Positions 1-56,930 of a stretch of 56,930 nt of DNA are shown one piece after another. A program made the position numbers and the translations under genes. The DNA lies in contig JAGVWZ010000022.1 of assembly GCA_018304045.1 (NCBI GenBank), positions 1-56,930 of the forward strand. The letters are read 5' to 3'. How positions within the stretch are numbered: position 1 is the stretch's first letter; each line of letters opens with the position of its first letter. The stretch is from Candidatus Pacearchaeota archaeon. Its GTDB lineage: Archaea > Nanobdellota > Nanobdellia > Pacearchaeales > GW2011-AR1. The notes below the pieces were generated by a model. The model ran no database searches. It worked only from the letters and a program-made list of their open reading frames with translations, and was not told where the DNA came from.

Positions 1-45
1 GAAATACCCTCCTGTCTTACATTAGACTACTGATATGAAAGACAA

Positions 46-69
46 CATATTTTGCTTAAGCAAAATATG
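46..69. repeat. perfect 24-nt palindrome (possible hairpin terminator or operator)
   Basis: catattttgc-ttaa-gcaaaatatg read directly. It has 10-bp arms around TTAA and lies upstream of the CDS at 173. Confidence 0.4.
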
Positions 70-172
70 CAAATTCAAACTATAAAGAAATTATATTTCT
101 CAAAAATAATCAGTTAATCGGAGAGACTGTGTTTACAATAATACTTATAAGTTATTAAAATAAATAATAAAT

Positions 173-718
173 ATGATTCAGAGAAATTTACAGATAGGAA
201 TTATAGGTCCTTCTAAAATCAATTATCCTGCAAATGATGTTTTAGCAAATAGATTAGAATCTATTGCTGAGGAGACAGGTAGATTAATTGGTAGTGCTGG
301 TGCAATATTATTTACTGGGGGCGCAGATGGAGTGATGGAAGCTTCTTCAAGGGGTGCAAGATATTCAGAGGGAATTGTTGTTGCAACTCCAGGTTCAAGG
401 AGACTATCTTCTAATGAATATGTAGATGTCGAAGTCCTTACGCCTATTAATGTTGGTGATTTTCTTTTTGCAGGAATCTTAAGCAGTGATTCATTAATTG
501 TAATTGGGGAATCTGCAGGAACTACTGCAGAACTCGCTTTGGGTTACAGACATAAAAAACCTACTATAATTATTCGTGGATTTAGTGATTATTATGACAG
601 TTTAATAAATAGATATATGGACAGAAAAAATTGCGTTAAATTCTTAGGTGCAGACAGTCCTGAAAAAGCAGTTAGACTTGCGATTGAGGAAGCTGAAAAA
701 TATTTTAGAGAAGGTTAA
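173..718 (+). CDS. TIGR00725/LOG-like (SLOG) Rossmann-fold protein
   Basis: 181 aa. The FTGGADGVMEASSRGA and GESAGTTAEL motifs are typical of the LOG/TIGR00725 family. Confidence 0.55.
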   Translation: MIQRNLQIGIIGPSKINYPANDVLANRLESIAEETGRLIGSAGAILFTGGADGVMEASSRGARYSEGIVVATPGSRRLSSNEYVDVEVLTPINVGDFLFAGILSSDSLIVIGESAGTTAELALGYRHKKPTIIIRGFSDYYDSLINRYMDRKNCVKFLGADSPEKAVRLAIEEAEKYFREG

Positions 719-785
719 ATATAAATAGTCTTTTTTTAATTAGTTGATTTTATGTTAGACCCTAAAACCTTAATTTCTACTGTAG

Positions 786-1334
786 ATGATAGATAGATTG
801 GAATTGAGAAAATGTATGTCTCTCTATACTTCAGAAGGGGTTCTTAGGCCAGTTTATCTTGTTCGATTAGGTGGATTGGATTATGTTCTCAAATTATCCA
901 ACTGTTCTATTGATTGGGAAAGAAAACATCATTCTATGGAAGTTGCAGCTCTTAAACTTGTTAGGGGCATTGAAGGAGTAACTCAATTAATTCAAGACTA
1001 TGGGGAAATTGATTTTAATTCATCAGCATATTATGCAATACTAAAAGAATATTTTTATGGAAGAGACTTAATGGAATATGGAGAAATTAATTCTAGGATT
1101 GAAATTCAATTAGGAAAGACTCTTGGAGAATTGCATGAACATGGAGTTGTTCATGTTGATCTATGGCCTCAGAATATTGTTGTTTCTTAGGATAGGGTCT
1201 GTGTTAAAATTATTGATTTGGGGAAATGTTTGGTTTATGGTAATGAGGGAAAAAGACTTGACAGATTAATGCAAAGAGATTTTTATAATCTTGAATGTCT
1301 CTTAGAGAGATTACGAAGAAATTCAACTGGTTAG
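786..1334 (+). pseudogene. small Bud32/RIO-like protein kinase interrupted by an in-frame TAG
   Basis: Catalytic loop HVDLWPQNIVV is followed by TAG at 1188-1190, then VKIIDLG (the DFG equivalent) in the same frame. The frame stays open to 1334. Confidence 0.55.
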
Positions 1335-1386
1335 TTTATATTGATTAAACCAAACTTATATAGAAAATAAAGACTTAAAATAATTA

Positions 1387-1446
1387 AGGTTATCCCTATG
1401 AACTGATAAGGGCGTTTAAGAAAAGGATTGTTCATAGGGATAACCT
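1387..1446. repeat. 17-bp perfect inverted repeat with a 26-nt spacer
   Basis: aggttatccctatgaac (1387-1403) pairs with gttcatagggataacct (1430-1446). It lies between the kinase remnant and hisD. Confidence 0.6.
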
Positions 1447-1519
1447 ATTGGGAGTAGTTTTATAAGTAATAAACTCAACAGATAGGTTGTTTAACTTTAA
1501 ACCGCAGCTATAAATAAAA

Positions 1520-2782
1520 ATGATAACTAGCAATATTATGGAAGTAATCTCTTATGAACGGGCAAAGGAAATTAATTGGAGAAGAGATGATTCAGAGGAG
1601 ATGCCCCTTGTTAGAAAAATTCTTGATGCTGTAAAATTAAGGGGAGATGATGCTGTTAATTTTTATAATCAACAATTTGATGGGATTTCTCTTAATAGAT
1701 TTGATGTTACAGATGATGAAATAAAACAAGCATATAATCTTGTTTCTTCTGAGACAATATCTGCAATAAAAGCTGCGGCTAAAAATATAAGAACTTTTGC
1801 AACACAACAAATGACTCAAATTAAAGATCTAAATTTTAATCAGAATGGTGTTGAACTGGGTCATAGAATTGTTCCGATTAATAGTATAGGTTGTTATGTT
1901 CCTGGGGGAAATTATCCTTTACCTTCTTCTGCTTTAATGTCAGTTATTCCTGCAAAAGTTGCAGGAGTTAAAAATGTGATTGTTTGTTCTCCAAAAATTC
2001 AACCAGTAACTATTGTTGCAGCTCATATTGCCGGGACTGATAAAATATATAAAATTGGGGGAGTTCAGGCAATTGGTGCAATGGCCTATGGGACAAAAAG
2101 TGTTTTTAAAGTAGATAAAATAGTCGGTCCTGGAAATAAATATGTTTCAGCTGCTAAAAAAGAAGTTTACGGAATTGTTGGGATTGACTTTTTAGCAGGA
2201 CCTAGTGAAGTTCTTATTATTGCAGATGAGGGTGCAAATCCGAGGTATATTGCGGCAGATTTACTTGCTCAGGCAGAGCATGATGTTGATGCAAGGGCAA
2301 ATTTAATAATAACTTCTAGGGATTTTGAATCAAAAGTCCAAGAAGAACTTTTTTTGCAATTAGCTAATTTGAAAACAAAAGATATTGCGTTACAATCTTT
2401 AAAAAAAGGAAAGATAATTTTAGTTAGTTCTCTTGATCAGGCTGTTTTATTAAGCAATCAGATTTCTCCGGAACATTTAGAATTACAGGTAAGTAATCCG
2501 GACTCTCTTCTTGATAGATTAACAAATTATGGTTCTTTATTTATTGGTAAATATTCGGCAGAAGTTTTTGGGGATTATTGCAGTGGGCCCAATCATATTC
2601 TTCCGACTTCAGGGGTGGCTAATTATTCTGGGGGATTATCTGTAAAAGACTTTGTTAAAGTTCTTACTTATCAAAAAGCTTCTAGTAATTGTATTTCTGA
2701 ATTAATTGATATTGCTTCTAAGCTGGCTAATGCAGAGGGCCTTGATGGCCATAGAAATGCTGCTGAAATAAGAAAAAATTAA
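1520..2782 (+). CDS. hisD: histidinol dehydrogenase
   Basis: 420 aa carrying the AQAEHD, SPEHLEL and GDYCSGPNHILPT signatures of HisD. Confidence 0.9.
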   Translation: MITSNIMEVISYERAKEINWRRDDSEEMPLVRKILDAVKLRGDDAVNFYNQQFDGISLNRFDVTDDEIKQAYNLVSSETISAIKAAAKNIRTFATQQMTQIKDLNFNQNGVELGHRIVPINSIGCYVPGGNYPLPSSALMSVIPAKVAGVKNVIVCSPKIQPVTIVAAHIAGTDKIYKIGGVQAIGAMAYGTKSVFKVDKIVGPGNKYVSAAKKEVYGIVGIDFLAGPSEVLIIADEGANPRYIAADLLAQAEHDVDARANLIITSRDFESKVQEELFLQLANLKTKDIALQSLKKGKIILVSSLDQAVLLSNQISPEHLELQVSNPDSLLDRLTNYGSLFIGKYSAEVFGDYCSGPNHILPTSGVANYSGGLSVKDFVKVLTYQKASSNCISELIDIASKLANAEGLDGHRNAAEIRKN

Positions 2783-2783
2783 T

Positions 2784-3461
2784 ATGGTAAATTTAATTGC
2801 TTTTGATTGCGATGGAGTTTTAAGGGATGAATCTGAATCCTATACTCGATGCATAGCAGAGACTGTTGCTTTTTTTGATAATAATATTTTTGCAACAACT
2901 GAAGAATTAAATGAATCAATTAAAGAGAGCAATGATGATTGGGAAAGAACCCATAGAATTCTTCAACAGAGAGGAGTTTTTGTAGATTTTGGAATAGTAA
3001 AAGAGCATTTTCAAGATTTATATCTTGGGAAAAAAATAAATTTTAGTGGTTATATTAACAATGAACCTTGGTTAGTAGATAATAATTTACTTGGGCAATT
3101 GATTAAGAGATATATTTTAATTATTGTTAGTGGTGCGCCTATTGATGAGGTTAAATATGCTCTTAAGAAAAATAATGCAGAGAAGTATTTCCAATTAATT
3201 CTTGGAATGAATGAATGTAAAAGTAAAAAAGATGGTTTGCATTTTGCAATTGAAAAATTTAAACCTAAAAAAGTATTTTTTTGTGATGACAGGCCTTCTC
3301 CAATAAAATCTGTTAAAGAATTGGGAAATATGACTAATGCTTATGGTATTCTGCCTCCGGTTTATGATATTGGTTGGAAAGAGATTCTTCTTGATTCTGG
3401 TGCTGAAAAAGTTTTTGATGATGTAAATGATTATTGTAAATTTCTTATTGAATTAAAATAG
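2784..3461 (+). CDS. HAD-superfamily hydrolase/phosphatase
   Basis: Motif I FDCDGVL near the N-terminus and a C-terminal FFCDD motif. It starts 2 nt after the hisD stop. Confidence 0.6.
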   Translation: MVNLIAFDCDGVLRDESESYTRCIAETVAFFDNNIFATTEELNESIKESNDDWERTHRILQQRGVFVDFGIVKEHFQDLYLGKKINFSGYINNEPWLVDNNLLGQLIKRYILIIVSGAPIDEVKYALKKNNAEKYFQLILGMNECKSKKDGLHFAIEKFKPKKVFFCDDRPSPIKSVKELGNMTNAYGILPPVYDIGWKEILLDSGAEKVFDDVNDYCKFLIELK

Positions 3462-3471
3462 TTTATTGTAC

Positions 3472-3494
3472 TTTTGTTACTATCAGTAACAAAA
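3472..3494 (+). terminator. hairpin downstream of the HAD gene
   Basis: ttttgttact-atc-agtaacaaaa, a 10-bp stem starting 11 nt after the stop codon. No clear T-tract follows. Confidence 0.3.
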
Positions 3495-3602
3495 TAAACT
3501 ATCCTTGTCATTATATACTTTTTATTATAGTATTATTTATAAATGATTTTTTTGATTTATTTTTGTGTTTTAACTCAATAGGGGTGATAAGGATGAGATA
3601 TA

Positions 3603-6044
3603 ATGAAAACAAACATCAAATTAATAATATTGGTTTTTTTAATATTAATAGGTTCTATGAGTTTTGTTAATGCAGTAACAATATGTGCTACTGGGCAAAA
3701 TTCATCTGGAAGTTTTAATCCTAATAATGGAGAAGTATTTGATATTGGAAATAGTTTTAATGGAATTTATAATTTTGTAAAAAGTAAGGCTTCTATAGGA
3801 ACTTGCCCACTTTCTGGTGGGGGAAATGCAATGTTTTTAGCTTATGCTGAATGGTATACTGGACAGTGCTCAACTTCTTTATCAGTGAGTCAACTTGATC
3901 CAACTGTTACTAAAATTTGTAATTTAGCAGGATATAGAGATCCATATACTTGGAGCAGTTATTTTAATGCAGATGGTGGAAGATGTAATTACCATAGTCC
4001 TGATAATGATTGTTTATGGTATTGGAATGGAAATAGTTTTCAATATATGGATGGAGAACCTGAATATATAAAAAGATGGATTACTGCTTTGAAATGTATT
4101 AATCGTTTACCTCAATGTAATGATGGGAAAGATAATGATGGGGATGGAAAAGTTGATTATCCTGCTGATTTAGATTGTACTAGTAAAAATGATGACAATG
4201 AAGGAGTTCATTGTGTAGTATGTGCTTCAAATGCTGATTGCAATGATAATAATAACAGGACAGAAGATATTTGTATAAATCCGGGAACAGCTCAAAGTAC
4301 TTGTCAGCATAATTATGTTAGATGCGCAAGCAATACTGATTGTGGTACAGATGGATTTACAGGAAATTTGTTTTGTCAGGGAAATGGGATTTTTCAAAAT
4401 TATAATTCTTTTATTTGCAGTAATCCTGGAACAAACTCAAGTTCTTGTTCAAATATTGTTACTCCTATGTTAAAATCAAGTTGTTCACAAGGACAAATTT
4501 GCAGTAATGCTCAATGCATTACAACACAATGTTCAAATGGAATTGATGATGATATTGATGGTTTTATTGATAGTCAAGACCCTGGTTGTTGGAATAATAT
4601 TAATGATGCTAATACTTACAATCCTTTATTAAATAATGAGTCAAGTGCTGGAATTACTTGTTTTACTAATGCTCAATGTGGAAGAGATGATTATGTTGAA
4701 AATAAATATTGTCAAAATGGAAGTGTATATCAAGATTACAAATCATTTACTTGTTTAAATCCAGGACTTGGTGGAAGCTCATGTTCTTCAATAACTTCAC
4801 CAAGATTAGTACAGGGATGTACAAAAGGATGTTCTAGTGGAACATGCCTTCAATTTACTTGCTATTCAAATTCAGATTGTAATGATAATGATGTTTATAC
4901 TGTTGATGAATGTAATAATCCTGGAACATCTCAAAGTTATTGTAATAATACTAGAGTAAATTGTGTTAATGATAATGATTGTGGATTTACTGGATTTTTT
5001 GGAACTGAATTCTGTTCTAGTAATGATGTTTTTAAGAATTTTAAAACTTCTAGATGTGTAAATCCTGGAACAAAACAAAGCAATTGTCAAGTCACTACTG
5101 CTCCAACATTTTTAATTGATTGTGGAGATAGTTCTTGTGGTAGTTTTGGAACTAATTATTGTAAAACAGATGGAAATGTTTATCATCAAAAAACTTGCAA
5201 TGATAAAGGATGTAGTAATGGTACTTGTTTTAGTACTTTTAGAGTTGATGAACAATTAGTTCAAACTTGTTCAAAGGGATGTTCTAATGGTCAATGCAGA
5301 CCTGAATGTGCTTCAAATGCAGATTGCAATGATAATAATTCAAATACACAGGATATATGTTTAAATCCTGGAACACAGCAAAGTGTTTGTCAGCATAATA
5401 TTGTAGGATGTAATGCTGATTCTGATTGTGGAACAAGCAGATTCTTAAATCAATTAACTTGTCAGAATGGAAATGTTTTTGATAGTTATATAATATTTAT
5501 GTGCATGAATCCAGGAACTGGAACTAGTTCTTGTATGAATCATACAGAAAGCAGGCAAGTAACAAATTGCACTAATGGCTGCCAAAATGGAATGTGTTTA
5601 GAAGGACAATGCACTGTTGATTCTGATTGTCATGCAGATTATGCTTCAAGTAAATATTGCATTAGTAATAGTGTTTATGAGGACTTTCATAATTATTCTT
5701 GTTCTACTAGTCATGTTTGCAGTGAAAATATAAGTAAAAGATTAGTTGAAACTTGTGATTATAGATGTAGGGATGGTGCTTGTAGAGATAAGACAAGTGG
5801 TAGTTTAATTGAAGAAGAAACTAGTGAAACAAGTCCTTTAATCTTAGTTGAAAATGATAGTGATAGAATGAAGATTATTGAAAGTGTTTATTCTGATGGA
5901 TTAAATGAAACTTCTTTGAAATTAGGAAAAGGTTATGCAGTTACATCTAATAATTATAATTACCTGTGGTTATGGTTAATTGGATTAATAATTTTATTAG
6001 TAATAATTATAATTGTTGTGATTGTAATATTAAATCAAAGATAA
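3603..6044 (+). CDS. secreted, C-terminally anchored cysteine-rich repeat surface protein
   Basis: Signal peptide MKTNIKLIILVFLILIGSMSFVNA. There are about 10 reiterated modules (C.SN.DCNDNN..T.D.C.NPGT.QS.C ... GC.NG.C) and one CNDGKDNDGDGKVDYP motif. A C-terminal TM segment reads LWLWLIGLIILLVIIIIVVIVIL. Confidence 0.6.
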   Translation: MKTNIKLIILVFLILIGSMSFVNAVTICATGQNSSGSFNPNNGEVFDIGNSFNGIYNFVKSKASIGTCPLSGGGNAMFLAYAEWYTGQCSTSLSVSQLDPTVTKICNLAGYRDPYTWSSYFNADGGRCNYHSPDNDCLWYWNGNSFQYMDGEPEYIKRWITALKCINRLPQCNDGKDNDGDGKVDYPADLDCTSKNDDNEGVHCVVCASNADCNDNNNRTEDICINPGTAQSTCQHNYVRCASNTDCGTDGFTGNLFCQGNGIFQNYNSFICSNPGTNSSSCSNIVTPMLKSSCSQGQICSNAQCITTQCSNGIDDDIDGFIDSQDPGCWNNINDANTYNPLLNNESSAGITCFTNAQCGRDDYVENKYCQNGSVYQDYKSFTCLNPGLGGSSCSSITSPRLVQGCTKGCSSGTCLQFTCYSNSDCNDNDVYTVDECNNPGTSQSYCNNTRVNCVNDNDCGFTGFFGTEFCSSNDVFKNFKTSRCVNPGTKQSNCQVTTAPTFLIDCGDSSCGSFGTNYCKTDGNVYHQKTCNDKGCSNGTCFSTFRVDEQLVQTCSKGCSNGQCRPECASNADCNDNNSNTQDICLNPGTQQSVCQHNIVGCNADSDCGTSRFLNQLTCQNGNVFDSYIIFMCMNPGTGTSSCMNHTESRQVTNCTNGCQNGMCLEGQCTVDSDCHADYASSKYCISNSVYEDFHNYSCSTSHVCSENISKRLVETCDYRCRDGACRDKTSGSLIEEETSETSPLILVENDSDRMKIIESVYSDGLNETSLKLGKGYAVTSNNYNYLWLWLIGLIILLVIIIIVVIVILNQR

Positions 6045-6055
6045 AAAATATCTTC

Positions 6056-6232
6056 TTAAACTTTTATTGCATTAACAGGACAAGCATCTGCGGCCTCTTT
6101 AACACAGGGAATTTTTGATTTATCCTGTGATTTTTTTATGCTGGCTTTTCCGTCTTTCATTTCAAAGACTTGTTCACATATTGCAGTGCAAGCTCCGCAT
6201 CCAATACATGTTTCTTTATTTACTGATACCAT
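6056..6232 (-). CDS. single-cluster 4Fe-4S ferredoxin (58 aa, below the ORF-track cutoff)
   Basis: Hand translation gives MVSVNKETCIGCGACTAICEQVF...CVKEAADACPVNAIKV, with a CxxCxxC...CP motif. GGAGGATA lies directly upstream of the ATG. Confidence 0.75.
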   Translation of the reverse strand: MVSVNKETCIGCGACTAICEQVFEMKDGKASIKKSQDKSKIPCVKEAADACPVNAIKV

Positions 6233-6411
6233 TATCCTCCTTTATTGCAATTTGATCCATTTATATTATTTTTGCAACTATTATTTTCTATATTTTTTAT
6301 TGTGTTTCCTGTAACAAGTCCCGTATATTTTGTTATGACTCCTGTAATAAAATAAAAACTTGTTATTAAGAGTATTATGATAATTATTGTGATTATTATT
6401 TCTTTTTTCAT
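6232..6411 (-). CDS. small membrane protein (59 aa) translationally coupled to the ferredoxin
   Basis: Hand translation gives MKKEIIITIIIIILLITSFYFITGV... Its TAA overlaps the ferredoxin ATG as TAATG. Confidence 0.4.
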   Translation of the reverse strand: MKKEIIITIIIIILLITSFYFITGVITKYTGLVTGNTIKNIENNSCKNNINGSNCNKGG

Positions 6412-6492
6412 GGATGTATGAGAAAATTTATGCTTTTAAATCTTGCTTTTTAGTATGCGAAAATTTAAATATAAAGATATTTTCTTTAATAC

Positions 6493-8832
6493 ATGGCAAA
6501 AAAGATGGTGTATGTTTCTGATAAGGATAATTATGTTAAATGGTTTTCTGAATTATCTAATAAGAATGTTTCTATTGCAGGTGGAAAAGGTGCAAGCCTT
6601 GCTGAGATGTATAATAATGGATTTCCTGTTCCTCCTGGATTTTGTATAACTGCTCAGAGCTTTGATTATTTTTTAACAAAAGCTGGAATAAAAGAAAAAA
6701 TAAATGAAATCATTATGAAAGTTCCTGATTTAGAGGATACAGAAGAACTGCAAAAAGCATCTAGGCAGATTAGGGATTTAATTGAAAGCCAGAAACTTCC
6801 TACTGAAATGGAGGAAGAGATTTTAGAATCTTATAAGATTTTGAGTTCTGAAAAAATTGATTCAATTGGTGTTAGTCAGGATGCATTAAATATTTTAAAA
6901 AATTCTCATGAACCTGTTTTTGTTTCTGTAAGAAGTTCAGCTACTACTGAAGATCTTGCAGATGCTAGTTTTGCAGGGCAGCAGGAAAGTTTTTTGAATG
7001 TTAAAGGTGATAGGCAGTTGATAATGAATGTAAAAAAATGTTTTTCATCACTATACACACCAAGGGCAATTTACTACAGACATAAAAAAGGTTTTGTAGA
7101 AGGGCAAGCTTTGCTTTCTGTTGTTGTTCAGAAAATGATTGATTCTGCTAAATCCGGAGTTATGTTTTCAAGAGATCCTGTTGGAAATCAGGATAATATT
7201 GTTATTGAAAGTGTTTTTGGACTTGGAGAAGGAATTGTTTCAGGACAAATTAAACCAGATCATTATGTTATTTCAAGAGATTTGGAAATTAAAAGTGTAA
7301 AAGTTTTAGATAAAAAAATAGCTTTTGTTAGAAATAGTTCTGGTGAAAATACTGTTGTTAAATTAAATCCTGAAAAAAGTAATAGTCAAGTTTTAACTGA
7401 AAAACAAATAAGAGAACTTGCTAATTATGGATTAAGATTAGAAGAGCATTATGGGAAGCCACAGGATATTGAGTTTGCAATTGATACTGAAAAAACTTAT
7501 ATTGTTCAATCAAGACCTATCACAACTTTAAAAGCAGGTGGTAAAAATGTTACTAGTAAAGAATTGAAAGGAAATGTTTTATTAACTGGACTTGGAAGCA
7601 GCCCGGGTATTGGTGTTGGTGTTGTTAAAATTATATATAGTATGAAGGATTTGAATAAAATCCAAAAGGGTGATGTTTTAGTAACTGAAATGACTAATCC
7701 AGATATGGTTGTTGCAATGGAGAGATCTGTTGCCATTGTTACTGATGAAGGTGGAATAACTGCTCATGCATCTATTGTTTCTAGGGAACTTGGAATTCCT
7801 TGTGTTGTTGGAACAGAGACTGCAACTAAAACCTTAAAAGACGGAATGATCATAACTGTTGATGGTACTAATGGAAAAGTCTATGAGGGAAAAGTTGCTG
7901 AAAGTGAGAAGAAAGAAATTAAAAAAGCACTTCCAACTGAAAGGATTAAACTAAAAGTTATTGTTGATATGCCTGAAAGTGCTGAAAGAGCAAAGGCATC
8001 TGAAATTGATTTTGTTGGTTTGACTAGAATTGAGGGAATAATTGCAAGTTCTGGAAAGCATCCGCTTTATTATGAAAAAAATGATTGTTTAAGTGATTAT
8101 GTTGATTTACTTTCTGATAAATTTGAGAAAATAATAAATCATTTTAATGGCATGTGGATAAGAAGTAGTGATATAAGAACTGATGAATTTGCAAGTTTAG
8201 AAGGGGCTCCTAAAAAAGAAATGAATCCAATGCTTGGACTTCATGGAATAAGATTTTCATTAAAACATCCTAAAATATTTGAAGCTGAATTAATGGCAAT
8301 AAGAAAAGTTGCATTAAAACATCCTAATAAAATTTTTGGAGTTATGTTTCCACAGGTTATTTCAGTTGATGAAGTAAGGCAGGCTAAGGAGCATTTTATT
8401 AAATTTAAAACAGATAATATGCAATTTGGAGTTATGATTGAAACTCCTGCTGCTTGTATGATTATTGAGGATATTTGTAAAGAAGGTGTTGATTTCATTT
8501 CTTTTGGAACAAATGATTTAACTCAGTTTACACTTGCAATTGACAGAGAAGAAGAAGATGTGCAGTTTTTGTATAATGAACTTAATCCTGCTGTTTATTC
8601 TCTTATAAAAAGAGTTATTGGAGTTTGTAGAAGATACAGGATTGAAACAAGCATTTGCGGACAGGCTGGAAGCAAACCTGAAATGGTTGAATTTTTATTT
8701 AGAAAAGGAATTAATTCAATTTCTGTAAATGCAGATGCTGCCTATGATGTATCGGTTTTAATAAATAAATTACAGGAAGATTGGAAGGCTAGCAAAGCTA
8801 TTGAAAATAATAAAGAGGAGTTATTATTATGA
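6493..8832 (+). CDS. ppsA: phosphoenolpyruvate synthase (pyruvate, water dikinase)
   Basis: 779 aa. It has GGKGASLAEM in the ATP-grasp region, the phosphohistidine motif TDEGGITAHASIVSRELGIPCVVG, and a C-terminal FISFGTNDLTQ motif. Confidence 0.9.
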   Translation: MAKKMVYVSDKDNYVKWFSELSNKNVSIAGGKGASLAEMYNNGFPVPPGFCITAQSFDYFLTKAGIKEKINEIIMKVPDLEDTEELQKASRQIRDLIESQKLPTEMEEEILESYKILSSEKIDSIGVSQDALNILKNSHEPVFVSVRSSATTEDLADASFAGQQESFLNVKGDRQLIMNVKKCFSSLYTPRAIYYRHKKGFVEGQALLSVVVQKMIDSAKSGVMFSRDPVGNQDNIVIESVFGLGEGIVSGQIKPDHYVISRDLEIKSVKVLDKKIAFVRNSSGENTVVKLNPEKSNSQVLTEKQIRELANYGLRLEEHYGKPQDIEFAIDTEKTYIVQSRPITTLKAGGKNVTSKELKGNVLLTGLGSSPGIGVGVVKIIYSMKDLNKIQKGDVLVTEMTNPDMVVAMERSVAIVTDEGGITAHASIVSRELGIPCVVGTETATKTLKDGMIITVDGTNGKVYEGKVAESEKKEIKKALPTERIKLKVIVDMPESAERAKASEIDFVGLTRIEGIIASSGKHPLYYEKNDCLSDYVDLLSDKFEKIINHFNGMWIRSSDIRTDEFASLEGAPKKEMNPMLGLHGIRFSLKHPKIFEAELMAIRKVALKHPNKIFGVMFPQVISVDEVRQAKEHFIKFKTDNMQFGVMIETPAACMIIEDICKEGVDFISFGTNDLTQFTLAIDREEEDVQFLYNELNPAVYSLIKRVIGVCRRYRIETSICGQAGSKPEMVEFLFRKGINSISVNADAAYDVSVLINKLQEDWKASKAIENNKEELLL

Positions 8833-9014
8833 AAGGAAAAGAAGGAAAAGGTGTTATTGATGAAATTGATGATGTTGAAAGAATTAAAAAAGATGAAGCT
8901 AAAATAGAAGAAGAAGTTGATATTGGCAAGAAAGAAAAATTAAGGGAGCAAAAGAGAGTAGAGGATAATATTGAAACTGAAGAAACTGTTTTTGATTATG
9001 ATGAGAGTTTTTAA
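8829..9014 (+). CDS. small acidic/lysine-rich protein, unknown function
   Basis: Its ATG overlaps the ppsA TGA as ATGA. The composition is low-complexity and rich in E and K. Confidence 0.3.
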   Translation: MKGKEGKGVIDEIDDVERIKKDEAKIEEEVDIGKKEKLREQKRVEDNIETEETVFDYDESF

Positions 9015-9017
9015 TTT

Positions 9018-9036
9018 TTGTTAGCTGATGTAAAAT
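9018..9036 (+). repeat. left copy of a 19-nt perfect direct repeat (ttgttagctgatgtaaaat)
   Basis: Identical to 10238-10256. The two copies flank the NTase/HEPN-like pair. Confidence 0.8.
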
Positions 9037-9072
9037 AGTGAATGTGGATTATGATTAAGATGATGAGTTTTG

Positions 9073-9699
9073 TTATTGATGTTGGTTAATCTGGTCTGTC
9101 CATATTTCAAAAAATTTATAGCTTATTTTTTCCTTGTTTAGAAGGTTTATTATTTTATCTGCAGAGATTTTTGGAACCAAAAATGAGGAAGGAGAGAGTT
9201 TTTTACCATTAAGTTCATTTAAGATTCCTTCTTTATTGTATTTCTTTTCTTTTCTTCCAAATATCATTCTTATTATTTTGTTTCTTTTTGCTATTTTTTT
9301 TATTGGGTCTATGTTAAATTGTACAAATAATTTAATATTTTTTGGAGATTCTTTGTATTTGCTATAGAGAATTATTCCATCACTTATTATGCTTCTCTTA
9401 AGCTTCCATTCATTAATATTTCCAATTTGATAATTTATTGTGTTTTTAATACCTTTTTGATTCCATATTTCATTAATTTTTGATTTATAGAATTTACTTG
9501 ATTCTTCATCTATTATTTTTTTTATTTTTTGCTCATCTTTTTTTGTATTTAAGAATATGTCTATATCACTTTTGTTATCTGCTTCACCCCTTGCAACAGA
9601 TCCAAATAAGATTATTTCCTCTATTTCATTTAATTTTGGAAATATAAATGATACAAATGACATTGCATATGCAATTAAGTCAGATTTCAATGTTTTCAT
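9073..9699 (-). CDS. nucleotidyltransferase-domain protein (MNT-like)
   Basis: ILFGSVARGEADNKSDIDIFL is the GS...DxD motif of minimal nucleotidyltransferases. Confidence 0.7.
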   Translation of the reverse strand: MKTLKSDLIAYAMSFVSFIFPKLNEIEEIILFGSVARGEADNKSDIDIFLNTKKDEQKIKKIIDEESSKFYKSKINEIWNQKGIKNTINYQIGNINEWKLKRSIISDGIILYSKYKESPKNIKLFVQFNIDPIKKIAKRNKIIRMIFGRKEKKYNKEGILNELNGKKLSPSSFLVPKISADKIINLLNKEKISYKFFEIWTDQINQHQ

Positions 9700-10108
9700 T
9701 TTTTAATAACTCCTTAAAAATAGTTTTTAATTTATTAAAATTTTCAAGCATATTTTTTATTTGATTTTCAGCAGGTTTTCCATACATTAAAATATTTCTT
9801 TCTTCTTCTAGAATATATATTAATTTATAAATCTCTTCTTTTTTTGGGAATATTACTGGAAGTTTTCTTTCTATTAGAGGTTCTATTCTTTGTTCTGGCT
9901 TTGGTTTTTTGAACCAATCATGCTTAATTATTTTTCCAATGGAAATTTTATTTGTTAAATGCAGATATAATTCTAGATACTGGATTACGCATGCAGAACA
10001 ATGAAATCCAATTGTTACTGGTTTTCTTTCTATGCCTGAATTTATTGCATCTTCAATCTCTTCTAGATGCTCTATTATTTTTTTTCTATGTTCTTCTATT
10101 GTAGTCAT
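9680..10108 (-). CDS. HEPN-like helical partner of the NTase
   Basis: It overlaps the NTase start by 20 nt. The helical N-terminus and the FHCSACVIQYLELYLH segment resemble PF05168-type HEPN. The assignment is tentative. Confidence 0.4.
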   Translation of the reverse strand: MTTIEEHRKKIIEHLEEIEDAINSGIERKPVTIGFHCSACVIQYLELYLHLTNKISIGKIIKHDWFKKPKPEQRIEPLIERKLPVIFPKKEEIYKLIYILEEERNILMYGKPAENQIKNMLENFNKLKTIFKELLKNENIEI

Positions 10109-10124
10109 TTGAATATTAGTTGGA

Positions 10125-10211
10125 TTAATTTATACCAATAAATGGTATATTTTATACCTTATAAATCTTCCTATAGATTAATTTATACTCTAATCAGGTA
10201 TATTTTATACC
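10125..10211. promoter_or_regulatory. two 34-bp direct repeats, each ending in the palindrome GGTATA-TTT-TATACC
   Basis: ttaatttatac-N8-ggtatattttatacc occurs at 10125-10158 and 10178-10211, just upstream of the minus-strand NTase/HEPN operon. It is a candidate operator. Confidence 0.45.
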
Positions 10212-10237
10212 TGGCTGTGATTATATCCTATAAAATA

Positions 10238-10256
10238 TTGTTAGCTGATGTAAAAT
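10238..10256 (+). repeat. right copy of the 19-nt perfect direct repeat
   Basis: ttgttagctgatgtaaaat, identical to 9018-9036. Confidence 0.8.
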
Positions 10257-10261
10257 TTTGA

Positions 10262-10445
10262 TGTCTGAAATTGAAAACCTCCTCTTTTAAGAGGAGGTAG
10301 TTTACTTGCTTATTTTTGGAACACAAGAAAATGCACTGCATTTTCTGTGCAGAAAATTCTTTATTGAATTTTCTTGCATCCAAAAAACAAGTGCCTGTCA
10401 CAAACCCCCACTTAAAAGTGGGGGTGGCACATTGTTTTTCTGATG
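10262..10445 (+). ncRNA. candidate structured RNA (GC-rich hairpin cluster), family unknown
   Basis: Perfect hairpins: acctcctct-ttta-agaggaggt (10277-10298), acccccac-ttaaaa-gtgggggt (10404-10425) and gaaaattc-tttatt-gaattttc. A long-range pairing joins acttg..atttttgga to tccaaaaaacaagt. No ORF is present. The strand is uncertain. Confidence 0.35.
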
Positions 10446-10497
10446 ATACAAATGCAAAAGTATTTTTGGATTGTTAATTAGGTATTGTTAATAATGT

Positions 10498-10505
10498 TTA
10501 TATAG
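10498..10505 (+). promoter_or_regulatory. TATA box (tttatata) for the first toxin cassette
   Basis: About 25 nt upstream of the ATG at 10526. The same tttatatagataaatt block precedes the cassettes at 18472 and 20966. Confidence 0.55.
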
Positions 10506-10525
10506 ATAAATTCGCTAGATTGACT

Positions 10526-11677
10526 ATGGGAAAAAGAGGATTGTTTTTATTATTTTTAATTGTTATTAGTCTGGTTTTTGTTTCTGCATTTAATTTTAAT
10601 TCAAATATTTTTGTTAAAAAAGGGGAATTAAAGGTTACAGATGAACATCCGTTCTTTTTGAATGAAAGTTGGGTTAAGGCTTCTGAGTTAAATGTTGGGG
10701 ATGAGCTTGTTACTGTTGATGGAAAGATTGCTAGGATTGTTAATGTTAAGGATGTTAATGAAGAAACTCTTGTTTATAATTTAAGAGTTAATGGTTATGA
10801 GGATTATTTTGCCGAGGGAATTCTTGTACATAATAAAGCTATGGTAAACGCTTATTTAGATGAAGGAATCGGTCCAAATTATGTATTGGGAAGAGGAGAT
10901 GAGGTTGAAATATTGCTTCATGGGGAGGTAATTCGTGGAAAAATTTATCCTAGTTATGATGAAAATAAAAAGGTTATGGATTATCTTCTTGAAGATTCTA
11001 ATGGAAAGTTAATTAATTTTTATCCTTCTGAACTTGACAGATTAACAATTATTGGCAAAAGAGAAGTATTATCTCCAACTTATTTTATTGAGTCTGTTGG
11101 AGACCCAATGTTAGAATCTTCTTTTTGGAAAACAAAGGGATTAATTATTGAAGCATCTTCTCAAAGGGAGTATCGGGGAGTAAAATTTATACCTTTTTCA
11201 GAGTTACCTGATGAAATAGCTGGAGATATTCGTGCAGGGGCAATATTAGGTAATGGATATTCTAAAATCCATACTCATCCCTATGTTGATGAGTTTAGTC
11301 ATAGTTCAATGATACCTTCTTTAACTGATGTAAACTCTTTTTTAATGGATTACGATCTTAAAAGTAGTATCATTGCAATTAGGAATACAGATACTGGGGA
11401 AGTTGCAGGTTATATATTCCTTAAGAGAATAGATTCTAATCCGGAGATAAGTGCTGAATATTTAAGAAAATTTAATAATGATGTTAAAGATTATTCTCCA
11501 ACTGCAGATGGACTTAAATTTTTAGACTATTGGGATTTTTTTGGCAAGGTATATCCTGATGTTTATTTTAGTGGAATGGAAAAACTTAGGGAATATGGAA
11601 TCACCTATAGGATTGTACCAAATAAAAATGCAGGATATGTATTTGATGAAGAGGCCATAGGCTTTATCAAGAAATAA
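10526..11677 (+). CDS. secreted HINT-C cassette protein with a JAB/MPN-like C-terminal domain
   Basis: Signal peptide MGKRGLFLLFLIVISLVFVSA. The HINT C-half is ELKVTDEHPFF...VGDELVTVDGKIARI...VYNL...GILVHN (10628-10834). The tip carries IHTHPYVDEFSHSSMIPSLTD, a JAMM-like HxH..S..D pattern. The ORF track starts at TTG 10520. Confidence 0.65.
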   Translation: MGKRGLFLLFLIVISLVFVSAFNFNSNIFVKKGELKVTDEHPFFLNESWVKASELNVGDELVTVDGKIARIVNVKDVNEETLVYNLRVNGYEDYFAEGILVHNKAMVNAYLDEGIGPNYVLGRGDEVEILLHGEVIRGKIYPSYDENKKVMDYLLEDSNGKLINFYPSELDRLTIIGKREVLSPTYFIESVGDPMLESSFWKTKGLIIEASSQREYRGVKFIPFSELPDEIAGDIRAGAILGNGYSKIHTHPYVDEFSHSSMIPSLTDVNSFLMDYDLKSSIIAIRNTDTGEVAGYIFLKRIDSNPEISAEYLRKFNNDVKDYSPTADGLKFLDYWDFFGKVYPDVYFSGMEKLREYGITYRIVPNKNAGYVFDEEAIGFIKK

Positions 11678-11709
11678 ATATTTATAAATACCCCCATGTT
11701 AGTTATAAA

Positions 11710-12477
11710 ATGAAAAAGAGAGAAATGAAGGGGCAGATTTCTATTTTTGTGATTATTTCAATTGTTGTTATATTTGGTGTAATTATCATTTCATTTTTTT
11801 TAGTTAAGGATAATAGTGTTGTGAGAGAATATATCAATAGAAATAGTGTTTCTTCTGAGATTATGCCTGTTTATGAAAAAATGGATAGTTGTTCTAATCA
11901 AATAGTTATTGATGCTATTCGAATTGTTGGATTACAGGGAGGATATGTAAAACTTCCAAATAATTATTTGGCAACTAATCTTGGAAATATTGCGTATGGT
12001 TATTATAATGGGAAAAATACTTTACCTTCGAAAGTGATTATGGAAAAAGAAATAAGTTCTTATATTGAAGGGGTTTCACCTCTTTGCTTATATGATGATG
12101 TTCTTATTAATTATAAGATTGTTAATGAAAAACCAATTGTTGAAACTAAAATAAATAAGGATAATGTTGAAGTTTCTGTTTCAATGAATATTTTTGTTAC
12201 TAAAAATAATGTTACATATAAACTTGATAAAACATATAATTCTAAAATTTTAATTAGGCTTGGAGATATGATTGATGTTGCAAATGAAATTGTTGAAAGA
12301 GAGAAAAAAGATCCTGGTTATATACCTTTAACTTATTTGTCAGAATTAGACTATAATATTCTTACAATGCCTAATGATGATAATGATGTTGTTTATGCAA
12401 TAGTTGATAGATCAAATAAATCTCTTGTTGATGGAGTTGCTTATAGCTTTTTATTTGCTAATAAGCTTGGAGCATAG
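11710..12477 (+). CDS. type IV pilin-like protein (class III signal peptide)
   Basis: MKKREMKG/QISIFVIISIVVIFGVIIISFF: a [KR]G-Q prepilin-peptidase-type site followed by a hydrophobic helix. Confidence 0.5.
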   Translation: MKKREMKGQISIFVIISIVVIFGVIIISFFLVKDNSVVREYINRNSVSSEIMPVYEKMDSCSNQIVIDAIRIVGLQGGYVKLPNNYLATNLGNIAYGYYNGKNTLPSKVIMEKEISSYIEGVSPLCLYDDVLINYKIVNEKPIVETKINKDNVEVSVSMNIFVTKNNVTYKLDKTYNSKILIRLGDMIDVANEIVEREKKDPGYIPLTYLSELDYNILTMPNDDNDVVYAIVDRSNKSLVDGVAYSFLFANKLGA

Positions 12478-12480
12478 GAT

Positions 12481-15400
12481 ATGAAAACAAATAAATTACT
12501 TTTGAGTATTTTTTTAATATTTATTATTATATTTTACATTAATTTTGTTATAGCAGAAGTTAGTATTAAGGTTGAACCTGATAAAACAATTAATGACCTT
12601 GATTCTCAGACTAGTATTAATGTCAATAATCTTCAAAATTATATTAAACAGAATATTCCTGATTTAAATAATAATCCTGATTTGGGAAAAATAGTTGTTG
12701 ATGTTGATGGAAAAATTAGACTTTATTATAATAACAAAATAGTTTTTGATATACCTAAAGGAATTAAACTAACTTTTGATGGAAAAAAAATGGTTTTTAG
12801 TGGATCTGTTCAGTCTGTTTATACCACAACTTCTAATGGAAGACAACAAGAGATTCCTAGTTTAGTTATAAAAGGAATCATGATTGGAAGTGAAAAGTCT
12901 AAGACTTTTTCTGCTTATTTTGAAGAAAATAATGGGATTATTAATTTGAGGGTTACTGGTGGAATGGGTGTAAGCCAATACAATAGTGACAGGGTTAGTT
13001 TAAGTTATATGATTTATAATCTTAAGGATGGAACTCTAAAAATTGATTCTAATAAAAAACAACTAATTTCTGTAAAAGGAGTTTTTGGAGATTATGGTGG
13101 AGATATAAGAATAGGTGGCAGTGAAACTTCTGATACTTCTTTTAAATTAAATTATTTGGGATTAAAAAATGCTGAGATGAATTTCAATGATAAAAATGAA
13201 GTTGAATATGCTAAATTAGCTTCTTTAAAAGAACAAACTTATAGTTTTGATTATAATGGGAAGAAGTTTGTATTTGGTACAAATAAAGATGGGGGGGAAG
13301 TTATATTTGATCCATTACATCAAATAATCTCTGGAACTAATGCTAATTTAGCTTTTTCTAAAATGGTTGTTGATTCAAAGGGCACTTTTACAGGAAGTCT
13401 TGATGCAGATGGAAATATTGTTTCTCTTAGTTTAGATAATAAAGGAAAATTTAAGGATGATAGGGGTAATGATTATTCATCTTCAAAAAGTTTGAAGGTA
13501 TATTTAGATGGAAAGGATATTAAATCTGAGGAAAATGCTGTTTCATTTATTCTTGGTTCTGAATCAAAGACTACATTAAAGGGTTTAGTAGATGTTATTA
13601 CTACTTCTAAGCTTCATTATTCTGGAAATGAAAAAGCATATACTTTGTTTGATAGTAGAATTAATAATGATTATGGAAAACCTTTTTTTGAAGTTAAAGA
13701 AGGAATCGCTCAAATTGATAATGGTAATGCAAAAATTTTAGTCAGGGATGGAAAAATATTATTAAATAAAATAGGTCTTTCTGATAGAAATGGTTTTGGT
13801 CCTGAATTTGTTGTAAAAGCAACTGGTAAGGACCAAAAGGAAACTTTAGCTAATATTGTCTATACAAATGATGATTTTTCTATTTCAATTAAGTCTTTTA
13901 TTAATGGAAAGGAAACAGACACAAAGGTTGTTGCTTTAAGTAAGGTTAGTGAAACCATGTCTCTTTCTAATTTATTATTTAATTCAGAAAATGTTTTGGT
14001 TGAAAAAGCTTATGCAAAAGCTAGACTAGAGCAACTTCAAGCAGAGCTTGAAATCACAAGAAGCAATGATTTTGATCCTGAAATAAAAAGTAAAATTGAT
14101 GCATTAGAACTTGATATTGTAAATAATCAGAATAAACTTGAAGGTGATGTTGACAAATCTATCGGAAGAATTAGGGATTATTTAGATTCACAAAACAGGG
14201 AAGATGAATCTAGGATGACTGCTCAATTAAGATTAGCTGAATTAATAGGGGATAAAGCAAGTTTAAAATATCAGGAATTTAGAGCAGCGAGTAAAGATGT
14301 AAAGCCTGAGGGAGTAGCTCTTTTAACTTTGGATGAAATTGGTTCAGAAGTTAATAAAATCAAAGACGAATCCTTAAAAATTTATTCAGATTTGATTAGA
14401 GAATCAAAAGGGAATAATGAGAATGTATTTTTAGCTGCTAGTTTTGGTCTTGCAGAATCTTATAAGAAAACAGGGGATTTTAAACAATCTGTTGATGGTT
14501 ATTTAAGCATATCTGGTTCTTCTGAATTTTCTGATGTGGTCAGGTCTGAGGCAATGAGGCAAGCTGCAATTATTGCTACTGAAACAGGAAGTAGATCTGA
14601 TGCTTTAAAATACCTTGAACAGTCTATTAGCCTTAATTCAGATAATGTAAATTCACAAATCTTTGGAAAAAATGTTCAATTAACTTATCTTCGTCAAATG
14701 GTAGGTTCAATGGGAAATGAAGAAACAGAGGCTTATCAAACACTTTTATCTTCAATTGGTTATAATAGGGCGGCTAGTATTACAACTTCTAATGAGCAAT
14801 TATTAGCTAATGTAAATTCAGCTGCAGCAGAATTAACAGAACAACAGTTAGGTGCATTTGCAAATATGTATGCTTTAGATAATGGTTTGACATTGAAAGA
14901 ATTTTATTCTCAGAATCAAGAACAAAGAATAAAGACACTTGAATCTTATTGGATCAGGCAAGGAATGAATCCTGGAAAAGATTCTGAATTTATTGCTAGA
15001 CTTGTTAGTGGGAGTTTTAAGATTGATAATAATCCTGATATGATGGTTCTTAGAGATCCTATTAAAAATTCTGATTTAACTTTAACACTCGATACTCCTG
15101 GTAAAAAATATATGCAACAGGTTTTTTCAATAAGAGATGATATTCTTACTTATGTAAATCCATTTCAAGCTGCAGCCCTTCTTCTGCCTTTTGCTTCTGT
15201 ATCCTATGGTGGAAAAATTATTGGTACTGTTGGAAGTTTAATGGGTGAAGGATTAAATGCAGCTACTCTTGGAGGAGCAGGTGTTTTAAGAACAACAATG
15301 GCTGAAAATTTAGGAGCTTTTACAACTGATTTGCTTCTTGGAACTGGATTATCTGTTGGTGCATATCAAATTCCAGGAGAGGTTTATGGAATTGGTGTTG

Positions 15401-15978
15401 GTGAAGTTGCAGCTCAGGCTGCTGCTATGATAAGTTTTGAGAGATTAGTTACTCAGACTTTAGAAAAAGTAGCTGGTAAATTTAGTCTCGAGGCTGCAGG
15501 TGCATTTAAGAGTGAGGTTGGAGGAGAATTAAAATTAATTCCTGCTTTTAGGGTTGTTGGAGCAGAGGCTGATGCTACTGCAGAAACTTTGGCTCAAAAA
15601 GGTCTTAGGATGATAGAAACTGAAACTGGAGAAAAATTATTTGTTCCAGATTCTGCTGAAGTTGAAGGATTAGAATACTTATTAAAAAGGGATCTTCAAG
15701 TTGGAGCTAGTTCTGGATTAAGAGGTGCTCAACAAAATTTAGATGAAGCTGTAGACAGTTTAGATGCTGCTTTTGCTAGTCCAACAGGTTGTTTCTTAGC
15801 AGGAACAAGAATAATGCTTTCTGATGGAAGCTATAGAAACATTGAAGATATTCAAGAAGGAGATTCTGTTAAGAGTTATGATTTGACTAAGAAATTAGTT
15901 GTTGATTCTAATGTTACAATGACTTTTGTAAGAAAATCTGACAGCTATAGAATAATTGAATATGAGATTCTTGGATAA
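12481..15978 (+). CDS. 1165-aa secreted carrier protein ending in the N-terminal part of a pretoxin-HINT domain
   Basis: N-terminal signal peptide, a large beta-rich region, a coiled-coil/TPR-like middle and a Gly/Ala-rich hydrophobic stretch. The last 62 aa are CFLAGTRIMLSDGSYRNIEDIQEGDSVKSYDL...YRIIEYEILG-stop (15790-15975), which is HINT block A only. Confidence 0.7.
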   Translation: MKTNKLLLSIFLIFIIIFYINFVIAEVSIKVEPDKTINDLDSQTSINVNNLQNYIKQNIPDLNNNPDLGKIVVDVDGKIRLYYNNKIVFDIPKGIKLTFDGKKMVFSGSVQSVYTTTSNGRQQEIPSLVIKGIMIGSEKSKTFSAYFEENNGIINLRVTGGMGVSQYNSDRVSLSYMIYNLKDGTLKIDSNKKQLISVKGVFGDYGGDIRIGGSETSDTSFKLNYLGLKNAEMNFNDKNEVEYAKLASLKEQTYSFDYNGKKFVFGTNKDGGEVIFDPLHQIISGTNANLAFSKMVVDSKGTFTGSLDADGNIVSLSLDNKGKFKDDRGNDYSSSKSLKVYLDGKDIKSEENAVSFILGSESKTTLKGLVDVITTSKLHYSGNEKAYTLFDSRINNDYGKPFFEVKEGIAQIDNGNAKILVRDGKILLNKIGLSDRNGFGPEFVVKATGKDQKETLANIVYTNDDFSISIKSFINGKETDTKVVALSKVSETMSLSNLLFNSENVLVEKAYAKARLEQLQAELEITRSNDFDPEIKSKIDALELDIVNNQNKLEGDVDKSIGRIRDYLDSQNREDESRMTAQLRLAELIGDKASLKYQEFRAASKDVKPEGVALLTLDEIGSEVNKIKDESLKIYSDLIRESKGNNENVFLAASFGLAESYKKTGDFKQSVDGYLSISGSSEFSDVVRSEAMRQAAIIATETGSRSDALKYLEQSISLNSDNVNSQIFGKNVQLTYLRQMVGSMGNEETEAYQTLLSSIGYNRAASITTSNEQLLANVNSAAAELTEQQLGAFANMYALDNGLTLKEFYSQNQEQRIKTLESYWIRQGMNPGKDSEFIARLVSGSFKIDNNPDMMVLRDPIKNSDLTLTLDTPGKKYMQQVFSIRDDILTYVNPFQAAALLLPFASVSYGGKIIGTVGSLMGEGLNAATLGGAGVLRTTMAENLGAFTTDLLLGTGLSVGAYQIPGEVYGIGVGEVAAQAAAMISFERLVTQTLEKVAGKFSLEAAGAFKSEVGGELKLIPAFRVVGAEADATAETLAQKGLRMIETETGEKLFVPDSAEVEGLEYLLKRDLQVGASSGLRGAQQNLDEAVDSLDAAFASPTGCFLAGTRIMLSDGSYRNIEDIQEGDSVKSYDLTKKLVVDSNVTMTFVRKSDSYRIIEYEILG

Positions 15979-16058
15979 ATCAATTTTTATATGTGGAAAG
16001 GTTTATATATAATAATATTGTTTTAATATTATAATAAAATCATTATAATAATTTAAAC

Positions 16059-16658
16059 ATGTTAAAGAATGATGAAATTAAAATATTGAAATTCTTGTTT
16101 GATGATTTAAACAATAATCCTACTATGAGAAATGTTTCAATGTCACTTAAGCAAAAATATCCTCAAACATTTAAAACCATCAAAAATCTAGAAAAAAATG
16201 GATTTATAATACTTAATGAAATTGGAAAAAGTAAAGTTATTCATTTAAATTTTTCAAAAGATAATCTTTATTATATCTGTGTTGAAATTGAGCGAACCGA
16301 GGATTTATGCAAAAAGAATATGGAAATGTTAATTATTAAAGAAAAATTAAAAGACTGTGGGAATTTTGTTTCTTTGATATTTGGAAGCCATGCAAAAAAT
16401 AAGAATCTGAAAGGTTCAGATATTGATTTATTAATCATAATTCCTGATGAAAAAGAAGTAGAAATAACTAATAAAAAAATTAAGAATGCTTTATCTTTGT
16501 ATAATATTGATCTTAATATTATTAGTGAAAAAAGCTTATTTGAAATGTGGGAAAATAAAAGAGAATTAAATGTTGGAAATGAAGTATTAAAAAATCATTA
16601 TGTATTGACTGGTTTTGAAACTTATATAAATTATTTAAGAAAAAAATATGGAAGATAA
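16059..16658 (+). CDS. wHTH + minimal nucleotidyltransferase (MNT)
   Basis: LIFGSHAKNKNLKGSDIDLLIII is the NTase motif. The N-terminus looks like a winged helix. It overlaps the next gene by 11 nt. Confidence 0.7.
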   Translation: MLKNDEIKILKFLFDDLNNNPTMRNVSMSLKQKYPQTFKTIKNLEKNGFIILNEIGKSKVIHLNFSKDNLYYICVEIERTEDLCKKNMEMLIIKEKLKDCGNFVSLIFGSHAKNKNLKGSDIDLLIIIPDEKEVEITNKKIKNALSLYNIDLNIISEKSLFEMWENKRELNVGNEVLKNHYVLTGFETYINYLRKKYGR

Positions 16659-17202
16659 ATATAAAACTAGTACAAGTATAATCAAGAATTTGATAACTGA
16701 AGGAAAAATTAAAGAAGCAATACCTGAAAGCAAAGACTTTTTCTTAAATAAAGCTATTTCTTCAGTTACTCTTTCAGATAGATTATTTAGATTACAAGAT
16801 GAAGAAGATATTGAAACAAATATGTGGATAATAAATATTTCTTATTATGCTATGTTTTTTGCTGCAACAGCACTTCTTGCAAAATATAAAAAGAAAATTG
16901 ACAGTGAGATTGGGATTCATATTTTCACATATCATGCATTAGTCCATTATTTTTTTAATGAGGATAATAAAATTGAAAAACAGTTTATTGAAGAGTATAA
17001 AGATGCTGTTGATGAAGCTGAAGAATTATTGAGGATTTCTGAAAGAAAATCAATAGAATTCATTTCTGATTTCAAGAATGAGCTTGAAAAAAGAAAGATT
17101 TTTACATATAATCTTGGAAGCATAGCTGAAAAAAACAAGGCAGAAACTTCATTAAAAAGAGCTAAGAATTTTGTTAGAATAATTGAGGGAATGATAAAAT
17201 GA
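16648..17202 (+). CDS. HEPN-domain protein (partner of the MNT)
   Basis: Helical PF05168-like pattern (NISYYAMFFAATALLAKYKKK..GIH.FTYHAL). Its TGA overlaps the ATG of the next cassette as ATGA. Confidence 0.6.
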   Translation: MEDKYKTSTSIIKNLITEGKIKEAIPESKDFFLNKAISSVTLSDRLFRLQDEEDIETNMWIINISYYAMFFAATALLAKYKKKIDSEIGIHIFTYHALVHYFFNEDNKIEKQFIEEYKDAVDEAEELLRISERKSIEFISDFKNELEKRKIFTYNLGSIAEKNKAETSLKRAKNFVRIIEGMIK

Positions 17203-18022
17203 AAAATTTATTTAAAAATAGAAAAACAGGTGTTTATTTTATTTTAATATTAATAATTTTTTTAATTGTAATTAGTTTAGTTTTTGTTTCTGCTTTTAAC
17301 TTCAACAAAAATGTATTAAAAGTTACAGATGAACATCCATTTTTTGTTACAGAGAATTGTTTTAATTCTCTGTCCAGTAAAAATCAAACTCAAGATTTTT
17401 CCTGTAATGGAAGTTGGGTTGTTGCTAAAGATTTGCATGTTGGTGATGAGCTTTTTACTATTGATGGAAAGATTGCTAGGATTGTTGGGATTAAAGATGT
17501 TGATGAAAATGTTCTTGTCTATAATCTAGGGGCAGAAAAATATAATGATTTTATTGTTGTGAAACTGTTTTTTTTGAAGCAAGTCTTGGGCAAGATGTGG
17601 AATTAATAAATGATCTCTTTGGCACCAGTGTAAGGTTTAAAGATGGGGCTACAACATTTATTAAAGATACCTCTGAATTAGGTTATATATATGATTTTGG
17701 TTCTGTTGTTAAACAAGATAGAATTTTTTTAAAAGAAGCTAGTAAGTTTGGTCATCAAACTAGTGAAAGAATGGAAGCTATGATTGAAAGGTTATTAGGT
17801 GGGGGAGATCCTGGAAAAGGTAGCCATACTCTTACTGGAGTAAGTAATTCTGTACTAGAGGCTACATCTCAGGGAAAAGAAAGGATATATTATAGAATTA
17901 AACATATTGAGGGTCAAAGATCTCAATTAATAATATTAGCATATTCTCTTAAAGATAGTAGTCAAAAAAGGGTTATAGACCATTTGCAGGTTTTATATCC
18001 TCCAGGTTATAAGTTTCCTTGA
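17199..18022 (+). pseudogene. HINT-C cassette with a RelE/ParE-like tip, frame-disrupted at a T8 run
   Basis: Head MKNLFKNRK plus signal peptide plus LKVTDEHPFF..(19-aa insertion)..VGDELFTIDGKIARI..VYNL..KYNDFIV. The frame breaks at tttttttt (17568-17575) and the terminal VHN is missing. The downstream frame encodes ...GKGSHTLTG..GKERIYYRIKH..QLIILAYSLK. Confidence 0.5.
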
Positions 18023-18343
18023 TTAACTTTCTTCTGATTCTGTGAACACTTGATTTAATCTCTCCCTTATGATTAGATTTTCAATGCTATATTCCAATGT
18101 TTTGTGAGAAATTCTTGGAACAATTCTATCTGTTTGTTCTACTTGTTCTCCTTTTTGCCTTAATGTTTCTACTACTCGAGGAGTTATGTAGGTCCCTACA
18201 TAGGTTTTAGGATCTTGGGGCAGTTTTAGATAAACATCAACTGATGCATCTTCGGGATTTAGAGGTTCTTGATAGGGCCAAAATAGCTCATAAGAAAATC
18301 TTTCTTTTTCAATCCATTTGTTTAATAAAAGAGTTTCAACCAT
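18023..18343 (-). CDS. small cytoplasmic protein, candidate immunity partner
   Basis: 106 aa with no signal peptide. Its stop abuts the stop of the 17199-18022 cassette with a 0-nt gap, tail-to-tail. A TATA-like tttttaaa lies about 27 nt upstream of its ATG. Confidence 0.35.
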   Translation of the reverse strand: MVETLLLNKWIEKERFSYELFWPYQEPLNPEDASVDVYLKLPQDPKTYVGTYITPRVVETLRQKGEQVEQTDRIVPRISHKTLEYSIENLIIRERLNQVFTESEES

Positions 18344-18364
18344 AAAAGCATATTAGGGTATAGG

Positions 18365-18450
18365 TTTTTAAATCTTCCTAATAGTTACCACTATAAAGTA
18401 ACTTATAAACTAGGTTTAGTATCCTAGTTGATATTATTAATCTTTATATA
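18365..18450. promoter_or_regulatory. about 86-bp reiterated intergenic block with two opposed TATA boxes
   Basis: Matches 23376-23463 with 4 mismatches and 20924-20944 in part. tttatata (18443-18450) lies 25 nt before the ATG at 18472. tttttaaa at the other end faces the minus-strand gene. Confidence 0.6.
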
Positions 18451-18471
18451 GATAAATTGTTTGATTTGGTT

Positions 18472-19686
18472 ATGAAAAAAAGAGGATTGTTTGTATTATT
18501 TTTAATTGTTATTAGTTTGATAAGCTTAATTTCAATTGCAAGTTCATTTGATTTGTTTGATAATAAAAACATTTTAAAAGTTACTGGTGAACATCCGTTT
18601 TATTTAAATGGTGAGTGGGTTGTTGCTAAAGATTTGAATGTTGGTGATGAGCTTTTGACTATTGATGGAAAAATTGCGAGGATAATTGGGATTAAAGATG
18701 TTAATGAAAATGTTGATGTGTATAATATAGAGGCTGAGGAGTATAATGATTTTATTGTTGGGCAGGGAATTATTGTGCATAATTCTGATGCTGTTGAATC
18801 AATTCCTCAAATAGAACAAAGACTTGAAAGTGGAGGAATAACTCTGGCTGAACTTGACAGGATTGATTATGCTAATTATCTTTTAGAAAAAAATGGATTA
18901 TCAATATTAACTCCTGAACAAGAAAGAGCACTTTTGCTGTCTCATTATTCAAATACTGGAAATATTGACAAAGTTTGGAGATTGGGTGAAGCTGGTTTAA
19001 GTAATGAACAAATAACTCTTCTAGGAGATAATTGGGTATTTGGTGATAATTTAATATCTTTAAGTGAGGAATTAAAGCAATGGTTAGTCAATGCAGGGGT
19101 TACTAGTAAGGAAGCTAAATCATTATTAACTGGGGTGAATAGTTATGATCAACAAATTGAAATTTTAAAGAGAATAATGGCTGAAAAGAAATTCCTTCCT
19201 GGTGGAAAAACAGGAGGATATATGCCTTTATCAAATCTACAAGTGTCTAGTGAAGTTGTTCTTAATGAGGTGGATATTTTTTTAGCAGGAAATCAAGTTC
19301 TTAGAAATGGAAAACCTGTTCAAGGCCTTTCAATAGGTAATGGATATATTGAATTTGTTGGATATCATTTTACATCACAAATTGGAGCTGATAATTTATA
19401 TAATCAAATGAAATTTGAAAGAATAAACCCATTTGACCCTTATATTTATTTTTCAGAGTCTGGTTGGTTTACAGGAAAATCTCAAAATGAAATAAGGCAG
19501 GTACTTGGTGCAAAATCTGCTCAAGATGTTGTAATTGTGAAAATACGATATCCCTTGAATAAAGCATGGTTGAAGGCAGAACCTGGAAAACCTATTAAAA
19601 TAGCTTTTGATGGGGATATTATTGCAGAAGATCTTTTAAAGAGAAAAGGGATTTTAATGGAAATTAAGGATATTAATGATTTATAG
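18472..19686 (+). CDS. secreted HINT-C cassette protein with a putative ADP-ribosyltransferase-like tip
   Basis: Signal peptide MKKRGLFVLFLIVISLISLISIASS. Complete HINT C-half LKVTGEHPFY...GIIVHN/S (18574-18783). The C-terminal region has YHFTS, PYIYFSES and IIAEDLL, a pattern reminiscent of H-Y-E ARTs. The ORF track starts at TTG 18457. Confidence 0.55.
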   Translation: MKKRGLFVLFLIVISLISLISIASSFDLFDNKNILKVTGEHPFYLNGEWVVAKDLNVGDELLTIDGKIARIIGIKDVNENVDVYNIEAEEYNDFIVGQGIIVHNSDAVESIPQIEQRLESGGITLAELDRIDYANYLLEKNGLSILTPEQERALLLSHYSNTGNIDKVWRLGEAGLSNEQITLLGDNWVFGDNLISLSEELKQWLVNAGVTSKEAKSLLTGVNSYDQQIEILKRIMAEKKFLPGGKTGGYMPLSNLQVSSEVVLNEVDIFLAGNQVLRNGKPVQGLSIGNGYIEFVGYHFTSQIGADNLYNQMKFERINPFDPYIYFSESGWFTGKSQNEIRQVLGAKSAQDVVIVKIRYPLNKAWLKAEPGKPIKIAFDGDIIAEDLLKRKGILMEIKDINDL

Positions 19687-20421
19687 ATTTTGAAGAGCTT
19701 TTTCTATTGATCTATAAAATCTTGTTTCAAATCTATGTTGGTTCGCATGAGGTTGTCTTATTGAAAGCTGAAGTAATGCTTGTTCTGGTTTTGTAAGTCT
19801 TCTATACATAGCTAGAACTCTTATAAGTGGTTCTACTTGTGTTTCATCTTCAAATTGTTTTTGTATCATGACTTCATCTACTTTTAATCTCATTTGCCTT
19901 AATCTTTCTTGAAAATAAAAATCAAAATATTGTTTTAAGAAAACAGAATGCGCTAATGGGGATGGATTTTTAATATCTAAATTGTCTTCAACATCATAAA
20001 AATAAACAGGACTATCTAAAGATTTTTCTAAAACTTCATTTTTTACTTCTTCTGGAACATAGTTTTGAAGGTAAAAAAAATAAGATGGTTTATAGATCTT
20101 TTTTCTTGCTTCTAAAATGTCCATGGATTCTTTGCCTAACAAATGTGCTTCAACATTTCCTTTTCTTTTTCTTGGTCTTCTTGTAAATAAACTGAAGTCA
20201 GTAAAACCATTTATTAATTTCAATCCTTGCCATATTGATTCTACACTGTTTGCATATGCAACTTGTTCTGGTACTGGTATTTTAAATTCTGGAGAATAGG
20301 TGAATGGGCTAAACAGGTTATATGGGGCTTCTCCATAACTACTTACATCCAATGCAGTATCTATTCCTTGGGAATTTTCTCTAGTAGTTGCATTAAATCT
20401 TTCAGTCATTTTGGTGTCCAA
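19681..20421 (-). CDS. hypothetical protein co-transcribed with the macrodomain gene
   Basis: 246 aa with no signal peptide. It overlaps the macrodomain gene by 16 nt and the toxin cassette 3-prime end by 6 nt. A weak NADAR-like N-terminal pattern (NLFSPF...SVESIWQGLK) is not convincing. Confidence 0.3.
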   Translation of the reverse strand: MDTKMTERFNATTRENSQGIDTALDVSSYGEAPYNLFSPFTYSPEFKIPVPEQVAYANSVESIWQGLKLINGFTDFSLFTRRPRKRKGNVEAHLLGKESMDILEARKKIYKPSYFFYLQNYVPEEVKNEVLEKSLDSPVYFYDVEDNLDIKNPSPLAHSVFLKQYFDFYFQERLRQMRLKVDEVMIQKQFEDETQVEPLIRVLAMYRRLTKPEQALLQLSIRQPHANQHRFETRFYRSIEKALQNL

Positions 20422-20837
20422 ATCTCTAAATTTAGTCTTGATTCACTGAAATATTTTTCAATTATTTTTTCTACAACTTCCCAATTTTGTCTGCCTAATC
20501 CACATCCAATTTTTGGCATTGCAATTGTGCTTATATTTGGTAATTGTAATCTAGACATCCATTCTAATGATGTTTCAATGTAGCCTAATCCTGAGTATCT
20601 TCCATCTTGCGTTGCTAGATTTATTACATGGGGCTTTTGAGGATTTTGATAAATATAACCTGTTCCCAATTGAAATTCTCCTTTTCTGCATCTTCTTTGA
20701 AAATCTTCATACATTTCTGGAAATCTTTCTTTGAAACCCCTGGCTATGCCTGCATTCATTTTTCCAACTATATTACAACCATGAGCCAATGCATCTGTGT
20801 TTGAAGAGAATAAATCTCCATGCCTATACGGTATCAT
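20406..20837 (-). CDS. macrodomain protein, TARG1/OARD1/DarG-like
   Basis: HGDLF..TDALAHGCN..GKMNAGIARGFKERFPE ... IAMPKIGCGLGRQNWEVVEKIIEKYF. From memory this is collinear with human TARG1 (GDLF..SLAH..MGAGIA..FK..F ... MPRIGCGLDRLQWE.V..IEEVF). Confidence 0.8.
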   Translation of the reverse strand: MIPYRHGDLFSSNTDALAHGCNIVGKMNAGIARGFKERFPEMYEDFQRRCRKGEFQLGTGYIYQNPQKPHVINLATQDGRYSGLGYIETSLEWMSRLQLPNISTIAMPKIGCGLGRQNWEVVEKIIEKYFSESRLNLEIWTPK

Positions 20838-20923
20838 AATTAAGGGCAGTTATTGTTATTTATAAATCTAATGATTTGTTATTACTTGATAGTAACTTAT
20901 AAATTAATTTTTGTAATTCTCAA

Positions 20924-20944
20924 GATATTATTAATCTTTATATA
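20924..20944 (+). promoter_or_regulatory. partial copy of the cassette promoter block with a TATA box
   Basis: gatattattaatctttatata. The tttatata at 20937-20944 lies 25 nt upstream of the ATG at 20966. Confidence 0.5.
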
Positions 20945-20965
20945 GATAAATTGGTTGATTTTGTT

Positions 20966-21834
20966 ATGAAAAAAAGAGGATTGTTTGTATTATTAATTGT
21001 AATCAGTTTGATAAGCTTAATTTCAATTGCAAGTTCATTTGATTTGTTTGATAATGGAAGTAAAAATATATTGAAAGTTACAGGTGAGAAAAATATAATG
21101 ATTTTATTGTTGGGGAGGGGGTTATTGTTCATAATAGTAATAGGATTGTTCCTGACATTACAGAATCCTATTATGAGGTTTTTGTTTATAATTGGGGTAA
21201 ACAATCTAGAGATCTTGTTCCAGGATTTAGTGAAGATGGAATGCTTGAAATAATTATAGTTGATTTTGAGAATGTCAGGCCTGGTTTAAAAAGCGCAATT
21301 GAAACAAGGTTTTCTAGATCTTTTGATTCAATAACTAGTACTTCAAGTTTTGATGAACTAAATAGTGCTGCTGTAAGTTTTTCAAAGAGAATGTATGATG
21401 ATCTTCCGTTTTTAGGCTATAGAACAATAGAGACAATGAGAATTGAAACTTTGGATCAAAAAATTCTTTTTTATAACTATCTGAAGTTATCTCAGGATGG
21501 CACCCCAACATTAAGCGAGTTGATTAATTCTAAGATGTTAGATTGTACTGGTGAGAATCTTTTGATTAGAGAATCGCTTGGTGGAAGCAATAGTGGATGG
21601 AAAATTTTCCATGGAATTGATAATGTTGGGAGGGAAAGAGCCCATACTTTTCTTGCAAAAGAATTTGATATAGATGGAAATTCCTATATGGTGATTATAG
21701 ATCCTACTGAATATAAATTGTATTCAGGCTCTATGAATACTGGGATAAATCCTGATTATATCAGGCCATATGCGATGGTCATTCCAAAACAAGATTTTGA
21801 GAGAAGGGGATTTGTGCAAGTAAGTTTGAGATAG
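20966..21834 (+). pseudogene. mini-HINT cassette with a transglutaminase/papain-like tip; frame break in an A5 run
   Basis: Signal peptide plus ILKVTGE, then a frame break at 21089-21093. One extra A would give GEKKYNDFIVGEGVIVHN/S in frame. The tip has DCTGENLL (Cys 21544), RAHTFL (His 21643) and VIIDPTE (Asp 21699), a Cys-His-Asp order. Confidence 0.5.
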
Positions 21835-21968
21835 TTGTTTTGAATACAATTAATATATAAAAAATATTAAATGCAAAATAATTAATAATAGATTTGATAG
21901 CTATGTAAGATAAAGCGAAGAAATGAACATGTTGTATTTTTACTAAGTAAATAATAATATATAACTGA

Positions 21969-22706
21969 TTATTCAAATCCAAGAAGAGTGTCTGAATTTC
22001 CTTTTATTTTTATTGTTGGATTTTGTTTTGCATCGATTATACTTTTATAGAAGGATGGGTCGAATAGAACTGCTTGTCTTAAGTCAGGTATATATGAGCA
22101 AGGAACTTTTGTTTCAAGACCTGTCGGGCACTTAAATATACCTTGTTTTAATGGAAATCTATTGTCTGTTAAAATTGAGGTATCATATCCTATATGTGGC
22201 ATTGAATCTCTTGCTATTTCTTCTGCTAGTATTCTTGAATAGTATTCTGTTGGTTTTGATTGCCCATTTTGTTGCTTTAAAAAATCTGCTAGTGTTATTA
22301 GGTCTGTGAATAATCTTACTGGATCTTCTGTTCTTAGGTTTTGTAAGAATTCATGAGAAGGTAATGACTGAGTGTCTTTTATTGATAGAGTTATTTCATA
22401 ATCATTCTCTGGATTTAATAATTGTATTTTTTCAACCTCATATTCCCTTTTTGCTATTCTTCCTGGAGGAATTAAAGCAGAGTATCTTTGCTTAAGATAT
22501 GCTATATCTTCATTGATGTCTTTTCTTAATAGAAATCCTACTCTTCCTTGTTGTGTTGGTAGTTCACATTGTTCTGAATTAAATCCAATGCATGTAGATA
22601 TTGTTATATCTTGAGGTTGTCCTAATCTATAATAAAACAATTGAAATCTTGAGTTTCTTTTAAGAGCTTTTTTATTATATTTTTGAGTTCTGTCGTTTAT
22701 TTCCAT
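21969..22706 (-). CDS. hypothetical cytoplasmic protein (candidate immunity partner)
   Basis: 245 aa with no signal peptide, convergent with the 20966 cassette and in an operon with the SGNH hydrolase gene. Confidence 0.3.
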   Translation of the reverse strand: MEINDRTQKYNKKALKRNSRFQLFYYRLGQPQDITISTCIGFNSEQCELPTQQGRVGFLLRKDINEDIAYLKQRYSALIPPGRIAKREYEVEKIQLLNPENDYEITLSIKDTQSLPSHEFLQNLRTEDPVRLFTDLITLADFLKQQNGQSKPTEYYSRILAEEIARDSMPHIGYDTSILTDNRFPLKQGIFKCPTGLETKVPCSYIPDLRQAVLFDPSFYKSIIDAKQNPTIKIKGNSDTLLGFE

Positions 22707-22720
22707 TTTATTTCCAAATT

Positions 22721-23353
22721 TTAGCGGTATATTAATTTTGCTACCTCTTGTGCTATTAATTTTGCCCCTTCTTCATTTGGATGAACTGCATCTGCAAAAT
22801 GTTCATCTCTTAGAACAGAGCAGATATCTGCTAGAGGTATATTATTAGATGTTGCATATTCTCTTAGTGCTGAATTATGAAATTGTCTTTGAAAGACTGC
22901 ATTTGCATATCCTCTCTTTGAAAATTTTCTTGAATTTACATTTAAAACATTTATTAAAATGATTCTTTTGTCTCTTTGTTTTATTTCTTTTACAGCAGAT
23001 TCTAAACTTCTTATTACTTTTGGAGAAATAATCTCTATTTGGTCTGTTGGAATATCATTTGTTCCATAACCTATTATGAAATATCCAGAAAATGGAAAAA
23101 GTTCAAGAGCTTTTCTTGCTCTGATTGTTGCTACTTTACTTTCTTCACCAGATATACCACAATCAGCTACTTGAGTATCTGTTGATTCTTGTAGGAATAC
23201 TGGATAGGTTCTATAGGGGCCACTTGGAAAACTAGTTCCTCTTGTATTGTTCCACCCAGTTATACTGTCTCCGACACATACTATCTTCACTTGCTCTTTT
23301 TTAGCCTGAAAATCAGGAGTGTTTTCATCAACCAAATATAATAATTTTGTCAT
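22721..23353 (-). CDS. SGNH/GDSL-family hydrolase
   Basis: Block I VCVGDSITGW, block III GYGTND, block V DAVHPNEEG. Confidence 0.75.
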   Translation of the reverse strand: MTKLLYLVDENTPDFQAKKEQVKIVCVGDSITGWNNTRGTSFPSGPYRTYPVFLQESTDTQVADCGISGEESKVATIRARKALELFPFSGYFIIGYGTNDIPTDQIEIISPKVIRSLESAVKEIKQRDKRIILINVLNVNSRKFSKRGYANAVFQRQFHNSALREYATSNNIPLADICSVLRDEHFADAVHPNEEGAKLIAQEVAKLIYR

Positions 23354-23375
23354 GGTTATAAACAGAATTTTTATG

Positions 23376-23463
23376 TTTTTAAATCTTACTAATAGTTACC
23401 ACTATGAAGTAACTTATAAACTAGATTTAGTATCCTAATTGATATTATTAATCTTTATATATT
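23376..23463. promoter_or_regulatory. second full copy of the bidirectional cassette promoter block
   Basis: About 86 bp with 4 mismatches to 18365-18450. The tttatata box is at 23454-23461. Confidence 0.6.
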
Positions 23464-23482
23464 AATTCTTGTTATTAAATAA

Positions 23483-23512
23483 ATGAAAAAAATAGGGATT
23501 TTATCAGCATAG
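23483..23512 (+). pseudogene. decayed cassette head (MKKIGILSA-stop)
   Basis: Its ATG is at the same 25-nt spacing from the TATA box as in intact cassettes. atgaaaaaaatagggatttta resembles atgaaaaaaagaggattgttt. It stops after 9 codons. Confidence 0.35.
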
Positions 23513-23574
23513 GGAAAGTTTTAAATACTATATTAATTAATAGTTAATATATATTAACTTATTGGAAATATAAC

Positions 23575-24144
23575 ATGGTACTTACAAAAGAACAAAAAAT
23601 AATTATTATTTTATTTAAAGAAAAGCTTGGATTTTATAATAGCAGAAGCATGTCAAAAATAGTTGGAATTAGTCATCCTGGTGCATTTAAAATACTGAAA
23701 AAACTTGAGAAAAATTTTATAGTTAGTTCTAAAAGGATTGGAAAAGCAATTATTTTTTCTTTGAATTTTGAAAATCCTATGACAAAAAACTTGGTTGAAA
23801 ATGCATTAATAGCAGAATCACAGGAATATAAAAGATGGGTTGAAGAATTTAAGGAAATTGAAGAAATATCTTTATTTGCAATATTATTCGGCTCAATTAT
23901 AAAAAATGAAAATTCAGCAAAGGATATTGATTTACTTGTTGTTTCAGAACAAAATTATCAATCCATTATACAAAAGATAATAAATGGAAAAAACAAGATT
24001 TCTAATAAAAAAATTCATTTAATTCTGCAAATAGGAGAAGATTTTTTAAATGACCTGCATAAAAATAATAAAGTTATTCTTGAAATAATAAAAACAGGCA
24101 TTGTGTTATTTGGACAAGATAAATTTATTAAACTGATAAAATGA
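23575..24144 (+). CDS. wHTH + minimal nucleotidyltransferase (MNT)
   Basis: ILFGSIIKNENSAKDIDLLVV is the NTase motif. The architecture matches 16059-16658. It overlaps the next gene as ATGA. Confidence 0.7.
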   Translation: MVLTKEQKIIIILFKEKLGFYNSRSMSKIVGISHPGAFKILKKLEKNFIVSSKRIGKAIIFSLNFENPMTKNLVENALIAESQEYKRWVEEFKEIEEISLFAILFGSIIKNENSAKDIDLLVVSEQNYQSIIQKIINGKNKISNKKIHLILQIGEDFLNDLHKNNKVILEIIKTGIVLFGQDKFIKLIK

Positions 24145-24659
24145 GCGAGGCAAAAAGAAAAGTGGAATGGTGCTTGAGAAAAGCAGAAGAAGAATTAAAA
24201 AAAGGAACAAAACATAGGGGATTGGTTTTGAAGGAACAAAATTTATCTGAAGCTAGAAAACATATTCAAAAAGCAGAGCATAATCTTAAGGCAATTGAAT
24301 ATTTTAGCAATGGGGGATTTTCAGATTGGAGCATGAGTGCTGTTTTTTATTGCATCTATCATTGTTTTCTTGCAATAAACATGAAATTTGGATATGAAAG
24401 TAGAAATCAGGAATGTACTATTGCTCTTGTCAAACATCTAAAAGAGGAAAATAAAATAAATTTAGATGATAGATTCATAGATGCTTTGGAAATCTATGAT
24501 GAAAGTGAAAGACATGAGACAAATGTTATTGAAAAAAGAGAATATTACACATATGGAACAACTGTTTCAGCAGATAATAAGGAAGAAATTGAAGCAAGCA
24601 TTGTTTTATGCAAGGACTGCATAGCTCAAACGAAAAATATAGTTTTTCAAGATAATTGA
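24141..24659 (+). CDS. HEPN-domain protein
   Basis: EARKHIQKAEHNLKAIEYFSNGGFSDWSMSAVFYCIYHCFLAINMKFG fits the PF05168-type HEPN helix pattern. Confidence 0.6.
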   Translation: MSEAKRKVEWCLRKAEEELKKGTKHRGLVLKEQNLSEARKHIQKAEHNLKAIEYFSNGGFSDWSMSAVFYCIYHCFLAINMKFGYESRNQECTIALVKHLKEENKINLDDRFIDALEIYDESERHETNVIEKREYYTYGTTVSADNKEEIEASIVLCKDCIAQTKNIVFQDN

Positions 24660-24671
24660 GGTAATGATAAA

Positions 24672-25711
24672 ATGAAAAATATATTTAAGAATAGGAAAAG
24701 AGAATTTTTAATATTATTAATTGTAATCAGTTTGATAAGCTTAATTTCAATTGCAAGTTCATTTGATTTGTTTGATAATGGAAGTAAAAATATATTGAAA
24801 GTTACAGGTGTAATTATGAGAATTATTTTGCTGGGAATGTGCTGGTGCATAATAAGCCTGTTCCAAATAAGTATTTGGATCCTGAATTTGCAGGGGTTAA
24901 ACAAGTTTCACCTCAAGAATTAGATAATCTTTATGATGAAAAAGATGCTTTAGATAGACTTGTTGGACAAGAGCCTGGAATTGTTAGAAATGATCAGGGA
25001 AATATCAAAGAAGTTTATTTGATAGATCCTTCTAAAGTTGATTTGGATAAATTGCCTGAAAGAATAAGATATCTGGCTGAAAATAGTGATGGACCTATTG
25101 CAATAAAATATTATAGACAAGAGAGTAGACTTACTCGTACATATTATCCTGATGACAAGTTAGAAGATTTTATAGCTGAGCTAGAGATATCTGAAAAATT
25201 AAATGCAAGATTTGAAGCAGAGGGAATGAAACCGCTTTTACCTAAAAAGAGTTTGATTGGAATATCTGCAGATTCTGAAAATGGGAATATTTTTGTAAAA
25301 GGTTTTATTGCAGAAGAATTAATTCCTGAAAAATCTGTTGTTGAACTTAGGACTGAACTGGAGGATGTTTATTTAGATAAAGAAGTTGATTTTGGAAGAA
25401 TTCTTGAGCTAGAAAGCAGAATAAATAGTAAGTTATCTGAATCTAGATATACATTCAATAGGATTTTTGAACAAGAGGGAATTGGTTGGTATGATGCAGA
25501 TGATAGAAATACTGCAATTGGATTTCTTGAAAGAAGAACTGGTAGAATATTGACTTTGACACAGGTTTTAGATGGAAATTATATTATAGGAAAGGCCCCT
25601 AATAGTGGAGATATAGAGGTTTATATAAGATTTTTTGAAATTGGATTTGGAAGACAAGTAAAACCTGGAAGGGGGTATTTTGGTGGTTTTGTTGATTGTT
25701 ATTTTCATTAA
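24672..25711 (+). pseudogene. mini-HINT cassette with a tip of unknown fold; frame break at 24810-24812
   Basis: Head MKNIFKNRK plus signal peptide plus ILKVTG. The downstream frame reads (C)NYENYFAGNVLVHN/KPV..., followed by a 290-aa tip. One added nucleotide after ggtg would restore the frame. Confidence 0.5.
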
Positions 25712-25789
25712 TAATAATGATTATTAATGCATAGAATTTGATAAGATAAATCAAGCAGCAGTTAGAAGATATACTTTACTTAATACACA

Positions 25790-25975
25790 TAAAAAATCCA
25801 CTACATTTATGTAGTGGTCTTAAGTTACCTGGATTTTTTCTGGTTCTCCCCAAATCCGTACAAACCCACATGTCAGAAATCTTTTATGGATTTCTGAGCA
25901 CTATCAGGAATTTTTAATTCCTGAAGCATTTATGTGTGGGTACAAATCCGAAGGATTTAGTGATACTAGATATCT
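25790..25975 (+). ncRNA. candidate structured RNA, possibly related to 10262-10445
   Basis: Hairpins: ccactacat-tt-atgtagtgg (25798-25817), cagaaatc-ttttatg-gatttctg (25874-25896), caggaatt-ttt-aattcctg (25905-25923) and aaatcc-gaa-ggattt (25944-25958). A closing helix pairs cccaca with tgtggg. No ORF is present. Confidence 0.35.
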
Positions 25976-26063
25976 TTTTGTGACTAATAATAAAATCCAT
26001 TTTTGAGATAAAGATAATGTCCTATAGGTTGTAATAACTACTTATATTTGATAGAAGATATGA

Positions 26064-26366
26064 TTAAAGTAATTTTCTTCCAATTTGCATAGCGCATGGT
26101 GAGCAAAAAGGCCCTGTTACTATTAGGGTATTAGATGTTATTTTTCCATATACATCTTGATGTTCGTTTGGTTGATATAGTTCTCTACATTGCCTGCAGA
26201 TTACTAATTCGGTTTGTCCTTGAGTTAAATCTAGAGAAGTATTAATTGGTTTTCTTGGTAATTCTGAGATTAGTTGTTCTAGATATTTTTGAGACATATA
26301 GTTAAAATCAAATCTTTCTTGATTTCTTAATTGTTCTATTTGCTGTGTAGTTAATATTTGTCTCAT
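26064..26366 (-). CDS. small zinc-ribbon protein
   Basis: CRQC...CSPC pairs. 100 aa, in an operon with 26369-26689. Confidence 0.4.
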   Translation of the reverse strand: MRQILTTQQIEQLRNQERFDFNYMSQKYLEQLISELPRKPINTSLDLTQGQTELVICRQCRELYQPNEHQDVYGKITSNTLIVTGPFCSPCAMQIGRKLL

Positions 26367-26368
26367 TT

Positions 26369-26689
26369 TTATAATTCGTTTAATAAAGATTCAATTGTCT
26401 GCCTGAATGTTTCTGCATCATCTTGATTTTCTTTAGCTTGATTTAATTCATCAATAGCATCTTGTCTTAAAATTCTTTCATAAACTTGGTTTCCTCTTAT
26501 TGGTTCTTGTCCTTGGCCATGAACTAAAAATAAAATTCCTTTTCCAGTAGGTTCTTTATGAAAGCGATCATATACTTGAAATATTGTTCCTACTTTTAAT
26601 GTTATTCTTTCTCCTTCTCTTGAAGTATAGCTCATACTAAAATCAGGTGAGGGTATTGTAGCTCTTAAAGTTCTTAAATCAGTAGCCAT
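26369..26689 (-). CDS. hypothetical small cytoplasmic protein
   Basis: 106 aa with a 2-nt gap to the downstream gene and a TATA-like tttttaaa upstream. Confidence 0.3.
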   Translation of the reverse strand: MATDLRTLRATIPSPDFSMSYTSREGERITLKVGTIFQVYDRFHKEPTGKGILFLVHGQGQEPIRGNQVYERILRQDAIDELNQAKENQDDAETFRQTIESLLNEL

Positions 26690-26820
26690 ATTCTTACTAT
26701 TTATTGTAGGTTTTTAAACTTAACTCTTTTGTTACTACTAGGTAGTTCTTACAGGAGAAAGATTTAAATAGTATAATTCACTATAGAAATCAATAAAAAT
26801 ACAGATAAATAACAATCAAA

Positions 26821-27657
26821 ATGGCTAAAAAGAAAAAACCAAGTTTGTATGAAATAATGAGGGAATCATTCTTAGAAGTGCAGAACTATGAAACTAGCTT
26901 AGAGGATGCCAAAAAGGAATTTCAGAGTGCTAATGCTGCTGCTTTAGCTGCTGGAAGACATTCTCCTGAAGCTGCGGATACTTTAATGCATGTTGATAAT
27001 TCTAGACATAAAGTTAATTTTTTAGAAGCTGGTATTCCAGATGCTTATCAAACATTTGAAAGAGATTTTTTAAAGAACCGGAAAAATCTAGTATCTTTAC
27101 TTAATGATAAAGATGTAAAAAAAGCATTACCAAGAGCTATTTTTTCTTATGAGCCTGTTGCAAGAAAAGGACTTGGAAAGAAATATGGAGATGCTGTTAA
27201 ATTACATAAAGAACTTGCGCCTATGAAAGGAATTTTAGGTGAATATCAAGGTGCTCCATTAAGCAAAGGAAAGGATGATAGTTATTTTGGATTTATGGCT
27301 AGAAAAGTTATTGAAGATTATGCAAAACATGAAAAAAATCCTTTATACTTAAAAGCACTGATTACTTTAGCTGGTGGTCAAATTAATGAAACTAAAGAAG
27401 GAAAACTTAGCATTGCTAGAGATGAGGAAGGAAATATTGCGATTGTTTCAAATAGTGCTGCAAATAAACATTTTGTTGAACTAAGATTTGGCGGAATAGT
27501 TGCAGAAAAAGAAAAGGAATTCTATGCTTTAGTTGGAAAAGATTTAGCAGGTTATGTGGCTGCAACAATGCCAGATACATATAAAGAAGCTAGACCATTC
27601 TATGAAACTATTATAAAATCTGTTGAATCAGAAAAAGAAAGTAAAAAGAAAAAGTAA
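26821..27657 (+). CDS. hypothetical Ala/Lys-rich protein
   Basis: A 278-aa intact ORF with no recognisable motif. Confidence 0.3.
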   Translation: MAKKKKPSLYEIMRESFLEVQNYETSLEDAKKEFQSANAAALAAGRHSPEAADTLMHVDNSRHKVNFLEAGIPDAYQTFERDFLKNRKNLVSLLNDKDVKKALPRAIFSYEPVARKGLGKKYGDAVKLHKELAPMKGILGEYQGAPLSKGKDDSYFGFMARKVIEDYAKHEKNPLYLKALITLAGGQINETKEGKLSIARDEEGNIAIVSNSAANKHFVELRFGGIVAEKEKEFYALVGKDLAGYVAATMPDTYKEARPFYETIIKSVESEKESKKKK

Positions 27658-27667
27658 CTTTTTCTTA

Positions 27668-27935
27668 TTAGTTAATGTAAAATAATAAATTCTTATTATT
27701 TTCTGTGTATATTAATAGCTAATGTAAGACAATGGGTAGTATATTAGCAAGAAATTATTTAGTTTTATAAAAATATAGTGGATTAATTATTAGTTAATGT
27801 AATATAATGAGAAGATTTATTATTAATGCTGGAAGAATAGATTAATCAGTATCTTCTGTAGGACAATAATTAGTTTGCATTGTAGAAAATTATATTTATA
27901 TGATATTTAATACAAATTATTAGCTAATGTAAAAT
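27668..27935 (+). repeat. array of four copies of the intergenic motif TTAG[CT]TAATGTAA[AG]A
   Basis: ttagttaatgtaaaat (27668), atagctaatgtaagac (27715), ttagttaatgtaatat (27790) and ttagctaatgtaaaat (27920). All four are in the same orientation. Confidence 0.7.
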
Positions 27936-28066
27936 AATGATAAGAAGAGCAGTTAAATTAATATTTGATATAGAATAATGAGGAATGTTGGTATTTATGC
28001 AGTACAATAATCAGTGATTGTAAAAAAGTATATGTTATTAATAAACAGATTAGTTTTTAATTATAT

Positions 28067-28906
28067 TTACTTAATTATACTGTTAATAATACCTACACAA
28101 GTTTTGAAAAAATCTTCTGCTTTGCTTTGCATTTCATCTATTATTTTTCCATCAATATCTTTTATTTCCCCATGGATTATTTGCCTATGCAAGTCATAAA
28201 CATCTTTAAAATTATTAACATAATAATTTTTTAATAGATTTTTATCAACGAAATGTTCTCTTAGCATTACTGGTATGTGTTCTGGACTCGGAGGAGTAAT
28301 GTTTATTGCCATTAATAATGACTGGGCTGATTCAACCATTGCCCAATAACATCCTTCTATTGCACTCATTTCAGCTAGTTTGCTTTTTACAATATGCATT
28401 GGAACTCTGTTAAGCATGGTATACATTGACTCTGGTGTTGGTTTTATTTTTCCATCTTCTAAAAGTATTTTTAATGGATCAAAGAATCCTCCAAAATCTA
28501 TTATTGGTTCACCATATCTTATTACATTTAAAACAACAGGGTCTCCTTTTAATAAATCGTTCCACCAAGTTGTGAGCCTTATGGTATTGATATGGAGCTC
28601 TTTTTTATAAGGGCTTGATTGAATTATTTTTCCTAATTCTTCTCTATACCATAGAACTAGTGCTTCATCAAACTTTATCATTGCATCATCTACAATAAGA
28701 ATTATGTCAATGTCTGATTCTGCTGTGTTTGTTCCTTTTGCAGTTGAACCAAAAAGTATTACTGATTTTAAAAGTTTGTCGAATTTTCTATAGGCTTTTT
28801 CTGCAAAGTCCATTGCAATTTCTCTTTCTGTTTTTAATTGTAATGATGGAAATCTGGTAGTATCTATTTTTGGAATTTTAGAATGTTTATGATTTTTTGG
28901 TTTCAT
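28067..28906 (-). CDS. nucleotidyltransferase with a HEPN-like C-terminal helical domain
   Basis: ILFGSTAKGTNTAESDIDIILIVDD motif followed by a roughly 150-aa helical C-terminal region. Confidence 0.65.
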   Translation of the reverse strand: MKPKNHKHSKIPKIDTTRFPSLQLKTEREIAMDFAEKAYRKFDKLLKSVILFGSTAKGTNTAESDIDIILIVDDAMIKFDEALVLWYREELGKIIQSSPYKKELHINTIRLTTWWNDLLKGDPVVLNVIRYGEPIIDFGGFFDPLKILLEDGKIKPTPESMYTMLNRVPMHIVKSKLAEMSAIEGCYWAMVESAQSLLMAINITPPSPEHIPVMLREHFVDKNLLKNYYVNNFKDVYDLHRQIIHGEIKDIDGKIIDEMQSKAEDFFKTCVGIINSIIK

Positions 28907-28935
28907 TTCAGCTCTTTTTTGTTATTTGTTTATTG

Positions 28936-28950
28936 TTAGCTAATGTAAAA
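28936..28950 (+). repeat. motif copy ttagctaatgtaaaa, a direct repeat of 27920-27934
   Basis: A 15-nt perfect match. The two copies flank the NTase gene at 28067-28906. Confidence 0.7.
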
Positions 28951-29066
28951 CTCATTTTATTTGATTTAGCTTTGTTAGATTAGTTTCTATTGTTTTATGA
29001 TATTGTTAATTGATTACCTATTATTTAAAAGATATGTTTGTTTTTAAATATTTCCTTATAAAAAGT

Positions 29067-29315
29067 TTAATCATAAATATTTTTTCTGTGACCAATTCTA
29101 ATTACAATAATTTTGTTCATCAAAACAATAACATCAACAACAGCTCGATAATCTCCAATTCTTAATCTCCATAATTTTTCACCTTGTAATCTTTTTAAAA
29201 ATCTGTAAGGATTTTCCCTAATTGAATATATCTTATTTAAGATGATTTCAGCATCCTTTTTTTGTAATTTTTTAAGAAAATCTTTTGCTGTTTCAGTTAA
29301 TTCAATTTGAAACAT
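29067..29315 (-). CDS. RelE/ParE-family toxin
   Basis: KLWRLRIGDYRAVVDV...IIVIRIGHRKNIYD is a classic RelE/ParE C-terminal pattern. Confidence 0.85.
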   Translation of the reverse strand: MFQIELTETAKDFLKKLQKKDAEIILNKIYSIRENPYRFLKRLQGEKLWRLRIGDYRAVVDVIVLMNKIIVIRIGHRKNIYD

Positions 29316-29316
29316 T

Positions 29317-29553
29317 TTATTTTAGAGCAATTCCTAATTCTCTTGCTACAACTTCAATAGGATAAACTCTTCCTTTTTTAACATCTTCCAAACCTTTTTG
29401 TATTTCATTAATCTCTTCTTCACTTAAACGTTCTTCTTCACAATTATTTATTAAACTATTTAAGAGTTCGTCATAAGATTGTCTTTCAGAATTTTTAAGA
29501 GATTTCAATCTTTCAAGAGTTTCAAAATTGATTTGTATAGTTGTTTTTTCCAT
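29317..29553 (-). CDS. antitoxin (RHH/CopG-like) of the RelE/ParE pair
   Basis: 78 aa. Only 1 nt separates its stop from the toxin ATG. The N-terminal TTIQINFETLERLKSLK looks like a beta-strand plus helix. Confidence 0.6.
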   Translation of the reverse strand: MEKTTIQINFETLERLKSLKNSERQSYDELLNSLINNCEEERLSEEEINEIQKGLEDVKKGRVYPIEVVARELGIALK

Positions 29554-29554
29554 G

Positions 29555-29582
29555 TTATATAGTAACTATAACTGCTATATAA
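29555..29582. promoter_or_regulatory. 8-bp inverted repeat (ttatatag-N12-ctatataa) directly upstream of the antitoxin
   Basis: Read directly. It overlaps TATA-like sequence and is a candidate autoregulatory operator. Confidence 0.4.
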
Positions 29583-29667
29583 ATCTTTCTGTTGAAATTA
29601 TTATAAGGGTTTAACCCATCTACGATATGATTAACTATCTGTTAATTAGTATAAACATGATCAGTTT

Positions 29668-31467
29668 TTACTGATTTGGTGCACCTGAAAATCTACCGCG
29701 CTCTCCTGGAATTTCTCCACCTAATTCCATTGGAAGATTTTCAAATCCTGCTCCATATAATTTATGATGGACAGCTGGATTGATTGCACCTTGTCCTGAG
29801 TAATAGGCTCCAAATCCAGGGGGGGTTGACCAGTAGTTAGTTGGGGCTGTGGAATATAATGGAGAATTCATTCCTTCTATGCTTGGCTTGAATGGATTTC
29901 CTCCACCTTTTTCTGCAAAATGCTGCCACCAATTTCCAGCTTCTATTATTTTTTTTCCTTCAAATCCTTTTTCACCTAATTTTTTCATAACTTCTTTTAA
30001 TGGAACATTTCCCATTCCCATTGGAAGTTCTGTGTGTTCTAAACCAAAATTATCAGAGAGATGAACATGTTTTACAAAGGGGGCAATTATTTCAGCTTCC
30101 CTAATAACATCTTTTTCAGAAAATCCCATTTTTCTTATCATGTTTATATGTCCTACATCCCAGGTTGCACTTATAAGATTTGCTGCTGTTTTTTCTGCTT
30201 CAGATTTTGAAACACCTTCTTTTTTTAAATTTTCTACAACAACTTTTCTTGATTCTTCTATTAATTTTTTTAAGTCTTCTGCTCTTGATAATCCAGAACC
30301 TGCTGGCGGATTTTCTATTGTCAATACAGGTGCTGTTTCATGAAATTCTTTCCAGGTATTTGTTGCTGCGTTTCCATAGGTTTTTGCTGATTGTTCAACA
30401 ACAAAATCATTCATTTTTTTCCATAACTTGGGAGTTTCTTCTAAATCATTCAATACTCTAACTCCTTTTTCAACAACCTGTGCTAAAATTTGTGGGTCTT
30501 GTTCAACTTCTTTTTTTATTAATGGACTTATTTCTTCAGCATATTTTTTTAATTTTCTTTTATTTTCTCCATCTGCTGTTTGATAGGCTCTATCAAATAC
30601 TTTTTGAAGATTTGTGTAGGCATCTTTTAGATAGATTTGTCCGTGAATAACATTTCTTTGAATGTCTTTGAAAACATCCTTATCTATTTCTTTTAATGAA
30701 TCAAAATCTTTTCCTTTTGCAATTTCTTTGTATGTGTCTTCTGGAATCGGATATTGTTTTCTTACTCTATCTAGAACATCTTGTCCATTGCTTAGATTTC
30801 TGTTTATATCTGATAGTTGTGCTGTCCAGGTTTCTTTGTTTATTTTTGCTAGTTCTTCTTCTGGATTAAAAAATCTTTCTTTTCCTGTGAATTCTCCTGT
30901 TGTTTCACCTTCTTTTGGAAAATATCTTTTTTCATATTCTATTTGATGAACTTTTCCAGTTTCTGGATTTATTATAAGCATTCCTGTTGTTCTTTCTTTA
31001 CCATCTTCCTTTAACCTAGTTATCATTTCAGGAAGCTGTGCTGAAGAGTGCACAGTGACATTAACATTGCCTTTTGGATCAAGATCATGGGCTCTTTTTA
31101 ATGTGGATTCTATTTGTCTTTCTGCACCTATTCTATTTACCTCTTCCCAACCACCTCTTTGCCCTACTCCTGATGCTTCAATTATTGGTGCATGAAAAGA
31201 AAGAGATACTCCTGTATTTTTTGCTAGTCTTCGCATTTCTTCAAAATGCTGTTTTGGAATAGAATCCATAACTTCCTGGCCTAGTGCACCAACTTCCATG
31301 TGCCTTGAGCCAGGATTCATTTTTATATTAAGTTCATTTAATTGGGTTGCTGTTCTTGGGTCTGTTGCAAGTCCTAATGAGCTTATTTCTGAATTATAGC
31401 CTGAAGGAGCATATTTGGGCATGAATATATCTTCAGAACCTTTGTAGAGAGTTTCATAGCTTGTCAT
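29668..31467 (-). CDS. xylose-isomerase-like TIM-barrel-related protein with a long helical insertion (tentative)
   Basis: FHAP near the N-terminus, and VKHVHLSDNFGLEHTELPMGMGNVP...KKIIEAG near the C-terminus, resemble the AP-endonuclease-2/xylose-isomerase TIM-barrel family. Confidence 0.35.
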   Translation of the reverse strand: MTSYETLYKGSEDIFMPKYAPSGYNSEISSLGLATDPRTATQLNELNIKMNPGSRHMEVGALGQEVMDSIPKQHFEEMRRLAKNTGVSLSFHAPIIEASGVGQRGGWEEVNRIGAERQIESTLKRAHDLDPKGNVNVTVHSSAQLPEMITRLKEDGKERTTGMLIINPETGKVHQIEYEKRYFPKEGETTGEFTGKERFFNPEEELAKINKETWTAQLSDINRNLSNGQDVLDRVRKQYPIPEDTYKEIAKGKDFDSLKEIDKDVFKDIQRNVIHGQIYLKDAYTNLQKVFDRAYQTADGENKRKLKKYAEEISPLIKKEVEQDPQILAQVVEKGVRVLNDLEETPKLWKKMNDFVVEQSAKTYGNAATNTWKEFHETAPVLTIENPPAGSGLSRAEDLKKLIEESRKVVVENLKKEGVSKSEAEKTAANLISATWDVGHINMIRKMGFSEKDVIREAEIIAPFVKHVHLSDNFGLEHTELPMGMGNVPLKEVMKKLGEKGFEGKKIIEAGNWWQHFAEKGGGNPFKPSIEGMNSPLYSTAPTNYWSTPPGFGAYYSGQGAINPAVHHKLYGAGFENLPMELGGEIPGERGRFSGAPNQ

Positions 31468-31525
31468 TTTATCACCTTATTGATATTTAGATAAATGGAA
31501 TTTTGTTTATATAGTTTTGTAATTA

Positions 31526-32017
31526 TTACATTCGTCTTCTTTTTTGCTTTTGGATTTCATCAGATGTTCTTGATTCATAATTTTGTTCAGGATTTTTGGG
31601 ATAACCTTTTGTTTCAAATGGATTGTTTTGTTGAAATCCTAATGTTGGACTTTTGAAAAAATCTTGTTGAGGTGTTGAACCTAGTGTAATATTGTTAGGA
31701 GGGGTTTGAAAATTGATTGTTTGATAGACAGATTCTTGATAATTTGAATTTGGAGAAGAGTATTTTATTGATTCATACATTGGAATTTGGTTTGCATTAT
31801 CATCTTTTTTATCTGGATTTGTTGCAGGAACATCTGCTAACTGAGCCTCAAGGGGCTGTTGGCTCATTTCCATTACAGGAGATACTTTTATTATTGTATC
31901 AGTTTTTGTTGTAATTATTGATTCTAGTTCACTTGTATTTTCTTCATCTTCCTTTTTTTCTATTTTTATTTTTTCCTTTGAAAATTCTACTTTTATTTTT
32001 CTTGGTTTTTTTGCCAT
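31526..32017 (-). CDS. low-complexity Q/N/P-rich protein
   Basis: 163 aa, in an operon between 32067-33551 and 29668-31467. Confidence 0.3.
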   Translation of the reverse strand: MAKKPRKIKVEFSKEKIKIEKKEDEENTSELESIITTKTDTIIKVSPVMEMSQQPLEAQLADVPATNPDKKDDNANQIPMYESIKYSSPNSNYQESVYQTINFQTPPNNITLGSTPQQDFFKSPTLGFQQNNPFETKGYPKNPEQNYESRTSDEIQKQKRRRM

Positions 32018-32066
32018 TGTTAGTCTAGATATAAGAATTATTTAAGGTTTGCTTTATTATCTTTTG

Positions 32067-33551
32067 TTAGGTTTGTTTTTTATTCAAGAACCATTTTTCT
32101 GCAGCAGATATAGGGAGTTTTGTTTCAAACTCTTCTGAATATGGGAATGGGAATCCAGGCATTCCATGTCCTTTTTTGTATACATCATAAACTGTGAATG
32201 CTTTGCTCCCCCCTTGTGCTGCTGAATAATTTCTTATGTATTGTTCTGCATAGTTTTCTGACTTTTTTACTTCTTTTTCTATTTTTTTGTATTTTTCTTC
32301 ATCACTCATGTCTTCTTCTTTTTTCTTCTCTTCTTTTGTTTCTGATTTAAATATTGAAAAAATTGCTGAAAATGGATTTAAATCTTCTTCTTTGTTTTTT
32401 TGTTCTTGGGATTTATCTGATAATATTTCATCAATGTCCACTTGTATTTGCTCTAATGAATCCTTTGTCATTCCATCAACTAAAGAAAGTGCTGCCTGCA
32501 TATTTGATTTGTTTAATTCAAGTTTTACAAGTTCTATTTCTTTATCTGTTAGTCCATATCCTCTGAATTTTACATTCACTCTTCCTCCAAAAGTATAATG
32601 TTGTCCTGCTTTGCTTGGTATTCCTCTGTATTCAAAATCAATCACTGAAACTGCATTGTATTTTCTTAAATTCTTTTCCATTTTAACAAAATCTCTTGGA
32701 AGTTTTTTATCCATTACTTCATCTTTTACATTGATTGGATCAATTCCCATTAAAGTTAGTTGAAGAAAAATTGTATTAAATGCAGTTACTAAATCCGGTC
32801 TTGATGAAATTGATTCATTTTGCCTGAGTTTTTCTGCTGCAATTAAATATGGTCTTGCCCATCTTGTATTTAATTTCAATGCATTTACCTGGCTTTTTAA
32901 ATAAATTTTTTCAATTTCATATCTTTTTCTTAATTCTTGTTCACTTCTTTTTCTCCACTCTAAAAATTCCTGTATTCTTGGTTTTAATATTCTTTTTACT
33001 CTGTCATTTAGATCTAATTCATCTACTTTTTCAGGAGAATCTACTATCATAAAAGCGTCTCTTAATGTTACAAATTGCAGATTTCCAGAAGAAAGGGCAT
33101 TAAGGCTTCCTTGTCCTCTTTGAGCAAGATCTACTTTATCCATCCATATTTGCTTTAATGCAAGAATTCCTGATTCTTTTGTTATTTTATCCTTTGAATT
33201 TGCAGCATCATAATGGCTTAATCTCAGCTTAAATTCTTTTAAATCATAGATAAGATTTATTATTCCTTTAAGAATATTATTCACTGTTCCTAAGACTCTT
33301 GATGCTTCTTGCTGCATCTGGCTTGCTTTTCCCTGCAGTTCTGAGAAATGTCCTGAACCTGGGGAAGATGCAAAATTATCTGTTAATTTTTCTGTTTTTC
33401 TAAACATTTTTTCCATAAAATCCAATATCCAAAAATAAACAGGTTCTAATTGTTCTGTTGAAGAATCATAGGTTATTTCATATTCTGAAGAAGCTTTTCT
33501 TTTTTTATAGTAGGGAACTACTTTTTTTATAATATCATCTATTTCACCCAT
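32067..33551 (-). CDS. hypothetical 494-aa protein with coiled-coil regions
   Basis: A long intact ORF that heads a three-gene minus-strand operon. No motif recognised. Confidence 0.35.
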   Translation of the reverse strand: MGEIDDIIKKVVPYYKKRKASSEYEITYDSSTEQLEPVYFWILDFMEKMFRKTEKLTDNFASSPGSGHFSELQGKASQMQQEASRVLGTVNNILKGIINLIYDLKEFKLRLSHYDAANSKDKITKESGILALKQIWMDKVDLAQRGQGSLNALSSGNLQFVTLRDAFMIVDSPEKVDELDLNDRVKRILKPRIQEFLEWRKRSEQELRKRYEIEKIYLKSQVNALKLNTRWARPYLIAAEKLRQNESISSRPDLVTAFNTIFLQLTLMGIDPINVKDEVMDKKLPRDFVKMEKNLRKYNAVSVIDFEYRGIPSKAGQHYTFGGRVNVKFRGYGLTDKEIELVKLELNKSNMQAALSLVDGMTKDSLEQIQVDIDEILSDKSQEQKNKEEDLNPFSAIFSIFKSETKEEKKKEEDMSDEEKYKKIEKEVKKSENYAEQYIRNYSAAQGGSKAFTVYDVYKKGHGMPGFPFPYSEEFETKLPISAAEKWFLNKKQT

Positions 33552-33649
33552 TGCATTTTTGCCTCATTTTTACATATTTAATTAGTATCTTAGATTTAAA
33601 AAGTCTTCTTATTTTTTCTAATAAGAAGATTATATAAATAATCAGTTGT

Positions 33650-33928
33650 TTGTTAAGACATATTACAAAAGGGAAATTATATAAGGTAAGATTCGTTTTA
33701 ATTGGCATGAGTATAATTCAAATTGCATATTATAATATTCTAGGGGTTCCTTTGTTAGTTTATTTAGGCACATTAACCTTTATTACTATGATTATTGCGG
33801 CTGTTTTTGGATTATTGGTAATGAGGGGGAAAGTGAAATTTGTTTGGCATAAGGTATTTGTTATTATAACTATTGTTCTTGCATTGATTCATGGGATTTT
33901 AGCATTTGGAAGCAGGTTTATAAGTTAA
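33650..33928 (+). CDS. small membrane protein
   Basis: Three predicted hydrophobic helices. The real start may be the internal ATG (MSIIQ...). Confidence 0.35.
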   Translation: MLRHITKGKLYKVRFVLIGMSIIQIAYYNILGVPLLVYLGTLTFITMIIAAVFGLLVMRGKVKFVWHKVFVIITIVLALIHGILAFGSRFIS

Positions 33929-33941
33929 TATTAATGTTCAT

Positions 33942-34142
33942 ATGAAAAAGAAAAATAATATTGAAAAGAAAAATAGGAATGTTAATTGGAAGGTTGTTAT
34001 TTATTCAATAATAGCTTTGATTTGCTTAGGATTGGTTTATTTTGTTGATTGGATATTTATTGTTCCGGTGTTGGTTTTATTGTGGCTGAATCATAGAGCC
34101 CTCTTTGAAAAGAGTCCTCGGGTAGAAACAAGATCTAAATAA
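33942..34142 (+). CDS. small membrane protein
   Basis: 66 aa with two hydrophobic helices. Its 3-prime end lies in the first unit of the 52-bp tandem repeat. Confidence 0.35.
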   Translation: MKKKNNIEKKNRNVNWKVVIYSIIALICLGLVYFVDWIFIVPVLVLLWLNHRALFEKSPRVETRSK

Positions 34143-34229
34143 GATTGGAGCCCTCTTTGAAAAGAGTCCTCGGGTAGAAACAAGATCTAAATAACAAGAT
34201 CTAAATAAGATTGGAGCCCTCTTTGAAAA
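34096..34229 (+). repeat. 52-bp tandem repeat, about 2.4 copies, with an internal 17-nt reduplication
   Basis: The unit gagccctctttgaaaagagtcctcgggtagaaacaagatctaaataagattg starts at 34096 and 34148, with a partial unit at 34214. caagatctaaataa is doubled in unit 2. Confidence 0.85.
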
Positions 34230-34277
34230 AAATTAGTTAAGGGTAAACTATTTAAAACAAGATTTACATTTATAAAA

Positions 34278-34766
34278 ATGAAAAAAAAATTAGTTAATGT
34301 TGGATTGATATTATTTGTAATAGTTTTTAGTGTAGCTGTCTTTTTTTTGATTAATCTTGATTTTGGAAAAGAAAAAGTTGTTCTTGATTATCATAGCCCT
34401 TTGGATGTTCCAGATAGTGTGATAATGCCTGATGTAAGCCAGTCTTACAAGGATATTACTATAATTGAGGCTAAAAAATTAATTGAGAATAATAAAGATA
34501 ATTCTGATTTTGTAATAATTGATGTTTCTTCTAATTATAATTCAGGACATATTGTTAATGCAATTAATCATCCTATTGCAAATGGTTCTTTTTATAGGGT
34601 CATCAAGGATTTAGATAAAAGTAAAGATTATTTAATTTATTCAAGAAATGATGTGGATTCTTTAAAGGCAGTTGATGAATTGATAAATTATGATTTTGAG
34701 AATATTTACAGATTGAGAGGAAATTATGGTGCTTGGGTTGAGGCTGGTTTTCTTGTAGGGAGATAA
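34278..34766 (+). CDS. membrane-anchored rhodanese-homology domain protein (probably inactive)
   Basis: N-terminal TM segment. FVIIDVSSNYNSGHIVNAINHP is rhodanese-like, but the active-site position reads YLIYSRNDVDS, with Ser where Cys is expected. Confidence 0.55.
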   Translation: MKKKLVNVGLILFVIVFSVAVFFLINLDFGKEKVVLDYHSPLDVPDSVIMPDVSQSYKDITIIEAKKLIENNKDNSDFVIIDVSSNYNSGHIVNAINHPIANGSFYRVIKDLDKSKDYLIYSRNDVDSLKAVDELINYDFENIYRLRGNYGAWVEAGFLVGR

Positions 34767-34811
34767 TTATTTTTTTCGTGGAGTGTTTATTTATAGAATT
34801 TTATTAGTAGA

Positions 34812-35036
34812 TTAATTTCTAGATCGTTCATATTTACATCCAAGAGAGTTACATCCACATGGTACCTGAGTATAGTCTTGACATTGACATTCACACTTAG
34901 GTCCTGGATAGTTATGACATACACAATTAGCTATTGGATCTTTATCCATCAGTCTACATGAAGTAATTATCTGTGGTTCATTTAAAATAGCTATTTCTTC
35001 AAAATTTTCTAACCTGTCATTGGGTGCTGTTATCAT
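34812..35036 (-). CDS. Cys-rich candidate RiPP precursor peptide (74 aa, 9 Cys in the last 48 residues)
   Basis: MITAPNDRLENFEEIAILNEPQIITS looks like a leader. The core is CRLMDKDPIANCVCHNYPGPKCECQCQDYTQVPCGCNSLGC. It lies immediately downstream of the rSAM gene, preceded by a duplicated atataaaaa box. Confidence 0.6.
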   Translation of the reverse strand: MITAPNDRLENFEEIAILNEPQIITSCRLMDKDPIANCVCHNYPGPKCECQCQDYTQVPCGCNSLGCKYERSRN

Positions 35037-35096
35037 TATATTTTTTATATTTTTTATATTCTTAAATATTTAGGTTATTGCAAATATCTATTGTTT

Positions 35097-36458
35097 TCAT
35101 GGTTTTTGTACTTCTGTAGGTTTTTCTAATCTTTCATAGATTTCTTGTTTTAATAATTCTCTGTTTATTAGGCATCTTGGATTTGATGAGGTATCAAATA
35201 GATTTCTTGATTGTGAATAAGACTTTGCAGGACAGTCTCCAGAGCAGTTATACTTGGCAAAGCAATTTGAACAATGAGGTATATTATCAATAGTTCTTGA
35301 TTTAAGCAATCTTATTTTGTCTTGATGGAATCTAAAGGATTGTGTTGATGAATCATAACTTCCTATGTGGAACATACTAAAATCTGGATCTGTTTCTCTG
35401 GAAGTTTCTGGACAAGTTATTACATTTCCATTAGGATTAACAAAAAAATTTTCTCCAGATGCTCCGCAGAAAGAGGTACTTAGGCAGTTTATTCTTGCTC
35501 CGGAGTAATAGATTTTAATTCCTAATTTCTTGGCAGTCTCTCTTGCTTCTAAAAATCTTTTTAAGAAAGTTTGCGGTTCTGGTGCTTTTGCATTTGTTGT
35601 TTTACATCTTCCACATTCAAATAAGGGTTCTACGTGAAAGGAATCACTTGTTGATATTGAATGAAAAAATTCAATTATTTCTGGCATCCTGTCAACACTT
35701 TCTGCGGTTATTGTAGCTCTTATTCCATATTTGAATTTTTTCCCTTCTAAATAGGTAATTGTTCTCATGACATCCTCATAGGAAGGCAAGTTTCTAGGTT
35801 TTGGTCTTTGGGAATTTTGAATATCTTCTGGACCATCTAAAGAAATGTTTAAGTGACTGAAAGTTTGAACTATCCACTCTAAATCTTTTTGATTCATAAC
35901 ACCATTTGTTACACTTCCTACAGTGTATTTTAGTCCTGATTTTTCTGCATTTTTTCTGAAATAGTCCAAACTTCTTTTGATTAATTCCATATTAGCTGGT
36001 AAGAATGGTTCACCTCCTCCATGAAATTCTAAACCAGTTTCTCCTGTTTCTAATCTCTTTGCATTTTCAATAGCTAGATTTATTGCAGATTTTGCAACAT
36101 TGAATTCCATAATTTTAGTTGGACTTTCTCCGCCATTTGAATAACAATAAACACATCTAAGATTACAGTTATAGGTGGGGATTAGTGTTGCATAAGTTGG
36201 AGAATAAATCTCTCCATTACCTCCTTTGAGTTTACAATCTAAAGATGATGGTTCTTCAGTTTTATCCTTAATAATTCCAGATCTCTTTAAACATTCTACT
36301 AATGCTTGCTCTTGTTCTGTGCAAGCTTTCCTGTCTCTAATTTTTCTGAGAATGTCTATAACTCCTGAACTAACTTTTAAAGCAGTATTATCCAATGGAG
36401 CATAAAGAATAAAATCTCTTTCTTGAGGTAAAACAAACAATTCTCTTGTTAATTGCAT
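35097..36458 (-). CDS. radical SAM enzyme with a SPASM domain (peptide maturase-like)
   Basis: CxxxCxxC appears as YNCNLRCVYC. The SPASM cysteines appear as CGASGENFFVNPNGNVITC and CSNCFAKYNCSGDCPAKS...NPRC. Confidence 0.85.
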   Translation of the reverse strand: MQLTRELFVLPQERDFILYAPLDNTALKVSSGVIDILRKIRDRKACTEQEQALVECLKRSGIIKDKTEEPSSLDCKLKGGNGEIYSPTYATLIPTYNCNLRCVYCYSNGGESPTKIMEFNVAKSAINLAIENAKRLETGETGLEFHGGGEPFLPANMELIKRSLDYFRKNAEKSGLKYTVGSVTNGVMNQKDLEWIVQTFSHLNISLDGPEDIQNSQRPKPRNLPSYEDVMRTITYLEGKKFKYGIRATITAESVDRMPEIIEFFHSISTSDSFHVEPLFECGRCKTTNAKAPEPQTFLKRFLEARETAKKLGIKIYYSGARINCLSTSFCGASGENFFVNPNGNVITCPETSRETDPDFSMFHIGSYDSSTQSFRFHQDKIRLLKSRTIDNIPHCSNCFAKYNCSGDCPAKSYSQSRNLFDTSSNPRCLINRELLKQEIYERLEKPTEVQKP

Positions 36459-36558
36459 AATATGGAGTAATCCAGTTAGTTTAAAAGTTTTTATTAATTT
36501 ACTATTATATAGTTGTAAAACAATAAAACTTAAAAGACTGGTTTTGTTTTTTAATTTT

Positions 36559-37187
36559 ATGTCAAATTTATTAGAAATTCCTTTTTATGTAAGTGAAGGA
36601 AGTAGATGTGCTCAGGCGGCTTTAAGATCTGTTTTAGCTTACAAAGCTGTTAAAAAAATTATCCTGAATTAGATAAATTATTTGGCTCAAATGGAGAAAA
36701 TTCGATTTCTATGTTTCAGATTGCTTCTGCTCTTAATGAATTAGGTTTTGGTTTTTATTATCCTGTTAGACCTTTTTTTCAAGACATTTCTTTTAATGAA
36801 CTGGCAAGTAGAATAGAAAGAGAATATTGCGAGAGAATTTCAAAATATTTTAATAGAGACTTATTAAAAAAATCTTTTGATACAGTTAGAATTAAAGGAT
36901 TATTTGAAGTTAGAACACAAAGGCCTTCTTTAGAAGAGTTAATGAAATTTATTGAACAAGGGAGAGCAGTTATTTGTATGATTAGTTATGACAAATTGAC
37001 TGACCAAACTTTAGGTATATTAAAACAAAATGGACATTATATAACTTTGACTGGAATGGGCAAGAATTTTGTTTATGCTCATGATTCTGGACCACAGGGT
37101 GCAATGCCTAATAGGCCTATAAGAAAAAATAAATTTATAGGTTGTTGGGATTTTAATTTTTTTGATTGGGATTTGATTGTTGTTTAG
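36559..37187 (+). pseudogene. C39-like papain-fold cysteine peptidase, frame-disrupted in an A7 run
   Basis: The upstream frame reads MSNLLEIPFYVSEGSRCAQAALRSVLAYKAVKK and carries the catalytic Cys context. The frame breaks at aaaaaaa (36652-36658). The downstream frame reads NYPELDKLF...NGHYITLTG...YAHDSG, carrying the His and Asp. Confidence 0.5.
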
Positions 37188-37189
37188 AA

Positions 37190-37696
37190 TTATTTTTTCT
37201 TGATTAAATCCATCATTGATTTTCTTTCAAATTTGATTATTTCTCCTGAATCTGCGTTAACTAATATGTGGAGAATTATTAGTCCATCAAGCATTGCAGT
37301 TATGTTCCAGACTTGTTTTCCTTCATGTTTTTGAAGAACAGATATTGCTTTATTGTATTTTGCAGCTATTCCTTCATCTAATGTTCTTGTTTTTGCAATT
37401 CCAATTGCATCTTCTGCATCTACTTTTATATTTGGATTTATTGTTTGAAGTTCTGGAAATTTTGTTCCTTCCACTTCTACTAATTTATCTTCCTGTATTT
37501 TAATAGAGTCATCATCTCTTAATGAGCAGGTAAATATCTTGTCTCCTACTTTAAAATCAATGCTTCTTTTATTGTCATTTCCAAAAAAATCAATTATAAA
37601 AAATCCTGCACACATTTCTGCATCTGGATTTTTTTCTTTGAAGTTGATGAATTCTTCTGATAATTCCAAAATTTCAAGTGTTTCTTTTATACCCAT
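37190..37696 (-). CDS. hypothetical protein (weak PepSY-like C-terminal pattern)
   Basis: An intact 168-aa ORF. The DAEDAIGIAK...VWNITAM...VNADSGEII pattern is only suggestive. Confidence 0.3.
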   Translation of the reverse strand: MGIKETLEILELSEEFINFKEKNPDAEMCAGFFIIDFFGNDNKRSIDFKVGDKIFTCSLRDDDSIKIQEDKLVEVEGTKFPELQTINPNIKVDAEDAIGIAKTRTLDEGIAAKYNKAISVLQKHEGKQVWNITAMLDGLIILHILVNADSGEIIKFERKSMMDLIKKK

Positions 37697-37947
37697 TTTT
37701 TGTTATTTTCCATACATTTAAATATTTCCCATTATATATTTTATTGAGTATCAATTGATTAGTGGTCATTCCGTTTGAATCCTTTTTCTTTATCATTTTA
37801 TTGTTTAGTTTTATGTTTATTATTAGTAGCTAATGTAAAATGAGGTTAAGTGGGCAGATTTGTTGTCAATTCTATTTACCCAATTATTCATACTACTTTT
37901 TTTATAAATATTAATAATTTGAGGGGTTTATTAAGATTATGGTGGGA

Positions 37948-38568
37948 TTATTTTTTATAATCTTTTCTTAATAAACCATAAAAATTTGCATCATGCCATT
38001 GGCCTGTGGATTTTGCTCTGTGACATCTTTGGCTTGTTCCTTCGTATTTGAATCTTAGACTTTTAATAAGCCCATTTGAAGGAATATTTTTTGTAAATGC
38101 TTCTATATCTATTCTTGTTAAACCTAATTTATTAAATGCAAAATCTATCATTGCTCTTGCTGCTTCACTCATTATTCCTTGTCTCCAATAATCTTCTCCA
38201 AGCCAATAACCCATTGTTGCTTTTCCTACAAATCTGTCTATTTTGCAAAGACCAATTCCCCCAATTAATTCATGGGTTGATTTTAATTCAATTCCTAAAT
38301 CATAATTTTTACGAGGTCTTTTTCTTGCTTCTCCCTGATTATGATGCACCCAAAATTTAGCATCTTTTTTATGGTAAGGATATGGAACTAATGAAAGATA
38401 TCTTGAAACATTTAAATTATTTATATTTGCAACTAGGTTTGCTATGTCTTTTTCTTGAAATTCCCTTATAACTAATCTAGGGGTTACAATTCTCATAGTT
38501 ATTGTTAGAAATAATGGGTTTTTAGATTTTTTGATTTTATCTTGCTTTTTTTGCAGGAACTTTGCCAT
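37948..38568 (-). CDS. GNAT N-acetyltransferase (RimJ/RimL-like)
   Basis: RLVIREFQEKD..., YWLGEDYWRQGIMSEAARAMIDFAF and RIDIEAF..N..S are present. The true start is probably M25 (38496), which removes the overlap with 38537-38722. Confidence 0.75.
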   Translation of the reverse strand: MAKFLQKKQDKIKKSKNPLFLTITMRIVTPRLVIREFQEKDIANLVANINNLNVSRYLSLVPYPYHKKDAKFWVHHNQGEARKRPRKNYDLGIELKSTHELIGGIGLCKIDRFVGKATMGYWLGEDYWRQGIMSEAARAMIDFAFNKLGLTRIDIEAFTKNIPSNGLIKSLRFKYEGTSQRCHRAKSTGQWHDANFYGLLRKDYKK

Positions 38569-38722
38569 AGCGTTTTATTCTCGCTTTTCTATAGCCAATG
38601 GCTTTTTTATAGGAATCAATCTCTTCTTGAGTTCTTATTACTATTTCTTTTTTTGGAGTTATTTTTTCTGAGAATACAAGTGGGAGATTTAAGTTTGGTT
38701 TTGGGAGTTTTTTAGGCGACAT
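38537..38722 (-). CDS. small basic protein, unknown
   Basis: 61 aa and lysine-rich. Coding status is uncertain. Confidence 0.25.
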   Translation of the reverse strand: MSPKKLPKPNLNLPLVFSEKITPKKEIVIRTQEEIDSYKKAIGYRKARIKRYGKVPAKKAR

Positions 38723-38772
38723 ATGTTTTAGAATAAATAATAGTTTTTAAACTATCTTTAATTGATAAAATA

Positions 38773-39696
38773 ATGCCAGATAAAAGCGAAGTATTAAAAA
38801 TAGTTGATAGATTACATCAATCTCCTGATATTCCTTGCTTTGAAGAATTAATGAGAAGTCATAAATATGATTTAGTGTGGGCTGGAAGATGGTTTGATGG
38901 TGAAGTTAGAGATAGGACCTTGGAAATAAAAAGGAGAGCACTTTCTAAGTCTTTGAATGATTTATCTCAAAGAGCAGATATGCATACTGTGAAATTTAGA
39001 GAAAATTTTCCTCAACTTTATGATGCTGCAAGAAGATTATATGATACTGGAGTTGGATGTGATTTTTGGGGAAAAGCATTATTCTCAGCTGGAATTGAAT
39101 CACCAAAAAATTGCAGAGAGTGGAAACTTAAACTGCTCTTTCAAAGATTAAGAGAATTAGGCGATAAACCTGAAGATTTTGTTCATTCTCGTGTTTATGA
39201 AAAAGATTCTTATCTTACAATGTATGCTAGAAAGTGCTTTGAAACATTTGGTAAAGCAGTAATGCTTATAGGTGTAGATTTTTTATCTCTCCCAAAAGTA
39301 AGTGGACCAAAATTAAAACTTAAACATAGATTTTCCGATAATGATTTTAGATTGATACTCAATGATTCTAGTTTAAAAAGTGAAGAAAAAGTAAGAGCTT
39401 TATTTTATGGATTAGCATTGCAATATTATGATTTAGGACAATGGAGAAGTTATCAGGGAAAGACTTTTGAAGCAAGTAGTTTTTTTCATTTATGTGATAG
39501 GAGTCAGGGGTATAAAAACAGAGTTAGAATTAAACTTTTAAGACATCAAATGGATGAGGATAATAGAAAAGTAACTTTAGAATTAGATCAAAGAGTTCAA
39601 GCGAGATTCAATGGAGTTCAGTTTAGATTTCAAGGTACTGAATCTTATTCTGATTCTTTAAGGTTATATGAAGGAATAGAGGGTTTATTGAAGTAG
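38773..39696 (+). CDS. hypothetical protein
   Basis: An intact 307-aa ORF with no motif recognised. Confidence 0.3.
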   Translation: MPDKSEVLKIVDRLHQSPDIPCFEELMRSHKYDLVWAGRWFDGEVRDRTLEIKRRALSKSLNDLSQRADMHTVKFRENFPQLYDAARRLYDTGVGCDFWGKALFSAGIESPKNCREWKLKLLFQRLRELGDKPEDFVHSRVYEKDSYLTMYARKCFETFGKAVMLIGVDFLSLPKVSGPKLKLKHRFSDNDFRLILNDSSLKSEEKVRALFYGLALQYYDLGQWRSYQGKTFEASSFFHLCDRSQGYKNRVRIKLLRHQMDEDNRKVTLELDQRVQARFNGVQFRFQGTESYSDSLRLYEGIEGLLK

Positions 39697-39697
39697 A

Positions 39698-39844
39698 TTA
39701 TAATTTTTCCTTAACTTCTTTTTCTATTTGTTTTATAAAAGTTTCTTTTTTTATTTGTGTAACTTTGTTATCTTTTCTTACTGCAAGATTTCCGGATTGT
39801 TCTTCTTTATAATAAGAAGATTTATATTCTCCAATTAATATTAT
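39698..39844 (-). pseudogene. displaced 3-prime fragment of thrS (48 codons plus stop)
   Basis: Hand translation gives IILIGEYKSSYYKEEQSGNLAVRKDNKVTQIKKETFIKQIEKEVKEKL-stop. This aligns with the live ThrRS C-terminus IIVIGNKEEMEGTLAVRRNGKIVNMKKEEFIKKLTEEINNKN. A TAG stop lies immediately upstream. Confidence 0.75.
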
Positions 39845-39849
39845 CTAAT

Positions 39850-40980
39850 ATGGAAATTAATATTCTGCATTATCTGCCTGAAAATACAAAAATAAAATTA
39901 GATAAAATTCTAATTGATAAATTATTTTATGGAAGAAGCTTAACTAGGTGGAGCAGATTTTTAGGAATTTCTTTAAAAAATTTAAGCAGATATAAAAATG
40001 GTTCTAGAGCGGTTCCTCTTGATTTATTTAATAGATTAGTTGCTTTACTTAATTTAAATTTAATAGACTTTCAAAATAATATCCAACTAAAGATAAATTC
40101 CACGGGAAATTATATTAAACTAGGCCCCATTATAGAAATAGATGAAAAATGGGTTTATGTTTCTGAATTGATAAAAGGTGATGGACATATACCCTCCAAG
40201 TTTCATTATTTAGTTTTAGTTAATAATAATAAGGTCCTTATAGATTATGTAAAAGATTTTTTTATTTCATTAGGGCTTGATAAGAAACATTTGTTTATTT
40301 ATAAGAAAGATGATGTAAATTTTCTTATAATTCGTTCTTATTTATTAGCATACCTCTTTAATAAAATTTTAGAGGTTCCTGTCGGTAAAAAAAATGAGAT
40401 TAATATTAGTGATTTTGTAATGAAAAATAGAAGTTTTGGAATTGCAGCTATAAGGGGGGCTTTTGATGCAGAAGGAAGTGTAAATTTTATAGGTTCCAGA
40501 AGTATTACTATTTCTTCTCAGAGTTTAATTTGGATAAATAAACTTCAAAAAATATTAGATATTTTAAAAATAAAATCTAAGATCTATAAAGAAGAGAAAA
40601 GTAGGTCTAGGCCAATTTATAGATTAACTATTCATCATATTATTAATCTTAAAAGATTCTACAGAATTATTAAACCTCTACATAGTAAAAGGCAAGATAA
40701 ATTAAGAAAAATTATAACCGAGTTTAATAAAAATCCTTCAAGAATTTTTCATAAGAAAATATTGTTGTCAATCCAATCAGGTAATTACAGAAGAAGTGAT
40801 ATTGCTAGAGATATTAATAAAAGTTTAATTTTAGTTAGTAATAACATCGCTTATCTAAAGGAAAAGGGGTTCATAACTCCATTTGAAAAAAATTATACAA
40901 ATATTGGTTGTTATTTTAAATATAAAATGACTGATAGCGGTATTAAGTATCTAGAAGAAGGAGAATCTTATTATTTTTAA
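39850..40980 (+). CDS. free-standing double-motif LAGLIDADG homing-endonuclease-like protein with HTH domains
   Basis: SELIKGDGHI and AAIRGAFDAEGSV are the two LAGLIDADG-type motifs. There is an N-terminal XRE-like HTH and a C-terminal wHTH-like region. The line at 40201 is about 17% GC. Confidence 0.7.
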   Translation: MEINILHYLPENTKIKLDKILIDKLFYGRSLTRWSRFLGISLKNLSRYKNGSRAVPLDLFNRLVALLNLNLIDFQNNIQLKINSTGNYIKLGPIIEIDEKWVYVSELIKGDGHIPSKFHYLVLVNNNKVLIDYVKDFFISLGLDKKHLFIYKKDDVNFLIIRSYLLAYLFNKILEVPVGKKNEINISDFVMKNRSFGIAAIRGAFDAEGSVNFIGSRSITISSQSLIWINKLQKILDILKIKSKIYKEEKSRSRPIYRLTIHHIINLKRFYRIIKPLHSKRQDKLRKIITEFNKNPSRIFHKKILLSIQSGNYRRSDIARDINKSLILVSNNIAYLKEKGFITPFEKNYTNIGCYFKYKMTDSGIKYLEEGESYYF

Positions 40981-42707
40981 TTTTTATTATTTATCTCTTC
41001 AGTTAGTTTTTTAATAAACTCTTCTTTCTTCATATTGACTATCTTTCCATTTCTTCTCACAGCAAGAGTTCCTTCCATTTCCTCTTTATTACCGATAACT
41101 ATTATTACATTAATCTTTAGTATTTCTGCTGCTTTTATTTTGCCACCAATTGGTTCTGATTTTATGTCAGTGTCAACTCTGAAGCCAAGTTCATTTAATT
41201 CTTTTTCTAATTTTTCACAGGATTTATTGTTTTTATCTGTAAAATTAATAATTCTTATTTGTTTTGGAGCTAGCCATAAAGGAAGGTGGCCGTTTGTATG
41301 TTCAAGCAAGATTCCTGTGAATCTTTCTAAAGAACCTAGAACTGTTCTATGAAGCATTACAGGTCTTTTTTGTTGATTATTTTCATCATTGTAAGTAAGA
41401 TCAAATCTTTCTGGCATTGCAAAATCAAGTTGTATTGTTGCTGTTTGCCAAGTTCTTCCTAAGGAGTCTTTTATATGAAAGTCTATTTTAGGGCCATAAA
41501 ACGCACCATCTCCTTTATTTATTTTAAAATTCATTTTTTTCTTTTTTAATACATCTTCAAGAACTTTTTCAGCTTTATCCCATAATTTTTCTTCTCCAAT
41601 TCTTTTTTCAGGTCTTGTAGATAGTTCTACATGGTCAAATTCTATATTTAATTTTTTATATATTCTTGTATTTAAATCAATTATATTGATTATTTCTTGT
41701 TCTAATTGTTTTTCTGTGCAATAAATATGAGCATCATCTTGTGTGAATTGAATTACTCTAAATAATCCCCCTAAAACTCCGGATAATTCTTGTCTATGCA
41801 CAATTCCAAGTTCTGCTGCTCTTATTGGTAAGTCTTTGTAAGATTTTGGGTTTGTTTTATAGATTAGCATTCCTCCTGGACAGTTCATAGGTTTTACTGC
41901 AAAAGTTTTTTTTTCATATTCTGTTAAAAATATGTTTTCTTTGTATTTTTCCCAATGTCCTGATATTTGCCATAATCTTTTGTCAAGTATTTGTGGTGTT
42001 AATATTTCTTCATAGTCTGCTTTTCTATGTTCTTCTCTCCAAAATTCAATTAACTTGTTTCTTATTATAAGTCCATTATTATGCCAGAAAACCATTCCAG
42101 GTGCTACTTCATTAAAGGAAAATAAGTCCATTTGTTTTCCTATAATTCTATGGTCATTTTCTTTTAATTCTCTTGTATCTAATTTTGATTTTGATATTTC
42201 TCTTAGTAGTTGTTTATAGTCTATTACTTCGTCTTTTGATATTAATGATTTTTTAGATGCGTCTTCTTTTGAATTTACATTTTCTCCAATTGATCTTGAT
42301 AATTCTGACAAAGGATGTCCTTTGCATTTTAATTCAAACTCTTTATAATAACCAAATGGAGCTCGTGTAACTTTTATGGTTTTATCTTTAGAAAGTTCTT
42401 TTTCAGCTTGCTCTAATGTTTTTAATGCAAAGTCTGGTTTACTTAGGCTGGGTGAGAGATGGGCATAGGGATAAAGAACAATATGAGTTGCATTAACTTG
42501 AGAAGCAAGAGAGATTATATTTTCAACATATTCTTTAATAATATTTGTATTTTGTTCATCTTGTTTTTCAACAGCTGTTAATATTACTAACGGGTCTTTA
42601 ACTGTTATTTCTTTTTTTCTTTCTTCTGATAGTTCTTCTGGTTGATTTAATGCCTTTTTCAGAGGTTTAAATTTTATGTAATCACAATGCAAAGATAGGA
42701 TTTTCAT
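40977..42707 (-). CDS. thrS: threonine--tRNA ligase, archaeal type with an N-terminal DTD-like editing domain
   Basis: 576 aa. The N-terminus MKILSLHCDYIKFKP is the archaeal editing domain. Class II core motifs (FRVIQFTQDDAHIY, GAFYGPKIDF, HRTVLGSLERF) and an anticodon-binding C-terminus are present. Confidence 0.9.
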   Translation of the reverse strand: MKILSLHCDYIKFKPLKKALNQPEELSEERKKEITVKDPLVILTAVEKQDEQNTNIIKEYVENIISLASQVNATHIVLYPYAHLSPSLSKPDFALKTLEQAEKELSKDKTIKVTRAPFGYYKEFELKCKGHPLSELSRSIGENVNSKEDASKKSLISKDEVIDYKQLLREISKSKLDTRELKENDHRIIGKQMDLFSFNEVAPGMVFWHNNGLIIRNKLIEFWREEHRKADYEEILTPQILDKRLWQISGHWEKYKENIFLTEYEKKTFAVKPMNCPGGMLIYKTNPKSYKDLPIRAAELGIVHRQELSGVLGGLFRVIQFTQDDAHIYCTEKQLEQEIINIIDLNTRIYKKLNIEFDHVELSTRPEKRIGEEKLWDKAEKVLEDVLKKKKMNFKINKGDGAFYGPKIDFHIKDSLGRTWQTATIQLDFAMPERFDLTYNDENNQQKRPVMLHRTVLGSLERFTGILLEHTNGHLPLWLAPKQIRIINFTDKNNKSCEKLEKELNELGFRVDTDIKSEPIGGKIKAAEILKINVIIVIGNKEEMEGTLAVRRNGKIVNMKKEEFIKKLTEEINNKN

Positions 42708-42801
42708 AAATTAGATAGAAATATGGCGTTTATAAAATCTTTGATTTTTTATAATTGGTATTTTGGATAAGCCTTAAATATATATAAAACCCTGTTAATG
42801 T

Positions 42802-43206
42802 ATGGAAAAGAGAGATAAAAAACAAATAAATAAATATAATTTTAATATGTTTGTTTTATCTGTTTTATTTGGGTTGTTTATGGTTTTTATCATACTTCTT
42901 TTATTAAAGTATGATGATTTTATTAAAATAAGAATTCTTAGATTTATTGTTTATAGCTTAACTTTGCTGATTCCTACTGTTATTTTTTCTATTTTACAAG
43001 GTTTATTTAGTTTTACTGAATTAACTTTATCTGAATCTTCTTATTATGTTATTGCTTTTATTTTTTATTCTTGTTTTTTTTATATTTTTATATTAAGATG
43101 TCAAAAAAAAGATTCTTTTTGGTGTCTTGTTAAACTTGGAATAGGTATTTTATTATTTTTAATTGCGTCTGTTTCATTATTGGCTATTGCTGGAGGAGGA
43201 TTATGA
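42802..43206 (+). CDS. polytopic small membrane protein
   Basis: Four hydrophobic segments. It overlaps the next gene by 4 nt. Confidence 0.4.
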   Translation: MEKRDKKQINKYNFNMFVLSVLFGLFMVFIILLLLKYDDFIKIRILRFIVYSLTLLIPTVIFSILQGLFSFTELTLSESSYYVIAFIFYSCFFYIFILRCQKKDSFWCLVKLGIGILLFLIASVSLLAIAGGGL

Positions 43207-53477: not shown

Positions 53478-55784
53478 ATGGTTATAGAAAAAAAGAGTTT
53501 AATACTATTAGGTTTATTTTTTGGAATGTATTTAATTGCAGGAGTAAGTGCTAGTCTTTATTTATCTCCTTTGGATTCAACATATAATATCGGAGATTCT
53601 GTTGATTTAAATATAACTATTGACCCTATTGTAGATGGACCATTTAAATTAAAATTAATTTGTGATGGAAAAGGTGTTGATGTTTTTTCAGGTCCTGCTA
53701 TTGAAAATTTAGTTCTTCCATTGAATGAGCTTTGGATTAATGATTTAAAAGGAAGTTGTTATTTTCTTGCTGAATATGGTGGAGATCAAAAAAGAACAGA
53801 ACCTAATTTTGTTATTTCAGACAAGTTGAATATTGTTTTAGAGACTGATTCTTTTTTTGCAAAACCTGATGAAACAATTATTGTAAAGGGAACTGTTACT
53901 AAGGTAAATGGAAATCTTGAAGAAGGTGAAGTTGAAATTTTAACTCCGTTTAAAGGAGTTTCTACTACTGAGATAGTTAATAATACTAATTCTAGTACAG
54001 GTAATGTTACTAATACTACTGTTTCATCTGAAACTGTTATAGGTAATGATTCTAATTTTGGTAAATTCTATGGTAAAGTAAGTAATGGGAAATTTTCAGT
54101 TAGTTTGAGACTTCCAAGTAATGTTCCTTCTGGAAATTATGCTTTGGTTGTAAATGCCTATGATCAGACATTATCTGGGAAAAGATTAAATCAGGGAAGT
54201 GCAACTGGAAGTTTAAAAGTTCCACAAATTTTAAGGGGAATTGATATTGCTTTAAATAATCAGAATTTTAATCCTGGAGATAATGTAAGCATTAAACCAA
54301 CTTTGGTTGATCAGGTTGCTCAACCAATTGCAGATTCTTCATTTGTTTTAATTGAAGATAGCAGTGGAAATAAGGTTTATGAACAAGTTATCTCTTCTGG
54401 AGAAACTGGACTATTTGAGATTCCTACTGATTTTTCTAGTGGGCATTATTCAATCAAAGTTTCAAGTGGGGATAAAAAAGTAAATAAGAATTTTTTTGTT
54501 AATGAAATGGCAAAAATATTTTTTGAAATAAGAAATGATACTTTATTTGTTAAAAATATTGGCAATATTCGATATAGCAAGGAAATAAAAGTTGATATTA
54601 ATGGAAAACCTTTTATCAAACAGATTGATTTAGAGGTTGGTGAACAGAAAGAGCTTTACTTATATGGTGAAGATGGAATTTATAATGTAAGTGCTAGTGA
54701 TGGAAACAGTTCAATTAACAAAGATAATGTGTTATTAACAGGACATGCTATTGATGTAAAAGATTTTAGAAATGTTGGATTGAATCTTTTTTCAAATCCT
54801 CTTCTTTGGATATTTTTAATTTTAATTGTGGTTGTTGCAATTGCAATTATAACCAATAAAGTTGTTAAGAAAAGGTCTGTTGCAAGACCTAGAGATTATT
54901 ATGGAAAGCCAGCTCATTTAAAACTTGATGGTGTTATGAAAAAAGAGCAGAAAGAAGAAAAACCTCAGCCAAATGTTCGAGTTCTTAAGCAAAATCCATT
55001 TATTCCTGTTGTTGCTCCTACGATTGCAATTCAAGGACTTGTAACAAAGGGCCATAGAAATAATGCTGTTGTAATTGCCCTGAAAATAAAAAATAAAATA
55101 AATCCTTTTGCAAAGGAATTTGTTCAAAAAGCTGTTAATAGTGTTTATACTAGAAAAGGAGCTGTTTATGAAAGCGGGGAATATGTTATTGCAATATTTA
55201 GTCCATTATCTACAAAATCTTTTAAAAATGAAGTTGATGCATCAAAGGTTGCAGAGAGCATATGTAATTCTCTTCTTGACTATAATAAAAAGTTTAAAGA
55301 ACCTATTGAATTTGGAATTGGGGTTAATTCTGGAGATATAATCAATGAAATAAAAGATGGGAAGTTATTGTTTACTGCTCTTGGAAGTACTTTGCTATTT
55401 TCTAAGAAGCTTGCTGAATTGTCCAAGGATGATGTTTTATTGTCTGAAAGTGTTTATCATAAGGAAATGTCTGAAATAAAAGCAGATAGAAAATCTTTTG
55501 GTGAAGTGGTTGCATTTAAAGTTAAAAAAATAGTTGATTATGAAAAAAATAAAAAGTTTATTGATGATTTTTTAAAAAGGGCTGAGAAAGATAGTAGTGG
55601 AGTCAAGTATGTTAAGAGTGATGGTTATTTGAGCAGAAACAGGGTTGGAAGCGGTGTTCCTGGTGCAAGCAGCTTGATAAGGGATAGTGGTAAAGTTTCT
55701 GAAAATTCTAATTCTGGAAGTTCTGGAAATGTAAACCATAGTCCGAGAACTTCTTCTGATACAGACTATGTTGATTTTAGATAA
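53478..55784 (+). CDS. single-pass membrane protein: extracellular Ig-like repeats plus a cytoplasmic class III nucleotidyl-cyclase-like (probably degenerate) domain
   Basis: Signal peptide and a TM segment LWIFLILIVVVAIAIITN. The C-terminal FGIGVNSGDIINEI...LFTALGSTLLFSKKLAELSKDDVLLSESVY resembles RIGIHTG.V..G...Y...G..VN.A.R....G.I..S. The expected metal-binding F.DI.GFT position reads VIALKIKN. Confidence 0.45.
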   Translation: MVIEKKSLILLGLFFGMYLIAGVSASLYLSPLDSTYNIGDSVDLNITIDPIVDGPFKLKLICDGKGVDVFSGPAIENLVLPLNELWINDLKGSCYFLAEYGGDQKRTEPNFVISDKLNIVLETDSFFAKPDETIIVKGTVTKVNGNLEEGEVEILTPFKGVSTTEIVNNTNSSTGNVTNTTVSSETVIGNDSNFGKFYGKVSNGKFSVSLRLPSNVPSGNYALVVNAYDQTLSGKRLNQGSATGSLKVPQILRGIDIALNNQNFNPGDNVSIKPTLVDQVAQPIADSSFVLIEDSSGNKVYEQVISSGETGLFEIPTDFSSGHYSIKVSSGDKKVNKNFFVNEMAKIFFEIRNDTLFVKNIGNIRYSKEIKVDINGKPFIKQIDLEVGEQKELYLYGEDGIYNVSASDGNSSINKDNVLLTGHAIDVKDFRNVGLNLFSNPLLWIFLILIVVVAIAIITNKVVKKRSVARPRDYYGKPAHLKLDGVMKKEQKEEKPQPNVRVLKQNPFIPVVAPTIAIQGLVTKGHRNNAVVIALKIKNKINPFAKEFVQKAVNSVYTRKGAVYESGEYVIAIFSPLSTKSFKNEVDASKVAESICNSLLDYNKKFKEPIEFGIGVNSGDIINEIKDGKLLFTALGSTLLFSKKLAELSKDDVLLSESVYHKEMSEIKADRKSFGEVVAFKVKKIVDYEKNKKFIDDFLKRAEKDSSGVKYVKSDGYLSRNRVGSGVPGASSLIRDSGKVSENSNSGSSGNVNHSPRTSSDTDYVDFR

Positions 55785-55896
55785 TTCATAACGTATTATT
55801 AATGTTGTAAAACAATGAGTATTGAGTTTAGCAATTAGTTAATATTCACTTATACCTACCTTAGCTAAAAAGAATATATTTTCTAATTTTGTTCAA

Positions 55897-56664
55897 TTAT
55901 CCAGAAAATAGAACAATTCTTTCTAATTCTTCTTTGTATTCTGGTAAAAGAACTTTTCTTGCTTCTTTTCCAAATTTAAAAAACATGGTATTTGCAAATT
56001 CTAGTCTTCCGATTCTTAGTCCAATCTCTCCTAAATGGGTTTTTTCTCCTTCTATACAAGTTTCTTTCACTCTTTTAAAAATCTCTTCAGAACACAAATT
56101 TGCCATATAAATTTGTACACAAGGATATGTAACTCTCCATAGCAAATCTGCAATTCTCATAATTCTTCCACTATCAGTTGTTGGAAGTTTTCTTGTATCA
56201 TGGTCTCCAATTATATCTGCAATTTCAAAATGATATTTTTCATCAGGATAGCCTATTTTTTGAAAAATTCTTCCAGAAACAATTATACCTCTGTTTTGAT
56301 GAGGTCTTCTGTTAACTTCACTATCTAATGATTTCAGATTCTCTTTATTTGCTTCTACTAATCTTTTCCAAGCATCAGGGTCAGTTCCATACCATCCAGT
56401 ATCATGCCCAAGTACTGCAGGAACAACAATTTCTCTTATTCCCGGAAGATAATCCAGAAGTCTTATTCCAATAAGAGTAGATATTTCACCATGTCCAGGA
56501 TCATTTCTACAATCTTGATAAGGAACAAATGCCTCAAGTAATTTTAATTCTCTTGGTCTTAATACACCTAATCTCTTTATATTAGCACCTTTTCTTGCTT
56601 CATCTCCTAAAATCCAGGTTAGATAGTCAATTGGAGTATATTTATCTGTGCTAAATGTTTTCAT
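55897..56664 (-). CDS. HD-domain phosphohydrolase-like protein
   Basis: VPAVLGHDTGW and IADIIGDHDTRK fit an H...HD...D pattern. Confidence 0.5.
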   Translation of the reverse strand: MKTFSTDKYTPIDYLTWILGDEARKGANIKRLGVLRPRELKLLEAFVPYQDCRNDPGHGEISTLIGIRLLDYLPGIREIVVPAVLGHDTGWYGTDPDAWKRLVEANKENLKSLDSEVNRRPHQNRGIIVSGRIFQKIGYPDEKYHFEIADIIGDHDTRKLPTTDSGRIMRIADLLWRVTYPCVQIYMANLCSEEIFKRVKETCIEGEKTHLGEIGLRIGRLEFANTMFFKFGKEARKVLLPEYKEELERIVLFSG

Positions 56665-56897
56665 TGTAAAACCTATTTTAAGATATTTTTAAAGATTTCG
56701 TATTTTTATTATACAGCTTAAATAAAATATTTAGGTACGCATGAAAGTATATCCTTTAGGATATAATTTTTTACACTAATATCATATTTTTTAGAGGTTA
56801 ATTATATTTATGTCCGGAATCCAATTAATTCTTTCAGTCTCTCCGAACAGAGATATTGAAGATTAATTCTTAACTATAAAATTAATAGAAAAATAGA

Positions 56898-56923
56898 AAA
56901 TCCCCAGATTCGTCTGGGGATTT
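56898..56923. other. 11-bp stem hairpin with a TTCG loop at the window edge
   Basis: aaatccccaga-ttcg-tctggggattt read directly. It is GC-rich relative to its surroundings and is cut by the window end. Confidence 0.4.
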
Positions 56924-56930
56924 ATGTCTT

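Follow-up and report, generated by a model that had tools for sequence, protein, structure and literature searches.

What is an archaeon doing with a series of genes that each encode a signal peptide and only one half of a pretoxin-HINT domain, followed by a variable C-terminal tip? The question is raised by an island in a 56,930-nt stretch of DNA (the window) from a DPANN archaeon, Candidatus Pacearchaeota, that holds one carrier gene and five plus-strand cassette genes, c1 to c5. A first-pass annotation made from the letters alone had described a toxin-immunity locus, in which a conserved head precedes an unrelated tip and an adjacent small partner gene. That scheme stands, together with the heads, their HINT-C similarity, the tips, the partners and a repeated intergenic block. 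The continuity of the reading frames, the number of promoters, the names given to the tips and the view of the HINT segments as reduced domains do not, and the gene that supplies the missing half had been overlooked. Based on sequence comparison and structure modeling, we propose that the island is probably an archaeal polymorphic toxin/immunity locus whose pretoxin-HINT (bacterial-intein-like) domain is naturally split and secreted in separate parts.

The five cassettes are arranged as follows.

10526 to 11677, plus strand: c1, signal peptide, HINT-C half (10628 to 10834, ending LVHN before K) and tip
17199 to 18022, plus strand: c2, signal peptide of the MKNLFKNRK type, HINT-C half with a 19-20-aa insert, and tip
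18472 to 19686, plus strand: c3, intact, 404 aa, signal peptide, HINT-C half (18574 to 18783, ending IIVHN before S), linker and tip
20966 to 21834, plus strand: c4, with conserved Cys/His/Asp-like motifs in its tip
24672 to 25711, plus strand: c5, whose intact form ends its HINT half with VLVHN before K

As first described, these genes share a head made of M[KG]KRGLF or MKN[LI]FKNRK, a hydrophobic segment and LKVT[DG]EHPF. Profile searches bear out its HINT-C similarity, with Pfam PT-HINT matching c1 (E 2e-11), c2 (1e-7) and c3 (1.4e-12), in all cases only over profile positions ~55-137 of 137 (60-136 in c1). A PT-HINT match was found in all 32 cassettes examined in this and related genomes. 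The tips are indeed unrelated to one another. None of the five in the window matched a known toxin family in Pfam or NCBIfam, the 280-aa tip of c1 had no Pfam match, and the JAB, RelE, ART and transglutaminase labels once proposed received no support from HMM searches. Tip turnover is evident from c3, P0003 and P0004, which have in common the head and a ~100-aa linker and then diverge into unique tips; in relatives the genes are not scattered single-copy core genes.

Three of the cassettes, c2, c4 and c5, are not continuous open reading frames in the window. The head (17199-17606) and tip (17597-18022) of c2 lie in different frames, while c4 and c5 have lost the middle of the HINT half, and their tips are read in the -1 frame beyond a stop. 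The VHN motif had been ascribed to four of the five genes; in the window c2 lacks it, and c4 and c5 carry it in the -1 frame past the stop. The frames are broken by deletions of 42 nt at 17559/60 (c2), 143 nt at 21087/88 (c4) and 148 nt at 24810/11 (c5). Their sizes come from comparison with L005 and L006, two independent assemblies that apart from these gaps match the window at 99.9-100 % identity over >20 kb. In both of these, c1 to c5 are all intact, with 383, 288, 404, 337 and 395 aa. Intact c2 in L005 has VIVHN before S, as does intact c4, which is identical to P0005 and present on 5-7 contigs.

The HINT-C half of the heads is real, but it is not a stand-alone reduced domain, for its N-half ends a 1165-aa carrier in the same island.

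11710 to 12477, plus strand: accessory gene, 255 aa, ending 3 nt before the carrier start
12481 to 15978, plus strand: carrier ORF of 1165 aa, encoding a secreted protein; signal peptide at the N-terminus, Gly-rich hydrophobic stretch close to the C-terminus
15790 to 15975, plus strand: HINT N-half, made up of the final 62 carrier residues and running from G/CFLAGTRIML to YRIIEYEILG and then the stop

These 62 residues match Hint positions ~1-61 (6-61 in the Pfam search), with the catalytic Cys directly after Gly, and the match of a HINT-N HMM to the carrier (E 4.5e-16) ends 3 aa before the stop. A Pfam search of the window's carrier returned no RHS, FHA or TPS domains; only some relatives have RHS-repeat proteins behind the carrier. 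More distant carrier relatives were also found by database search, and the only close homolog, P0001 from Pacearchaeota (44 % identity), has a tip directly fused to it and no HINT, an architecture that a spliced carrier-tip product would resemble. Homologs of the 255-aa gene (24-52 % identity), with a common KGQ[IV][ST]IF motif, directly precede carriers in L001, L014, L017 and L031, and its product begins with MKKREMKGQISIFVI, which resembles archaeal signals of class III (pilin-type).

The two halves fit together. When concatenated, the N-half and the C-half of c3 align with residues 5-138 of the BIL domain 2LWY (E 1.5e-10) with no loss at the junction. AlphaFold2, run with an alignment, placed the junction at a hairpin turn (pLDDT 91.6, pTM 0.81); this model is of a covalently fused chimera, its alignment includes contiguous homologs, and it speaks for compatibility rather than binding. 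Foldseek gave BIL domains (2LWY, TM 0.87, rmsd 1.9 A) and mini-inteins as the top matches of the chimera. The active site is conserved as well: Cys1 is kept in all N-half proteins, and T and H of block B (T..H) and the terminal HN are invariant in the 32 cassettes; dN/dS among the paralogs is 0.3-0.6. Ser takes the +1 position in ~29 of 35 split cassettes, and the contiguous bacterial HINTs recovered have Lys there; within the island the +1 residue is Ser in c2, c3 and c4 and Lys in c1 and c5. Other points count against reassembly and splicing. Block F carries Asn (VYNL), as in the mostly cleaving BIL domains, instead of the Asp of class 1 inteins. By residue count each half has a net acidic charge, unlike the charge-complementary natural split inteins. 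Thioester chemistry is oxygen-sensitive, and a meeting of the halves outside the cell would be concentration-limited.

Nor is the split peculiar to this genome, since it was seen in at least 11 DPANN loci. Carriers of 939-1921 aa end 1-4 aa past the N-half in the window and in L014, L015, L017, L019, L022, L029, L031, L048, L092 and L093; the stop of the carrier and the start of a cassette overlap in L015, L017, L031 and L048, and in L093, as for c1, a cassette lies upstream of the carrier. Among the best 150 database cluster representatives of an exhaustive search, ~43 stop at the end of the N-half, all with GCFL...IIEYE-type termini and most with a signal peptide. Every archaeal cassette has a signal peptide directly before [EQ]L[KR]VT and none has block A, whereas the HINT of bacterial homologs from the same scan is contiguous. 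The distance from Cys to stop in the N-half proteins (59-65 aa) is that from Cys to the L[KR]VT strand in contiguous bacterial relatives (typically 59-64 aa). What the sequences and the model show directly is the split, its conservation, the sequence and structural complementarity of the halves, the conservation of catalytic residues and the pattern of partner genes described below.

Because the carrier bears the N-half, the likely mechanism differs from the one first suggested. Carrier and cassette proteins would be exported separately through Sec, the cassettes by their own cleavable signal peptides, whose removal would bare the C-half and let it dock on the carrier N-half to complete the HINT fold. 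With Ser at +1, as in c2, c3, c4 and most relatives, the tip may then be spliced onto the carrier, giving a carrier-toxin fusion comparable to P0001. With Lys at +1, c1 and c5 would not splice by the canonical route and may undergo cleavage and release only. Splicing or cleavage would take place at the rebuilt HINT, and one carrier could in this way be armed with any of several toxins. We infer the export, association and chemistry of carrier and cassettes, the toxicity of the tips and the immunity against them; the layout, which is conserved in related archaea, suggests that outside the cell the carrier either has the toxins joined to it or releases them.

The halves could instead be independent, the cassettes being stand-alone Sec-secreted effectors whose HINT-C acts alone and the carrier N-half being functionally unrelated or vestigial. 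HINT-C might then cleave itself at HN, detaching the tip from a head that stays anchored in the membrane, and might do so as a homodimer through the pseudo-twofold symmetry of HINT, with which the N-half/C-half self-similarity found by phmmer is consistent. Each cassette does have its own start and signal peptide. Furthermore, the cassettes of L007 (in a core-gene neighborhood), L009, L027 and L028 have no N-half gene within the sequence available, so that the C-half may act without a partner or may find one encoded at another site. However, we know of no half HINT in intein biochemistry that folds or cleaves alone, an N-half that ends dozens of giant secreted proteins, conserved to the residue and always with its Gly-Cys, is hard to see as a vestige, and four loci hold the halves back to back with overlapping stop and start. 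We therefore hold independent halves to be unlikely.

The genes that face the tips bear on whether these are toxins.

18023 to 18343, minus strand: c2 partner, 106 aa, convergent with a 0-nt gap, candidate immunity protein by position
19681 to 20837, minus strand: c3 partners, two overlapping genes, DUF6939 (19681-20421) and macrodomain protein (20406-20837)
21969 to 23353, minus strand: c4 partners, 245-aa protein (21969-22706) and GDSL/SGNH hydrolase (22721-23353), candidate immunity proteins
26064 to 26689, minus strand: c5 candidate partners by position, 100 aa and 106 aa, convergent, 352 nt past c5

The spacing is as first reported: c2 and its partner abut (18022/18023), c3 overlaps its partner by 6 nt (19681-19686), and the other intervals are 134 nt and 352 nt. 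In the split-HINT reading these convergently transcribed cytoplasmic partners would be candidate immunity proteins for most tips. The c2 partner and the c5 candidate partners had no family match in Pfam or NCBIfam. Behind c3, 19681-20421 matches Pfam DUF6939 (E 1.5e-24) and 20406-20837 matches Pfam Macro (E 1.4e-8) and the macrodomain part of the NCBIfam DarG antitoxin (E 1.3e-29), which makes the pair candidates for enzymatic immunity against an ADP-ribosylating tip. The hydrolase behind c4 matches Pfam Lipase_GDSL_2 (E 5e-18). The c4 tip is homologous to tips in L017 and L029, and the partners of these tips match the 245-aa product (L017, E 5e-9) and the GDSL product (L029, E 4e-43). More generally, a convergent partner gene follows 22 of 24 cassettes in relatives, tip families and partner families co-vary between genomes, and relatives' tips include Fic and AvrB domains (HMM). 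Some partners would be enzymes that reverse the toxin's modification.

The same genes could also serve an episymbiotic archaeon at its surface or in its interaction with a host, as a modular set of adhesins and secreted enzymes, with the convergent genes as unrelated neighbors or regulators and the HINT possibly still split. DPANN archaea depend on hosts, the five window tips match no toxin family, c1 has no convergent partner, and dockerin, lectin, S8 peptidase and SLT domains occur among the neighboring genes in relatives. Against this stand the DarG-type macrodomain directly behind c3, the Fic and AvrB tips, the recurrence of one tip family with the same partner families in different genomes, and a tight convergent pairing of the kind expected of immunity genes, so that we consider a system free of toxins quite improbable.

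The sequences upstream of the cassettes bear on how these are expressed.

9073 to 10108, minus strand: nucleotidyltransferase (9073-9699) and small HEPN-like partner (9680-10108), a context module directly upstream of c1
10479 to 10525, plus strand: promoter-like block before c1, with a TTTATATAGATAAATT box 22-29 nt upstream of the start
16059 to 17202, plus strand: nucleotidyltransferase (16059-16658) and HEPN-like gene (16648-17202), between the carrier stop and c2
18361 to 18450, no strand: repeated bidirectional intergenic block, family D3, between the starts of the c2 partner and c3
20855 to 20944, no strand: partial copy of the block, families D3 and D4, between the macrodomain gene start and c4
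23372 to 23461, no strand: copy of the block, family D3, between the GDSL gene start and a nucleotidyltransferase gene
23575 to 24659, plus strand: nucleotidyltransferase (23575-24144) and HEPN (24141-24659), ending 12 nt before c5

The block first noticed as reiterated is real: the copy at 18361-18450 is 94 % identical to 23372-23461 and 69 % to 20855-20944, and a further partial copy lies at 10479-10504; the 23372 copy, however, precedes a nucleotidyltransferase gene and not a cassette. Four heads had been credited with their own promoter, but the TTTATATAGATAAATT box, which we read as a putative archaeal TATA element of leaderless transcripts, lies 22-29 nt before the ATG only in c1, c3 and c4, where repeat family D4 is common to 10479-10525, 18425-18471 and 20919-20965. 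Instead, c2 overlaps the upstream HEPN gene (ATGA) and c5 abuts one. The nucleotidyltransferases match Pfam Polbeta/NTP_transf_2 (9073-9699, E 5e-11), NTP_transf_2 (16059-16658, E 4e-9, its neighbor having a weak HEPN match) and Polbeta (E 6e-8, paired with HEPN at E 2.5e-7 in 23575-24659); pairs similar to that before c1 precede c2, c5 and cassettes in L009, L013 and L014.

These data also bear on whether the heads serve mainly as homology arms for recombination of tips, as in Rhs/CDI orphans, with the protein split incidental. The heads look mosaic, with 84-98 % nucleotide identity in patches: c4 matches c5 at its 5' end (96.5 % identity) and c2 at its 3' HINT end (98-100 %). The 30 nt upstream of c2 and of c5 resemble the carrier 3' end, and tips are replaced on constant heads. 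Switching explains the mosaicism but neither a stop and signal peptide conserved at one loop across distant DPANN lineages (39-60 % identity) nor the invariance of catalytic residues, and cassettes with their own promoters or operon positions are therefore not silent orphans. Such switching has little probability as the main explanation and is compatible with the split-HINT explanation as an additional layer. Finally, pseudogene debris or misassembly, to which the frame-broken c2, c4 and c5 and a truncated carrier HINT might point, is largely refuted and barely credible given the five intact cassettes in two independent assemblies of the same population, the intact c4 protein on several contigs and a carrier ending conserved in dozens of clusters.

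Among known systems, the island can be set beside the bacterial PT-HINT polymorphic toxins (Zhang et al. 2012, PMC3482391). Both place a PT-HINT directly ahead of the variable C-terminal tip and combine a large secreted N-terminal protein with clustered alternative tip cassettes, small adjacent partner genes and tip turnover between relatives. Here, however, the HINT is in two genes, one loop being the site of a stop codon and of a further signal peptide, the cassettes would all be expressed as separately secreted proteins and not as silent orphans, the partners are convergent instead of co-directional, +1 is mostly Ser and not Lys, and the host is a DPANN archaeon; among archaea, the 2012 survey recorded them for no more than a few methanogens and haloarchaea (PMC3482391). 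Like Rhs/CDI orphan cassettes, tip and partner modules form arrays with mosaic, recombining heads downstream of one large gene, but they have their own promoters and signal peptides and their carrier is without RHS, FHA and TPS domains. The match of 20406-20837 to the DarG macrodomain suggests an immunity protein that enzymatically reverses ADP-ribosylation, as in DarT/DarG (DNA ADP-ribosylation and its reversal); in contrast to DarG it consists of the macrodomain only (143 aa versus 338), the c3 tip did not match the DarT family in an HMM search, and the toxin is predicted to be secreted rather than a cytoplasmic partner.

As in natural split inteins (DnaE, gp41-1, NrdJ-1; 'fractured genes', PMC2677866; atypically split, PMC10189870), two separately encoded fragments correspond to one HINT fold with Cys1, block B T..H, a terminal HN and, in most cassettes, Ser at +1, and in both the halves are often encoded adjacently, sometimes with a gene between them. 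The split described here falls before block B (62 + ~70 aa), which is not where endonucleases are inserted, and its N piece is not a very short one. With signal peptides on both, the parts would meet outside the cytoplasm, unlike those of natural split inteins; a single N-half is matched by several alternative C-halves, and what flanks the halves is not a conserved essential enzyme in two pieces. In sequence the domain resembles BIL/PT-HINT more than inteins. Once reassembled, it finds its best matches in sequence and structure among BIL domains (Clostridium thermocellum BIL, PDB 2LWY; BIL2 of the Tetrahymena BUBL locus, 6Y75), which likewise occur in variable secreted proteins and have VYN...VHN motifs. 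Known BIL domains are contiguous and mostly lack a +1 nucleophile, and therefore mainly cleave, while a single mutation gives efficient splicing (PMC7664689); here the domain is split and mostly carries Ser at +1.

The pretoxin HINT domain of this island is encoded in two pieces. The first-pass annotation had described a polymorphic-toxin-like island at 10498-26689 in which five plus-strand genes share a common head, and these cassettes are present where it placed them. Profile searches confirm the HINT similarity of the head, with Pfam PT-HINT matching c1, c2 and c3 at E-values of 2e-11, 1e-7 and 1e-12. The match in these three covers only profile positions ~55-137 of 137, from block B (LKVTxEHPF) to the terminal VHN. 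PF07591 lies above the Pfam gathering threshold in c1, c2 and c3 and reaches E <= 0.001 in 32/32 cassettes, in each case with the C-terminal half (C-half) only. The N-terminal half (N-half) lies within the island and was overlooked in the first reading. It forms the end of a 1165-aa gene, the carrier, which starts with an N-terminal signal peptide and finishes with ...ASPTG followed by CFLAGTRIMLSDGSYRNIEDIQEGDSVKSYDL...TFVRKSDSYRIIEYEILG and a stop codon. The last residues of the carrier correspond to the first ~60 positions of the Pfam Hint models. The domain is therefore split between genes, with block A and the catalytic Cys in the carrier and blocks B, F and G in the cassettes. These genes, together with MNT-HEPN-type genes that have Pfam matches and sit in adjacent pairs, are arranged as follows:

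9073-9699, MNT-HEPN-type gene
10526-11677, plus strand, cassette c1
12481-15978, plus strand, carrier
16059-16658, MNT-HEPN-type gene
17199-18022, plus strand, cassette c2
18472-19686, plus strand, cassette c3
20966-21834, plus strand, cassette c4
23575-24144, MNT-HEPN-type gene
24141-24659, MNT-HEPN-type gene
24672-25711, plus strand, cassette c5

The two halves are complementary. Their profile coverage adds up to positions 1-61 plus 55-137, and the carrier N-half joined to the c3 C-half aligns with residues 5-138 of the 138-residue BIL domain 2LWY, its top sequence match (E 1.5e-10), with junction gaps of only 2 residues. AlphaFold2 run on this chimera as a single sequence was uninformative (pLDDT 41); supplied with an alignment of N-only, C-only and contiguous sequences, it returned a model with pLDDT 91.6 and pTM 0.81 that places the junction at a beta-hairpin turn. 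The best PDB matches of the chimera in Foldseek are BIL domains (6Y75; 2LWY with TM 0.87 and rmsd 1.9 A), then mini-inteins and Hedgehog. As modelled, the halves are compatible as one HINT fold, which speaks to compatibility and not to binding.

The split recurs widely. A scan with the cassette head over one genome per species returned 78 loci, and the form with a signal peptide and half a HINT is found in all DPANN matches (Woese-, Pace- and Nanoarchaeia, Aenigmatarchaeota) and in one MAG labelled Methanosarcinales; in the bacterial matches the HINT is contiguous, and its Cys typically precedes the L[KR]VT strand by 59-64 residues. The c3 homologues, of 337-659 aa, all share one layout: a start rich in Lys/Arg, a hydrophobic segment that usually closes with a small-x-small motif, [EQ]L[KR]VTxEHPF...VVHN[S/K] and then a differing tip. 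An HMM built from bacterial N-halves was run against all ORFs of the archaeal loci. In the window and in L014, L015, L017, L019/L026, L022, L029, L031 and L048 (numbers with L denote related loci) it identified ORFs of 939-1581 aa that end 2-4 residues after the N-half, all reading G-CFL...TF[VK]R...Y.II[EK]YE.. and then a stop; the first cassette start overlaps the carrier stop in L015, L017, L031 and L048. The 79-aa N-half fragment gave no candidates in a word-indexed search for homologues and a related-locus search with a narrow N-half alignment gave one locus, already known, but an exhaustive HMMER search with the whole carrier against 1.84 billion cluster representatives succeeded, with 447 matches. 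About 43 of the best 150 of these are proteins, the longest of 3554 aa, in which the match stops 0-4 residues short of the C-terminus; all have Gly/Ala-Cys-Phe-Leu at the N-half start and 59-65 residues from the Cys to the stop, and most have signal peptides. Two were traced to contigs. On one contig, L092, there are at least two N-half-terminated carriers, together with two cassettes that have a metallophosphatase and an amidase as convergent partners; the first cassette is abutted by a third large gene that encodes an S8 peptidase domain. On the other, L093, a cassette lies just upstream of the carrier, like c1 in the window. Given this recurrence across relatives, the split is a conserved family feature and not a truncation by the nucleotidyltransferase/HEPN pair that follows the carrier. 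A different reading has the C-half acting alone, and is favoured by the cassettes of L007, L009, L027 and L028, which have no N-half gene within the available flanks.

Conservation extends to the catalytic residues of both halves. Every N-half protein has Cys1 after Gly, and 32 cassettes show no variation in the T and H of block B, the VYN of block F or the terminal HN. The +1 residue after HN is Ser in c2, c3 and c4 and in about 29/35 overall, most relatives included; c1, c5 and a few others have Lys there, as do the bacterial contiguous homologues recovered. Values of dN/dS among the window HINT-C paralogues (0.3-0.6) are moderate evidence for protein-level constraint. In BIL domains, which have no +1 nucleophile, cleavage is therefore the main reaction, and one mutation is enough to make efficient splicing domains of them (PMC7664689). 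Since the split form is associated with Ser at +1 and BIL domains without this nucleophile mainly cleave, the pattern is suggestive of trans-splicing. The carrier has a single close homologue, P0001, which comes from a Pacearchaeota MAG. It lacks a HINT, its ~190-aa tip being fused directly, and this is the architecture expected of a spliced product; the fused carrier-tip form occurs in P0001 only. A 'relay' intermediate is also seen: P0007 (L012 385-2364) comprises a signal peptide, a C-half, VHN/SASPT/C, a complete second HINT (ending VHN/K) and a tip, and its SASPT linker resembles the carrier ASPTG just before Cys1.

The island finding is real and goes beyond what the first-pass annotation had proposed. 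The architecture is observed and so is its conservation, as are the conserved residues and the complementary halves; every biochemical step that follows is one that we infer. Carrier and cassettes would be exported separately by the Sec pathway, as their N-terminal sequences suggest. Signal peptidase would leave a C-half that starts 1-17 residues before the LKVT strand (mature c3 from about FDLFDNKNILKVT), and this C-half would pair with the N-half at the carrier C-terminus, completing the HINT fold. With Ser at +1, the Cys1 thioester would be resolved by trans-esterification and Asn cyclisation, joining carrier and tip, and the predicted c3 splice junction on the carrier reads ...DAAFASPTG-SDAVESIPQIEQR; with Lys at +1, cleavage and release only would be expected. 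Several toxins could arm one carrier, and the convergent cytoplasmic genes would protect the producer. What we tentatively propose, and judge plausible if somewhat on the doubtful side, is that DPANN archaea perform extracellular, combinatorial protein trans-splicing, in which a secreted carrier with a 62-residue HINT N-fragment is covalently armed after export by any of several C-fragment toxins.

Tips vary on homologous heads, as had been noticed at first sight: the five window tips are mutually unrelated, and turnover is seen in relatives, where c3 and its homologues P0003 and P0004 share head and linker and then diverge. The labels first given to individual tips (JAB, RelE, ART, transglutaminase) received no HMM support from Pfam or NCBIfam and, because the five window tips are without HMM assignment, remain guesses. 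Scans of tips and small partners with both collections gave nothing beyond Macro/DarG, DUF6939 and GDSL. Among 32 cassettes, Pfam recognises one Fic tip and one AvrB-like (AvrB_AvrC) tip, the others having no Pfam family. By eye, the c1 tip seemed to resemble the tip that is fused to the carrier in P0001, but the similarity was not significant in BLASTP (E 0.5). On a less likely reading, the carrier and cassette proteins would be host-interaction enzymes and not toxins.

Read as toxins, the cassettes would have candidate immunity genes in their small neighbours. An adjacent partner is present for four of the five window cassettes, c1 being without one, at the spacings originally reported (0 nt, a 6-nt overlap, 134 nt and 352 nt). 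The convergent rather than co-directional orientation extends to relatives, with a minus-strand gene following the cassette in 22/24 at gaps of -21 to +259 nt. The genes behind c3 encode a DUF6939 protein and a macrodomain protein that matches the DarG antitoxin macrodomain (E 1.3e-29), and by analogy the DarG-type partner implies that the c3 tip may be ADP-ribosylating. L017 and L029 contain homologues of the c4 tip; the partner in L017 matches the 245-aa gene of the window (21969-22706) and that in L029 matches the window GDSL hydrolase (22721-23353; E 4e-43), so tip and partner families travel together.

The heads might alternatively serve mainly as recombination arms. They are mosaic, which supports recombination as an extra layer, but the conserved stop plus signal peptide and the catalytic invariance are left unexplained by this reading. 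Also repeated is an intergenic block that had been noticed on first inspection: 18361-18450 is 94% identical to 23372-23461 and 69% to 20855-20944, with a partial copy at 10479. Four cassette heads had been credited with a promoter of their own; a conserved TTTATATAGATAAATT box 22-29 nt before the ATG is seen at c1, c3 and c4 only. The stop of the upstream HEPN gene is overlapped by c2 and abutted by c5, and the block copy at 23372 precedes the nucleotidyltransferase-HEPN-c5 string. Both c2 and c5 appear to be co-transcribed with their upstream nucleotidyltransferase/HEPN pairs. The 30 nt upstream of c2 (17170-17202) and c5 (24643-24675) read ..RIIEGMIK and ..KIIEVMIK before a stop and share AGAATAATTGA with the carrier 3' end at 15940-15978 (YRIIEYEILG, stop), and MKNI-type cassette starts in relatives (L031) overlap the carrier stop. 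This RIIE-like DNA may be a relic of a time when c2 and c5 stood directly behind a carrier gene.

While five cassette genes had been described, only c1 and c3 are intact in the window; c2, c4 and c5 have head and tip in different frames, and c4 and c5 are without the middle of the HINT half. Two independent sibling assemblies, L005 (ENA) and L006 (JGI), are 99.9-100% identical to the window over >20 kb with 1-2 single-base mismatches. The sole structural differences are segments missing in the window, 42 nt at 17559/17560, 143 nt at 21087/21088 and 148 nt at 24810/24811, all inside HINT-C DNA repeated among the cassettes. L005 and L006 have complete ORFs for all cassettes that they cover (383, 288, 404, 337 and 395 aa), and the intact c4 protein (P0005) is found on several contigs. 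The three deletions are likely assembly errors or minor alleles and not the biology of the system. A decaying locus is refuted by the intact cassettes of the sibling assemblies. Programmed frameshifting was considered for the broken c2, c4 and c5 and rejected, as the three share no slippery site and comparison with the sibling assemblies reveals simple deletions.

The surroundings are archaeal housekeeping genes and further small modules. The window has a G+C of ~30% and encodes, among other housekeeping genes, an archaea-specific ThrRS editing domain; the best ThrRS matches are Woesearchaeota, Pacearchaeota and Nanoarchaeota MAGs at no more than 68% identity, which places the source among the uncultivated DPANN archaea. 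Scans of the window for tRNAs and Rfam families gave no features. The ThrRS gene adjoins a free-standing ORF of 376 aa (39850-40980), which encodes a LAGLIDADG_3 homing-endonuclease domain. Nucleotidyltransferase/HEPN pairs (window 9073-10108, 16059-17202, 23575-24659 and 28067-28906, and L009, L013 and L014) are repeatedly found directly upstream of cassettes; family support for the HEPN partners at 9680-10108 and 16648-17202 is weak or absent. A ParE-toxin/DUF7557 pair just past the island (L005 18395-18881, equal to about 29.1-29.6 kb of the window, minus strand) further raises the local density of toxin-antitoxin-type modules. At L019 5102-7780 and L022 11100-12071 (minus strand), RHS-repeat proteins that have signal peptides of their own begin at or just after the carrier stop, before the cassettes. 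In front of the carrier, 3 nt from its start, ends a 255-aa gene (11710-12477) that is kept before carriers in L001, L014, L017 and L031. The N-terminus of its product (..KGQISIFVI..) resembles a class III (type IV pilin-like) signal peptide of archaea, which makes it possible that the carrier is linked to a pilus-like structure.

Cell-cell interactions of DPANN archaea are poorly understood, and if the halves reassemble, these organisms would have a weapon or effector system that can be recognised and whose immunity genes can be identified. Reassembly would amount to a new polymorphic-toxin build, in which one delivery scaffold is loaded post-translationally with interchangeable warheads, and to natural protein splicing or HINT complementation outside the cell. 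It would also provide a large and diverse set of natural HINT pairs that are split at an unusual mid-domain site and work after secretion, and these are of practical interest for protein ligation. If the proposal is true, polymorphic-toxin diversity would be made at the protein level besides DNA recombination, and this would be the first natural split HINT or intein to act extracytoplasmically, and the first in which many C-halves share one N-half. No description of a split pretoxin HINT was found in the searchable literature; the claim of novelty is provisional, one relevant paper lying outside that search.

Among known systems, polymorphic toxins share PT-HINT and a variable tip with the island, which also has adjacent partner genes as candidate immunity genes and would work in a like manner. 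The defining pretoxin HINT directly before a variable C-terminal domain is present here as the C-half only. Whereas polymorphic toxins carry trafficking, pretoxin and toxin parts on one polypeptide, here the carrier stops after the N-half and the cassettes have their own signal peptides; partner orientation also differs, being convergent in the island. Rhs and CDI proteins have RHS/YD repeats or a TPS domain with FHA repeats, none of which gave a Pfam match in the carrier or in seven related carriers. Contiguous HINTs arranged head to tail (...VHNKG/CFLPDT...) occur in Planctomycetota, Verrucomicrobiota and deltaproteobacterial proteins (L033, L040, L043, L047, L051, L067 and others). The contiguous bacterial HINTs most like the archaeal split form lie near the end of 2600-2750-aa Omnitrophota proteins (L016, L079), and Omnitrophota are a possible source lineage of the archaeal version. 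BIL domains are the closest relatives of the island HINT in both sequence (2LWY top) and structure and likewise occur in variable secreted proteins. They are defined as contiguous and without a +1 nucleophile (PMC7664689), whereas the island HINT is split and its +1 is mostly Ser. Like a split intein, the island has two separately encoded fragments that are predicted from sequence and model to form a complete HINT fold, and the catalytic set of residue 1 Cys/Ser, T..H, HN and +1 Cys/Ser/Thr is complete with c2, c3 and c4 and fails at +1 in c1 and c5 (Lys). Split inteins are flanked by two parts of one conserved protein that need ligation, whereas here one carrier faces five unrelated C-flanks; the island differs from them in its split site, its predicted location, its one-to-many pairing and in flanks that do not belong to one enzyme.

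What the first reader, a model, noticed from the sequence alone, without database searches (positions are those of the whole stretch)
12481..15978. Split pretoxin-HINT: the carrier stops where the cassette HINT halves begin
The 1165-aa secreted protein ends with GCFLAGTRIMLSDGSYRNIEDIQEGDSVKSYDL...SYRIIEYEILG-stop (15790-15975, residues 1104-1165). This is a clear HINT/intein block A with Cys1, a GT.I....G...IE....GD.V pattern and the following strands. Blocks B, F and G are absent. Cassettes 10526 and 18472 start, right after the signal peptide, with [EI]LKVT[DG]EHPF (the block B TxxH). They then run to VYN...F..G[IL][IL]VHN (blocks F and G with the terminal His-Asn). The two parts do not overlap and meet at a loop, like the halves of a split intein. 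The break is upstream of block B, which is atypical. No cassette carries a HINT-N, and the carrier has no HINT-C.

Hypothesis: after secretion, one carrier HINT-N can pair with any of several HINT-C-toxin proteins. That would trigger trans-cleavage by Asn cyclisation, or trans-splicing. The +1 residue is Ser in cassettes 18472 and 20966 and Lys in 10526 and 24672. This would exchange toxin tips at the protein level rather than by DNA recombination.

Alternative: an ancestral carrier-HINT-toxin gene was simply broken by the MNT-HEPN module at 16059-17202.
Basis: partly seen in the sequence, partly recalled or inferred. Interest (0 to 1): 0.9.

Follow-up and report, generated by a model that had tools for sequence, protein, structure and literature searches.

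The report
Split intein-like domain joining archaeal toxins
A self-processing (intein-like) protein domain is encoded in two separately exported pieces, one ending a large surface protein and the other starting several small toxin-type proteins; this layout recurs in about 20 other loci from tiny DPANN archaea, so toxin heads are probably attached to, or released at, one carrier after export.

Summary
The 1165-aa carrier ends (TAA) with only the N-half of a pretoxin-HINT/BIL domain, Cys1104 to Gly1165. Cassettes at 10526 and 18472 begin with a signal peptide followed by only the C-half (TxxH to His-Asn). Joined, the halves align without a gap to contiguous HINTs, score 64 bits on Pfam PT-HINT as one domain, and fold confidently (pLDDT 93.6) into a BIL/mini-intein fold.

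The split is not a local accident. Nineteen non-identical HINT-N tails, in about 20 loci and 4 fragments from DPANN archaea with at least two unrelated carrier bodies, stop at the same point (...Y..I.YE.I, 0-8 aa, stop). About 100 of the 150 best 50%-identity clusters are signal peptide + HINT-C + variable tail. The residue after His-Asn is Ser or Cys in 116 of 126 split cassettes but in only 12 of 226 contiguous HINTs (Lys in 149). That fits trans-splicing rather than simple cleavage.

The MNT-HEPN module sits inside the start of the carrier's neighbouring cassette, not inside the HINT. Only 2 of the 5 window cassettes are intact.

Verdict: a conserved, naturally split HINT with one carrier and many cassettes, at a new split site, apparently undescribed. 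The chemistry (ligation or release) is inferred, not shown.

The parts
12481..15978 (+). Carrier gene: a 1165-aa exported protein with an N-terminal signal segment (about residues 1-26), a large body, and a HINT-N tail.
   Evidence: ORF and translation. Hydropathy shows only the N-terminal hydrophobic segment. The only full-length homolog is P0001 (Ca. Pacearchaeota, 44% identity), which lacks a HINT.
15790..15975 (+). HINT-N half: Cys1104 to Gly1165, preceded by Gly at -1. It holds blocks A/N2 only and is followed directly by TAA.
   Evidence: my HINT-N HMM, positions 1-59 of 62, E 9e-19. It aligns to the tails of 8 other carriers, with G, C, F, L, T, D, I, D, F, R, Y, Y and E invariant.
15962..16012 (+). 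Relic start of the cassette that once overlapped the carrier's end. The ATG lies inside the codons for E-Y-E and reads MRFLDKSIFICGKVYI*.
   Evidence: The same ATG-in-EYE overlap starts intact cassettes in L012, L013 and L062. This reading is tentative because the region is AT-rich.
16059..17202 (+). MNT (nucleotidyltransferase) and HEPN pair, inserted between the carrier and cassette B.
   Evidence: Pfam NTP_transf_2 E 4e-9; HEPN weak (E 0.057).
17199..18022 (+). Cassette B, degenerate. It has a signal segment and a HINT-C with an insertion. Block G is mutated (His-Asn to Gln-Asp) and a 14-nt insertion puts the tail (17597-18022) in another frame.
10526..11677 (+). Cassette A, intact and upstream of the carrier. 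It has a signal peptide, HINT-C (ELKVTDEHPF...GILVHN), Lys at +1 and a variable tail.
18472..19686 (+). Cassette C, intact. It has a signal peptide, HINT-C (ILKVTGEHPF...GIIVHN), Ser at +1, a conserved linker region and a variable tail.
   Evidence: P0003 is 99% identical; P0004 and P0005 share the linker.
20966..21834 (+). Cassette D, disrupted. The signal peptide and LKVTGE are followed by a deletion of most of HINT-C and a -1 frame change at an A5 run. Then come KYNDFIVGEGVIVHN|S and the tail.
24672..25711 (+). Cassette E, disrupted. It has the same deletion and a -1 frame change without a homopolymer run. Block G reads NYFAGNVLVHN|K, followed by the tail. It lies directly after an MNT-HEPN pair.
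18361..18450 (+). Conserved cassette upstream region with a TTTATATA box about 25 nt before the ATG. Copies also lie at 10479-10520, 20855-20944 and 23372-23461.
   Evidence: Repeat families D3 and D4; sequences. Promoter function is inferred from the archaeal TATA consensus.
11710..12477 (+). A 255-aa protein with an N-terminal hydrophobic segment, immediately upstream of the carrier. A gene of the same length and position is present in the P0001 loci.
23575..24659 (+). Second MNT-HEPN pair, lying between a cassette promoter with a relic start (23483-23512, MKKIGILSA*) and cassette E.
   Evidence: (D6).
9073..10108 (-). Third MNT-HEPN pair, upstream of cassette A.
   Evidence: ORF translations. 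The 208-aa product carries a GS..G....SD.D motif typical of a nucleotidyltransferase. Not run through Pfam.

Best explanation
The locus encodes a naturally split pretoxin-HINT (bacterial-intein-like, BIL-type) domain. The N-half is 62 aa and carries Gly-1/Cys1; it forms the C-terminus of a large Sec-exported carrier. The C-half is about 72 aa and carries TxxH, VYN and the terminal His-Asn. It follows the signal peptide of separately transcribed, separately exported cassette proteins that carry variable effector or toxin tails.

Shown:
- The split architecture.
- The exact complementarity of the halves.
- Conservation of the break point and of the catalytic residues across DPANN archaea.
- One carrier with several cassettes.

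Inferred:
- After export the halves reassemble into an active HINT.
- With Ser at +1 (cassette C and about 92% of the family), the reaction is class-1-type protein trans-splicing. It would ligate carrier residues 1-1103 to the cassette tail (...ASPTG|SDAVES...) and discard both HINT halves.
- With Lys at +1 (cassette A), reassembly would give Asn-cyclisation cleavage, which releases the tail, or a nucleophile-independent ligation.

The net effect would be post-translational, combinatorial loading or release of alternative toxin heads on one carrier.
For: 1. Complementary halves. They align without a gap to contiguous HINTs, form a single PT-HINT domain of 64 bits, and fold at pLDDT 93.6. The model matches BIL domains 6y75, 6tmm and 2lwy at TM 0.87 and mini-inteins at TM about 0.8.

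2. Conserved break point. Nine carriers in genome loci, twelve in metagenome loci and four fragments all end ...TF[VIK]R....Y..I.YE.I, then 0-8 aa, then a stop. That makes 19 non-identical HINT-N tails. The carrier bodies fall into at least two unrelated families.

3. The cassette form is a large family. About 100 of the 150 best 50%-identity cluster representatives start with a signal peptide followed by HINT-C. E, H, W, G and His-Asn are invariant across 30-93 sequences.

4. The +1 residue. It is Ser or Cys in 116 of 126 split cassettes and in 12 of 226 contiguous HINTs, where Lys occurs in 149. Splicing needs Cys, Ser or Thr at +1 (PMC11766414).

5. Double-HINT cassettes. Some cassettes have the half-HINT (+1 Ser) followed by a second, contiguous HINT (+1 Lys, Thr, Gln or Val) before the tail. 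This suggests a joining step followed by a release step.

6. Separate genes. Cassettes have their own TATA-like upstream repeats. In adjacent pairs the cassette ATG overlaps the carrier's last codons, in different relative frames.

7. Same compartment. Both partners have N-terminal signal segments, and the window carrier has no other hydrophobic segment.

8. Toxin-type tails. Fic and Scabin-like ADP-ribosyltransferase domains occur in a few family members.
Against: - There is no biochemical evidence for association, cleavage or ligation.
- Both halves are acidic (mean net charge -4.0 and -4.8), so the electrostatic steering typical of DnaE-type split inteins is absent.
- The +1 Ser could be a clade trait rather than a catalytic requirement, because the split cassettes form one lineage.
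- Eight of 126 split cassettes, including window cassettes A and E, have Lys at +1.
- Three of the five window cassettes are degenerate, as in silent orphan arrays.
- Extracellular thiol chemistry needs reducing conditions.
- The tails of the window cassettes have no recognisable toxin domain, and no clear same-strand immunity genes follow them.
Confidence: 0.6

Rival explanations
1. Trans-complementation gives cleavage only. Docking of a HINT-C cassette on the carrier's HINT-N activates Asn cyclisation, and possibly thioester hydrolysis, so the tail is released as a free toxin at the carrier. Nothing is ligated.
For: Pretoxin-HINT domains are generally thought to release toxins by autoproteolysis (established view of the family, Zhang et al. 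2012, PMC3482391). Contiguous relatives lack a +1 nucleophile. Window cassettes A and E have Lys at +1.
Against: It does not explain why Ser or Cys at +1 is kept in 92% of split cassettes but only 5% of contiguous ones. It does not explain why Cys1 and Gly-1 are invariant on carriers. It does not explain why some cassettes carry a second, contiguous HINT downstream of the half-HINT.
Confidence: 0.22
2. The two HINT halves act only as a non-covalent docking pair, like cohesin and dockerin. They attach effector proteins to the carrier without any bond making or breaking.
For: Split HINT halves are known to associate tightly. Nothing here shows chemistry.
Against: The full set of catalytic residues (Cys1, Thr/His of block B, terminal His-Asn, +1 Ser) is invariant or nearly so across very divergent members. 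A pure docking role would not require this.
Confidence: 0.08
3. Decay and recombination substrate. The carrier is a truncated polymorphic-toxin gene. The cassettes are silent orphan modules whose HINT-C stretch serves only as a homology handle for DNA recombination. In the first reader's version, the gene was broken by the MNT-HEPN insertion.
For: Three of the five window cassettes are degenerate. Block-G regions of cassettes A and E look like the contiguous-type NYFAEGILVHNK, which suggests recombination with classical modules. MNT-HEPN modules did insert next to cassettes.
Against: The same stop position is found in about 20 independent loci without MNT-HEPN. The carrier shares no sequence with the cassettes that could recombine. 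Cassettes have their own start codons, signal peptides and promoter-like repeats. The half-domain is under strong conservation in about 100 clusters at 50% identity or less.
Confidence: 0.05
4. Programmed frameshifting or read-through fuses carrier and cassette into one polypeptide with a contiguous HINT.
For: In adjacent pairs the two ORFs overlap by 4-20 nt.
Against: The relative frame differs between loci: +1 in L012 and -1 in L019. The fusion would place a hydrophobic signal segment of about 30 aa inside the HINT. In this window the intact cassettes are 2-5 kb away, and one lies upstream of the carrier. The carrier's stop codon is TAA.
Confidence: 0.03

Closest known systems
Naturally split inteins: DnaE of cyanobacteria, gp41-1/NrdJ-1 from metagenomes, and the atypical AceL-TerL/GOS-TerL/VidaL. 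Names are from my own knowledge; the 25-aa N-fragment of AceL-TerL and the residue requirements are from PMC11766414.
   Same: Two separately encoded fragments rebuild one HINT fold. Cys1 is on the N-fragment, and TxxH plus the terminal His-Asn are on the C-fragment. The first residue of the C-extein is a Ser nucleophile.
   Different: - The split site is new. It lies after about 62 aa, just before block B; canonical sites lie between blocks B and F, and atypical ones after 16-25 aa.
- Both partners carry signal peptides, so the reaction would take place outside the cytoplasm.
- One N-partner serves several C-partners.
- The exteins are not halves of one conserved housekeeping protein.
- There is no charge complementarity.
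- By sequence the domain belongs to PT-HINT/BIL, not to classical inteins.
Pretoxin-HINT (Pfam PF07591) / A-type bacterial intein-like (BIL) domains of polymorphic toxins. Solved examples: 2lwy, 6y75/6tmm.
   Same: These are the best sequence and structure matches. The domain sits between a large exported carrier and a variable C-terminal tail.
   Different: The known domains are contiguous, and the residue after His-Asn is usually not a nucleophile (Lys in 149 of 226 here). In this locus the domain is divided between two genes and +1 is Ser. From my own knowledge, an artificially split Clostridium thermocellum BIL domain was reported to trans-splice (Aranko et al. 2013, FEBS J).
Polymorphic toxin loci with orphan cassettes (Rhs, CdiA and similar; Zhang et al. 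2012, PMC3482391)
   Same: One large carrier gene is accompanied by an array of alternative C-terminal modules, some of them degenerate. The tails are highly variable, and a few relatives carry Fic or ADP-ribosyltransferase domains.
   Different: Classical orphans lack a start codon, promoter and signal peptide, and they replace the resident toxin by DNA recombination through shared sequence. Here the cassettes are complete exported genes and share no sequence with the carrier. Any exchange would have to occur at the protein level.
'Fractured genes': split-intein halves separated by an inserted free-standing gene (Dassa et al. 2009, from my own knowledge, not checked here)
   Same: In this window an unrelated module (MNT-HEPN) lies between the gene with the N-half and the next gene with a C-half.
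   Different: In most related loci the two genes are directly adjacent or overlapping, with nothing between them. The inserted module is a toxin-antitoxin-type pair, not a homing endonuclease.

Membership tests
Split intein (naturally split HINT that trans-splices) | Two separately encoded fragments that together form one complete HINT fold, without overlap | tested here: met
   Gapless alignment to contiguous HINTs. A single 64-bit PT-HINT domain. AF2 pLDDT 93.6 and TM 0.87 to BIL structures.
Split intein (naturally split HINT that trans-splices) | Catalytic set: Cys/Ser1, block B Thr-x-x-His, terminal His-Asn, and Cys/Ser/Thr at +1 | tested here: met
   Carrier has Gly-1/Cys1. Cassette C has T..H, His-Asn and Ser at +1. 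In the family, +1 is Ser or Cys in 116 of 126. This is not met for cassette A (Lys at +1).
Split intein (naturally split HINT that trans-splices) | Fragments associate and ligate the exteins | not testable with these tools
   Needs in-vitro mixing with mass spectrometry, or detection of junction peptides.
Split intein (naturally split HINT that trans-splices) | The exteins are the two halves of one conserved host protein | tested here: not met
   Carrier bodies belong to at least two unrelated families. Ortholog P0001 has no HINT. The C-exteins are hypervariable.
Split intein (naturally split HINT that trans-splices) | Split at a known natural site (between blocks B and F, or after 16-25 aa) | tested here: not met
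   The break lies 62 aa after Cys1, immediately before block B.
Pretoxin-HINT, Pfam PF07591 | Score above the Pfam gathering threshold | tested here: met
   Cassettes A and C score 44.6 and 48.5 bits against 27.7, but cover only profile positions 55-137. The carrier tail alone is below every HINT cut-off. The joined halves score 64.3 bits over positions 7-137.
Pretoxin-HINT, Pfam PF07591 | A contiguous domain within one polypeptide, upstream of the toxin | tested here: not met
   The halves are in different genes, with a stop codon and a signal peptide between them.
Polymorphic toxin system | Exported carrier plus hypervariable C-terminal toxin domains | tested here: inconclusive
   Variability is clear. 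Fic and Scabin-like domains occur in 5 of 93 relatives. The window tails have no Pfam match.
Polymorphic toxin system | Cognate immunity gene directly downstream of each toxin | tested here: inconclusive
   The genes after the cassettes are on the opposite strand. A Macro-domain gene and a DUF6939 gene follow cassette C. No pairing was demonstrated.
MNT-HEPN toxin-antitoxin pair | Adjacent nucleotidyltransferase and HEPN genes | tested here: met
   16059-17202: NTP_transf_2 E 4e-9; HEPN only weak, E 0.057. The other two pairs were judged by similarity and repeats only.

The most novel reading that the evidence does not exclude
DPANN archaea use an extracellular, one-to-many protein trans-splicing system. 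A single surface carrier ending in a 62-aa HINT-N is covalently loaded, after Sec export, with whichever signal-peptide + HINT-C effector is expressed. Toxin or effector heads are therefore exchanged at the protein level, without DNA recombination. This would be the first natural split intein-like system that acts outside the cytoplasm, on non-housekeeping proteins, and at a new split site. It would also be a ready-made set of Ser(+1) split ligases for protein engineering.
Probability: 0.45. Interest if true: 0.92.

Novelty: new variant of a known kind. Interest (0 to 1): 0.85.

Why it matters
If the halves really splice, three things follow.

- It would show a new way to diversify secreted weapons or host-interaction proteins. 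One scaffold would combine with many heads after translation. That is attractive for genome-reduced DPANN episymbionts that depend on large surface proteins.
- It would extend natural protein trans-splicing to the extracellular space and to a one-to-many partner logic.
- It would provide a large, diverse family of small split HINT pairs (62 + about 72 aa, Cys1/Ser+1) with a new split site for protein ligation technology.

Even if only cleavage occurs, partner-triggered toxin release by a split PT-HINT has not been described. I found no description in four full-text searches aimed at it.

Tried and rejected
- **Alternative genetic code or read-through.** The carrier stop is TAA and ORFs are long under table 11. 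Rejected.
- **Programmed frameshift fusion.** The frame relation differs between loci, and the window's intact cassettes are distant or upstream. Rejected.
- **Homology-driven DNA swapping onto the carrier.** tblastn shows the carrier shares no segment with the cassettes. Rejected.
- **Word-index homolog searches.** These were insensitive. The carrier gave 1 hit, the joined halves 1 hit, and the HINT-N alignment only short fragments. The exhaustive HMMER search and the locus scans carried the analysis.
- **Structure prediction.** Single-sequence AF2 of the joined halves was useless (pLDDT 35). An alignment built from window and search-derived rows worked.
- **Charge complementarity of the halves.** Not present.
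- **First metagenome query.** Repeated with A6.
- **Literature.** Four searches aimed at the split architecture itself (split HINT in archaeal polymorphic toxins, split intein in DPANN, Hint domain in DPANN, naturally split BIL with a signal peptide) found no prior description. Four others on related terms were also run. The most relevant archaeal survey (Makarova et al. 2019, mBio, PMC6509191) is not held, so I could not check whether it mentions this architecture.
- **tRNA scan of the window.** None found.


Full report
**1. The observation**

The ORF 12481-15978 (+) encodes a 1165-aa protein with a typical N-terminal signal segment and ends with TAA. Its last 62 residues, from Cys1104 (codon TGT at 15790) to Gly1165, match only the N-terminal part of HINT profiles: Hint positions 5-61 of 213 and Hom_end_hint 1-38. 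Both matches are below the curated cut-offs.

Five cassettes start at 10526, 17199, 18472, 20966 and 24672. Each begins with a hydrophobic signal-type segment and continues directly with [EI]LKVT[DG]EHPF. The intact ones (10526 and 18472) match PT-HINT profile positions 60-136 and 55-137 of 137, at 44.6 and 48.5 bits against a cut-off of 27.7. tblastn over the window finds one HINT-N only, in the carrier, and HINT-C only in the cassettes.

The halves fit exactly.
- Joined, they align without any gap at the junction to the contiguous HINT of P0002.
- They score 64.3 bits on PT-HINT as one stretch covering positions 7-137.
- With an alignment of relatives they fold at mean pLDDT 93.6 and pTM 0.85. 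The junction lies in a turn between two strands.
- The model superposes on BIL domains (6y75, 6tmm, 2lwy; TM 0.87) and on mini-inteins (TM about 0.8).
- By sequence profile the best solved relative is the Clostridium thermocellum BIL domain (E 3e-29).

Only cassettes A (10526) and C (18472) are intact. B lost block G and its tail is in another frame. D and E share a deletion of most of HINT-C with a -1 frame change.

**2. Is it a local accident?**

No. An exhaustive HMMER search with the first 115 residues of cassette C gave 5664 hits at E below 1e-3. Among the 150 best representatives of 50%-identity clusters, about 100 are proteins of 250-740 aa. In these, the HINT-C half starts at about residue 20-50, right after a signal peptide, and there is no block A. 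In many of them an Ala-x-Ala-type cleavage motif lies 1-3 residues before LKVT.

Loci fetched with this motif from species-representative genomes are DPANN archaea: Woesearchaeota, Pacearchaeota, Nanoarchaeota and Aenigmatarchaeota.

I scanned all stop-to-stop ORFs of these loci with HINT-N and HINT-C HMMs that I built here. Eight large ORFs of 899-1875 aa end in HINT-N, 2-4 residues before a stop: L007, L008 (also held as L018), L012, L013, L015, L019, L024 and L062. All have signal-peptide + HINT-C genes on the same contig.

A metagenome scan added twelve more carriers with the same ending (L085-L096). Nine of them have cassettes downstream on the same contig. Four short database fragments end the same way.

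All tails read G-C-F-L..T......(about 40 aa)..TF[VIK]R....Y..I.YE.I, then 0-8 residues, then a stop. In total there are 19 non-identical HINT-N tails. The bodies of these carriers fall into at least two unrelated families. The only full-length homolog of the window carrier, P0001 from a Pacearchaeota MAG, has a different Cys-rich tip and no HINT.

A single contiguous member of the same lineage exists: P0143, which reads ...YRIIEY-GLAG-KLKVTQEHPF...VVHNSD. Outside DPANN, the fetched loci carry mostly contiguous or tandem HINTs; the few single-half ORFs there were not examined further.

**3. Gene organisation**

In directly adjacent pairs (L012, L013, L019, L062) the cassette ATG overlaps the last codons of the carrier. 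It is often the ATG inside gaATATGaa, which encodes E-Y-E. The relative frames differ between loci, so these are two coupled genes, not a frameshift fusion.

In the window the same ATG is present at 15962, but it opens only a 16-codon relic (MRFLDKSIFICGKVYI*). An MNT-HEPN pair follows (16059-17202), and then the degenerate cassette B.

The module did insert here, but into the first codons of the neighbouring cassette. The HINT split is older and is conserved where no such module exists.

Intact cassettes have a conserved upstream repeat with TTTATATA about 25 nt before the ATG. I read this as an archaeal promoter, which is an inference.

**4. What the split HINT most likely does**

Cys1 and Gly-1 are invariant on carriers. 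Thr/His of block B and the terminal His-Asn are invariant or nearly so on cassettes, across 30-93 very divergent sequences. A half-domain cannot fold alone, so a partner is required, and the only candidate is HINT-N on carriers.

Both partners have signal segments, and the window carrier has no other hydrophobic stretch. They would therefore meet outside the membrane.

The most informative signal is the residue after His-Asn.
- In 126 non-identical split-type HINT-C domains it is Ser in 114, Cys in 2 and Lys in 8.
- In 226 contiguous HINTs from the same searches it is Lys in 149, and Ser, Thr or Cys in only 12.
- The six contiguous HINTs in DPANN loci all have Lys. None of 15 contiguous HINTs from the metagenome loci has a nucleophile.

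Class 1-3 inteins need Cys, Ser or Thr at +1 for transesterification (PMC11766414).

Several cassettes carry the half-HINT (+1 Ser) followed by a second, contiguous HINT (+1 Lys, Thr, Gln or Val) before the tail. This reads naturally as 'join to the carrier, then release'.

I therefore favour protein trans-splicing for Ser(+1) cassettes such as C. The predicted product is carrier 1-1103 joined to SDAVES... For Lys(+1) cassettes such as A, I favour partner-triggered cleavage.

Caveats:
- There is no biochemistry.
- The split cassettes are one clade, so the Ser could be inherited rather than required.
- Both halves are acidic, so there is no DnaE-like electrostatic pairing.
- Three of the five local cassettes are broken.

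**5. Are the tails toxins?**

The tails are hypervariable (mean column identity 8%). Among 93 relatives Pfam recognises Fic in 3 and Scabin-like ADP-ribosyltransferase in 2, and nothing in most of the others. The window tails have no Pfam match.

A Macro-domain gene and a DUF6939 gene lie tail-to-tail with cassette C. These could be immunity genes against an ADP-ribosylating tail, but I did not test this. 'Toxin' is therefore plausible by analogy, not shown.

**6. Comparison with what is known**

By sequence and fold this is a PT-HINT / A-type BIL domain. By organisation it works like a naturally split intein. It differs from every split intein I know of in five ways:
- the split site (62 aa, just before block B);
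- export of both partners;
- one-to-many pairing;
- exteins that are not halves of one protein;
- no charge complementarity.

It differs from classical polymorphic-toxin orphan arrays because the cassettes are complete exported genes that share no sequence with the carrier.

Four full-text searches aimed at the split architecture itself (split HINT in archaeal polymorphic toxins, split intein in DPANN, Hint domain in DPANN, naturally split BIL with a signal peptide) found no description of it. Four others on related terms were also run. The 2019 archaeal polymorphic-toxin survey could not be read, so prior mention cannot be fully excluded.

**7. Verdict**

This is a real, conserved and apparently undescribed split pretoxin-HINT system of DPANN archaea.
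- Confidence about 0.9 that the split architecture is functional and selected.
- Confidence about 0.45-0.6 that the chemistry is ligation.
- Novelty: new variant of a known kind.
- Interest: 0.85.

Noticed in passing
window 15962-17202 and 23372-24659: Both + strand MNT-HEPN pairs sit just after a truncated cassette start (MRFLDKSIFICGKVYI* and MKKIGILSA*). Each is followed, with an ATGA overlap, by a cassette with a different N-terminus (MKN[LI]FKNRK...). The HEPN 3' end plus that N-terminus form a 104-nt repeat (17170-17273 and 24643-24746, 74% identical). The module seems to insert repeatedly, or to be copied, into the first codons of cassettes. Both downstream cassettes are degenerate.
   Followed up: partly
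window 9013-9041 and 10233-10261; 10123-10159 and 10176-10212: A 29-nt direct repeat (86% identical) flanks the minus-strand MNT-HEPN pair (9073-10108). Two 37-nt repeats lie just beside it. These could be the ends or the target duplication of a small mobile module.
   Followed up: no
window 19681-20837 (-): A DUF6939 protein (E 1.5e-24) and a Macro-domain protein (E 1.4e-8) lie tail-to-tail with cassette C. They are candidate immunity or antidote genes if the tail ADP-ribosylates its target. An SGNH/GDSL hydrolase (22721-23353, -) follows cassette D.
   Followed up: no
window 18787-19080 (cassette C residues about 106-200); also P0004, P0005, P0025: A conserved region of about 90 aa directly after His-Asn-Ser (...RIDRAN..L..NGL...LLLAHYS...GEAGLS..QI.LLGDNW[IV]FGD) is shared by cassettes whose distal tails differ. 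It may be a linker or pre-toxin module of unknown role.
   Followed up: no
window 20966-21135 and 24672-24853: Cassettes D and E are 91% identical over the signal-peptide region and share the same internal HINT-C deletion with a -1 frame change. Their block-G regions and tails differ. This suggests recombination between a deleted 5' module and different toxin modules. In D the shift is at an A5 run and could be a sequencing error; in E it cannot.
   Followed up: partly
P0007, P0011, P0032, P0058 and many bacterial loci (L025-L084): Many bacterial proteins carry tandem arrays of 2-6 contiguous PT-HINT domains, each followed by Lys at +1 and separated by short linkers. The purpose of such repeated self-cleaving modules is not obvious.
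   Followed up: no
L001-L004 (P0001 loci) compared with window 11710-15978: The carrier's ortholog in a Pacearchaeota MAG keeps the upstream 255-aa membrane-anchored partner gene. It ends in a Cys-rich 200-aa tip instead of HINT-N, and no cassettes are called nearby. Within one carrier family, the C-terminus therefore alternates between a fixed tip and a split-HINT socket.
   Followed up: partly
P0143 (507 aa): This is the only contiguous member of the split-type HINT lineage found. It has Ser at +1 and a GLAG linker exactly where the others have the stop, start codon and signal peptide. It is either the ancestral state or a re-fusion, and it would be a useful positive control for splicing assays.
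   Followed up: partly

Follow-up and report, generated by a model that had tools for sequence, protein, structure and literature searches.

A candidate ADP-ribosyltransferase toxin tip convergent to a macrodomain-DUF6939 operon in a DPANN-type archaeon

The gene at positions 18472-19686 is best explained as a toxin cassette, complete and translated on its own, that belongs to a polymorphic-toxin island of HINT type in a DPANN-type archaeon. Its C-terminal tip is probably an ADP-ribosyltransferase (ART) toxin neutralised by a convergent antidote operon that encodes a macrodomain and a DUF6939 protein, in a variant of the DarTG and Tre1-Tri1 theme. The features of the locus are listed below; the window is the whole stretch of DNA that was analysed, 56,930 nucleotides long.

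18472-19686, plus strand: toxin cassette gene, 404 aa from ATG, with an alternative TTG start at 18457 (list of open reading frames)
18556-18786, plus strand: C-terminal part of a HINT domain, residues 29-105 (PF07591, TIGR01443, alignment with other cassettes)
18787-19188, plus strand: helical pre-toxin linker, residues 106-239, common to HINT-C cassettes with unrelated tips
19189-19683, plus strand: tip domain, residues 240-404, about 165 aa (phmmer family, alignment A1, AlphaFold, Foldseek)
19681-20409, minus strand: DUF6939 gene, 242 aa from the ATG at 20409, second gene of the operon, proposed antidote
20406-20837, minus strand: DarG-like macrodomain gene, 143 aa, first gene of the operon

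Toxin cassette

The cassette protein, which is the same as database cluster P0001, starts with a hydrophobic signal or transmembrane segment followed by the C-terminal half of a HINT domain, a helical linker and the ART-like tip. Its reading frame is intact, unlike those of two sister cassettes, which carry frameshifts. Convergent genes also follow two other cassettes within the window. All domain matches in the window are far beyond chance expectation, and no tRNA genes or Rfam matches were found in it. The archaeon-like setting suspected in the first-pass annotation is confirmed by the threonyl-tRNA synthetase of the window, which has the archaea-specific editing domain, and by the closest relatives, which come from Woesearchaeota and Nanoarchaeota MAGs.

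Residues 29-105 match positions 55-137 of the 137-position PT-HINT profile PF07591 in Pfam (E 1.3e-12), and residues 82-105 match the intein C-terminus profile TIGR01443; Pfam Intein_splicing was matched as well. The HINT C-half with its ending VHN|S (residues 102-105) had been correctly recognised. As in other PT-HINT domains, the C-terminal His-Asn and the +1 nucleophile stand directly before the variable toxin domain. Only the C-terminal 60% or so of the HINT domain is present, from block B (LKVTGEHPF) through the terminal VHN and Ser+1. The reading frame, whose N-terminus is occupied by the signal or transmembrane segment, does not include block A with Cys1, and a neighbouring protein of 1165 aa ends in a HINT fragment that consists of block A only.

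The same HINT part and linker carry different tips in sister cassettes. Proteins P0049, P0056 and P0057 match residues 3-89 of the tip query at 58-65% identity and have different C-termini, and the linker is also common to P0039, P0041 and P0042.

The stop codons of the two strands, TAG of the toxin gene (19684-19686) and TAA of the minus-strand operon (19683-19681), both lie in the hexamer TTATAG, so that the 6-nt tail-to-tail overlap reported earlier does exist. Within the operon, the stop codon of the macrodomain gene and the start codon of the DUF6939 gene share ATGA.

Tip domain

The tip belongs to a small unannotated family, a previously undescribed ART-like domain for which structure prediction suggests a minimal ART-like fold. 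An exhaustive phmmer search yielded 49 cluster representatives. Word-indexed search was insufficient: the tip retrieved only itself, and a 26-sequence tip alignment only four proteins. A metagenome scan with the narrower alignment A3 gave eight loci. The N-terminal modules of the tip proteins vary (transmembrane, coiled-coil, HINT or none), and stand-alone proteins of about 160 aa lack any delivery module. A second tip fused to HINT-C is P0048 at locus L095, which has its own DUF6939 gene, and at locus L103 the tip lies within a polyvalent-type protein whose length is at least 1594 aa. Judged by eye, the L103 protein also has M23-peptidase-like and FHA-like sequence signatures.

Positions P243, G285, H299, D322, Y326, E329, G346, A350, P374 and A378 are nearly invariant in the family. 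Two motifs stand out across the 40 members of alignment A1 as nearly invariant: GxH[FY][TS], situated on a strand with a helix next to it, and DP[YF]xYxxE on the following strand. The three sequences from which an H-Y-E ART pattern had been proposed are indeed present, GYHFTS at residue 297, DPYIYFSES at 322 and IIAEDLL at 383. Alignment A1 retains the pattern in part: H299 and DPYxYxxE (with Y326) are conserved, but E386 of IIAEDLL is not. Candidates for the catalytic acidic residue, suggested by the alignment, are E329 in DPYxYxxE, which is almost invariant and sits at a non-canonical place for a catalytic glutamate, and D380 in KIAFDGD, a late-strand position with Asp or Glu in about two thirds of the family.

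The tip is most likely an ART-fold domain, and its AlphaFold model is confident (pLDDT 95.4, pTM 0.89). In a Foldseek search of the PDB only ART-clan folds top the list, weakly. Among the best six matches, probability exceeds 0.3 only for Tpt1 of Pyrococcus (8tfz), DUF952 (2o0q and 2o0p) and Agrobacterium protein 6b (3aq2); the corresponding families PTS_2-RNA, DUF952 and RolB_RolC all belong to the Pfam ART clan (PMC7955679). Tpt1 is the best match by E-value (E 0.027, TM 0.29, rmsd 14 A), and the DUF952 structures have probabilities of 0.91-0.94 with a target TM of 0.49. All these PDB matches belong to the ART clan, but E-values are not below 0.027 and TM-scores not above 0.49. No PDB match reaches E 1e-3, and the query TM-scores are low (0.29-0.41) because only the C-terminal 115 residues or so of the tip match. 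In BFVD the top matches reach a probability of 1.00, with E 9e-4 to 2e-3, a target TM of 0.57-0.64 and an rmsd of 3.9-4.9 A, and they include a phage protein named ssDNA thymidine ADP-ribosyltransferase DarT.

No profile of Pfam, NCBIfam, PADLOC or PHROGs matches the tip or its 40 family members; the sole trace is a sub-threshold similarity to Tox-ART-HYD1 (E 0.07). Searches of PDB sequences with the cassette protein and with the tip-family profile returned only the intein part or noise. Identification of the tip as DarT (PF14487 / DUF4433) by sequence was rejected, as Pfam, NCBIfam and PADLOC give no match and hhalign of tip alignment A4 against five plasmid DarT sequences gives a probability of 0.17%, well under 1%. 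Thus, of the earlier suggestion that the tip is a DarT-type ART, an ART fold is still the most likely one, given the ART-clan folds at the top of the Foldseek list and the nearly invariant H and Y motifs, but a DarT is not detectable by sequence.

Antidote operon and its conservation

The first gene of the operon encodes a macrodomain of the DarG/TARG1 class, as had been recognised (Pfam Macro, E 1.4e-8). Among PDB sequences it is closest to the DarG macrodomains 5m3i (1.3e-20) and 5m31 (3.3e-16), followed by the DarTG fusion 7omu and TARG1 4j5r (5.9e-13). The PADLOC DarG profile is matched with 7e-34. The NCBIfam DarG profile is matched with 1.3e-29 over positions 1-149 of 338, the score of 103.5 being compared with a cut-off of 250.

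Two positions deviate from the expected active site, exactly as noticed before: Q77 in LATQDG aligns with the lysine of the DarG motif FPTKK (Lys80 of DarG, Lys84 of TARG1), and residues 111-115 read GCGLG instead of GCGLD. Hence the Lys84/Asp125 dyad of TARG1/OARD1 is lacking, and so are, in a protein of 143 aa, the catalytic Lys80 and the C-terminal DarT-binding domain of DarG. This hardly means decay, because Gln occupies the Lys position in all ten tip-associated copies of the macrodomain, the Streptomyces coelicolor macrodomain SCO6735 is active with Gln85, and DarG itself has no counterpart of the TARG1 Asp (PMC9411070). SCO6735 needs its Gln and cleaves thymidine-linked ADP-ribose from DNA, the Gln being positioned by a conserved Asn and by a Gly two residues on (PMC9411070). 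The same constellation is seen here as N22 and Q77-D-G79.

The tip gene is tail-to-tail with a gene for DUF6939, a DarG-like macrodomain or both in about 31 non-redundant related loci. DUF6939 stands alone in about 21 of them and is accompanied by the macrodomain in about eight, where both gene orders occur; the macrodomain is the sole partner in two (L091 and L093). The dominant partner is DUF6939, found in about 29 of the 31 loci; the macrodomain is found in about ten. In roughly 20 loci the 3' ends of tip and partner genes share 6-53 nt, and in most others they are within about 15 nt of each other. The macrodomain had been proposed as the partner of the tip, and it does recur, but the conserved partner is DUF6939. 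Similarly, the proposed immunity by removal of ADP-ribose gains from the recurrence of the DarG-like macrodomain, but had overlooked the second gene of the operon. As the tip is ART-like and the macrodomain recurrent and, in two loci, the only partner, an ADP-ribose-removing antidote is a reasonable assumption.

The second gene is a member of DUF6939 (PF22075; residues 21-160, E 1.5e-24, 87 bits with a cut-off of 27), a family with 384 relatives in GTDB species genomes. No papers on DUF6939 or PF22075 were found. Searches of PDB sequences with the single protein and with a profile found nothing, and in a Foldseek search of the PDB no match had a probability above 0.14, with no NADAR structure among the best 50 matches listed. 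Identification as NADAR was rejected as unproven, there being neither profile nor fold similarity: hhalign of 117 DUF6939 sequences against 10 NADAR sequences aligned only a local motif of 36 columns, and YbiA alone gave nothing. Given the lack of a detectable structural or sequence relative, an enzymatic role of DUF6939 is only putative. Around bacterial DUF6939 genes no conserved partner was seen in about 50 loci; three of these share an operon with GTP-cyclohydrolase-II, AMP-binding, aaRS-like and Ldh_2 genes, too few for inferring a function.

At three DPANN loci (L049, L058 and L060) the gene convergent to DUF6939, in the same geometry, belongs to another protein family. Invariant in this family is the pattern FRG...ISxT...NxE, and its match to 9zdm_B (E 0.0044) extends through the full domain. 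The matched protein is RhsF-CT, a T6SS ART toxin of Chromobacterium violaceum whose toxicity requires R1403, Y1456 and E1497 (bioRxiv 10.64898/2025.12.06.692724). The convergence with RhsF-CT homologues ties DUF6939 to ART toxins. The two toxin families are distinct, as hhalign finds no relation between them.

It is unlikely that the tip is ART-like but not a transferase, being instead an NAD+ glycohydrolase or another NAD-consuming enzyme whose partners bind it, occlude it or mop up its product, with no adduct reversed. Many ART-fold tips of polymorphic toxins are NADases, and the tip family does not strictly conserve the acidic residue at the canonical late-strand position. Immunity proteins mostly occlude, as RhsFi does with RhsF-CT (bioRxiv 10.64898/2025.12.06.692724), and inhibition of DarT through direct contact is also known for SCO6735, DarG and TARG1 (PMC9411070). 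However, the three partner configurations, macrodomain-only pairs included, speak against this, as do the ADP-ribose-binding loops and the functional Gln retained by the macrodomain. Moreover, 24 residues of DUF6939, mostly polar, are invariant among 37 archaeal homologues, and the protein occurs alone in hundreds of bacteria. Since it also accompanies two unrelated toxin families, a product-directed enzyme is an easier explanation than a specific binder.

We consider it rather more doubtful that tip and DUF6939, with or without the macrodomain, are mainly a housekeeping or regulatory writer-eraser pair of DPANN, the HINT fusion being secondary or decaying. Many pairs do sit among housekeeping genes, and most are single-copy, among genes for tRNA synthetases, ribosomal proteins and SRP; many tip proteins have no secretion signal; and DUF6939 is widespread in bacteria with no toxin partner beside it. 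Against this, the cassette described here is intact beside its frameshifted sisters, and a homologue of an established Rhs toxin is another partner of DUF6939. The free exchange of N-terminal modules is typical of toxin domains. The two HINT-C fusions and the giant L103 protein also count towards use of the tip as a weapon.

A pathway similar to that of Tpt1 is very improbable. Here the tip would strip 2'-phosphates from RNA with NAD+, DUF6939 would open ADP-ribose 1'',2''-cyclic phosphate and the macrodomain would remove the 1''-phosphate. Three enzymes at one locus would fit, Tpt1 leads the PDB matches by E-value, and macrodomains include ADP-ribose-1''-phosphatases, 6lfu and relatives being among the weak matches of the one encoded here. 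However, the Tpt1 superposition is poor, E. coli KptA shows no relation to the tip family in hhalign (probability <1%), and the Arg/His/Arg/Arg tetrad of Tpt1 is not seen among the invariant positions of the tip. Furthermore, the macrodomain is of the DarG/TARG1 and not of the Poa1/Af1521 class, the partners are interchangeable and convergent rather than in an operon with the tip, and the tip occurs in HINT and polyvalent-protein contexts.

Finally, it is hardly credible that the macrodomain-DUF6939 operon is an independent unit abutting the cassette by accident: at first sight it resembles a DarTG-like operon of two genes, and the immunity gene of a polymorphic toxin usually runs in the same direction as the toxin gene, but the tail-to-tail arrangement recurs in about 30 loci of different genomes and gene orders, about 21 of them without the macrodomain, DUF6939 is solitary in many bacteria, and a self-contained toxin-antitoxin pair, contradicted by this conservation, was rejected.

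Proposed mechanism and related systems

The preferred reading, an ART toxin with an antidote operon, suggests the following sequence of events. The hydrophobic N-terminal segment would export or anchor the cassette protein. Cyclisation of Asn at HN|S may then release everything downstream; alternatively, the partial HINT domain could first be completed by the HINT N-part with which the large neighbouring protein ends. The tip would act as a minimal ADP-ribosyltransferase that draws on NAD+ and modifies a target of the recipient cell. Since the partner macrodomain resembles DarG and SCO6735, the most likely target is a nucleic-acid base. The producer would be protected by the convergent operon, transcribed from the macrodomain gene (20837-20406) into the DUF6939 gene (20409-19681). 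The Gln-type macrodomain would hydrolyse the ADP-ribose adduct, and DUF6939 could either take off this adduct too, using another chemistry, or directly block the transferase. Convergent transcription over the overlapping 3' ends may further restrain toxin expression. Stand-alone tips of about 160 aa with their partners would act as intracellular toxin-antitoxin modules.

A close analogue is DarT2-DarG, which combines an ART-fold toxin with a TARG1-class macrodomain, as is proposed here. The macrodomain found here is most similar to those of DarG, the H and Y motifs of the tip agree with YHxT...FYF of DarT in order and in secondary-structure setting, and L091 and L093 are stand-alone pairs of tip and macrodomain. 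Unlike DarT, the tip shows no detectable homology to DUF4433, has about 165 aa with an extra N-terminal beta subdomain, and usually faces DUF6939 rather than a macrodomain. The macrodomain protein differs from DarG in its Gln and its missing C-terminal domain. The genes are convergent with overlapping 3' ends, whereas darT-darG is an operon, the lineage is archaeal, and the toxin is carried by a HINT cassette and would be exported.

In DarT1-NADAR an ART toxin is neutralised by a hydrolase other than a macrodomain, and DUF6939 would fill a similar role. There is some local likeness between FSPF...SVExxWQxLK of DUF6939 and FSNF...SEHxFQAxK of NADAR, which is not significant (E 0.11).

A secreted ART toxin with ADP-ribose-removing immunity, as proposed here, is found in Tre1-Tri1 and in Imm-ARG with R-S-E ART toxins; at the time, Imm-ARG was the only enzymatic immunity protein known (Zhang et al. 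2012, PMC3482391). In contrast to these systems, the eraser would here be the macrodomain and/or DUF6939, not a protein of ARH/DraG fold, delivery would involve a HINT cassette in an archaeon and not T6SS, and the immunity genes are convergent.

SCO6735 shares with the macrodomain the Gln followed by x-Gly and the conserved Asn, and it protects against DarT (PMC9411070). However, it is a much weaker match (5e3b, E 9e-5) than DarG, it is an orphan with no paired toxin, and its Val25 is replaced by Gly20. As for the RhsF-CT system, its homologues are the alternative partner of DUF6939, but RhsFi, a small immunity protein that acts by occlusion, has no relation to DUF6939.

To our knowledge, few classes of enzymes that erase ADP-ribosylation have been described, namely macrodomains, ARH and NADAR. 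DUF6939 is a candidate for a further class, as it is widespread, rich in invariant polar residues and tied through its gene neighbourhoods to two families of known or putative ART toxins. It is possible, though we suggest it only tentatively, that it is a new class of ADP-ribosyl (N-)glycohydrolase erasing the marks of both the tip and the RhsF-CT-like toxins, and that the tip is a new minimal ART, probably targeting nucleic acids, within an archaeal system of obligatory convergent, 3'-overlapping geometry that serves both inside the cell and as a secreted HINT payload. We know of very little work on how DPANN archaea attack or resist their hosts and competitors; if the proposed reading holds, conflict systems based on reversible, DarTG-like ADP-ribosylation extend to them, and an unannotated toxin family receives a candidate function.

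Convergent orientation is unusual for toxin-immunity and type II toxin-antitoxin pairs, and the conserved tail-to-tail overlap is an unusual regulatory layout for a toxin and its antidote. The conserved Lys-to-Gln macrodomains add natural, toxin-linked examples of the SCO6735 type.

Conflict island and its HINT cassettes

The contig is AT-rich (about 30% GC) and archaeal: the window encodes a threonyl-tRNA synthetase with the archaea-specific editing domain, and the genes studied have their nearest relatives in metagenome-assembled genomes (MAGs) of Woesearchaeota and Nanoarchaeota. A conflict island occupies positions 9-25 kb; in it, four HINT-C cassettes (starts 10520, 17199, 18457/18472 and 20951) are interspersed with three gene pairs of the MNT/HEPN nucleotidyltransferase type. 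Each cassette consists of a hydrophobic signal or transmembrane (TM) segment followed by the remainder of HINT; two of the four are intact.

Genes of the conflict island
9073-10108 (-), MNT/HEPN-type pair
10520-11677, intact cassette, HINT terminus VHN/K, unrelated unannotated tip
12481-15978, 1165-aa protein whose C-terminus is the N-terminal block of a HINT domain
16059-17202 (+), MNT/HEPN-type pair
17199-17606 / 17597-18022, frameshifted cassette, unrelated unannotated tip
18457/18472-19686 (+), intact cassette with the ART-like tip
20951-21253 / 21241-21834, frameshifted cassette, unrelated unannotated tip
23575-24659 (+), MNT/HEPN-type pair

NTP_transf_2/Polbeta matches were found in the first gene of all three MNT/HEPN-type pairs, and a HEPN Pfam match in one pair only (24141-24659).

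The first-pass annotation of the cassette at 18472 was accurate in its anatomy. The 404-aa ORF contains all three quoted motifs, and its HINT-C part ends in VHN/S, matching PT-HINT at profile positions 55-137 of 137. The tail-to-tail overlap of 6 nt is also present, the TAG of the cassette and the minus-strand TAA both lying inside TTATAG (19681-19686). Behind each frameshifted cassette lies an unannotated gene in convergent orientation (18023-18343; 21969-22706), with an SGNH/GDSL hydrolase (22721-23353) beyond one of the two. Thus the convergent orientation of putative immunity genes seems to be a local rule.

The C-terminal residues ~1097-1165 of the 1165-aa protein stop right after HINT block A (G/CFLAGTRIML..., about 62 aa). 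Each cassette has its own signal/TM segment and then runs from block B (LKVTxEHPF) to the terminal HN, which in the ART-like cassette is followed by Ser at +1. Judged from these sequences, the HINT domain of the island appears to be split between the 1165-aa carrier and the cassettes. With this arrangement, a single carrier could receive alternative toxins by trans-cleavage or trans-splicing in the manner of a split intein. Stand-alone homologues with a signal, HINT-C, linker and toxin exist elsewhere (cluster representatives P0049, P0056, P0057).

The tip domain

A helical linker of ~130 residues separates the HINT part from the tip; it is common to P0049, P0056 and P0057, whose C-termini are quite different. 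Searches of Pfam, NCBIfam, PADLOC, PHROGs and PDB sequences left the tip domain itself (~165 residues) unmatched. When 1.84 billion cluster representatives were searched exhaustively with phmmer, a small family of 49 emerged, about 45 of which match the tip domain. Positions P243, G285, H299, D322, Y326, E329, G346, A350, P374 and A378 are nearly invariant in the 40 aligned members. As nearly invariant positions fall within GYHFTS and DPYIYFSE, these are real family signatures; the third motif of the proposed H-Y-E pattern, IIAEDLL, is not conserved. From the alignment, D380 (KIAFDGD) is a better candidate for the late-strand acidic residue than the glutamate of IIAEDLL, with Asp or Glu at this position in only about two thirds of the family members.

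The AlphaFold model built from the family alignment has pLDDT 95.4 and pTM 0.89. In the Foldseek comparison suggested earlier, the top matches are folds of the ART clan; none in the PDB reaches E 1e-3. Among the best six PDB matches, those with probability above 0.3 are Tpt1 (8tfz), the DUF952 protein CC0527 (2o0q/2o0p; probability 0.91-0.94, target TM 0.49) and Agrobacterium protein 6b. Pfam places the family of each of these three in its ART clan (PMC7955679). The best matches in BFVD are phage proteins of ~100 aa (probability 1.00, E ~1e-3, target TM 0.57-0.64, rmsd ~4 A), one of which carries the name DarT. Profile-profile comparisons of the tip family with DarT, KptA and the RhsF-like family described below were all negative. 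A minimal ART-like fold is thus most probable for the C-terminal ~115 residues of the tip; by sequence, the domain is outside DarT and every described ART family.

The tip occurs as a bare protein of ~160 aa, with an N-terminal TM helix, with a coiled coil, behind HINT-C and the linker (the window and P0048/L095), and in a polyvalent-type protein (locus L103). A constant domain that keeps its partner while its delivery modules are exchanged is a hallmark of a toxin with its antidote. The L103 protein (126-4910, plus strand, at least 1594 aa) carries the tip domain in its middle. By eye it has lysozyme-like, M23-peptidase-like (HxGxD...HLH), FHA-like and DnaJ-like segments and resembles polyvalent proteins of phages and conjugative elements; neither DUF6939 nor a macrodomain was found within the 6 kb of sequence examined.

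Convergent partners

The minus-strand unit opposite the tip consists, as described earlier, of two genes, translationally coupled by an ATGA overlap, that encode a 143-aa macrodomain and then a 242-aa DUF6939 protein (PF22075, E 1.5e-24). The initial contigs encoding DUF6939 homologues contain no macrodomain, and each has an unannotated convergent neighbour; these neighbours are tip-family proteins (phmmer 4e-45 to 8e-13). The locus set was collected with both families: 80 genome loci via the DUF6939 alignment, eight metagenome loci via the tip alignment, and individual look-ups. All were screened with custom HMMs, and ~31 non-redundant loci with a tip gene and downstream sequence were counted.

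The convergent pairing is obligatory, a partner facing the tip gene in every one of these loci. It is DUF6939 alone in about 21 and DUF6939 with a DarG-like macrodomain in about eight, in the order DUF6939-macrodomain (L019, L021, L028, L045) or, as in the window, macrodomain-DUF6939 (L096, L099, L100); the macrodomain stands alone in L091 and L093. Thus the macrodomain does co-occur with the tip, in about 10 of 31 loci, but the dominant partner is DUF6939. In roughly 20 loci the tip and partner genes share 6-53 nt at their 3' ends, and most of the remaining pairs end no more than about 15 nt apart.

The macrodomain is of the proposed TARG1/DarG class. Its closest PDB sequences are DarG (5m3i, 1.3e-20; 5m31, 3.3e-16), followed by the DarTG fusion 7omu and TARG1 (5.9e-13). 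The two deviating residues are as first reported, Gln77 standing at the position of DarG Lys80/TARG1 Lys84 and GCGLG replacing TARG1 GCGLD. However, Thr-Gln occupies the DarG Thr-Lys site in all ten aligned tip-associated macrodomains, and thus the substitution was selected and is not decay. An identical Gln (Gln85) is present in SCO6735 of Streptomyces coelicolor; this enzyme releases thymidine-linked ADP-ribose from DNA and gives protection against DarT, and Q85A abolishes all activity, while DarG lacks the Asp of TARG1 (PMC9411070). Hence the deviating residues are no argument against hydrolase activity, and Gln77 and GCGLG may even hint at a nucleic-acid-linked substrate.

Across 37 archaeal homologues, DUF6939 keeps 24 residues invariant. 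Its model is confident (pLDDT 94.8) and has no structural neighbour in the PDB. A local likeness to the NADAR signature had no statistical support, and assignment to NADAR was rejected as unproven. No paper in the searchable literature mentions DUF6939 or PF22075.

In three DPANN loci lacking the tip, DUF6939 faces another family in the same overlapping geometry; further convergent neighbours have no Pfam match.

Other genes convergent to DUF6939
L049 5407-6201 (-), L058 5401-6171 (-), L060 5390-6226 (-), RhsF-like family with invariant FRG...ISxT...NxE
L042 5552-7177 (-), L079 5496-6773 (-), L055 3536-4330 (-), no Pfam match

The profile of the RhsF-like family matches 9zdm_B over the whole domain (E 0.0044). 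The chain is that of RhsF-CT, an ART-fold Rhs toxin of the T6SS, whose toxicity depends on R1403, Y1456 and E1497 (bioRxiv 10.64898/2025.12.06.692724). The Arg, Ser and Glu aligned with RhsF-CT are the invariant residues of the DPANN family; the L060 protein also has a weak NarE Pfam match. DUF6939 thus accompanies toxins of two unrelated families; the first is homologous to a demonstrated ART, the second is ART-like by fold and also partnered by a macrodomain. A common product, an ADP-ribose adduct, would explain this more easily than specific occlusion, and by inference DUF6939 may act on that adduct. The L042, L079 and L055 neighbours may represent further toxin families with DUF6939 as their partner; those of L042 and L079 are mutually related (28% identity, E 4e-28).

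Proposed function and related systems

The sequences establish the gene anatomy, the family assignments of the HINT part, macrodomain and DUF6939, the tip family with its pattern of conservation, and the convergent pairing with its alternative partners. The reading that we consider probable is an exported ART tip countered by the macrodomain and DUF6939. The tip would be exported, released by the C-terminal Asn of HINT, and would ADP-ribosylate a target in another cell. The macrodomain would remove the adduct; DUF6939 would also remove it, or block the tip enzyme. Convergent transcription may add regulatory control. Tentatively, DUF6939 may even represent an ADP-ribose eraser of a new class.

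A model in which the tip is a NADase, or its partners act only by binding, is unlikely. Less likely still is a physiological writer-eraser pair, given modules shuffled as in toxins. A Tpt1-like pathway, suggested by the match to 8tfz, is very improbable, and accidental adjacency of operon and cassette hardly deserves consideration beside a pairing seen in every locus.

The proposed exported ART tip with its two partners has functional parallels in DarT2-DarG, DarT1-NADAR and Tre1-Tri1/Imm-ARG (PMC3482391), but the window system is a member of none of them. The tip fails the DarT profile tests, the macrodomain lacks the Lys and the C-terminal domain of DarG, and DUF6939 is, by sequence and fold searches, neither a NADAR nor an ARH eraser. 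A comparable toxin-antidote system is not described in the archaeal literature examined.

Tip-paired DUF6939 proteins are mostly 240-290 aa long, with 3-4 extra C-terminal helices (~190-242 in the window copy). By analogy with the C-terminal domain of DarG, this extension could be a toxin-binding module. At 182 aa, the L049 copy, whose partner is an RhsF-like toxin, is short. DUF6939 is also solitary in hundreds of bacterial genomes, with ~180 aa in loci L032-L090. Some short forms lie in operons with a GTP cyclohydrolase II homologue, an AMP-binding enzyme, a class-II aaRS-like protein and an Ldh_2 dehydrogenase.

Operons with short-form DUF6939
L040 2196-8025, Burkholderia pyrrocinia
L048 2237-8067, Chromobacterium fluminis
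L069 992-9131, Bacteroidota MAG

This operon type surrounds DUF6939 in only three of about 50 bacterial loci. NADAR/COG3236 is likewise linked to GTP cyclohydrolase II, phage NADARs being annotated so. The association of DUF6939 with GTP cyclohydrolase II hints at N-ribosyl chemistry.

Follow-up and report, generated by a model that had tools for sequence, protein, structure and literature searches.

A candidate three-gene RiPP module with a radical-SAM/SPASM maturase and a CxC-rich precursor peptide in a Pacearchaeota archaeon

Several described maturases resemble the enzyme analysed here. CteB of Clostridium thermocellum (PDB 5WGG/5WHY; TIGR03974) is composed of an RRE, a radical-SAM core and a two-cluster SPASM domain, and freyrasin, the peptide of the PapB system, is built on a repeated Cx3D unit. 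Streptosactin, the peptide of the StsB system, carries three sactionine links on a CxCxC core, one for each Cys (PMC10288494). A 2025 survey of archaeal RiPPs lists only the lanthipeptides of Haloarchaea as experimentally validated, and the clusters for radical-SAM RiPPs that have been predicted in archaea, those of DPANN included, still await characterisation (PMC12144867). We analysed a stretch of 56,930 nucleotides from a Candidatus Pacearchaeota archaeon (contig JAGVWZ010000022.1; hereafter the window), in which a preliminary description had seen a candidate RiPP cluster. Comparative evidence, in the form of leader-bearing precursor-maturase pairs at ~25 loci, supports that view. The locus reads as a compact, clearly delimited three-gene module with a dedicated protease in a small-genome groundwater archaeon; we have high confidence that this is a genuine precursor-maturase(-protease) module, and a cysteine-rich peptide with cross-links is very probably its product.

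The gene at 35097-36458 on the minus strand encodes a radical-SAM/SPASM peptide maturase of 453 aa, recognised by its conserved Cys sets and by a Pfam Radical_SAM match (PF04055) at 50.3 bits (gathering threshold 29.5), which places it in the superfamily. The CNLRCVYC motif and the full SPASM cysteine set previously reported for this gene were both confirmed. The CX3CX2C motif (C98-x3-C102-x2-C105; aa 98-105, nt 36144-36167, minus strand) is invariant among 24 aligned homologues, as are C285 and the seven SPASM cysteines, while C282 is kept in at least 90% of them. C282 and C285 (nt 35604-35615, minus strand) are assigned to an auxiliary cluster by alignment, as is the SPASM set (aa 331-429, nt 35172-35468, minus strand), which runs C331-x12-G344-x4-C349, C396-x2-C399-x5-C405-x3-C409, C429. 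This arrangement conforms to the seven-Cys SPASM motif (Cx9-15Gx4C ... Cx2Cx5Cx3C ... C) that denotes two auxiliary 4Fe-4S clusters, and the fold superposes on that of CteB; the Pfam SPASM HMM itself gives 17.5 bits, under its gathering score of 21.5. In the AF2 model (pLDDT 88.6), the N-terminal 63 residues (nt 36270-36458, minus strand) are predicted to form an RRE-like domain with the topology beta8-12, beta15-20, beta25-30, alpha31-41, alpha48-60; the reference layout of an RRE is a leader-binding, PqqD-like winged helix with a three-stranded sheet plus helices. The top Foldseek matches of this domain are RRE proteins, led by TbiB1 (TM 0.54-0.57) and followed by McbB, PaaA, ThcOx, lasso B1 and CteB, all at the non-significant E-values of 0.5-4.

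RiPP-oriented HMMs, whose use had been suggested earlier, place the maturase nearest to the PapB (117 bits), ScfB-like (110 bits) and SCIFF maturase (105 bits) models, all of them thioether-forming families, and all at scores far below the cut-offs. The PapB-family model NF047865 demands 340 bits, and eight other members of the maturase family score 104-155 against it; the SCIFF maturase model TIGR03974 demands 425 bits. None of the tested family members reached any NCBIfam cut-off. In a profile search of the PDB, CteB was matched at 1.8e-41, and CteB was also the best fold match in Foldseek, over the full length (TM 0.70/0.76 for 5why/5wgg). Of the proposed sactipeptide/ranthipeptide-type assignment, the likeness thus stands and the membership does not, as no curated cut-off is reached. 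For uncharacterised radical-SAM enzymes, chemistry is not reliably predictable at such distances (PMC10288494), and we propose thioether chemistry for this maturase only tentatively, with confidence a little short of even. The family, of more than 500 maturases, lacks a curated model, and its genes are consequently annotated just as 'radical SAM protein'. A literature search, with subscription journals outside its coverage, found no account of this precursor or maturase family. The family is widespread and without description in curated databases or in the literature found.

The precursor gene occupies 34812-35036 on the minus strand and was assigned by its homologue, by a leader HMM and by its same-strand position. 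The earlier reading of this ORF held in every particular: it encodes 74 aa, begins exactly 60 nt past the maturase stop on the same strand and contains 9 Cys arranged as CVC, CECQC and CGC. No other ORF of the window is as rich in Cys (12.2%, with 1.5% in the long ORFs; binomial P ~1.5e-6). Alignment with relatives suggests a boundary between a leader of ~aa 1-37 (MITAPNDRLENFEEIAILNEPQIITS...IAN; nt 34926-35036, minus strand) and a core of ~aa 38-74 (CVCHNYPGPKCECQCQDYTQVPCGCNSLGCKYERSRN; nt 34815-34925, minus strand). The leader carries the elements P-N-D-R-L-E and, ~12 residues on, E-P-Q-I-I, and holds no Gly-Gly motif. No Pfam or NCBIfam model matches the precursor or seven of its relatives, a word-indexed search with the peptide returned only the self-match, and the one true homologue, P0123 (71 aa, 50% identical), came from an exhaustive phmmer search. 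Three further phmmer matches (P0122, P0124 and P0125) were long repetitive proteins and were judged spurious.

A spacer of 60 nt (35037-35096, minus strand) separates the precursor ATG from the maturase stop. It contains two copies of TATAAAAAA with TATA after them, at 35037-35058, immediately ahead of the ATG. This tandem box was found once where 0.10 matches were expected, and 8 of 100 shuffled sequences held a match too; it is real and weakly above chance in a genome of 29% GC. The duplicated box noted before is thus present, but there is little support for its being a strong promoter, and it is not conserved; it could serve as a TATA-like promoter element from which a near-leaderless transcript of the precursor starts. 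The spacer itself is not conserved, since in four relatives (L090, L095, L096 and L185) the precursor runs into or directly adjoins the maturase stop, an arrangement that points to co-transcription. On the other side of the maturase, an AT-rich region of 100 bp (36459-36558), assigned by position only, separates it from the divergent peptidase gene and presumably holds the promoters of both.

The search for homologous peptide-maturase pairs yielded ~25 independent loci in DPANN archaea and bacteria, in each of which a homologous maturase is followed by 1-5 or more small ORFs on the same strand. These ORFs share the leader P-[ND]-D-R-[LIV] ... [EK]-P-x-[IV]-[IL], which bears out the suggestion that the N-terminus of the window's peptide is leader-like. 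A leader HMM matched the downstream same-strand ORFs of the ~25 loci at E 1e-6 to 1e-19 and gave nothing under E=1 on 1 Mb of control loci. Leader-bearing precursors lie 3' of the maturase in the window and in L001-L006, L008-L011, L017-L019, L097-L099, L185 and L095, and several copies are present in L090 (3), L094 (5 or more) and L096 (2). Downstream of the shared leader, the cores are hypervariable and made of CxC[DNEQ]xx hexads, with 4-20 Cys per core, most often spaced 2 or 4 apart; CxC is followed by D, N, E or Q in 42 of the 63 motifs from archaea and in 63 of the 89 from bacteria. The small ORF is thus conserved beside homologous maturases, and the general features of a RiPP precursor, namely a small adjoining gene, a conserved leader and a core that varies across loci, are all found.

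On the plus strand, divergent from the maturase, 36559-37187 holds a gene for a C39-like cysteine peptidase, putatively the leader peptidase, which is frameshifted in the window. As described before, the frame that opens with the ATG at 36559 breaks in an A7 run (36652-36658): an N-terminal piece of 37 aa ends at the stop codon 36670-36672, and an ORF of 158 aa remains at 36711-37187. In near-identical contigs with A8 the peptidase is intact, at 209 aa. Among public contigs, the broken A7 form is carried by about 14, among them four independent Logan assemblies matched over a 6-kb stretch, and the intact A8 form by about 7; the frame break is a real A7/A8 length polymorphism. The residues Cys17 (RCAQ), His160 (NGHY) and His175 are invariant in the peptidase family. 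Assignment to C39 is qualified, as it rests on scores just past the Pfam Peptidase_C39_2 threshold (PF13529; 24 bits): the intact A8 allele gives 26.5 bits and two homologues 27.1 and 24.3, and the 158-aa fragment of the A7 allele, which lacks Cys17, falls below it at 21.6. A PDB sequence search with the peptidase profile gave no meaningful match. The family is rare (10 proteins in 5.8 billion), and all 7 members with genomic context adjoin a maturase-precursor pair, which links the peptidase specifically to the module. It is divergent from the maturase in the window, L092 and L095, and stands in the operon order rSAM-precursor-C39 in L183, L184, L185 and the P0133 contig. Many family loci (L001, L002, L090 and L094 among them) have no peptidase gene, and the enzyme is therefore dispensable for modification. 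We consider it somewhat probable that the C39-like peptidase is the leader protease.

The genes flanking the module, for a rhodanese (34278-34766), a PepSY-like protein (37190-37696) and a GNAT protein (37948-38568), are not conserved beside homologous maturases and were for this reason left out of it. No transporter or immunity gene is evident near the module, and no RNA runs were found with the locus. The window is archaeal: farther along it, the ThrRS at 40977-42707 bears an archaea-specific editing domain, and the best of the maturase's 554 homologues are in Pacearchaeota, Woesearchaeota and Nanoarchaeota. A metagenome scan with the single maturase protein as query returned 6 loci. Among viral contigs no member of the family was present, only generic rSAM relatives of no more than 28% identity, and there is no sign of a viral origin.

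Overall, we think it likely that the three genes act in sequence on a leader-bound precursor, whose core is cross-linked before the protease acts. The 74-aa precursor would be made with an N-terminal leader carrying the two conserved elements, to which the RRE-like domain of the maturase would bind. The radical-SAM core would cleave SAM to yield a 5'-deoxyadenosyl radical and, with the help of the two auxiliary Fe-S clusters of the SPASM domain, would convert the Cys-rich core into its cross-linked form. To judge from the nearest relatives, the likeliest product would contain several small thioether rings, from Cys sulfur to carbon, within or between CxC[DNEQH]xx units. Sacti- and ranthipeptides have such links, with the Cys sulfur bonded to the alpha carbon of an acceptor residue in the former and to its beta or gamma carbon in the latter. 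The cytoplasmic C39-like protease might then strip the leader, cutting probably after the small residue just ahead of the first core Cys (...IAN|CVC). In the genotype of the window, the slip from A8 to A7 knocks out the protease, which would leave the peptide leader-bound, except where slippage or another protease compensates.

The same three-gene module could instead carry out a modification other than thioether formation, such as C-C or C-O cross-linking, epimerisation or a reaction at the D/N/E/Q, S/T or V positions of the hexads, with the cysteines serving metal binding or disulfides. Non-thioether families score close behind the thioether formers (DynA 101, Nif11-type 99.5 and HxsB 99 bits), TigE is the second-best fold match, and in bacterial hexads the positions -1 and +3 (Val) and the middle (S/T) are conserved as well. 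Furthermore, the substrates of some distant family members (L027/L031 and L184) have no or few Cys, and Cys cross-linking may thus not be family-wide. However, the closest relatives in sequence and fold are thioether formers, and Cys is the only residue enriched in archaeal and bacterial cores alike; we regard another chemistry as a serious but unlikely alternative. The sequence and fold evidence bears also on whether the enzyme is of the anaerobic sulfatase-maturase type and acts on a folded protein, with the small ORF incidental. It has some likeness to anSME (84 bits against the cut-off of 349 for TIGR03942; Foldseek TM ~0.6), and a sulfatase gene lies ~4 kb off in the locus of one relative (L095). 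Yet anSME scores clearly under CteB and PapB, and at 7.7e-22 in the PDB profile search; the window enzyme has the extra N-terminal RRE-like domain; the adjoining shared-leader precursor is conserved across domains of life; and no sulfatase was found among the neighbouring genes scanned. The enzyme is therefore not read as a sulfatase maturase, an alternative to which we give almost no credence.

With a peptide maturase preferred, the nature and fate of its product have to be weighed. The product might be a physiological metal-binding or redox peptide, such as a thioether-stapled metallothionein-like molecule or a cofactor precursor, for the cell's own use or for host interaction, rather than an antibiotic-like secreted peptide. 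The CxC hexads look similar to metallothionein motifs, the module lacks a transporter or immunity gene nearby and is retained in the very small genomes of DPANN and CPR, two of the L090 paralogues have a C-terminal membrane anchor, and twin-arginine-like signals are found on the L038 precursor and on large WD40 substrates. By contrast, core length, Cys number and core sequence are hypervariable and several paralogues may share a locus, a pattern typical of diversifying, conflict- or signal-type RiPPs, whereas the cofactor precursors PqqA and MftA have conserved cores. A metal-binding or redox function is accordingly an explanation that we doubt. It could also be that the cluster is decaying in this genome, the broken peptidase marking a module on its way to loss with no mature product: the A7 allele removes the catalytic Cys17 and is found in about two thirds of this organism's assemblies. 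Against this, all 24 contigs have the same, unbroken ORFs for maturase and precursor, the A8 allele coexists, and a single homopolymer slip can revert; decay is, in our judgement, improbable.

On the preferred reading, that of a maturase-modified peptide, retention of the module in ultra-small symbiotic genomes, together with strongly varying cores, suggests a possible role in cell-cell interaction. A bolder proposal, which we offer as speculative and rather unlikely, is that of a new RiPP class with an undescribed cross-link pattern, such as a pair of interlocked Cys-to-Asx/Glx links in each hexad. Such a class may be defined by the leader and the CxC[DNEQ]xx hexads and be common to DPANN archaea as well as to CPR and many free-living bacteria, and a sister branch may extend the same enzyme-leader logic to large twin-arginine-exported WD40 proteins. 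If true, it would comprise rigid, possibly metal-binding rods and provide the first radical-SAM RiPP characterised from Archaea. The family-wide alignment of leaders and cores and the protease make the module ready for heterologous expression.

Compared with the described systems, the window maturase has the same three-domain layout as CteB, with which it shares ~19% identity, and both enzymes have a Cys-rich peptide substrate encoded next to them. In contrast to the six-Cys-in-forty-five (SCIFF) peptides, the window family has a different leader, 4-20 Cys in CxC hexads and a precursor gene downstream of the enzyme; together with the lack of a model match, this upholds the earlier remark that the CxC-rich core is unlike the SCIFF type. 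Nearly all family members tested have their best NCBIfam likeness in PapB, and freyrasin likewise has a core of many repeated units in which Cys and an acidic or amide residue stand a constant, short distance apart. The unit of the window family is CxC[DNEQ], however, with two Cys each, and PapB lacks the N-terminal 90 residues of the window maturase, its model covering aa 91-414 only.

StsB (NF045574) offers a precedent for CxC-type substrates in the CxCxC arrangement of streptosactin, but it resembles the maturase only weakly (55 bits; cut-off 625), it relies on a separate RRE protein, and its GxGxG acceptors are absent from the window precursor. CcpM (TIGR04068), the 'Cys-every-fifth' CefB (NF038107), and the CXXX-repeat (TIGR04115) and TIGR04463 systems likewise pair a SPASM maturase with a repetitive Cys-rich precursor; the maturase scores 65-96 bits against their models (cut-offs 350-600), and the Cys spacing of the window family differs in alternating between 2 and 4. 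The anSME enzymes (PDB 4K36-4K39) have the radical-SAM/SPASM fold in common but no RRE domain, and act on a protein substrate, whereas the window maturase adjoins a leader-bearing peptide. Finally, the window peptidase, like C39 peptidases (PF03412, PF13529), has a Cys near its N-terminus (RCAQAAL) and a His (NGHY), and its gene is linked to a RiPP precursor. Unlike the bacteriocin-processing C39 enzymes, it is a stand-alone, soluble protein without an ABC transporter fusion, and the leader of its putative substrate is without the double-glycine motif.

The maturase, a 453-aa ORF on the minus strand (35097-36458), carries CNLRCVYC (C98, C102 and C105), and the 74-aa ORF follows 60 nt downstream on the same strand (34812-35036), both as the preliminary description had claimed. 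The nine cysteines of the small ORF likewise fall in CVC, CECQC and CGC units plus three single Cys; its Cys content, 12.2% versus 1.5% in 40 long ORFs, is the window maximum (binomial P ~1.5e-6). The duplicated box proposed before the precursor is present directly ahead of its ATG (35037-35058, minus strand) as TATAAAAAA-TATAAAAAA-TATA, with 1 match versus 0.10 expected, though a match also arose in 8 of 100 shuffles; the tandem box is thus only weakly above chance at 29% GC.

We then asked whether this small ORF is conserved beside homologous maturases. A word-indexed search with the 74-aa peptide returned no homologue; an exhaustive search found P0123, a 71-aa protein with 50% identity over the full length that shares MIT(A/T)PNDRLE and VPCGC(N/D)SLGCK with the window precursor. 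Scanning loci around maturase homologues revealed small Cys-rich ORFs directly downstream on the same strand, including two precursors, starting MPTIAPNDRLES and MITTPNDRLES, in the locus of the closest relative (L096, maturase 57% identical), three in tandem in a Pacearchaeota locus (L090) and at least five in L094. A leader HMM, built from the first ~45 residues of the precursors, detected precursor ORFs at E values of 1e-6 to 1e-19 in many maturase loci (the window, L001-L006, L008-L011, L017-L019, L090 and L094-L097) and nothing below E=1 in ~1 Mb of control loci with unrelated radical-SAM genes; L185 matched weakly, and the motif was seen by eye in L098 and L099. The leader comprises P-[ND]-D-R-[LIV] and, 10-12 residues on, [EK]-P-x-[IV]-[IL], likely a beta strand. 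Behind it come hypervariable cores, which hold 4 to 20 Cys in a common hexad rhythm; the commonest Cys-Cys spacings are 2 and 4, and D, N, E or Q directly follows CxC in 42/63 archaeal and 63/89 bacterial motifs. The precursor and its relatives matched no Pfam or NCBIfam model. These comparisons identify the small ORF as a conserved, predicted precursor, and homologous peptide-maturase pairs, for which a search had been suggested, occur in many loci with a common leader.

Pfam places Radical_SAM above and SPASM slightly below threshold in the maturase; in an alignment of 24 homologues the full SPASM Cys pattern and C285 are invariant, and C282 is kept in at least 90%. RiPP-type NCBIfam models ranked first (PapB, the freyrasin ranthipeptide enzyme, 117 bits; a ScfB-related family, 110; SCIFF maturase, 105), all far below cut-offs of 340-855 bits. 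Eight further members, bacterial and archaeal, also missed every NCBIfam cut-off, and so the whole maturase family is uncurated. Grouping with sulfatase maturases, which would have spoken for action on proteins, was not seen: the sulfatase model scored 84 bits, a PDB-sequence profile search gave 1.8e-41 for the SCIFF maturase CteB versus 7.7e-22 for anSME, and Foldseek with the confident AlphaFold2 model (mean pLDDT 88.6) ranked CteB highest along the entire enzyme (TM 0.70/0.76), ahead of TigE and, after it, anSME. A check for an RRE, the leader-binding domain, had also been suggested. In the model, residues 1-63 fold into three strands plus two helices; modelled alone, this domain matched mainly RRE proteins, first leader-bound TbiB1 (TM 0.54-0.57), then McbB, PaaA, ThcOx, a lasso B1 protein and CteB, with non-significant E-values, as expected for 60 residues.

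The divergent C39-like gene (plus strand, from 36559) indeed goes out of frame at an A7 run (36652-36658), leaving a 158-aa ORF (36711-37187) that lacks the catalytic Cys17. In other assemblies of this organism the run is A8, and the gene encodes an intact 209-aa peptidase beginning MSNLLEIPFYVSEGSRCAQAAL. The truncated product is on record in 14 contigs; since ~14 public contigs have A7 and ~7 have A8, and Logan contigs from four runs all have A7 with no indel, both alleles are real in public data, known there from contigs alone, in which strain alleles and within-sample slippage are not separable. The intact peptidase scored 26.5 bits against Peptidase_C39_2 and its two closest homologues 27.1 and 24.3 (gathering threshold 24); Cys17, His160 and His175 do not vary. 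Among 5.8 billion proteins, a profile search found only ten family members, and all with usable context adjoin a maturase homologue, either divergently (window, L092, L095) or in the operon order maturase-precursor-peptidase (L183, L184, L185 and the P0133 contig). Such exclusive linkage is the chief reason to propose a leader protease, with a predicted activity and cleavage site; small residues (SA, YG, AG, AN) precede the first core Cys at these loci.

The window is archaeal and chromosomal; among its genes are enolase, PEP synthase and a ThrRS that has an archaea-specific editing domain. Next to the ThrRS gene lies a free-standing 376-aa ORF (39850-40980, plus) whose domain resembles LAGLIDADG_3 homing endonucleases. 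Homologous maturases do not share the rhodanese, PepSY-like and GNAT neighbours, and gene context places these outside the module. A 66-aa two-helix membrane protein (33942-34142, plus) has a counterpart beside the L096 precursor genes (2107-2304, minus; 72% identity over 46 aa); it may have an accessory or immunity role, or simply reflect synteny between close relatives. An 813-aa secreted, C-terminally anchored protein (3603-6044, plus), with 70 Cys (8.6%) in repeated CxxxxDCxDxN-type modules and no Pfam match, is probably a surface protein rich in disulfides, with no relation to the RiPP module; a 715-aa protein (43203-45350, plus) has MopE-type putative copper-binding motifs (PF11617, 1.9e-22). 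Among the contigs of all four runs examined, one short contig joins 37231 to 37551 across 313 unrelated letters, and is probably related sequence of another organism with short matches, not a deletion variant.

In a distant maturase branch (~29-32% identity), the gene directly 3' of the maturase homologue (~6270-8300 in each of L012, L015, L020, L021, L023, L026 and L028) encodes a 470-650-aa protein. Its N-terminus has a leader of the same kind (KPxFxLxRV...EPxxIVP), and behind this come a RRGFLGxG signal of twin-arginine-like type and WD40-like repeats; large exported proteins thus seem to follow the leader-maturase logic as well. A Polyangiaceae precursor upstream of its maturase (L038:3406-3816, plus) has leader-like TPRILRA and a CxC hexad core together with a twin-arginine-like signal (SRRSFMLQALAVSAGALGGAANA), suggesting that some bacteria export the modified product through Tat. 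Thiomargarita/Thiotrichaceae maturase relatives (28% identity) precede an 80-aa ORF (L027:1718-1960, L031:6313-6558) with a leader-like KYPYFELKAV start and zero Cys, so Cys may not be the target throughout the family. Of the three tandem L090 precursors, two (5567-5860, 5875-6183) have a hydrophobic C-terminal tail, GCL(L/S)LL(G/I)GIVGAGYEIYKLI, a possible membrane anchor that would be unusual in a RiPP precursor. In L016, L025 and L041 a second radical-SAM/SPASM paralogue adjoins the family member as tandem maturases.

Gene linkage, motifs, fold and the leader/core pattern of the module are matters of observation; in the most likely mechanism, the leader would dock on the RRE-like domain, the radical-SAM/SPASM enzyme would cross-link the core and the C39-like protease would take off the leader. 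Thioether formation is our best guess by analogy, because the enzymes closest to it on every measure make thioethers and Cys is common to the cores. StsB, the streptosactin enzyme, is a precedent for CxCxC sactionine donors, and the same paper warns that radical-SAM chemistry is unpredictable at such distances (PMC10288494).

A 2025 survey reports predicted radical-SAM RiPP clusters across archaea, including DPANN, with haloarchaeal lanthipeptides the only validated archaeal RiPPs (PMC12144867); our literature search found no description of this CxC-core precursor family. The radical-SAM-precursor-peptidase module is a clear, testable target. It would work like the sactipeptide/ranthipeptide-type clusters to which it was first likened, but it falls below the curated membership cut-offs of PapB and SCIFF and of all other named families.

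Follow-up and report, generated by a model that had tools for sequence, protein, structure and literature searches.

The 3′ end of the threonyl-tRNA synthetase gene (thrS) of a Candidatus Pacearchaeota archaeon was most probably replaced by a mobile homing element of ~1.3 kb, extending from 39809 to ~41132 of the window (the whole 56,930-nt stretch of DNA that was analyzed). [quoted passage not shown] The features of the locus are as follows:

39698..39808, minus strand: dead, host-derived thrS 3′ end, 36 codons KEEQSGNLAVRKDNKVTQIKKETFIKQIEKEVKEKL plus TAA
39809..39849, plus strand: element-borne block upstream of the endonuclease ATG, conserved across the family, with a TATA box
39850..40980, plus strand: free-standing, double-motif LAGLIDADG homing endonuclease gene, 376 aa, assigned from Pfam, conserved residues and fold
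40977..41132, minus strand: 3′ end of the live thrS, foreign and supplied by the element as a replacement, ~codons 526–576 plus stop
41079..41117, minus strand: live-allele counterpart of the putative target/insertion region, codons KINVIIVIGNKEE
41133..42707, minus strand: native thrS body, encoding the archaeal editing domain, the class II core and the greater part of the anticodon-binding domain

Dead and Live Copies of the thrS 3′ End

In a previous sequence-only reading, the minus strand from 39698 to 39844 was translated as a remnant of thrS, and the translation, the TAG just before it (39845–39847) and the TAA at its end (39698–39700) proved to be exactly as written. Likewise, the coordinates of both stops agree with the fragment ending 1 nt from the TAG stop (39694–39696) of a convergent 307-aa ORF, which itself gave zero matches in PHROGs and Pfam. 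The proposed alignment with the C-terminus of the live ThrRS (40980–42707, minus strand) was recovered by composition-adjusted BLASTP at residues 535–575, with 45% identity and E = 2e-9, and an HMM built from ThrRS C-termini found the dead copy at E = 5e-8. The dead copy and the live tail are thus homologous, with a similarity far past the chance level at which the earlier reading was to be abandoned. Not all of the fragment is thrS, however. The host-derived remnant covers 39698–39808, that is, 36 codons (KEEQSG...KEKL) and a stop, without a start codon and severed from its gene, while the first 12 residues, IILIGEYKSSYY (39809–39844), belong to a conserved block of the element.

Since the genome has 29% GC and K/E/I-rich peptides readily align, the dead copy might be regarded as an annotation artefact or merely as AT-rich, lysine-rich sequence resembling thrS by chance. 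This explanation was rejected and retains practically no probability: the BLASTP value already includes composition adjustment, the thrS ends of relatives match the dead copy, with 99 of 111 nt identical to the true thrS end of one of them (L099), and the feature recurs at many independent loci.

Native and Foreign Ends

The ThrRS body, with Pfam matches to tRNA-Thr_ED, tRNA-synt_2b and HGTP_anticodon, is 76–85% identical in amino acid sequence to its closest HEG-free relatives. The sequence-only reading had called for endonuclease-free alleles ending with the dead-copy sequence, and these were found: the dead copy is identical in 32 of 36 residues to the ThrRS ends of HEG-free P0060 and P0066, and in 89% of nucleotides to the live thrS 3′ end of HEG-free L099. 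The live tail shares only 15–18 of 36 residues with the ends of the closest HEG-free relatives, and the identity of the window ThrRS to its 11 closest relatives, ~0.8–0.9, drops to 0.46 in the final 36 residues. At the nucleotide level, identity to L099 is 63.5% in the live tail and 76% in the thrS body. Since the thrS ends of the HEG-free relatives agree with the dead copy and fit the live tail so poorly, the dead copy is the native end and the live tail (~codons 526–576) is foreign.

No endonuclease gene was found downstream of thrS in L099 and L100/L101, and downstream synteny is kept in the HEG-free relatives, with a GNAT gene 46% identical and a 168-aa ORF 78% identical. Among the relatives compared, none lacked the endonuclease gene and still carried both tail copies, which is the case that would have counted against the earlier proposal. 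The relatives' ends and the identity drop support its view that an endonuclease element inserted at the thrS end and brought a diverged 3′ end with it. The start of the replacement had to be moved from 41105 to ~9 codons further upstream, at ~codon 526 (~41132), and this junction is uncertain between ~41130 and ~41155. Joints of the thrS body with the dead tail skipping the element were not seen in Logan contigs for the window's own population, which are fragmentary and mixed with related strains.

The Endonuclease

The 376-aa product of the gene at 39850–40980 matched Pfam LAGLIDADG_3 (1e-15, 58 bits; cut-off 22.5), in agreement with the LAGLIDADG gene recognized earlier between the two thrS copies. 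It comprises an N-terminal HTH (residues ~1–75), a LAGLIDADG core (~95–290) and a C-terminal winged helix (~300–372) similar to AspA/MarR. Both LAGLIDADG motifs and the catalytic Asp and Glu are invariant in 28 homologues, with G110-D111 (ELIKGD111G) and F205-D206-A207-E208-G209 (FDAE208G) unchanged. The AF2 model (pLDDT 91) gave I-Tsp061I, PI-PfuI and I-DmoI as the best Foldseek matches (E 1e-8 to 1e-6, TMt 0.65–0.74), so that in addition to the conserved acidic residues of a two-motif LAGLIDADG enzyme, the protein is predicted to have its pseudo-dimeric fold (alpha-beta-beta-alpha-beta-beta-alpha, twice). This conservation suggests that the enzyme cleaves DNA site-specifically.

Like the present protein, I-DmoI, I-Tsp061I, PI-PfuI and the TliVMA intein endonuclease domain have a monomeric LAGLIDADG core of two domains in which both acidic catalytic residues are kept. 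These archaeal rRNA-intron and intein endonucleases belong to the same Pfam family and are the best fold matches (target-normalized TM 0.65–0.74), but identity is only 17–21%, and the present gene lies outside any intron or intein and encodes accessory HTH and winged-helix domains. An Rfam scan of the window for introns or other RNAs gave zero families, no Hint or intein Pfam match was found, and the endonuclease gene is on the strand opposite to thrS.

The 4-nt tail-to-tail overlap of the endonuclease stop with the live thrS stop was confirmed. The gene had been put at ~17% GC, which does not hold for the gene as a whole: its GC content is 24.5% (29.4% in the window), with lows down to 12% in single 60-nt stretches only.

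Upstream Block and Putative Target

In every family member, the endonuclease ATG is preceded by a ~45-nt block bearing a TATA box. When 10 loci were aligned as nucleotides, GGAGAwTATAAA (plus strand, TTTATAwTCTCC) and its spacing to the ATG proved to be conserved, and the sequence diverges beyond the block. In the window, TTTATA (39821–39826) is centred ~26 nt ahead of the ATG, a position pointing to a TATA promoter of the archaeal kind and to a leaderless mRNA. Read on the thrS strand, the block encodes IILIGEYKSSYY and is similar to the 'IIVIGD' codons of thrS. The segment 'YKSSYY' was also considered as an insertion into the dead copy after its inactivation; this was rejected because the block is common to all elements and holds the TATA box.

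The putative target was studied by comparing 26 HEG-free and 12 HEG-bearing alleles. At the corresponding place, the live allele has KINVIIVIGNKEE, which differs from ATTCCTTATATAATTGTTATTGGAGATAAAGAAGAA (IPYIIVIGDKEE), conserved in HEG-free alleles, and at other loci the dead copies start inside the IPYIIVIGDKEE motif. The target would therefore appear to be the IPYIIVIGDKEE codons of thrS or a site nearby. The Tyr of the 'PY' motif is present in 25 of 28 HEG-free alleles and in none of the 12 HEG-bearing live alleles (Fisher p = 8e-8), a point in favor of the proposed protection of the invaded allele from re-cleavage. Since P0099 and P0058 also lack this Tyr and are HEG-free, the marker works in one direction only and was rejected as a predictor of HEG presence.

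According to the proposed mechanism, the endonuclease would cut a HEG-free thrS in or near these conserved codons of the anticodon-binding domain, and the break would be mended with an element-bearing allele as template, using as homology arms the thrS body on one side and the dead native tail with downstream DNA on the other. Along with the endonuclease gene and its promoter, repair would introduce the foreign tail. The chimeric thrS would stay whole, its native body now joined to a tail of foreign origin, and the original tail would be stranded behind the element, without promoter or start, to decay. As the foreign tail is unlike the target, the invaded allele would escape further cutting.

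Distribution and Mobility

The endonuclease family has more than 50 members. At all ~39 distinct DPANN loci with enough sequence, thrS is convergent with the HEG and overlapped by its stop by 4–46 nt. The distribution is sporadic, with most close relatives lacking the gene, and where it is present it is always at the thrS 3′ end. The ThrRS bodies at these loci are 34–75% identical to that of the window, their domain types differ and the flanking genes are unrelated. The order foreign C-terminus, endonuclease ORF and native C*-terminus was found in the window and at ~12 other loci, and dead tails were seen at many loci in all stages of decay. At the best 80 thrS matches among species representatives, neither the endonuclease gene nor synteny was found, and these loci were used only as HEG-free controls.

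Live tails are 61–71% identical between HEG loci whose bodies are 38–52% identical, whereas of 1008 HEG-free control pairs whose bodies are under 55% identical, only 0.4% had tails reaching 60% identity. The replacement tail thus travels with the endonuclease gene and not with the ThrRS body. Between L086 and L087, there is 1 difference in 1,405 nt covering the promoter, the HEG and the last 57 thrS codons, while their flanks differ by 5.1% in the thrS body and 10.8% in the neighboring gene. The element has therefore spread very recently between diverged strains. A similar pattern was observed for L120 and L121, with thrS bodies only ~55–65% identical, although L120 may be a chimeric assembly. 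In one further set of pairwise values, those of pairs with L135 were alignment artefacts and were disregarded. No endonuclease homologue was found in viral contigs, which hence give no evidence for a viral vector.

Degenerate copies also occur, frameshifted in L092 and truncated in L098, as expected of a homing cycle. Nearly all family members are intact and of constant length, and HEG identity correlates with ThrRS-body identity (Spearman 0.71); both observations would also be expected if the gene had long been inherited vertically together with thrS and served the host in some way. Accordingly, the protein might be a domesticated, WhiA-like LAGLIDADG/HTH host DNA-binding factor, for example a thrS regulator, inherited vertically, with the dead tail as the relic of one ancient insertion. 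WhiA is a bacterial LAGLIDADG-derived transcription factor that has lost the catalytic residues and is universal within its clade. Like the present protein, it combines a LAGLIDADG scaffold with an HTH domain. WhiA was among the fold matches, one source calls a family member 'WhiA', and the uniform length of ~376 aa with two extra HTH-type domains would suit such a role. Nevertheless, this explanation is unlikely. The catalytic acidic residues are invariant here, the match to Pfam LAGLIDADG_WhiA (16.4) is under the cut-off of 23.2, and the gene is sporadic, so neither the degenerate LAGLIDADG motifs nor the vertical inheritance of a WhiA-like regulator was found. A nucleotide identity of 89% to the live end of a relative is too high for an ancient relic, and near-identical element tracts in strains with flanks 5–11% different, tails shared by unrelated ThrRS bodies, and the frameshifted and truncated copies also argue against domestication.

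Still less likely is that another process, either integrase-type site-specific integration or illegitimate recombination, replaced the thrS end with the LAGLIDADG gene as a passenger. Integrative elements are known to restore the gene they enter with a 3′ end of their own, as prophage e14 does for icd in E. coli, and the junction on the dead-copy side varies by locus, as sloppy recombination would give. However, the element has a single gene, without integrase or transposase, and neither the recombinase gene and att direct repeats of the e14/icd type nor inverted repeats at the element ends were found; a repeat search for transposon ends, target-site duplication and att sites gave only AT-rich chance matches. 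Moreover, at ~39 loci nothing but the LAGLIDADG gene constantly accompanies the replaced tail, which it physically overlaps.

Beyond the window, the homing reading can be extended to an active thrS-dedicated LAGLIDADG element among distant DPANN archaea, repeatedly swapping the C-terminal ~50–65 residues of the ThrRS anticodon-binding domain between lineages with synthetases only ~40% identical, and also between the archaeal tRNA-Thr_ED type and the tRNA_SAD type. The promoter of the element may then have originated from captured 'IIVIGD' codons of the target. The odds for this broader view are slightly better than even. If true, mosaic evolution of an essential translation gene would be driven continually, in cellular archaea, by a selfish endonuclease.

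Comparison with Known Systems

Fungal mitochondrial mORFs with a foreign C-terminus were reported for atp6 of Allomyces macrogynus, for atp6, atp9, cox2 and nad3 of Glomus sp., and for Rhizopus atp9 and Mortierella cox2 (PMC3630166 and work cited there). They share with the thrS element the order of host body, inserted foreign C-terminus, endonuclease ORF (mostly LAGLIDADG in the mORFs) and native C*-terminus, and in both cases the essential gene stays whole without an intron or intein. The nucleotide identities to relatives are also comparable, with 91–98% for the native C* and 64–81% for the inserted C-terminus in Glomus mORFs (PMC3630166) versus 89% and 63.5% here. In mORFs, the endonuclease ORF has the orientation of the host gene and is often in phase and co-transcribed, whereas here it is convergent on the opposite strand, overlaps the stop and has its own TATA block. 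Further differences are the additional N-terminal HTH and C-terminal winged-helix domains of the enzyme, the binding of one family to one target at ~39 loci, and the location, mitochondrial for mORFs and, for the thrS element, a DPANN archaeal chromosome, in a nuclear-type informational gene (an aminoacyl-tRNA synthetase). The thrS element thus works like an mORF of the Allomyces atp6 type but is a distinct variant, since its ORF is convergent, antisense over the stop, with its own TATA block, and on an archaeal chromosome.

Free-standing endonuclease genes adjoining conserved essential genes are also known for the T4 Seg and Mob proteins and F-CphI (PMC2988022, PMC2790892, PMC6083498). In this phage intronless homing, as proposed for thrS, flanking gene sequence is co-converted, and sequence differences are believed to make the invaded allele immune. 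Unlike the thrS element, the phage enzymes are of the GIY-YIG, HNH or EndoVII type, and their genes are intergenic, with no duplicated dead gene end.

Archaea are a new host group, and an aminoacyl-tRNA synthetase a new target, for a C-terminus-replacing element of this kind; the present data extend the 'bring your own gene end' invasion, without intron or intein, from fungal mitochondria to cellular archaeal chromosomes. The ~39 loci, from fresh to decayed, form a series with which one could study, in uncultured DPANN archaea, how the homing cycle proceeds, how long the co-conversion tracts are and how targets become immune. The combination of HTH, core and winged helix is a new LAGLIDADG architecture with a predictable natural target of ~20–35 bp, of interest for meganuclease engineering. 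When ThrRS is used as a phylogenetic marker, the last ~55 codons can be xenologous in DPANN genomes with the element. In addition, near-identical 1.4-kb elements common to different populations can yield chimeric metagenome contigs.

The Duplicated thrS End in the Window

The fragment of the threonyl-tRNA synthetase (ThrRS) gene that the sequence-only reading placed next to a LAGLIDADG homing endonuclease gene (HEG) was confirmed. Minus-strand translation of 39698-39844 gives IILIGEYKSSYYKEEQSGNLAVRKDNKVTQIKKETFIKQIEKEVKEKL-stop with an in-frame TAG directly before it, and it ends in a TAA (39698-39700) that a single base separates from the TAG (39694-39696) closing a convergent ORF. This dead copy aligns with the live ThrRS over residues 535-575 at 45% identity (BLASTP, E = 2e-9) and is detected by a ThrRS C-terminus profile (E = 5e-8); chance similarity of the dead copy and the live tail is excluded. 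The main features are as follows.

38773-39696, plus strand: 307-aa ORF flanked directly by the dead thrS end and the GNAT gene, 31% GC
39698-39844, minus strand: dead copy of the thrS 3' end
39850-40980, plus strand: HEG, 376 aa, Pfam LAGLIDADG_3 (1e-15)
40980-42707, minus strand: live thrS, archaeal-type ThrRS with Pfam tRNA-Thr_ED, tRNA-synt_2b and HGTP_anticodon

The thrS and HEG genes overlap by 4 nt at their stops. The HEG has 24.5% GC, rather than the roughly 17% first counted in one line of sequence, and the whole window 29.4%.

A block of about 45 nt between the HEG ATG and the dead tail is conserved in all elements in the nucleotide alignment. On the HEG strand it reads TTTATAwTCTCC...ATG, with a TATA box centred about 26 nt before the ATG. 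Archaeal promoters that give leaderless mRNAs are spaced in this way, and the block would act as the HEG promoter. On the thrS strand it encodes IIVxG[D/E]YK, in the window version 'IILIGEYKSSYY'. Since the block is conserved in all elements, 'IILIGEYKSSYY' belongs to the element and not to the dead copy; the rest of the fragment is a homologous remnant of a thrS end. A 6-aa insertion in the window dead copy is only apparent and corresponds to the TATA box. The block is similar to the thrS IIVIGD codons, and its descent from an ancestral target half-site is a speculative possibility.

Origin of the Two Ends

The window is DNA of a DPANN archaeon with relatives of Woesearchaeota/Pacearchaeota/Nanoarchaeota type, and its ThrRS was compared with 119 ThrRS relatives from a large protein collection. 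The closest ones have bodies 76-85% identical to that of the window; at the C-terminus they agree with the dead copy (P0060 and P0066, 32/36; P0077, 31/36), and with the live tail at only 15-18/36. Identity to the 11 closest relatives is about 0.8-0.9 and then drops over the final segments (0.65, 0.52 and 0.46), the first divergent residue being A526 (KIK|AAEILKINV vs KIK|QAEMEKIPY in relatives). At the nucleotide level, the 111-nt dead copy matches the live 3' end of L099, the locus of P0060 on a 295-kb contig, at 99/111 positions (89%), the thrS bodies are 76% identical, and the last 159 nt of the live window thrS only 63.5%. Downstream of thrS, L099 is syntenic with the window (GNAT gene 46% and a 168-aa ORF 78% identical), and no HEG was found there in L099 or in L100/L101 (P0057). 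HEG-free alleles ending in the dead-copy sequence, which had been proposed as a check, therefore exist (P0060 at L099, and P0066). Since the ends of the closest relatives match the dead copy and not the live tail, the former is the ancestral host end and the latter imported.

The live tail also moves together with the HEG. Between HEG-bearing loci, ThrRS body and tail identities are 42% and 66% (L084-L086), 38% and 61% (L086-L090), 52% and 71% (L084-L090), and 53% and 63% (L090-L091). In a control set of HEG-free ThrRS, the 1008 pairs whose bodies were less than 55% identical had tails averaging about 30%, and only 0.4% of these pairs reached 60%.

Dead tails were found by a ThrRS-tail HMM directly upstream of the HEG ATG in the window, L081, L084, L086/87, L089 and L091 (E from 1e-8 to 1e-14), with weak matches in L090 and L092, and in 12/34 metagenome loci. 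Their decay ranges from intact to undetectable, frameshifted in L120 and stop-ridden in L119, and their 5' truncation points vary: L084 retains YEVVIVIGDKEEK, L081 IIGDKEEK and L091 only KTIAVRK.... In a divergent clade (L093, L095-097), no dead tail was detectable by this HMM; this clade has a common tail extension (...ISFK) antisense to the HEG C-terminus. A second, weaker remnant (…SIEKFIKQIQEEIKERK*) occurs at L091 2740-3300 (= L126), downstream of the first and past a 110-aa zinc-ribbon/AbrB-like gene, and a comparable, stop-ridden one in L119; both may be traces of successive replacements at the 3' end of thrS.

The HEG Family and Its Mobility

The 53 HEG homologues (26-63% identity, mostly about 376 aa) share invariant G110-D111 and F205-D206-A207-E208-G209, so both LAGLIDADG motifs retain their catalytic acids. 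Contexts were taken from an exact-protein look-up, species-representative genomes (11 loci) and metagenome contigs (40 loci), counting family-level loci with at least about 100 nt past the HEG stop. A convergent thrS abuts the HEG in 33/33 metagenome loci and in every genome locus (about 39 distinct loci in total), with an overlap of 4-46 nt where both stops were mapped, and the flanking genes are unrelated between loci. ThrRS body identity to the window is only 34-75%. The L086 protein is of tRNA_SAD type, without the archaeal editing domain, and the L094 protein (34% identical) has an unusual C-terminal extension, with the same HEG family at its gene. The family sits at clearly different thrS types (L086/L121, L094/L106, L135), and therefore the element crossed between ThrRS lineages. 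The 80 best-matching thrS loci from species-representative genomes all lacked the HEG, and no homologue was found in the viral contigs searched. The L091 thrS ORF (about 4419-6620, minus strand) has some 160 extra aa inserted between editing domain and catalytic core, which other family members lack.

In two strains, L086 and L087, the neighbouring HhH-GPD gene differs by 10.8% and the thrS body by 5.1%, with a single difference in 1,405 nt (L086 4880 to 6284) covering the dead-copy start, the promoter, the entire HEG and the last 57 thrS codons. This tract delimits the mobile unit and shows that it spread far more recently than the strains diverged. HEG plus tail of L120 and L121 are 98.6-100% identical, with the far flank at 90-95% and the thrS bodies at only about 55-65% from 65 codons before the stop (L121 3809 onward). 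Either the element moved into a highly dissimilar thrS, or the assembly is a chimera across a common element; under either reading, one element lies beside two thrS bodies that differ. Within the otherwise identical HEG, a patch at 94% (L121 3079-3405) suggests recombination between HEG variants. In L092, an Aenigmatarchaeota MAG, the HEG (4001-5138) carries a frameshift around codon 140 and its TATA block is gone; in L098 (1329-2240) it is cut to 303 aa, without the winged-helix domain. Both copies are consistent with the degenerative stage of a homing cycle.

These data are best explained by homing through repair of a double-strand break, with foreign tail, HEG and promoter as the 'intron'. 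The thrS body would be the upstream homology arm, and the native or dead tail with downstream DNA the other. This model accounts for the continued function of thrS, for the dead tail always lying on the promoter side, for the interlocking of tail and HEG through overlapping stops, and for co-conversion tracts stopping 51-65 codons before the thrS stop. An integrase or transposon as the vehicle is argued against by the lack of any such gene or repeats at the element. That the HEG product is a domesticated WhiA-like regulator is disfavoured by its retained catalytic residues and by the scattered occurrence of the HEG, its recent transfer and the existence of degenerate copies.

Candidate Target and Protein Model

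HEG-free alleles have a common ATTCCTTATATAATTGTTATTGGAGATAAAGAAGAA (IPYIIVIGDKEE), from which the live alleles at HEG-bearing loci deviate; that of the window has INVIIVIGNKEE, with ATC GGT AAT ... GAG GAA. The 'PY' Tyr is present in 25/28 HEG-free vs 0/12 HEG-bearing alleles (Fisher p = 8e-8), and dead copies start inside or just past the ATTCCTTATATAATTGTTATTGGAGATAAAGAAGAA motif. This region is the putative HEG target, the altered live allele being presumably immune. P0099 and P0058 lack the 'PY' Tyr yet are HEG-free; these alleles may be resistant by nature or have lost a HEG. At the P0058 locus (JGI 3300075153), a convergent 122-aa ORF overlaps the HEG-free thrS stop by 4 nt, and could be a HEG remnant since its geometry equals that of the HEG.

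The AlphaFold2 model from the family alignment (pLDDT 91, pTM 0.80) has a core (about 95-290) matching I-Tsp061I, PI-PfuI, the TliVMA intein endonuclease domain and I-DmoI (TM 0.65-0.74 to target, 17-21% identity). The C-terminal 70 or so residues match winged-helix AspA and MarR/ZitR, and the N-terminal 75 or so form a helical HTH-like domain with a weak Pfam HTH_3 match.

Comparison with Known Systems

Most similar are the mobile ORFs (mORFs) of fungal mitochondria that have a foreign C-terminus, as in Allomyces macrogynus atp6 and Glomus atp6, atp9, cox2 and nad3, in which relatives match the native C* at 91-98% and the inserted C-terminus at 64-81% (PMC3630166). As in mORFs, the native thrS end is closer to relatives than the inserted one. 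Unlike mORFs, the thrS element lies in an archaeal chromosome, targets an aminoacyl-tRNA synthetase, has a convergent, overlapping HEG with its own putative promoter and predicted accessory DNA-binding domains, and ties one HEG family to one site. The sequence-only reading was not aware of a case in an archaeal aminoacyl-tRNA synthetase; likewise, full-text literature searches gave no report of such an element from archaea or from the gene of any aminoacyl-tRNA synthetase, and yeasts are the only known hosts of ThrRS inteins.

Other Observations in the Window

The 307-aa ORF had no match in Pfam and PHROG searches, is missing from the otherwise syntenic L099 and L100, and may be a further insertion at the same spot. 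Rfam at gathering thresholds gave no RNA family, nor any tRNA, in the 57 kb (1-56930). The plus-strand gene at 43203-45350, in a region of about 40% GC locally vs 29% for the window, encodes a protein of 715 aa that has several Cys-rich modules in tandem (…ETCDNIDNDCDGxIDE…SCGxGxC…), a multi-pass membrane C-terminal part and a weak Cu-binding_MopE match.
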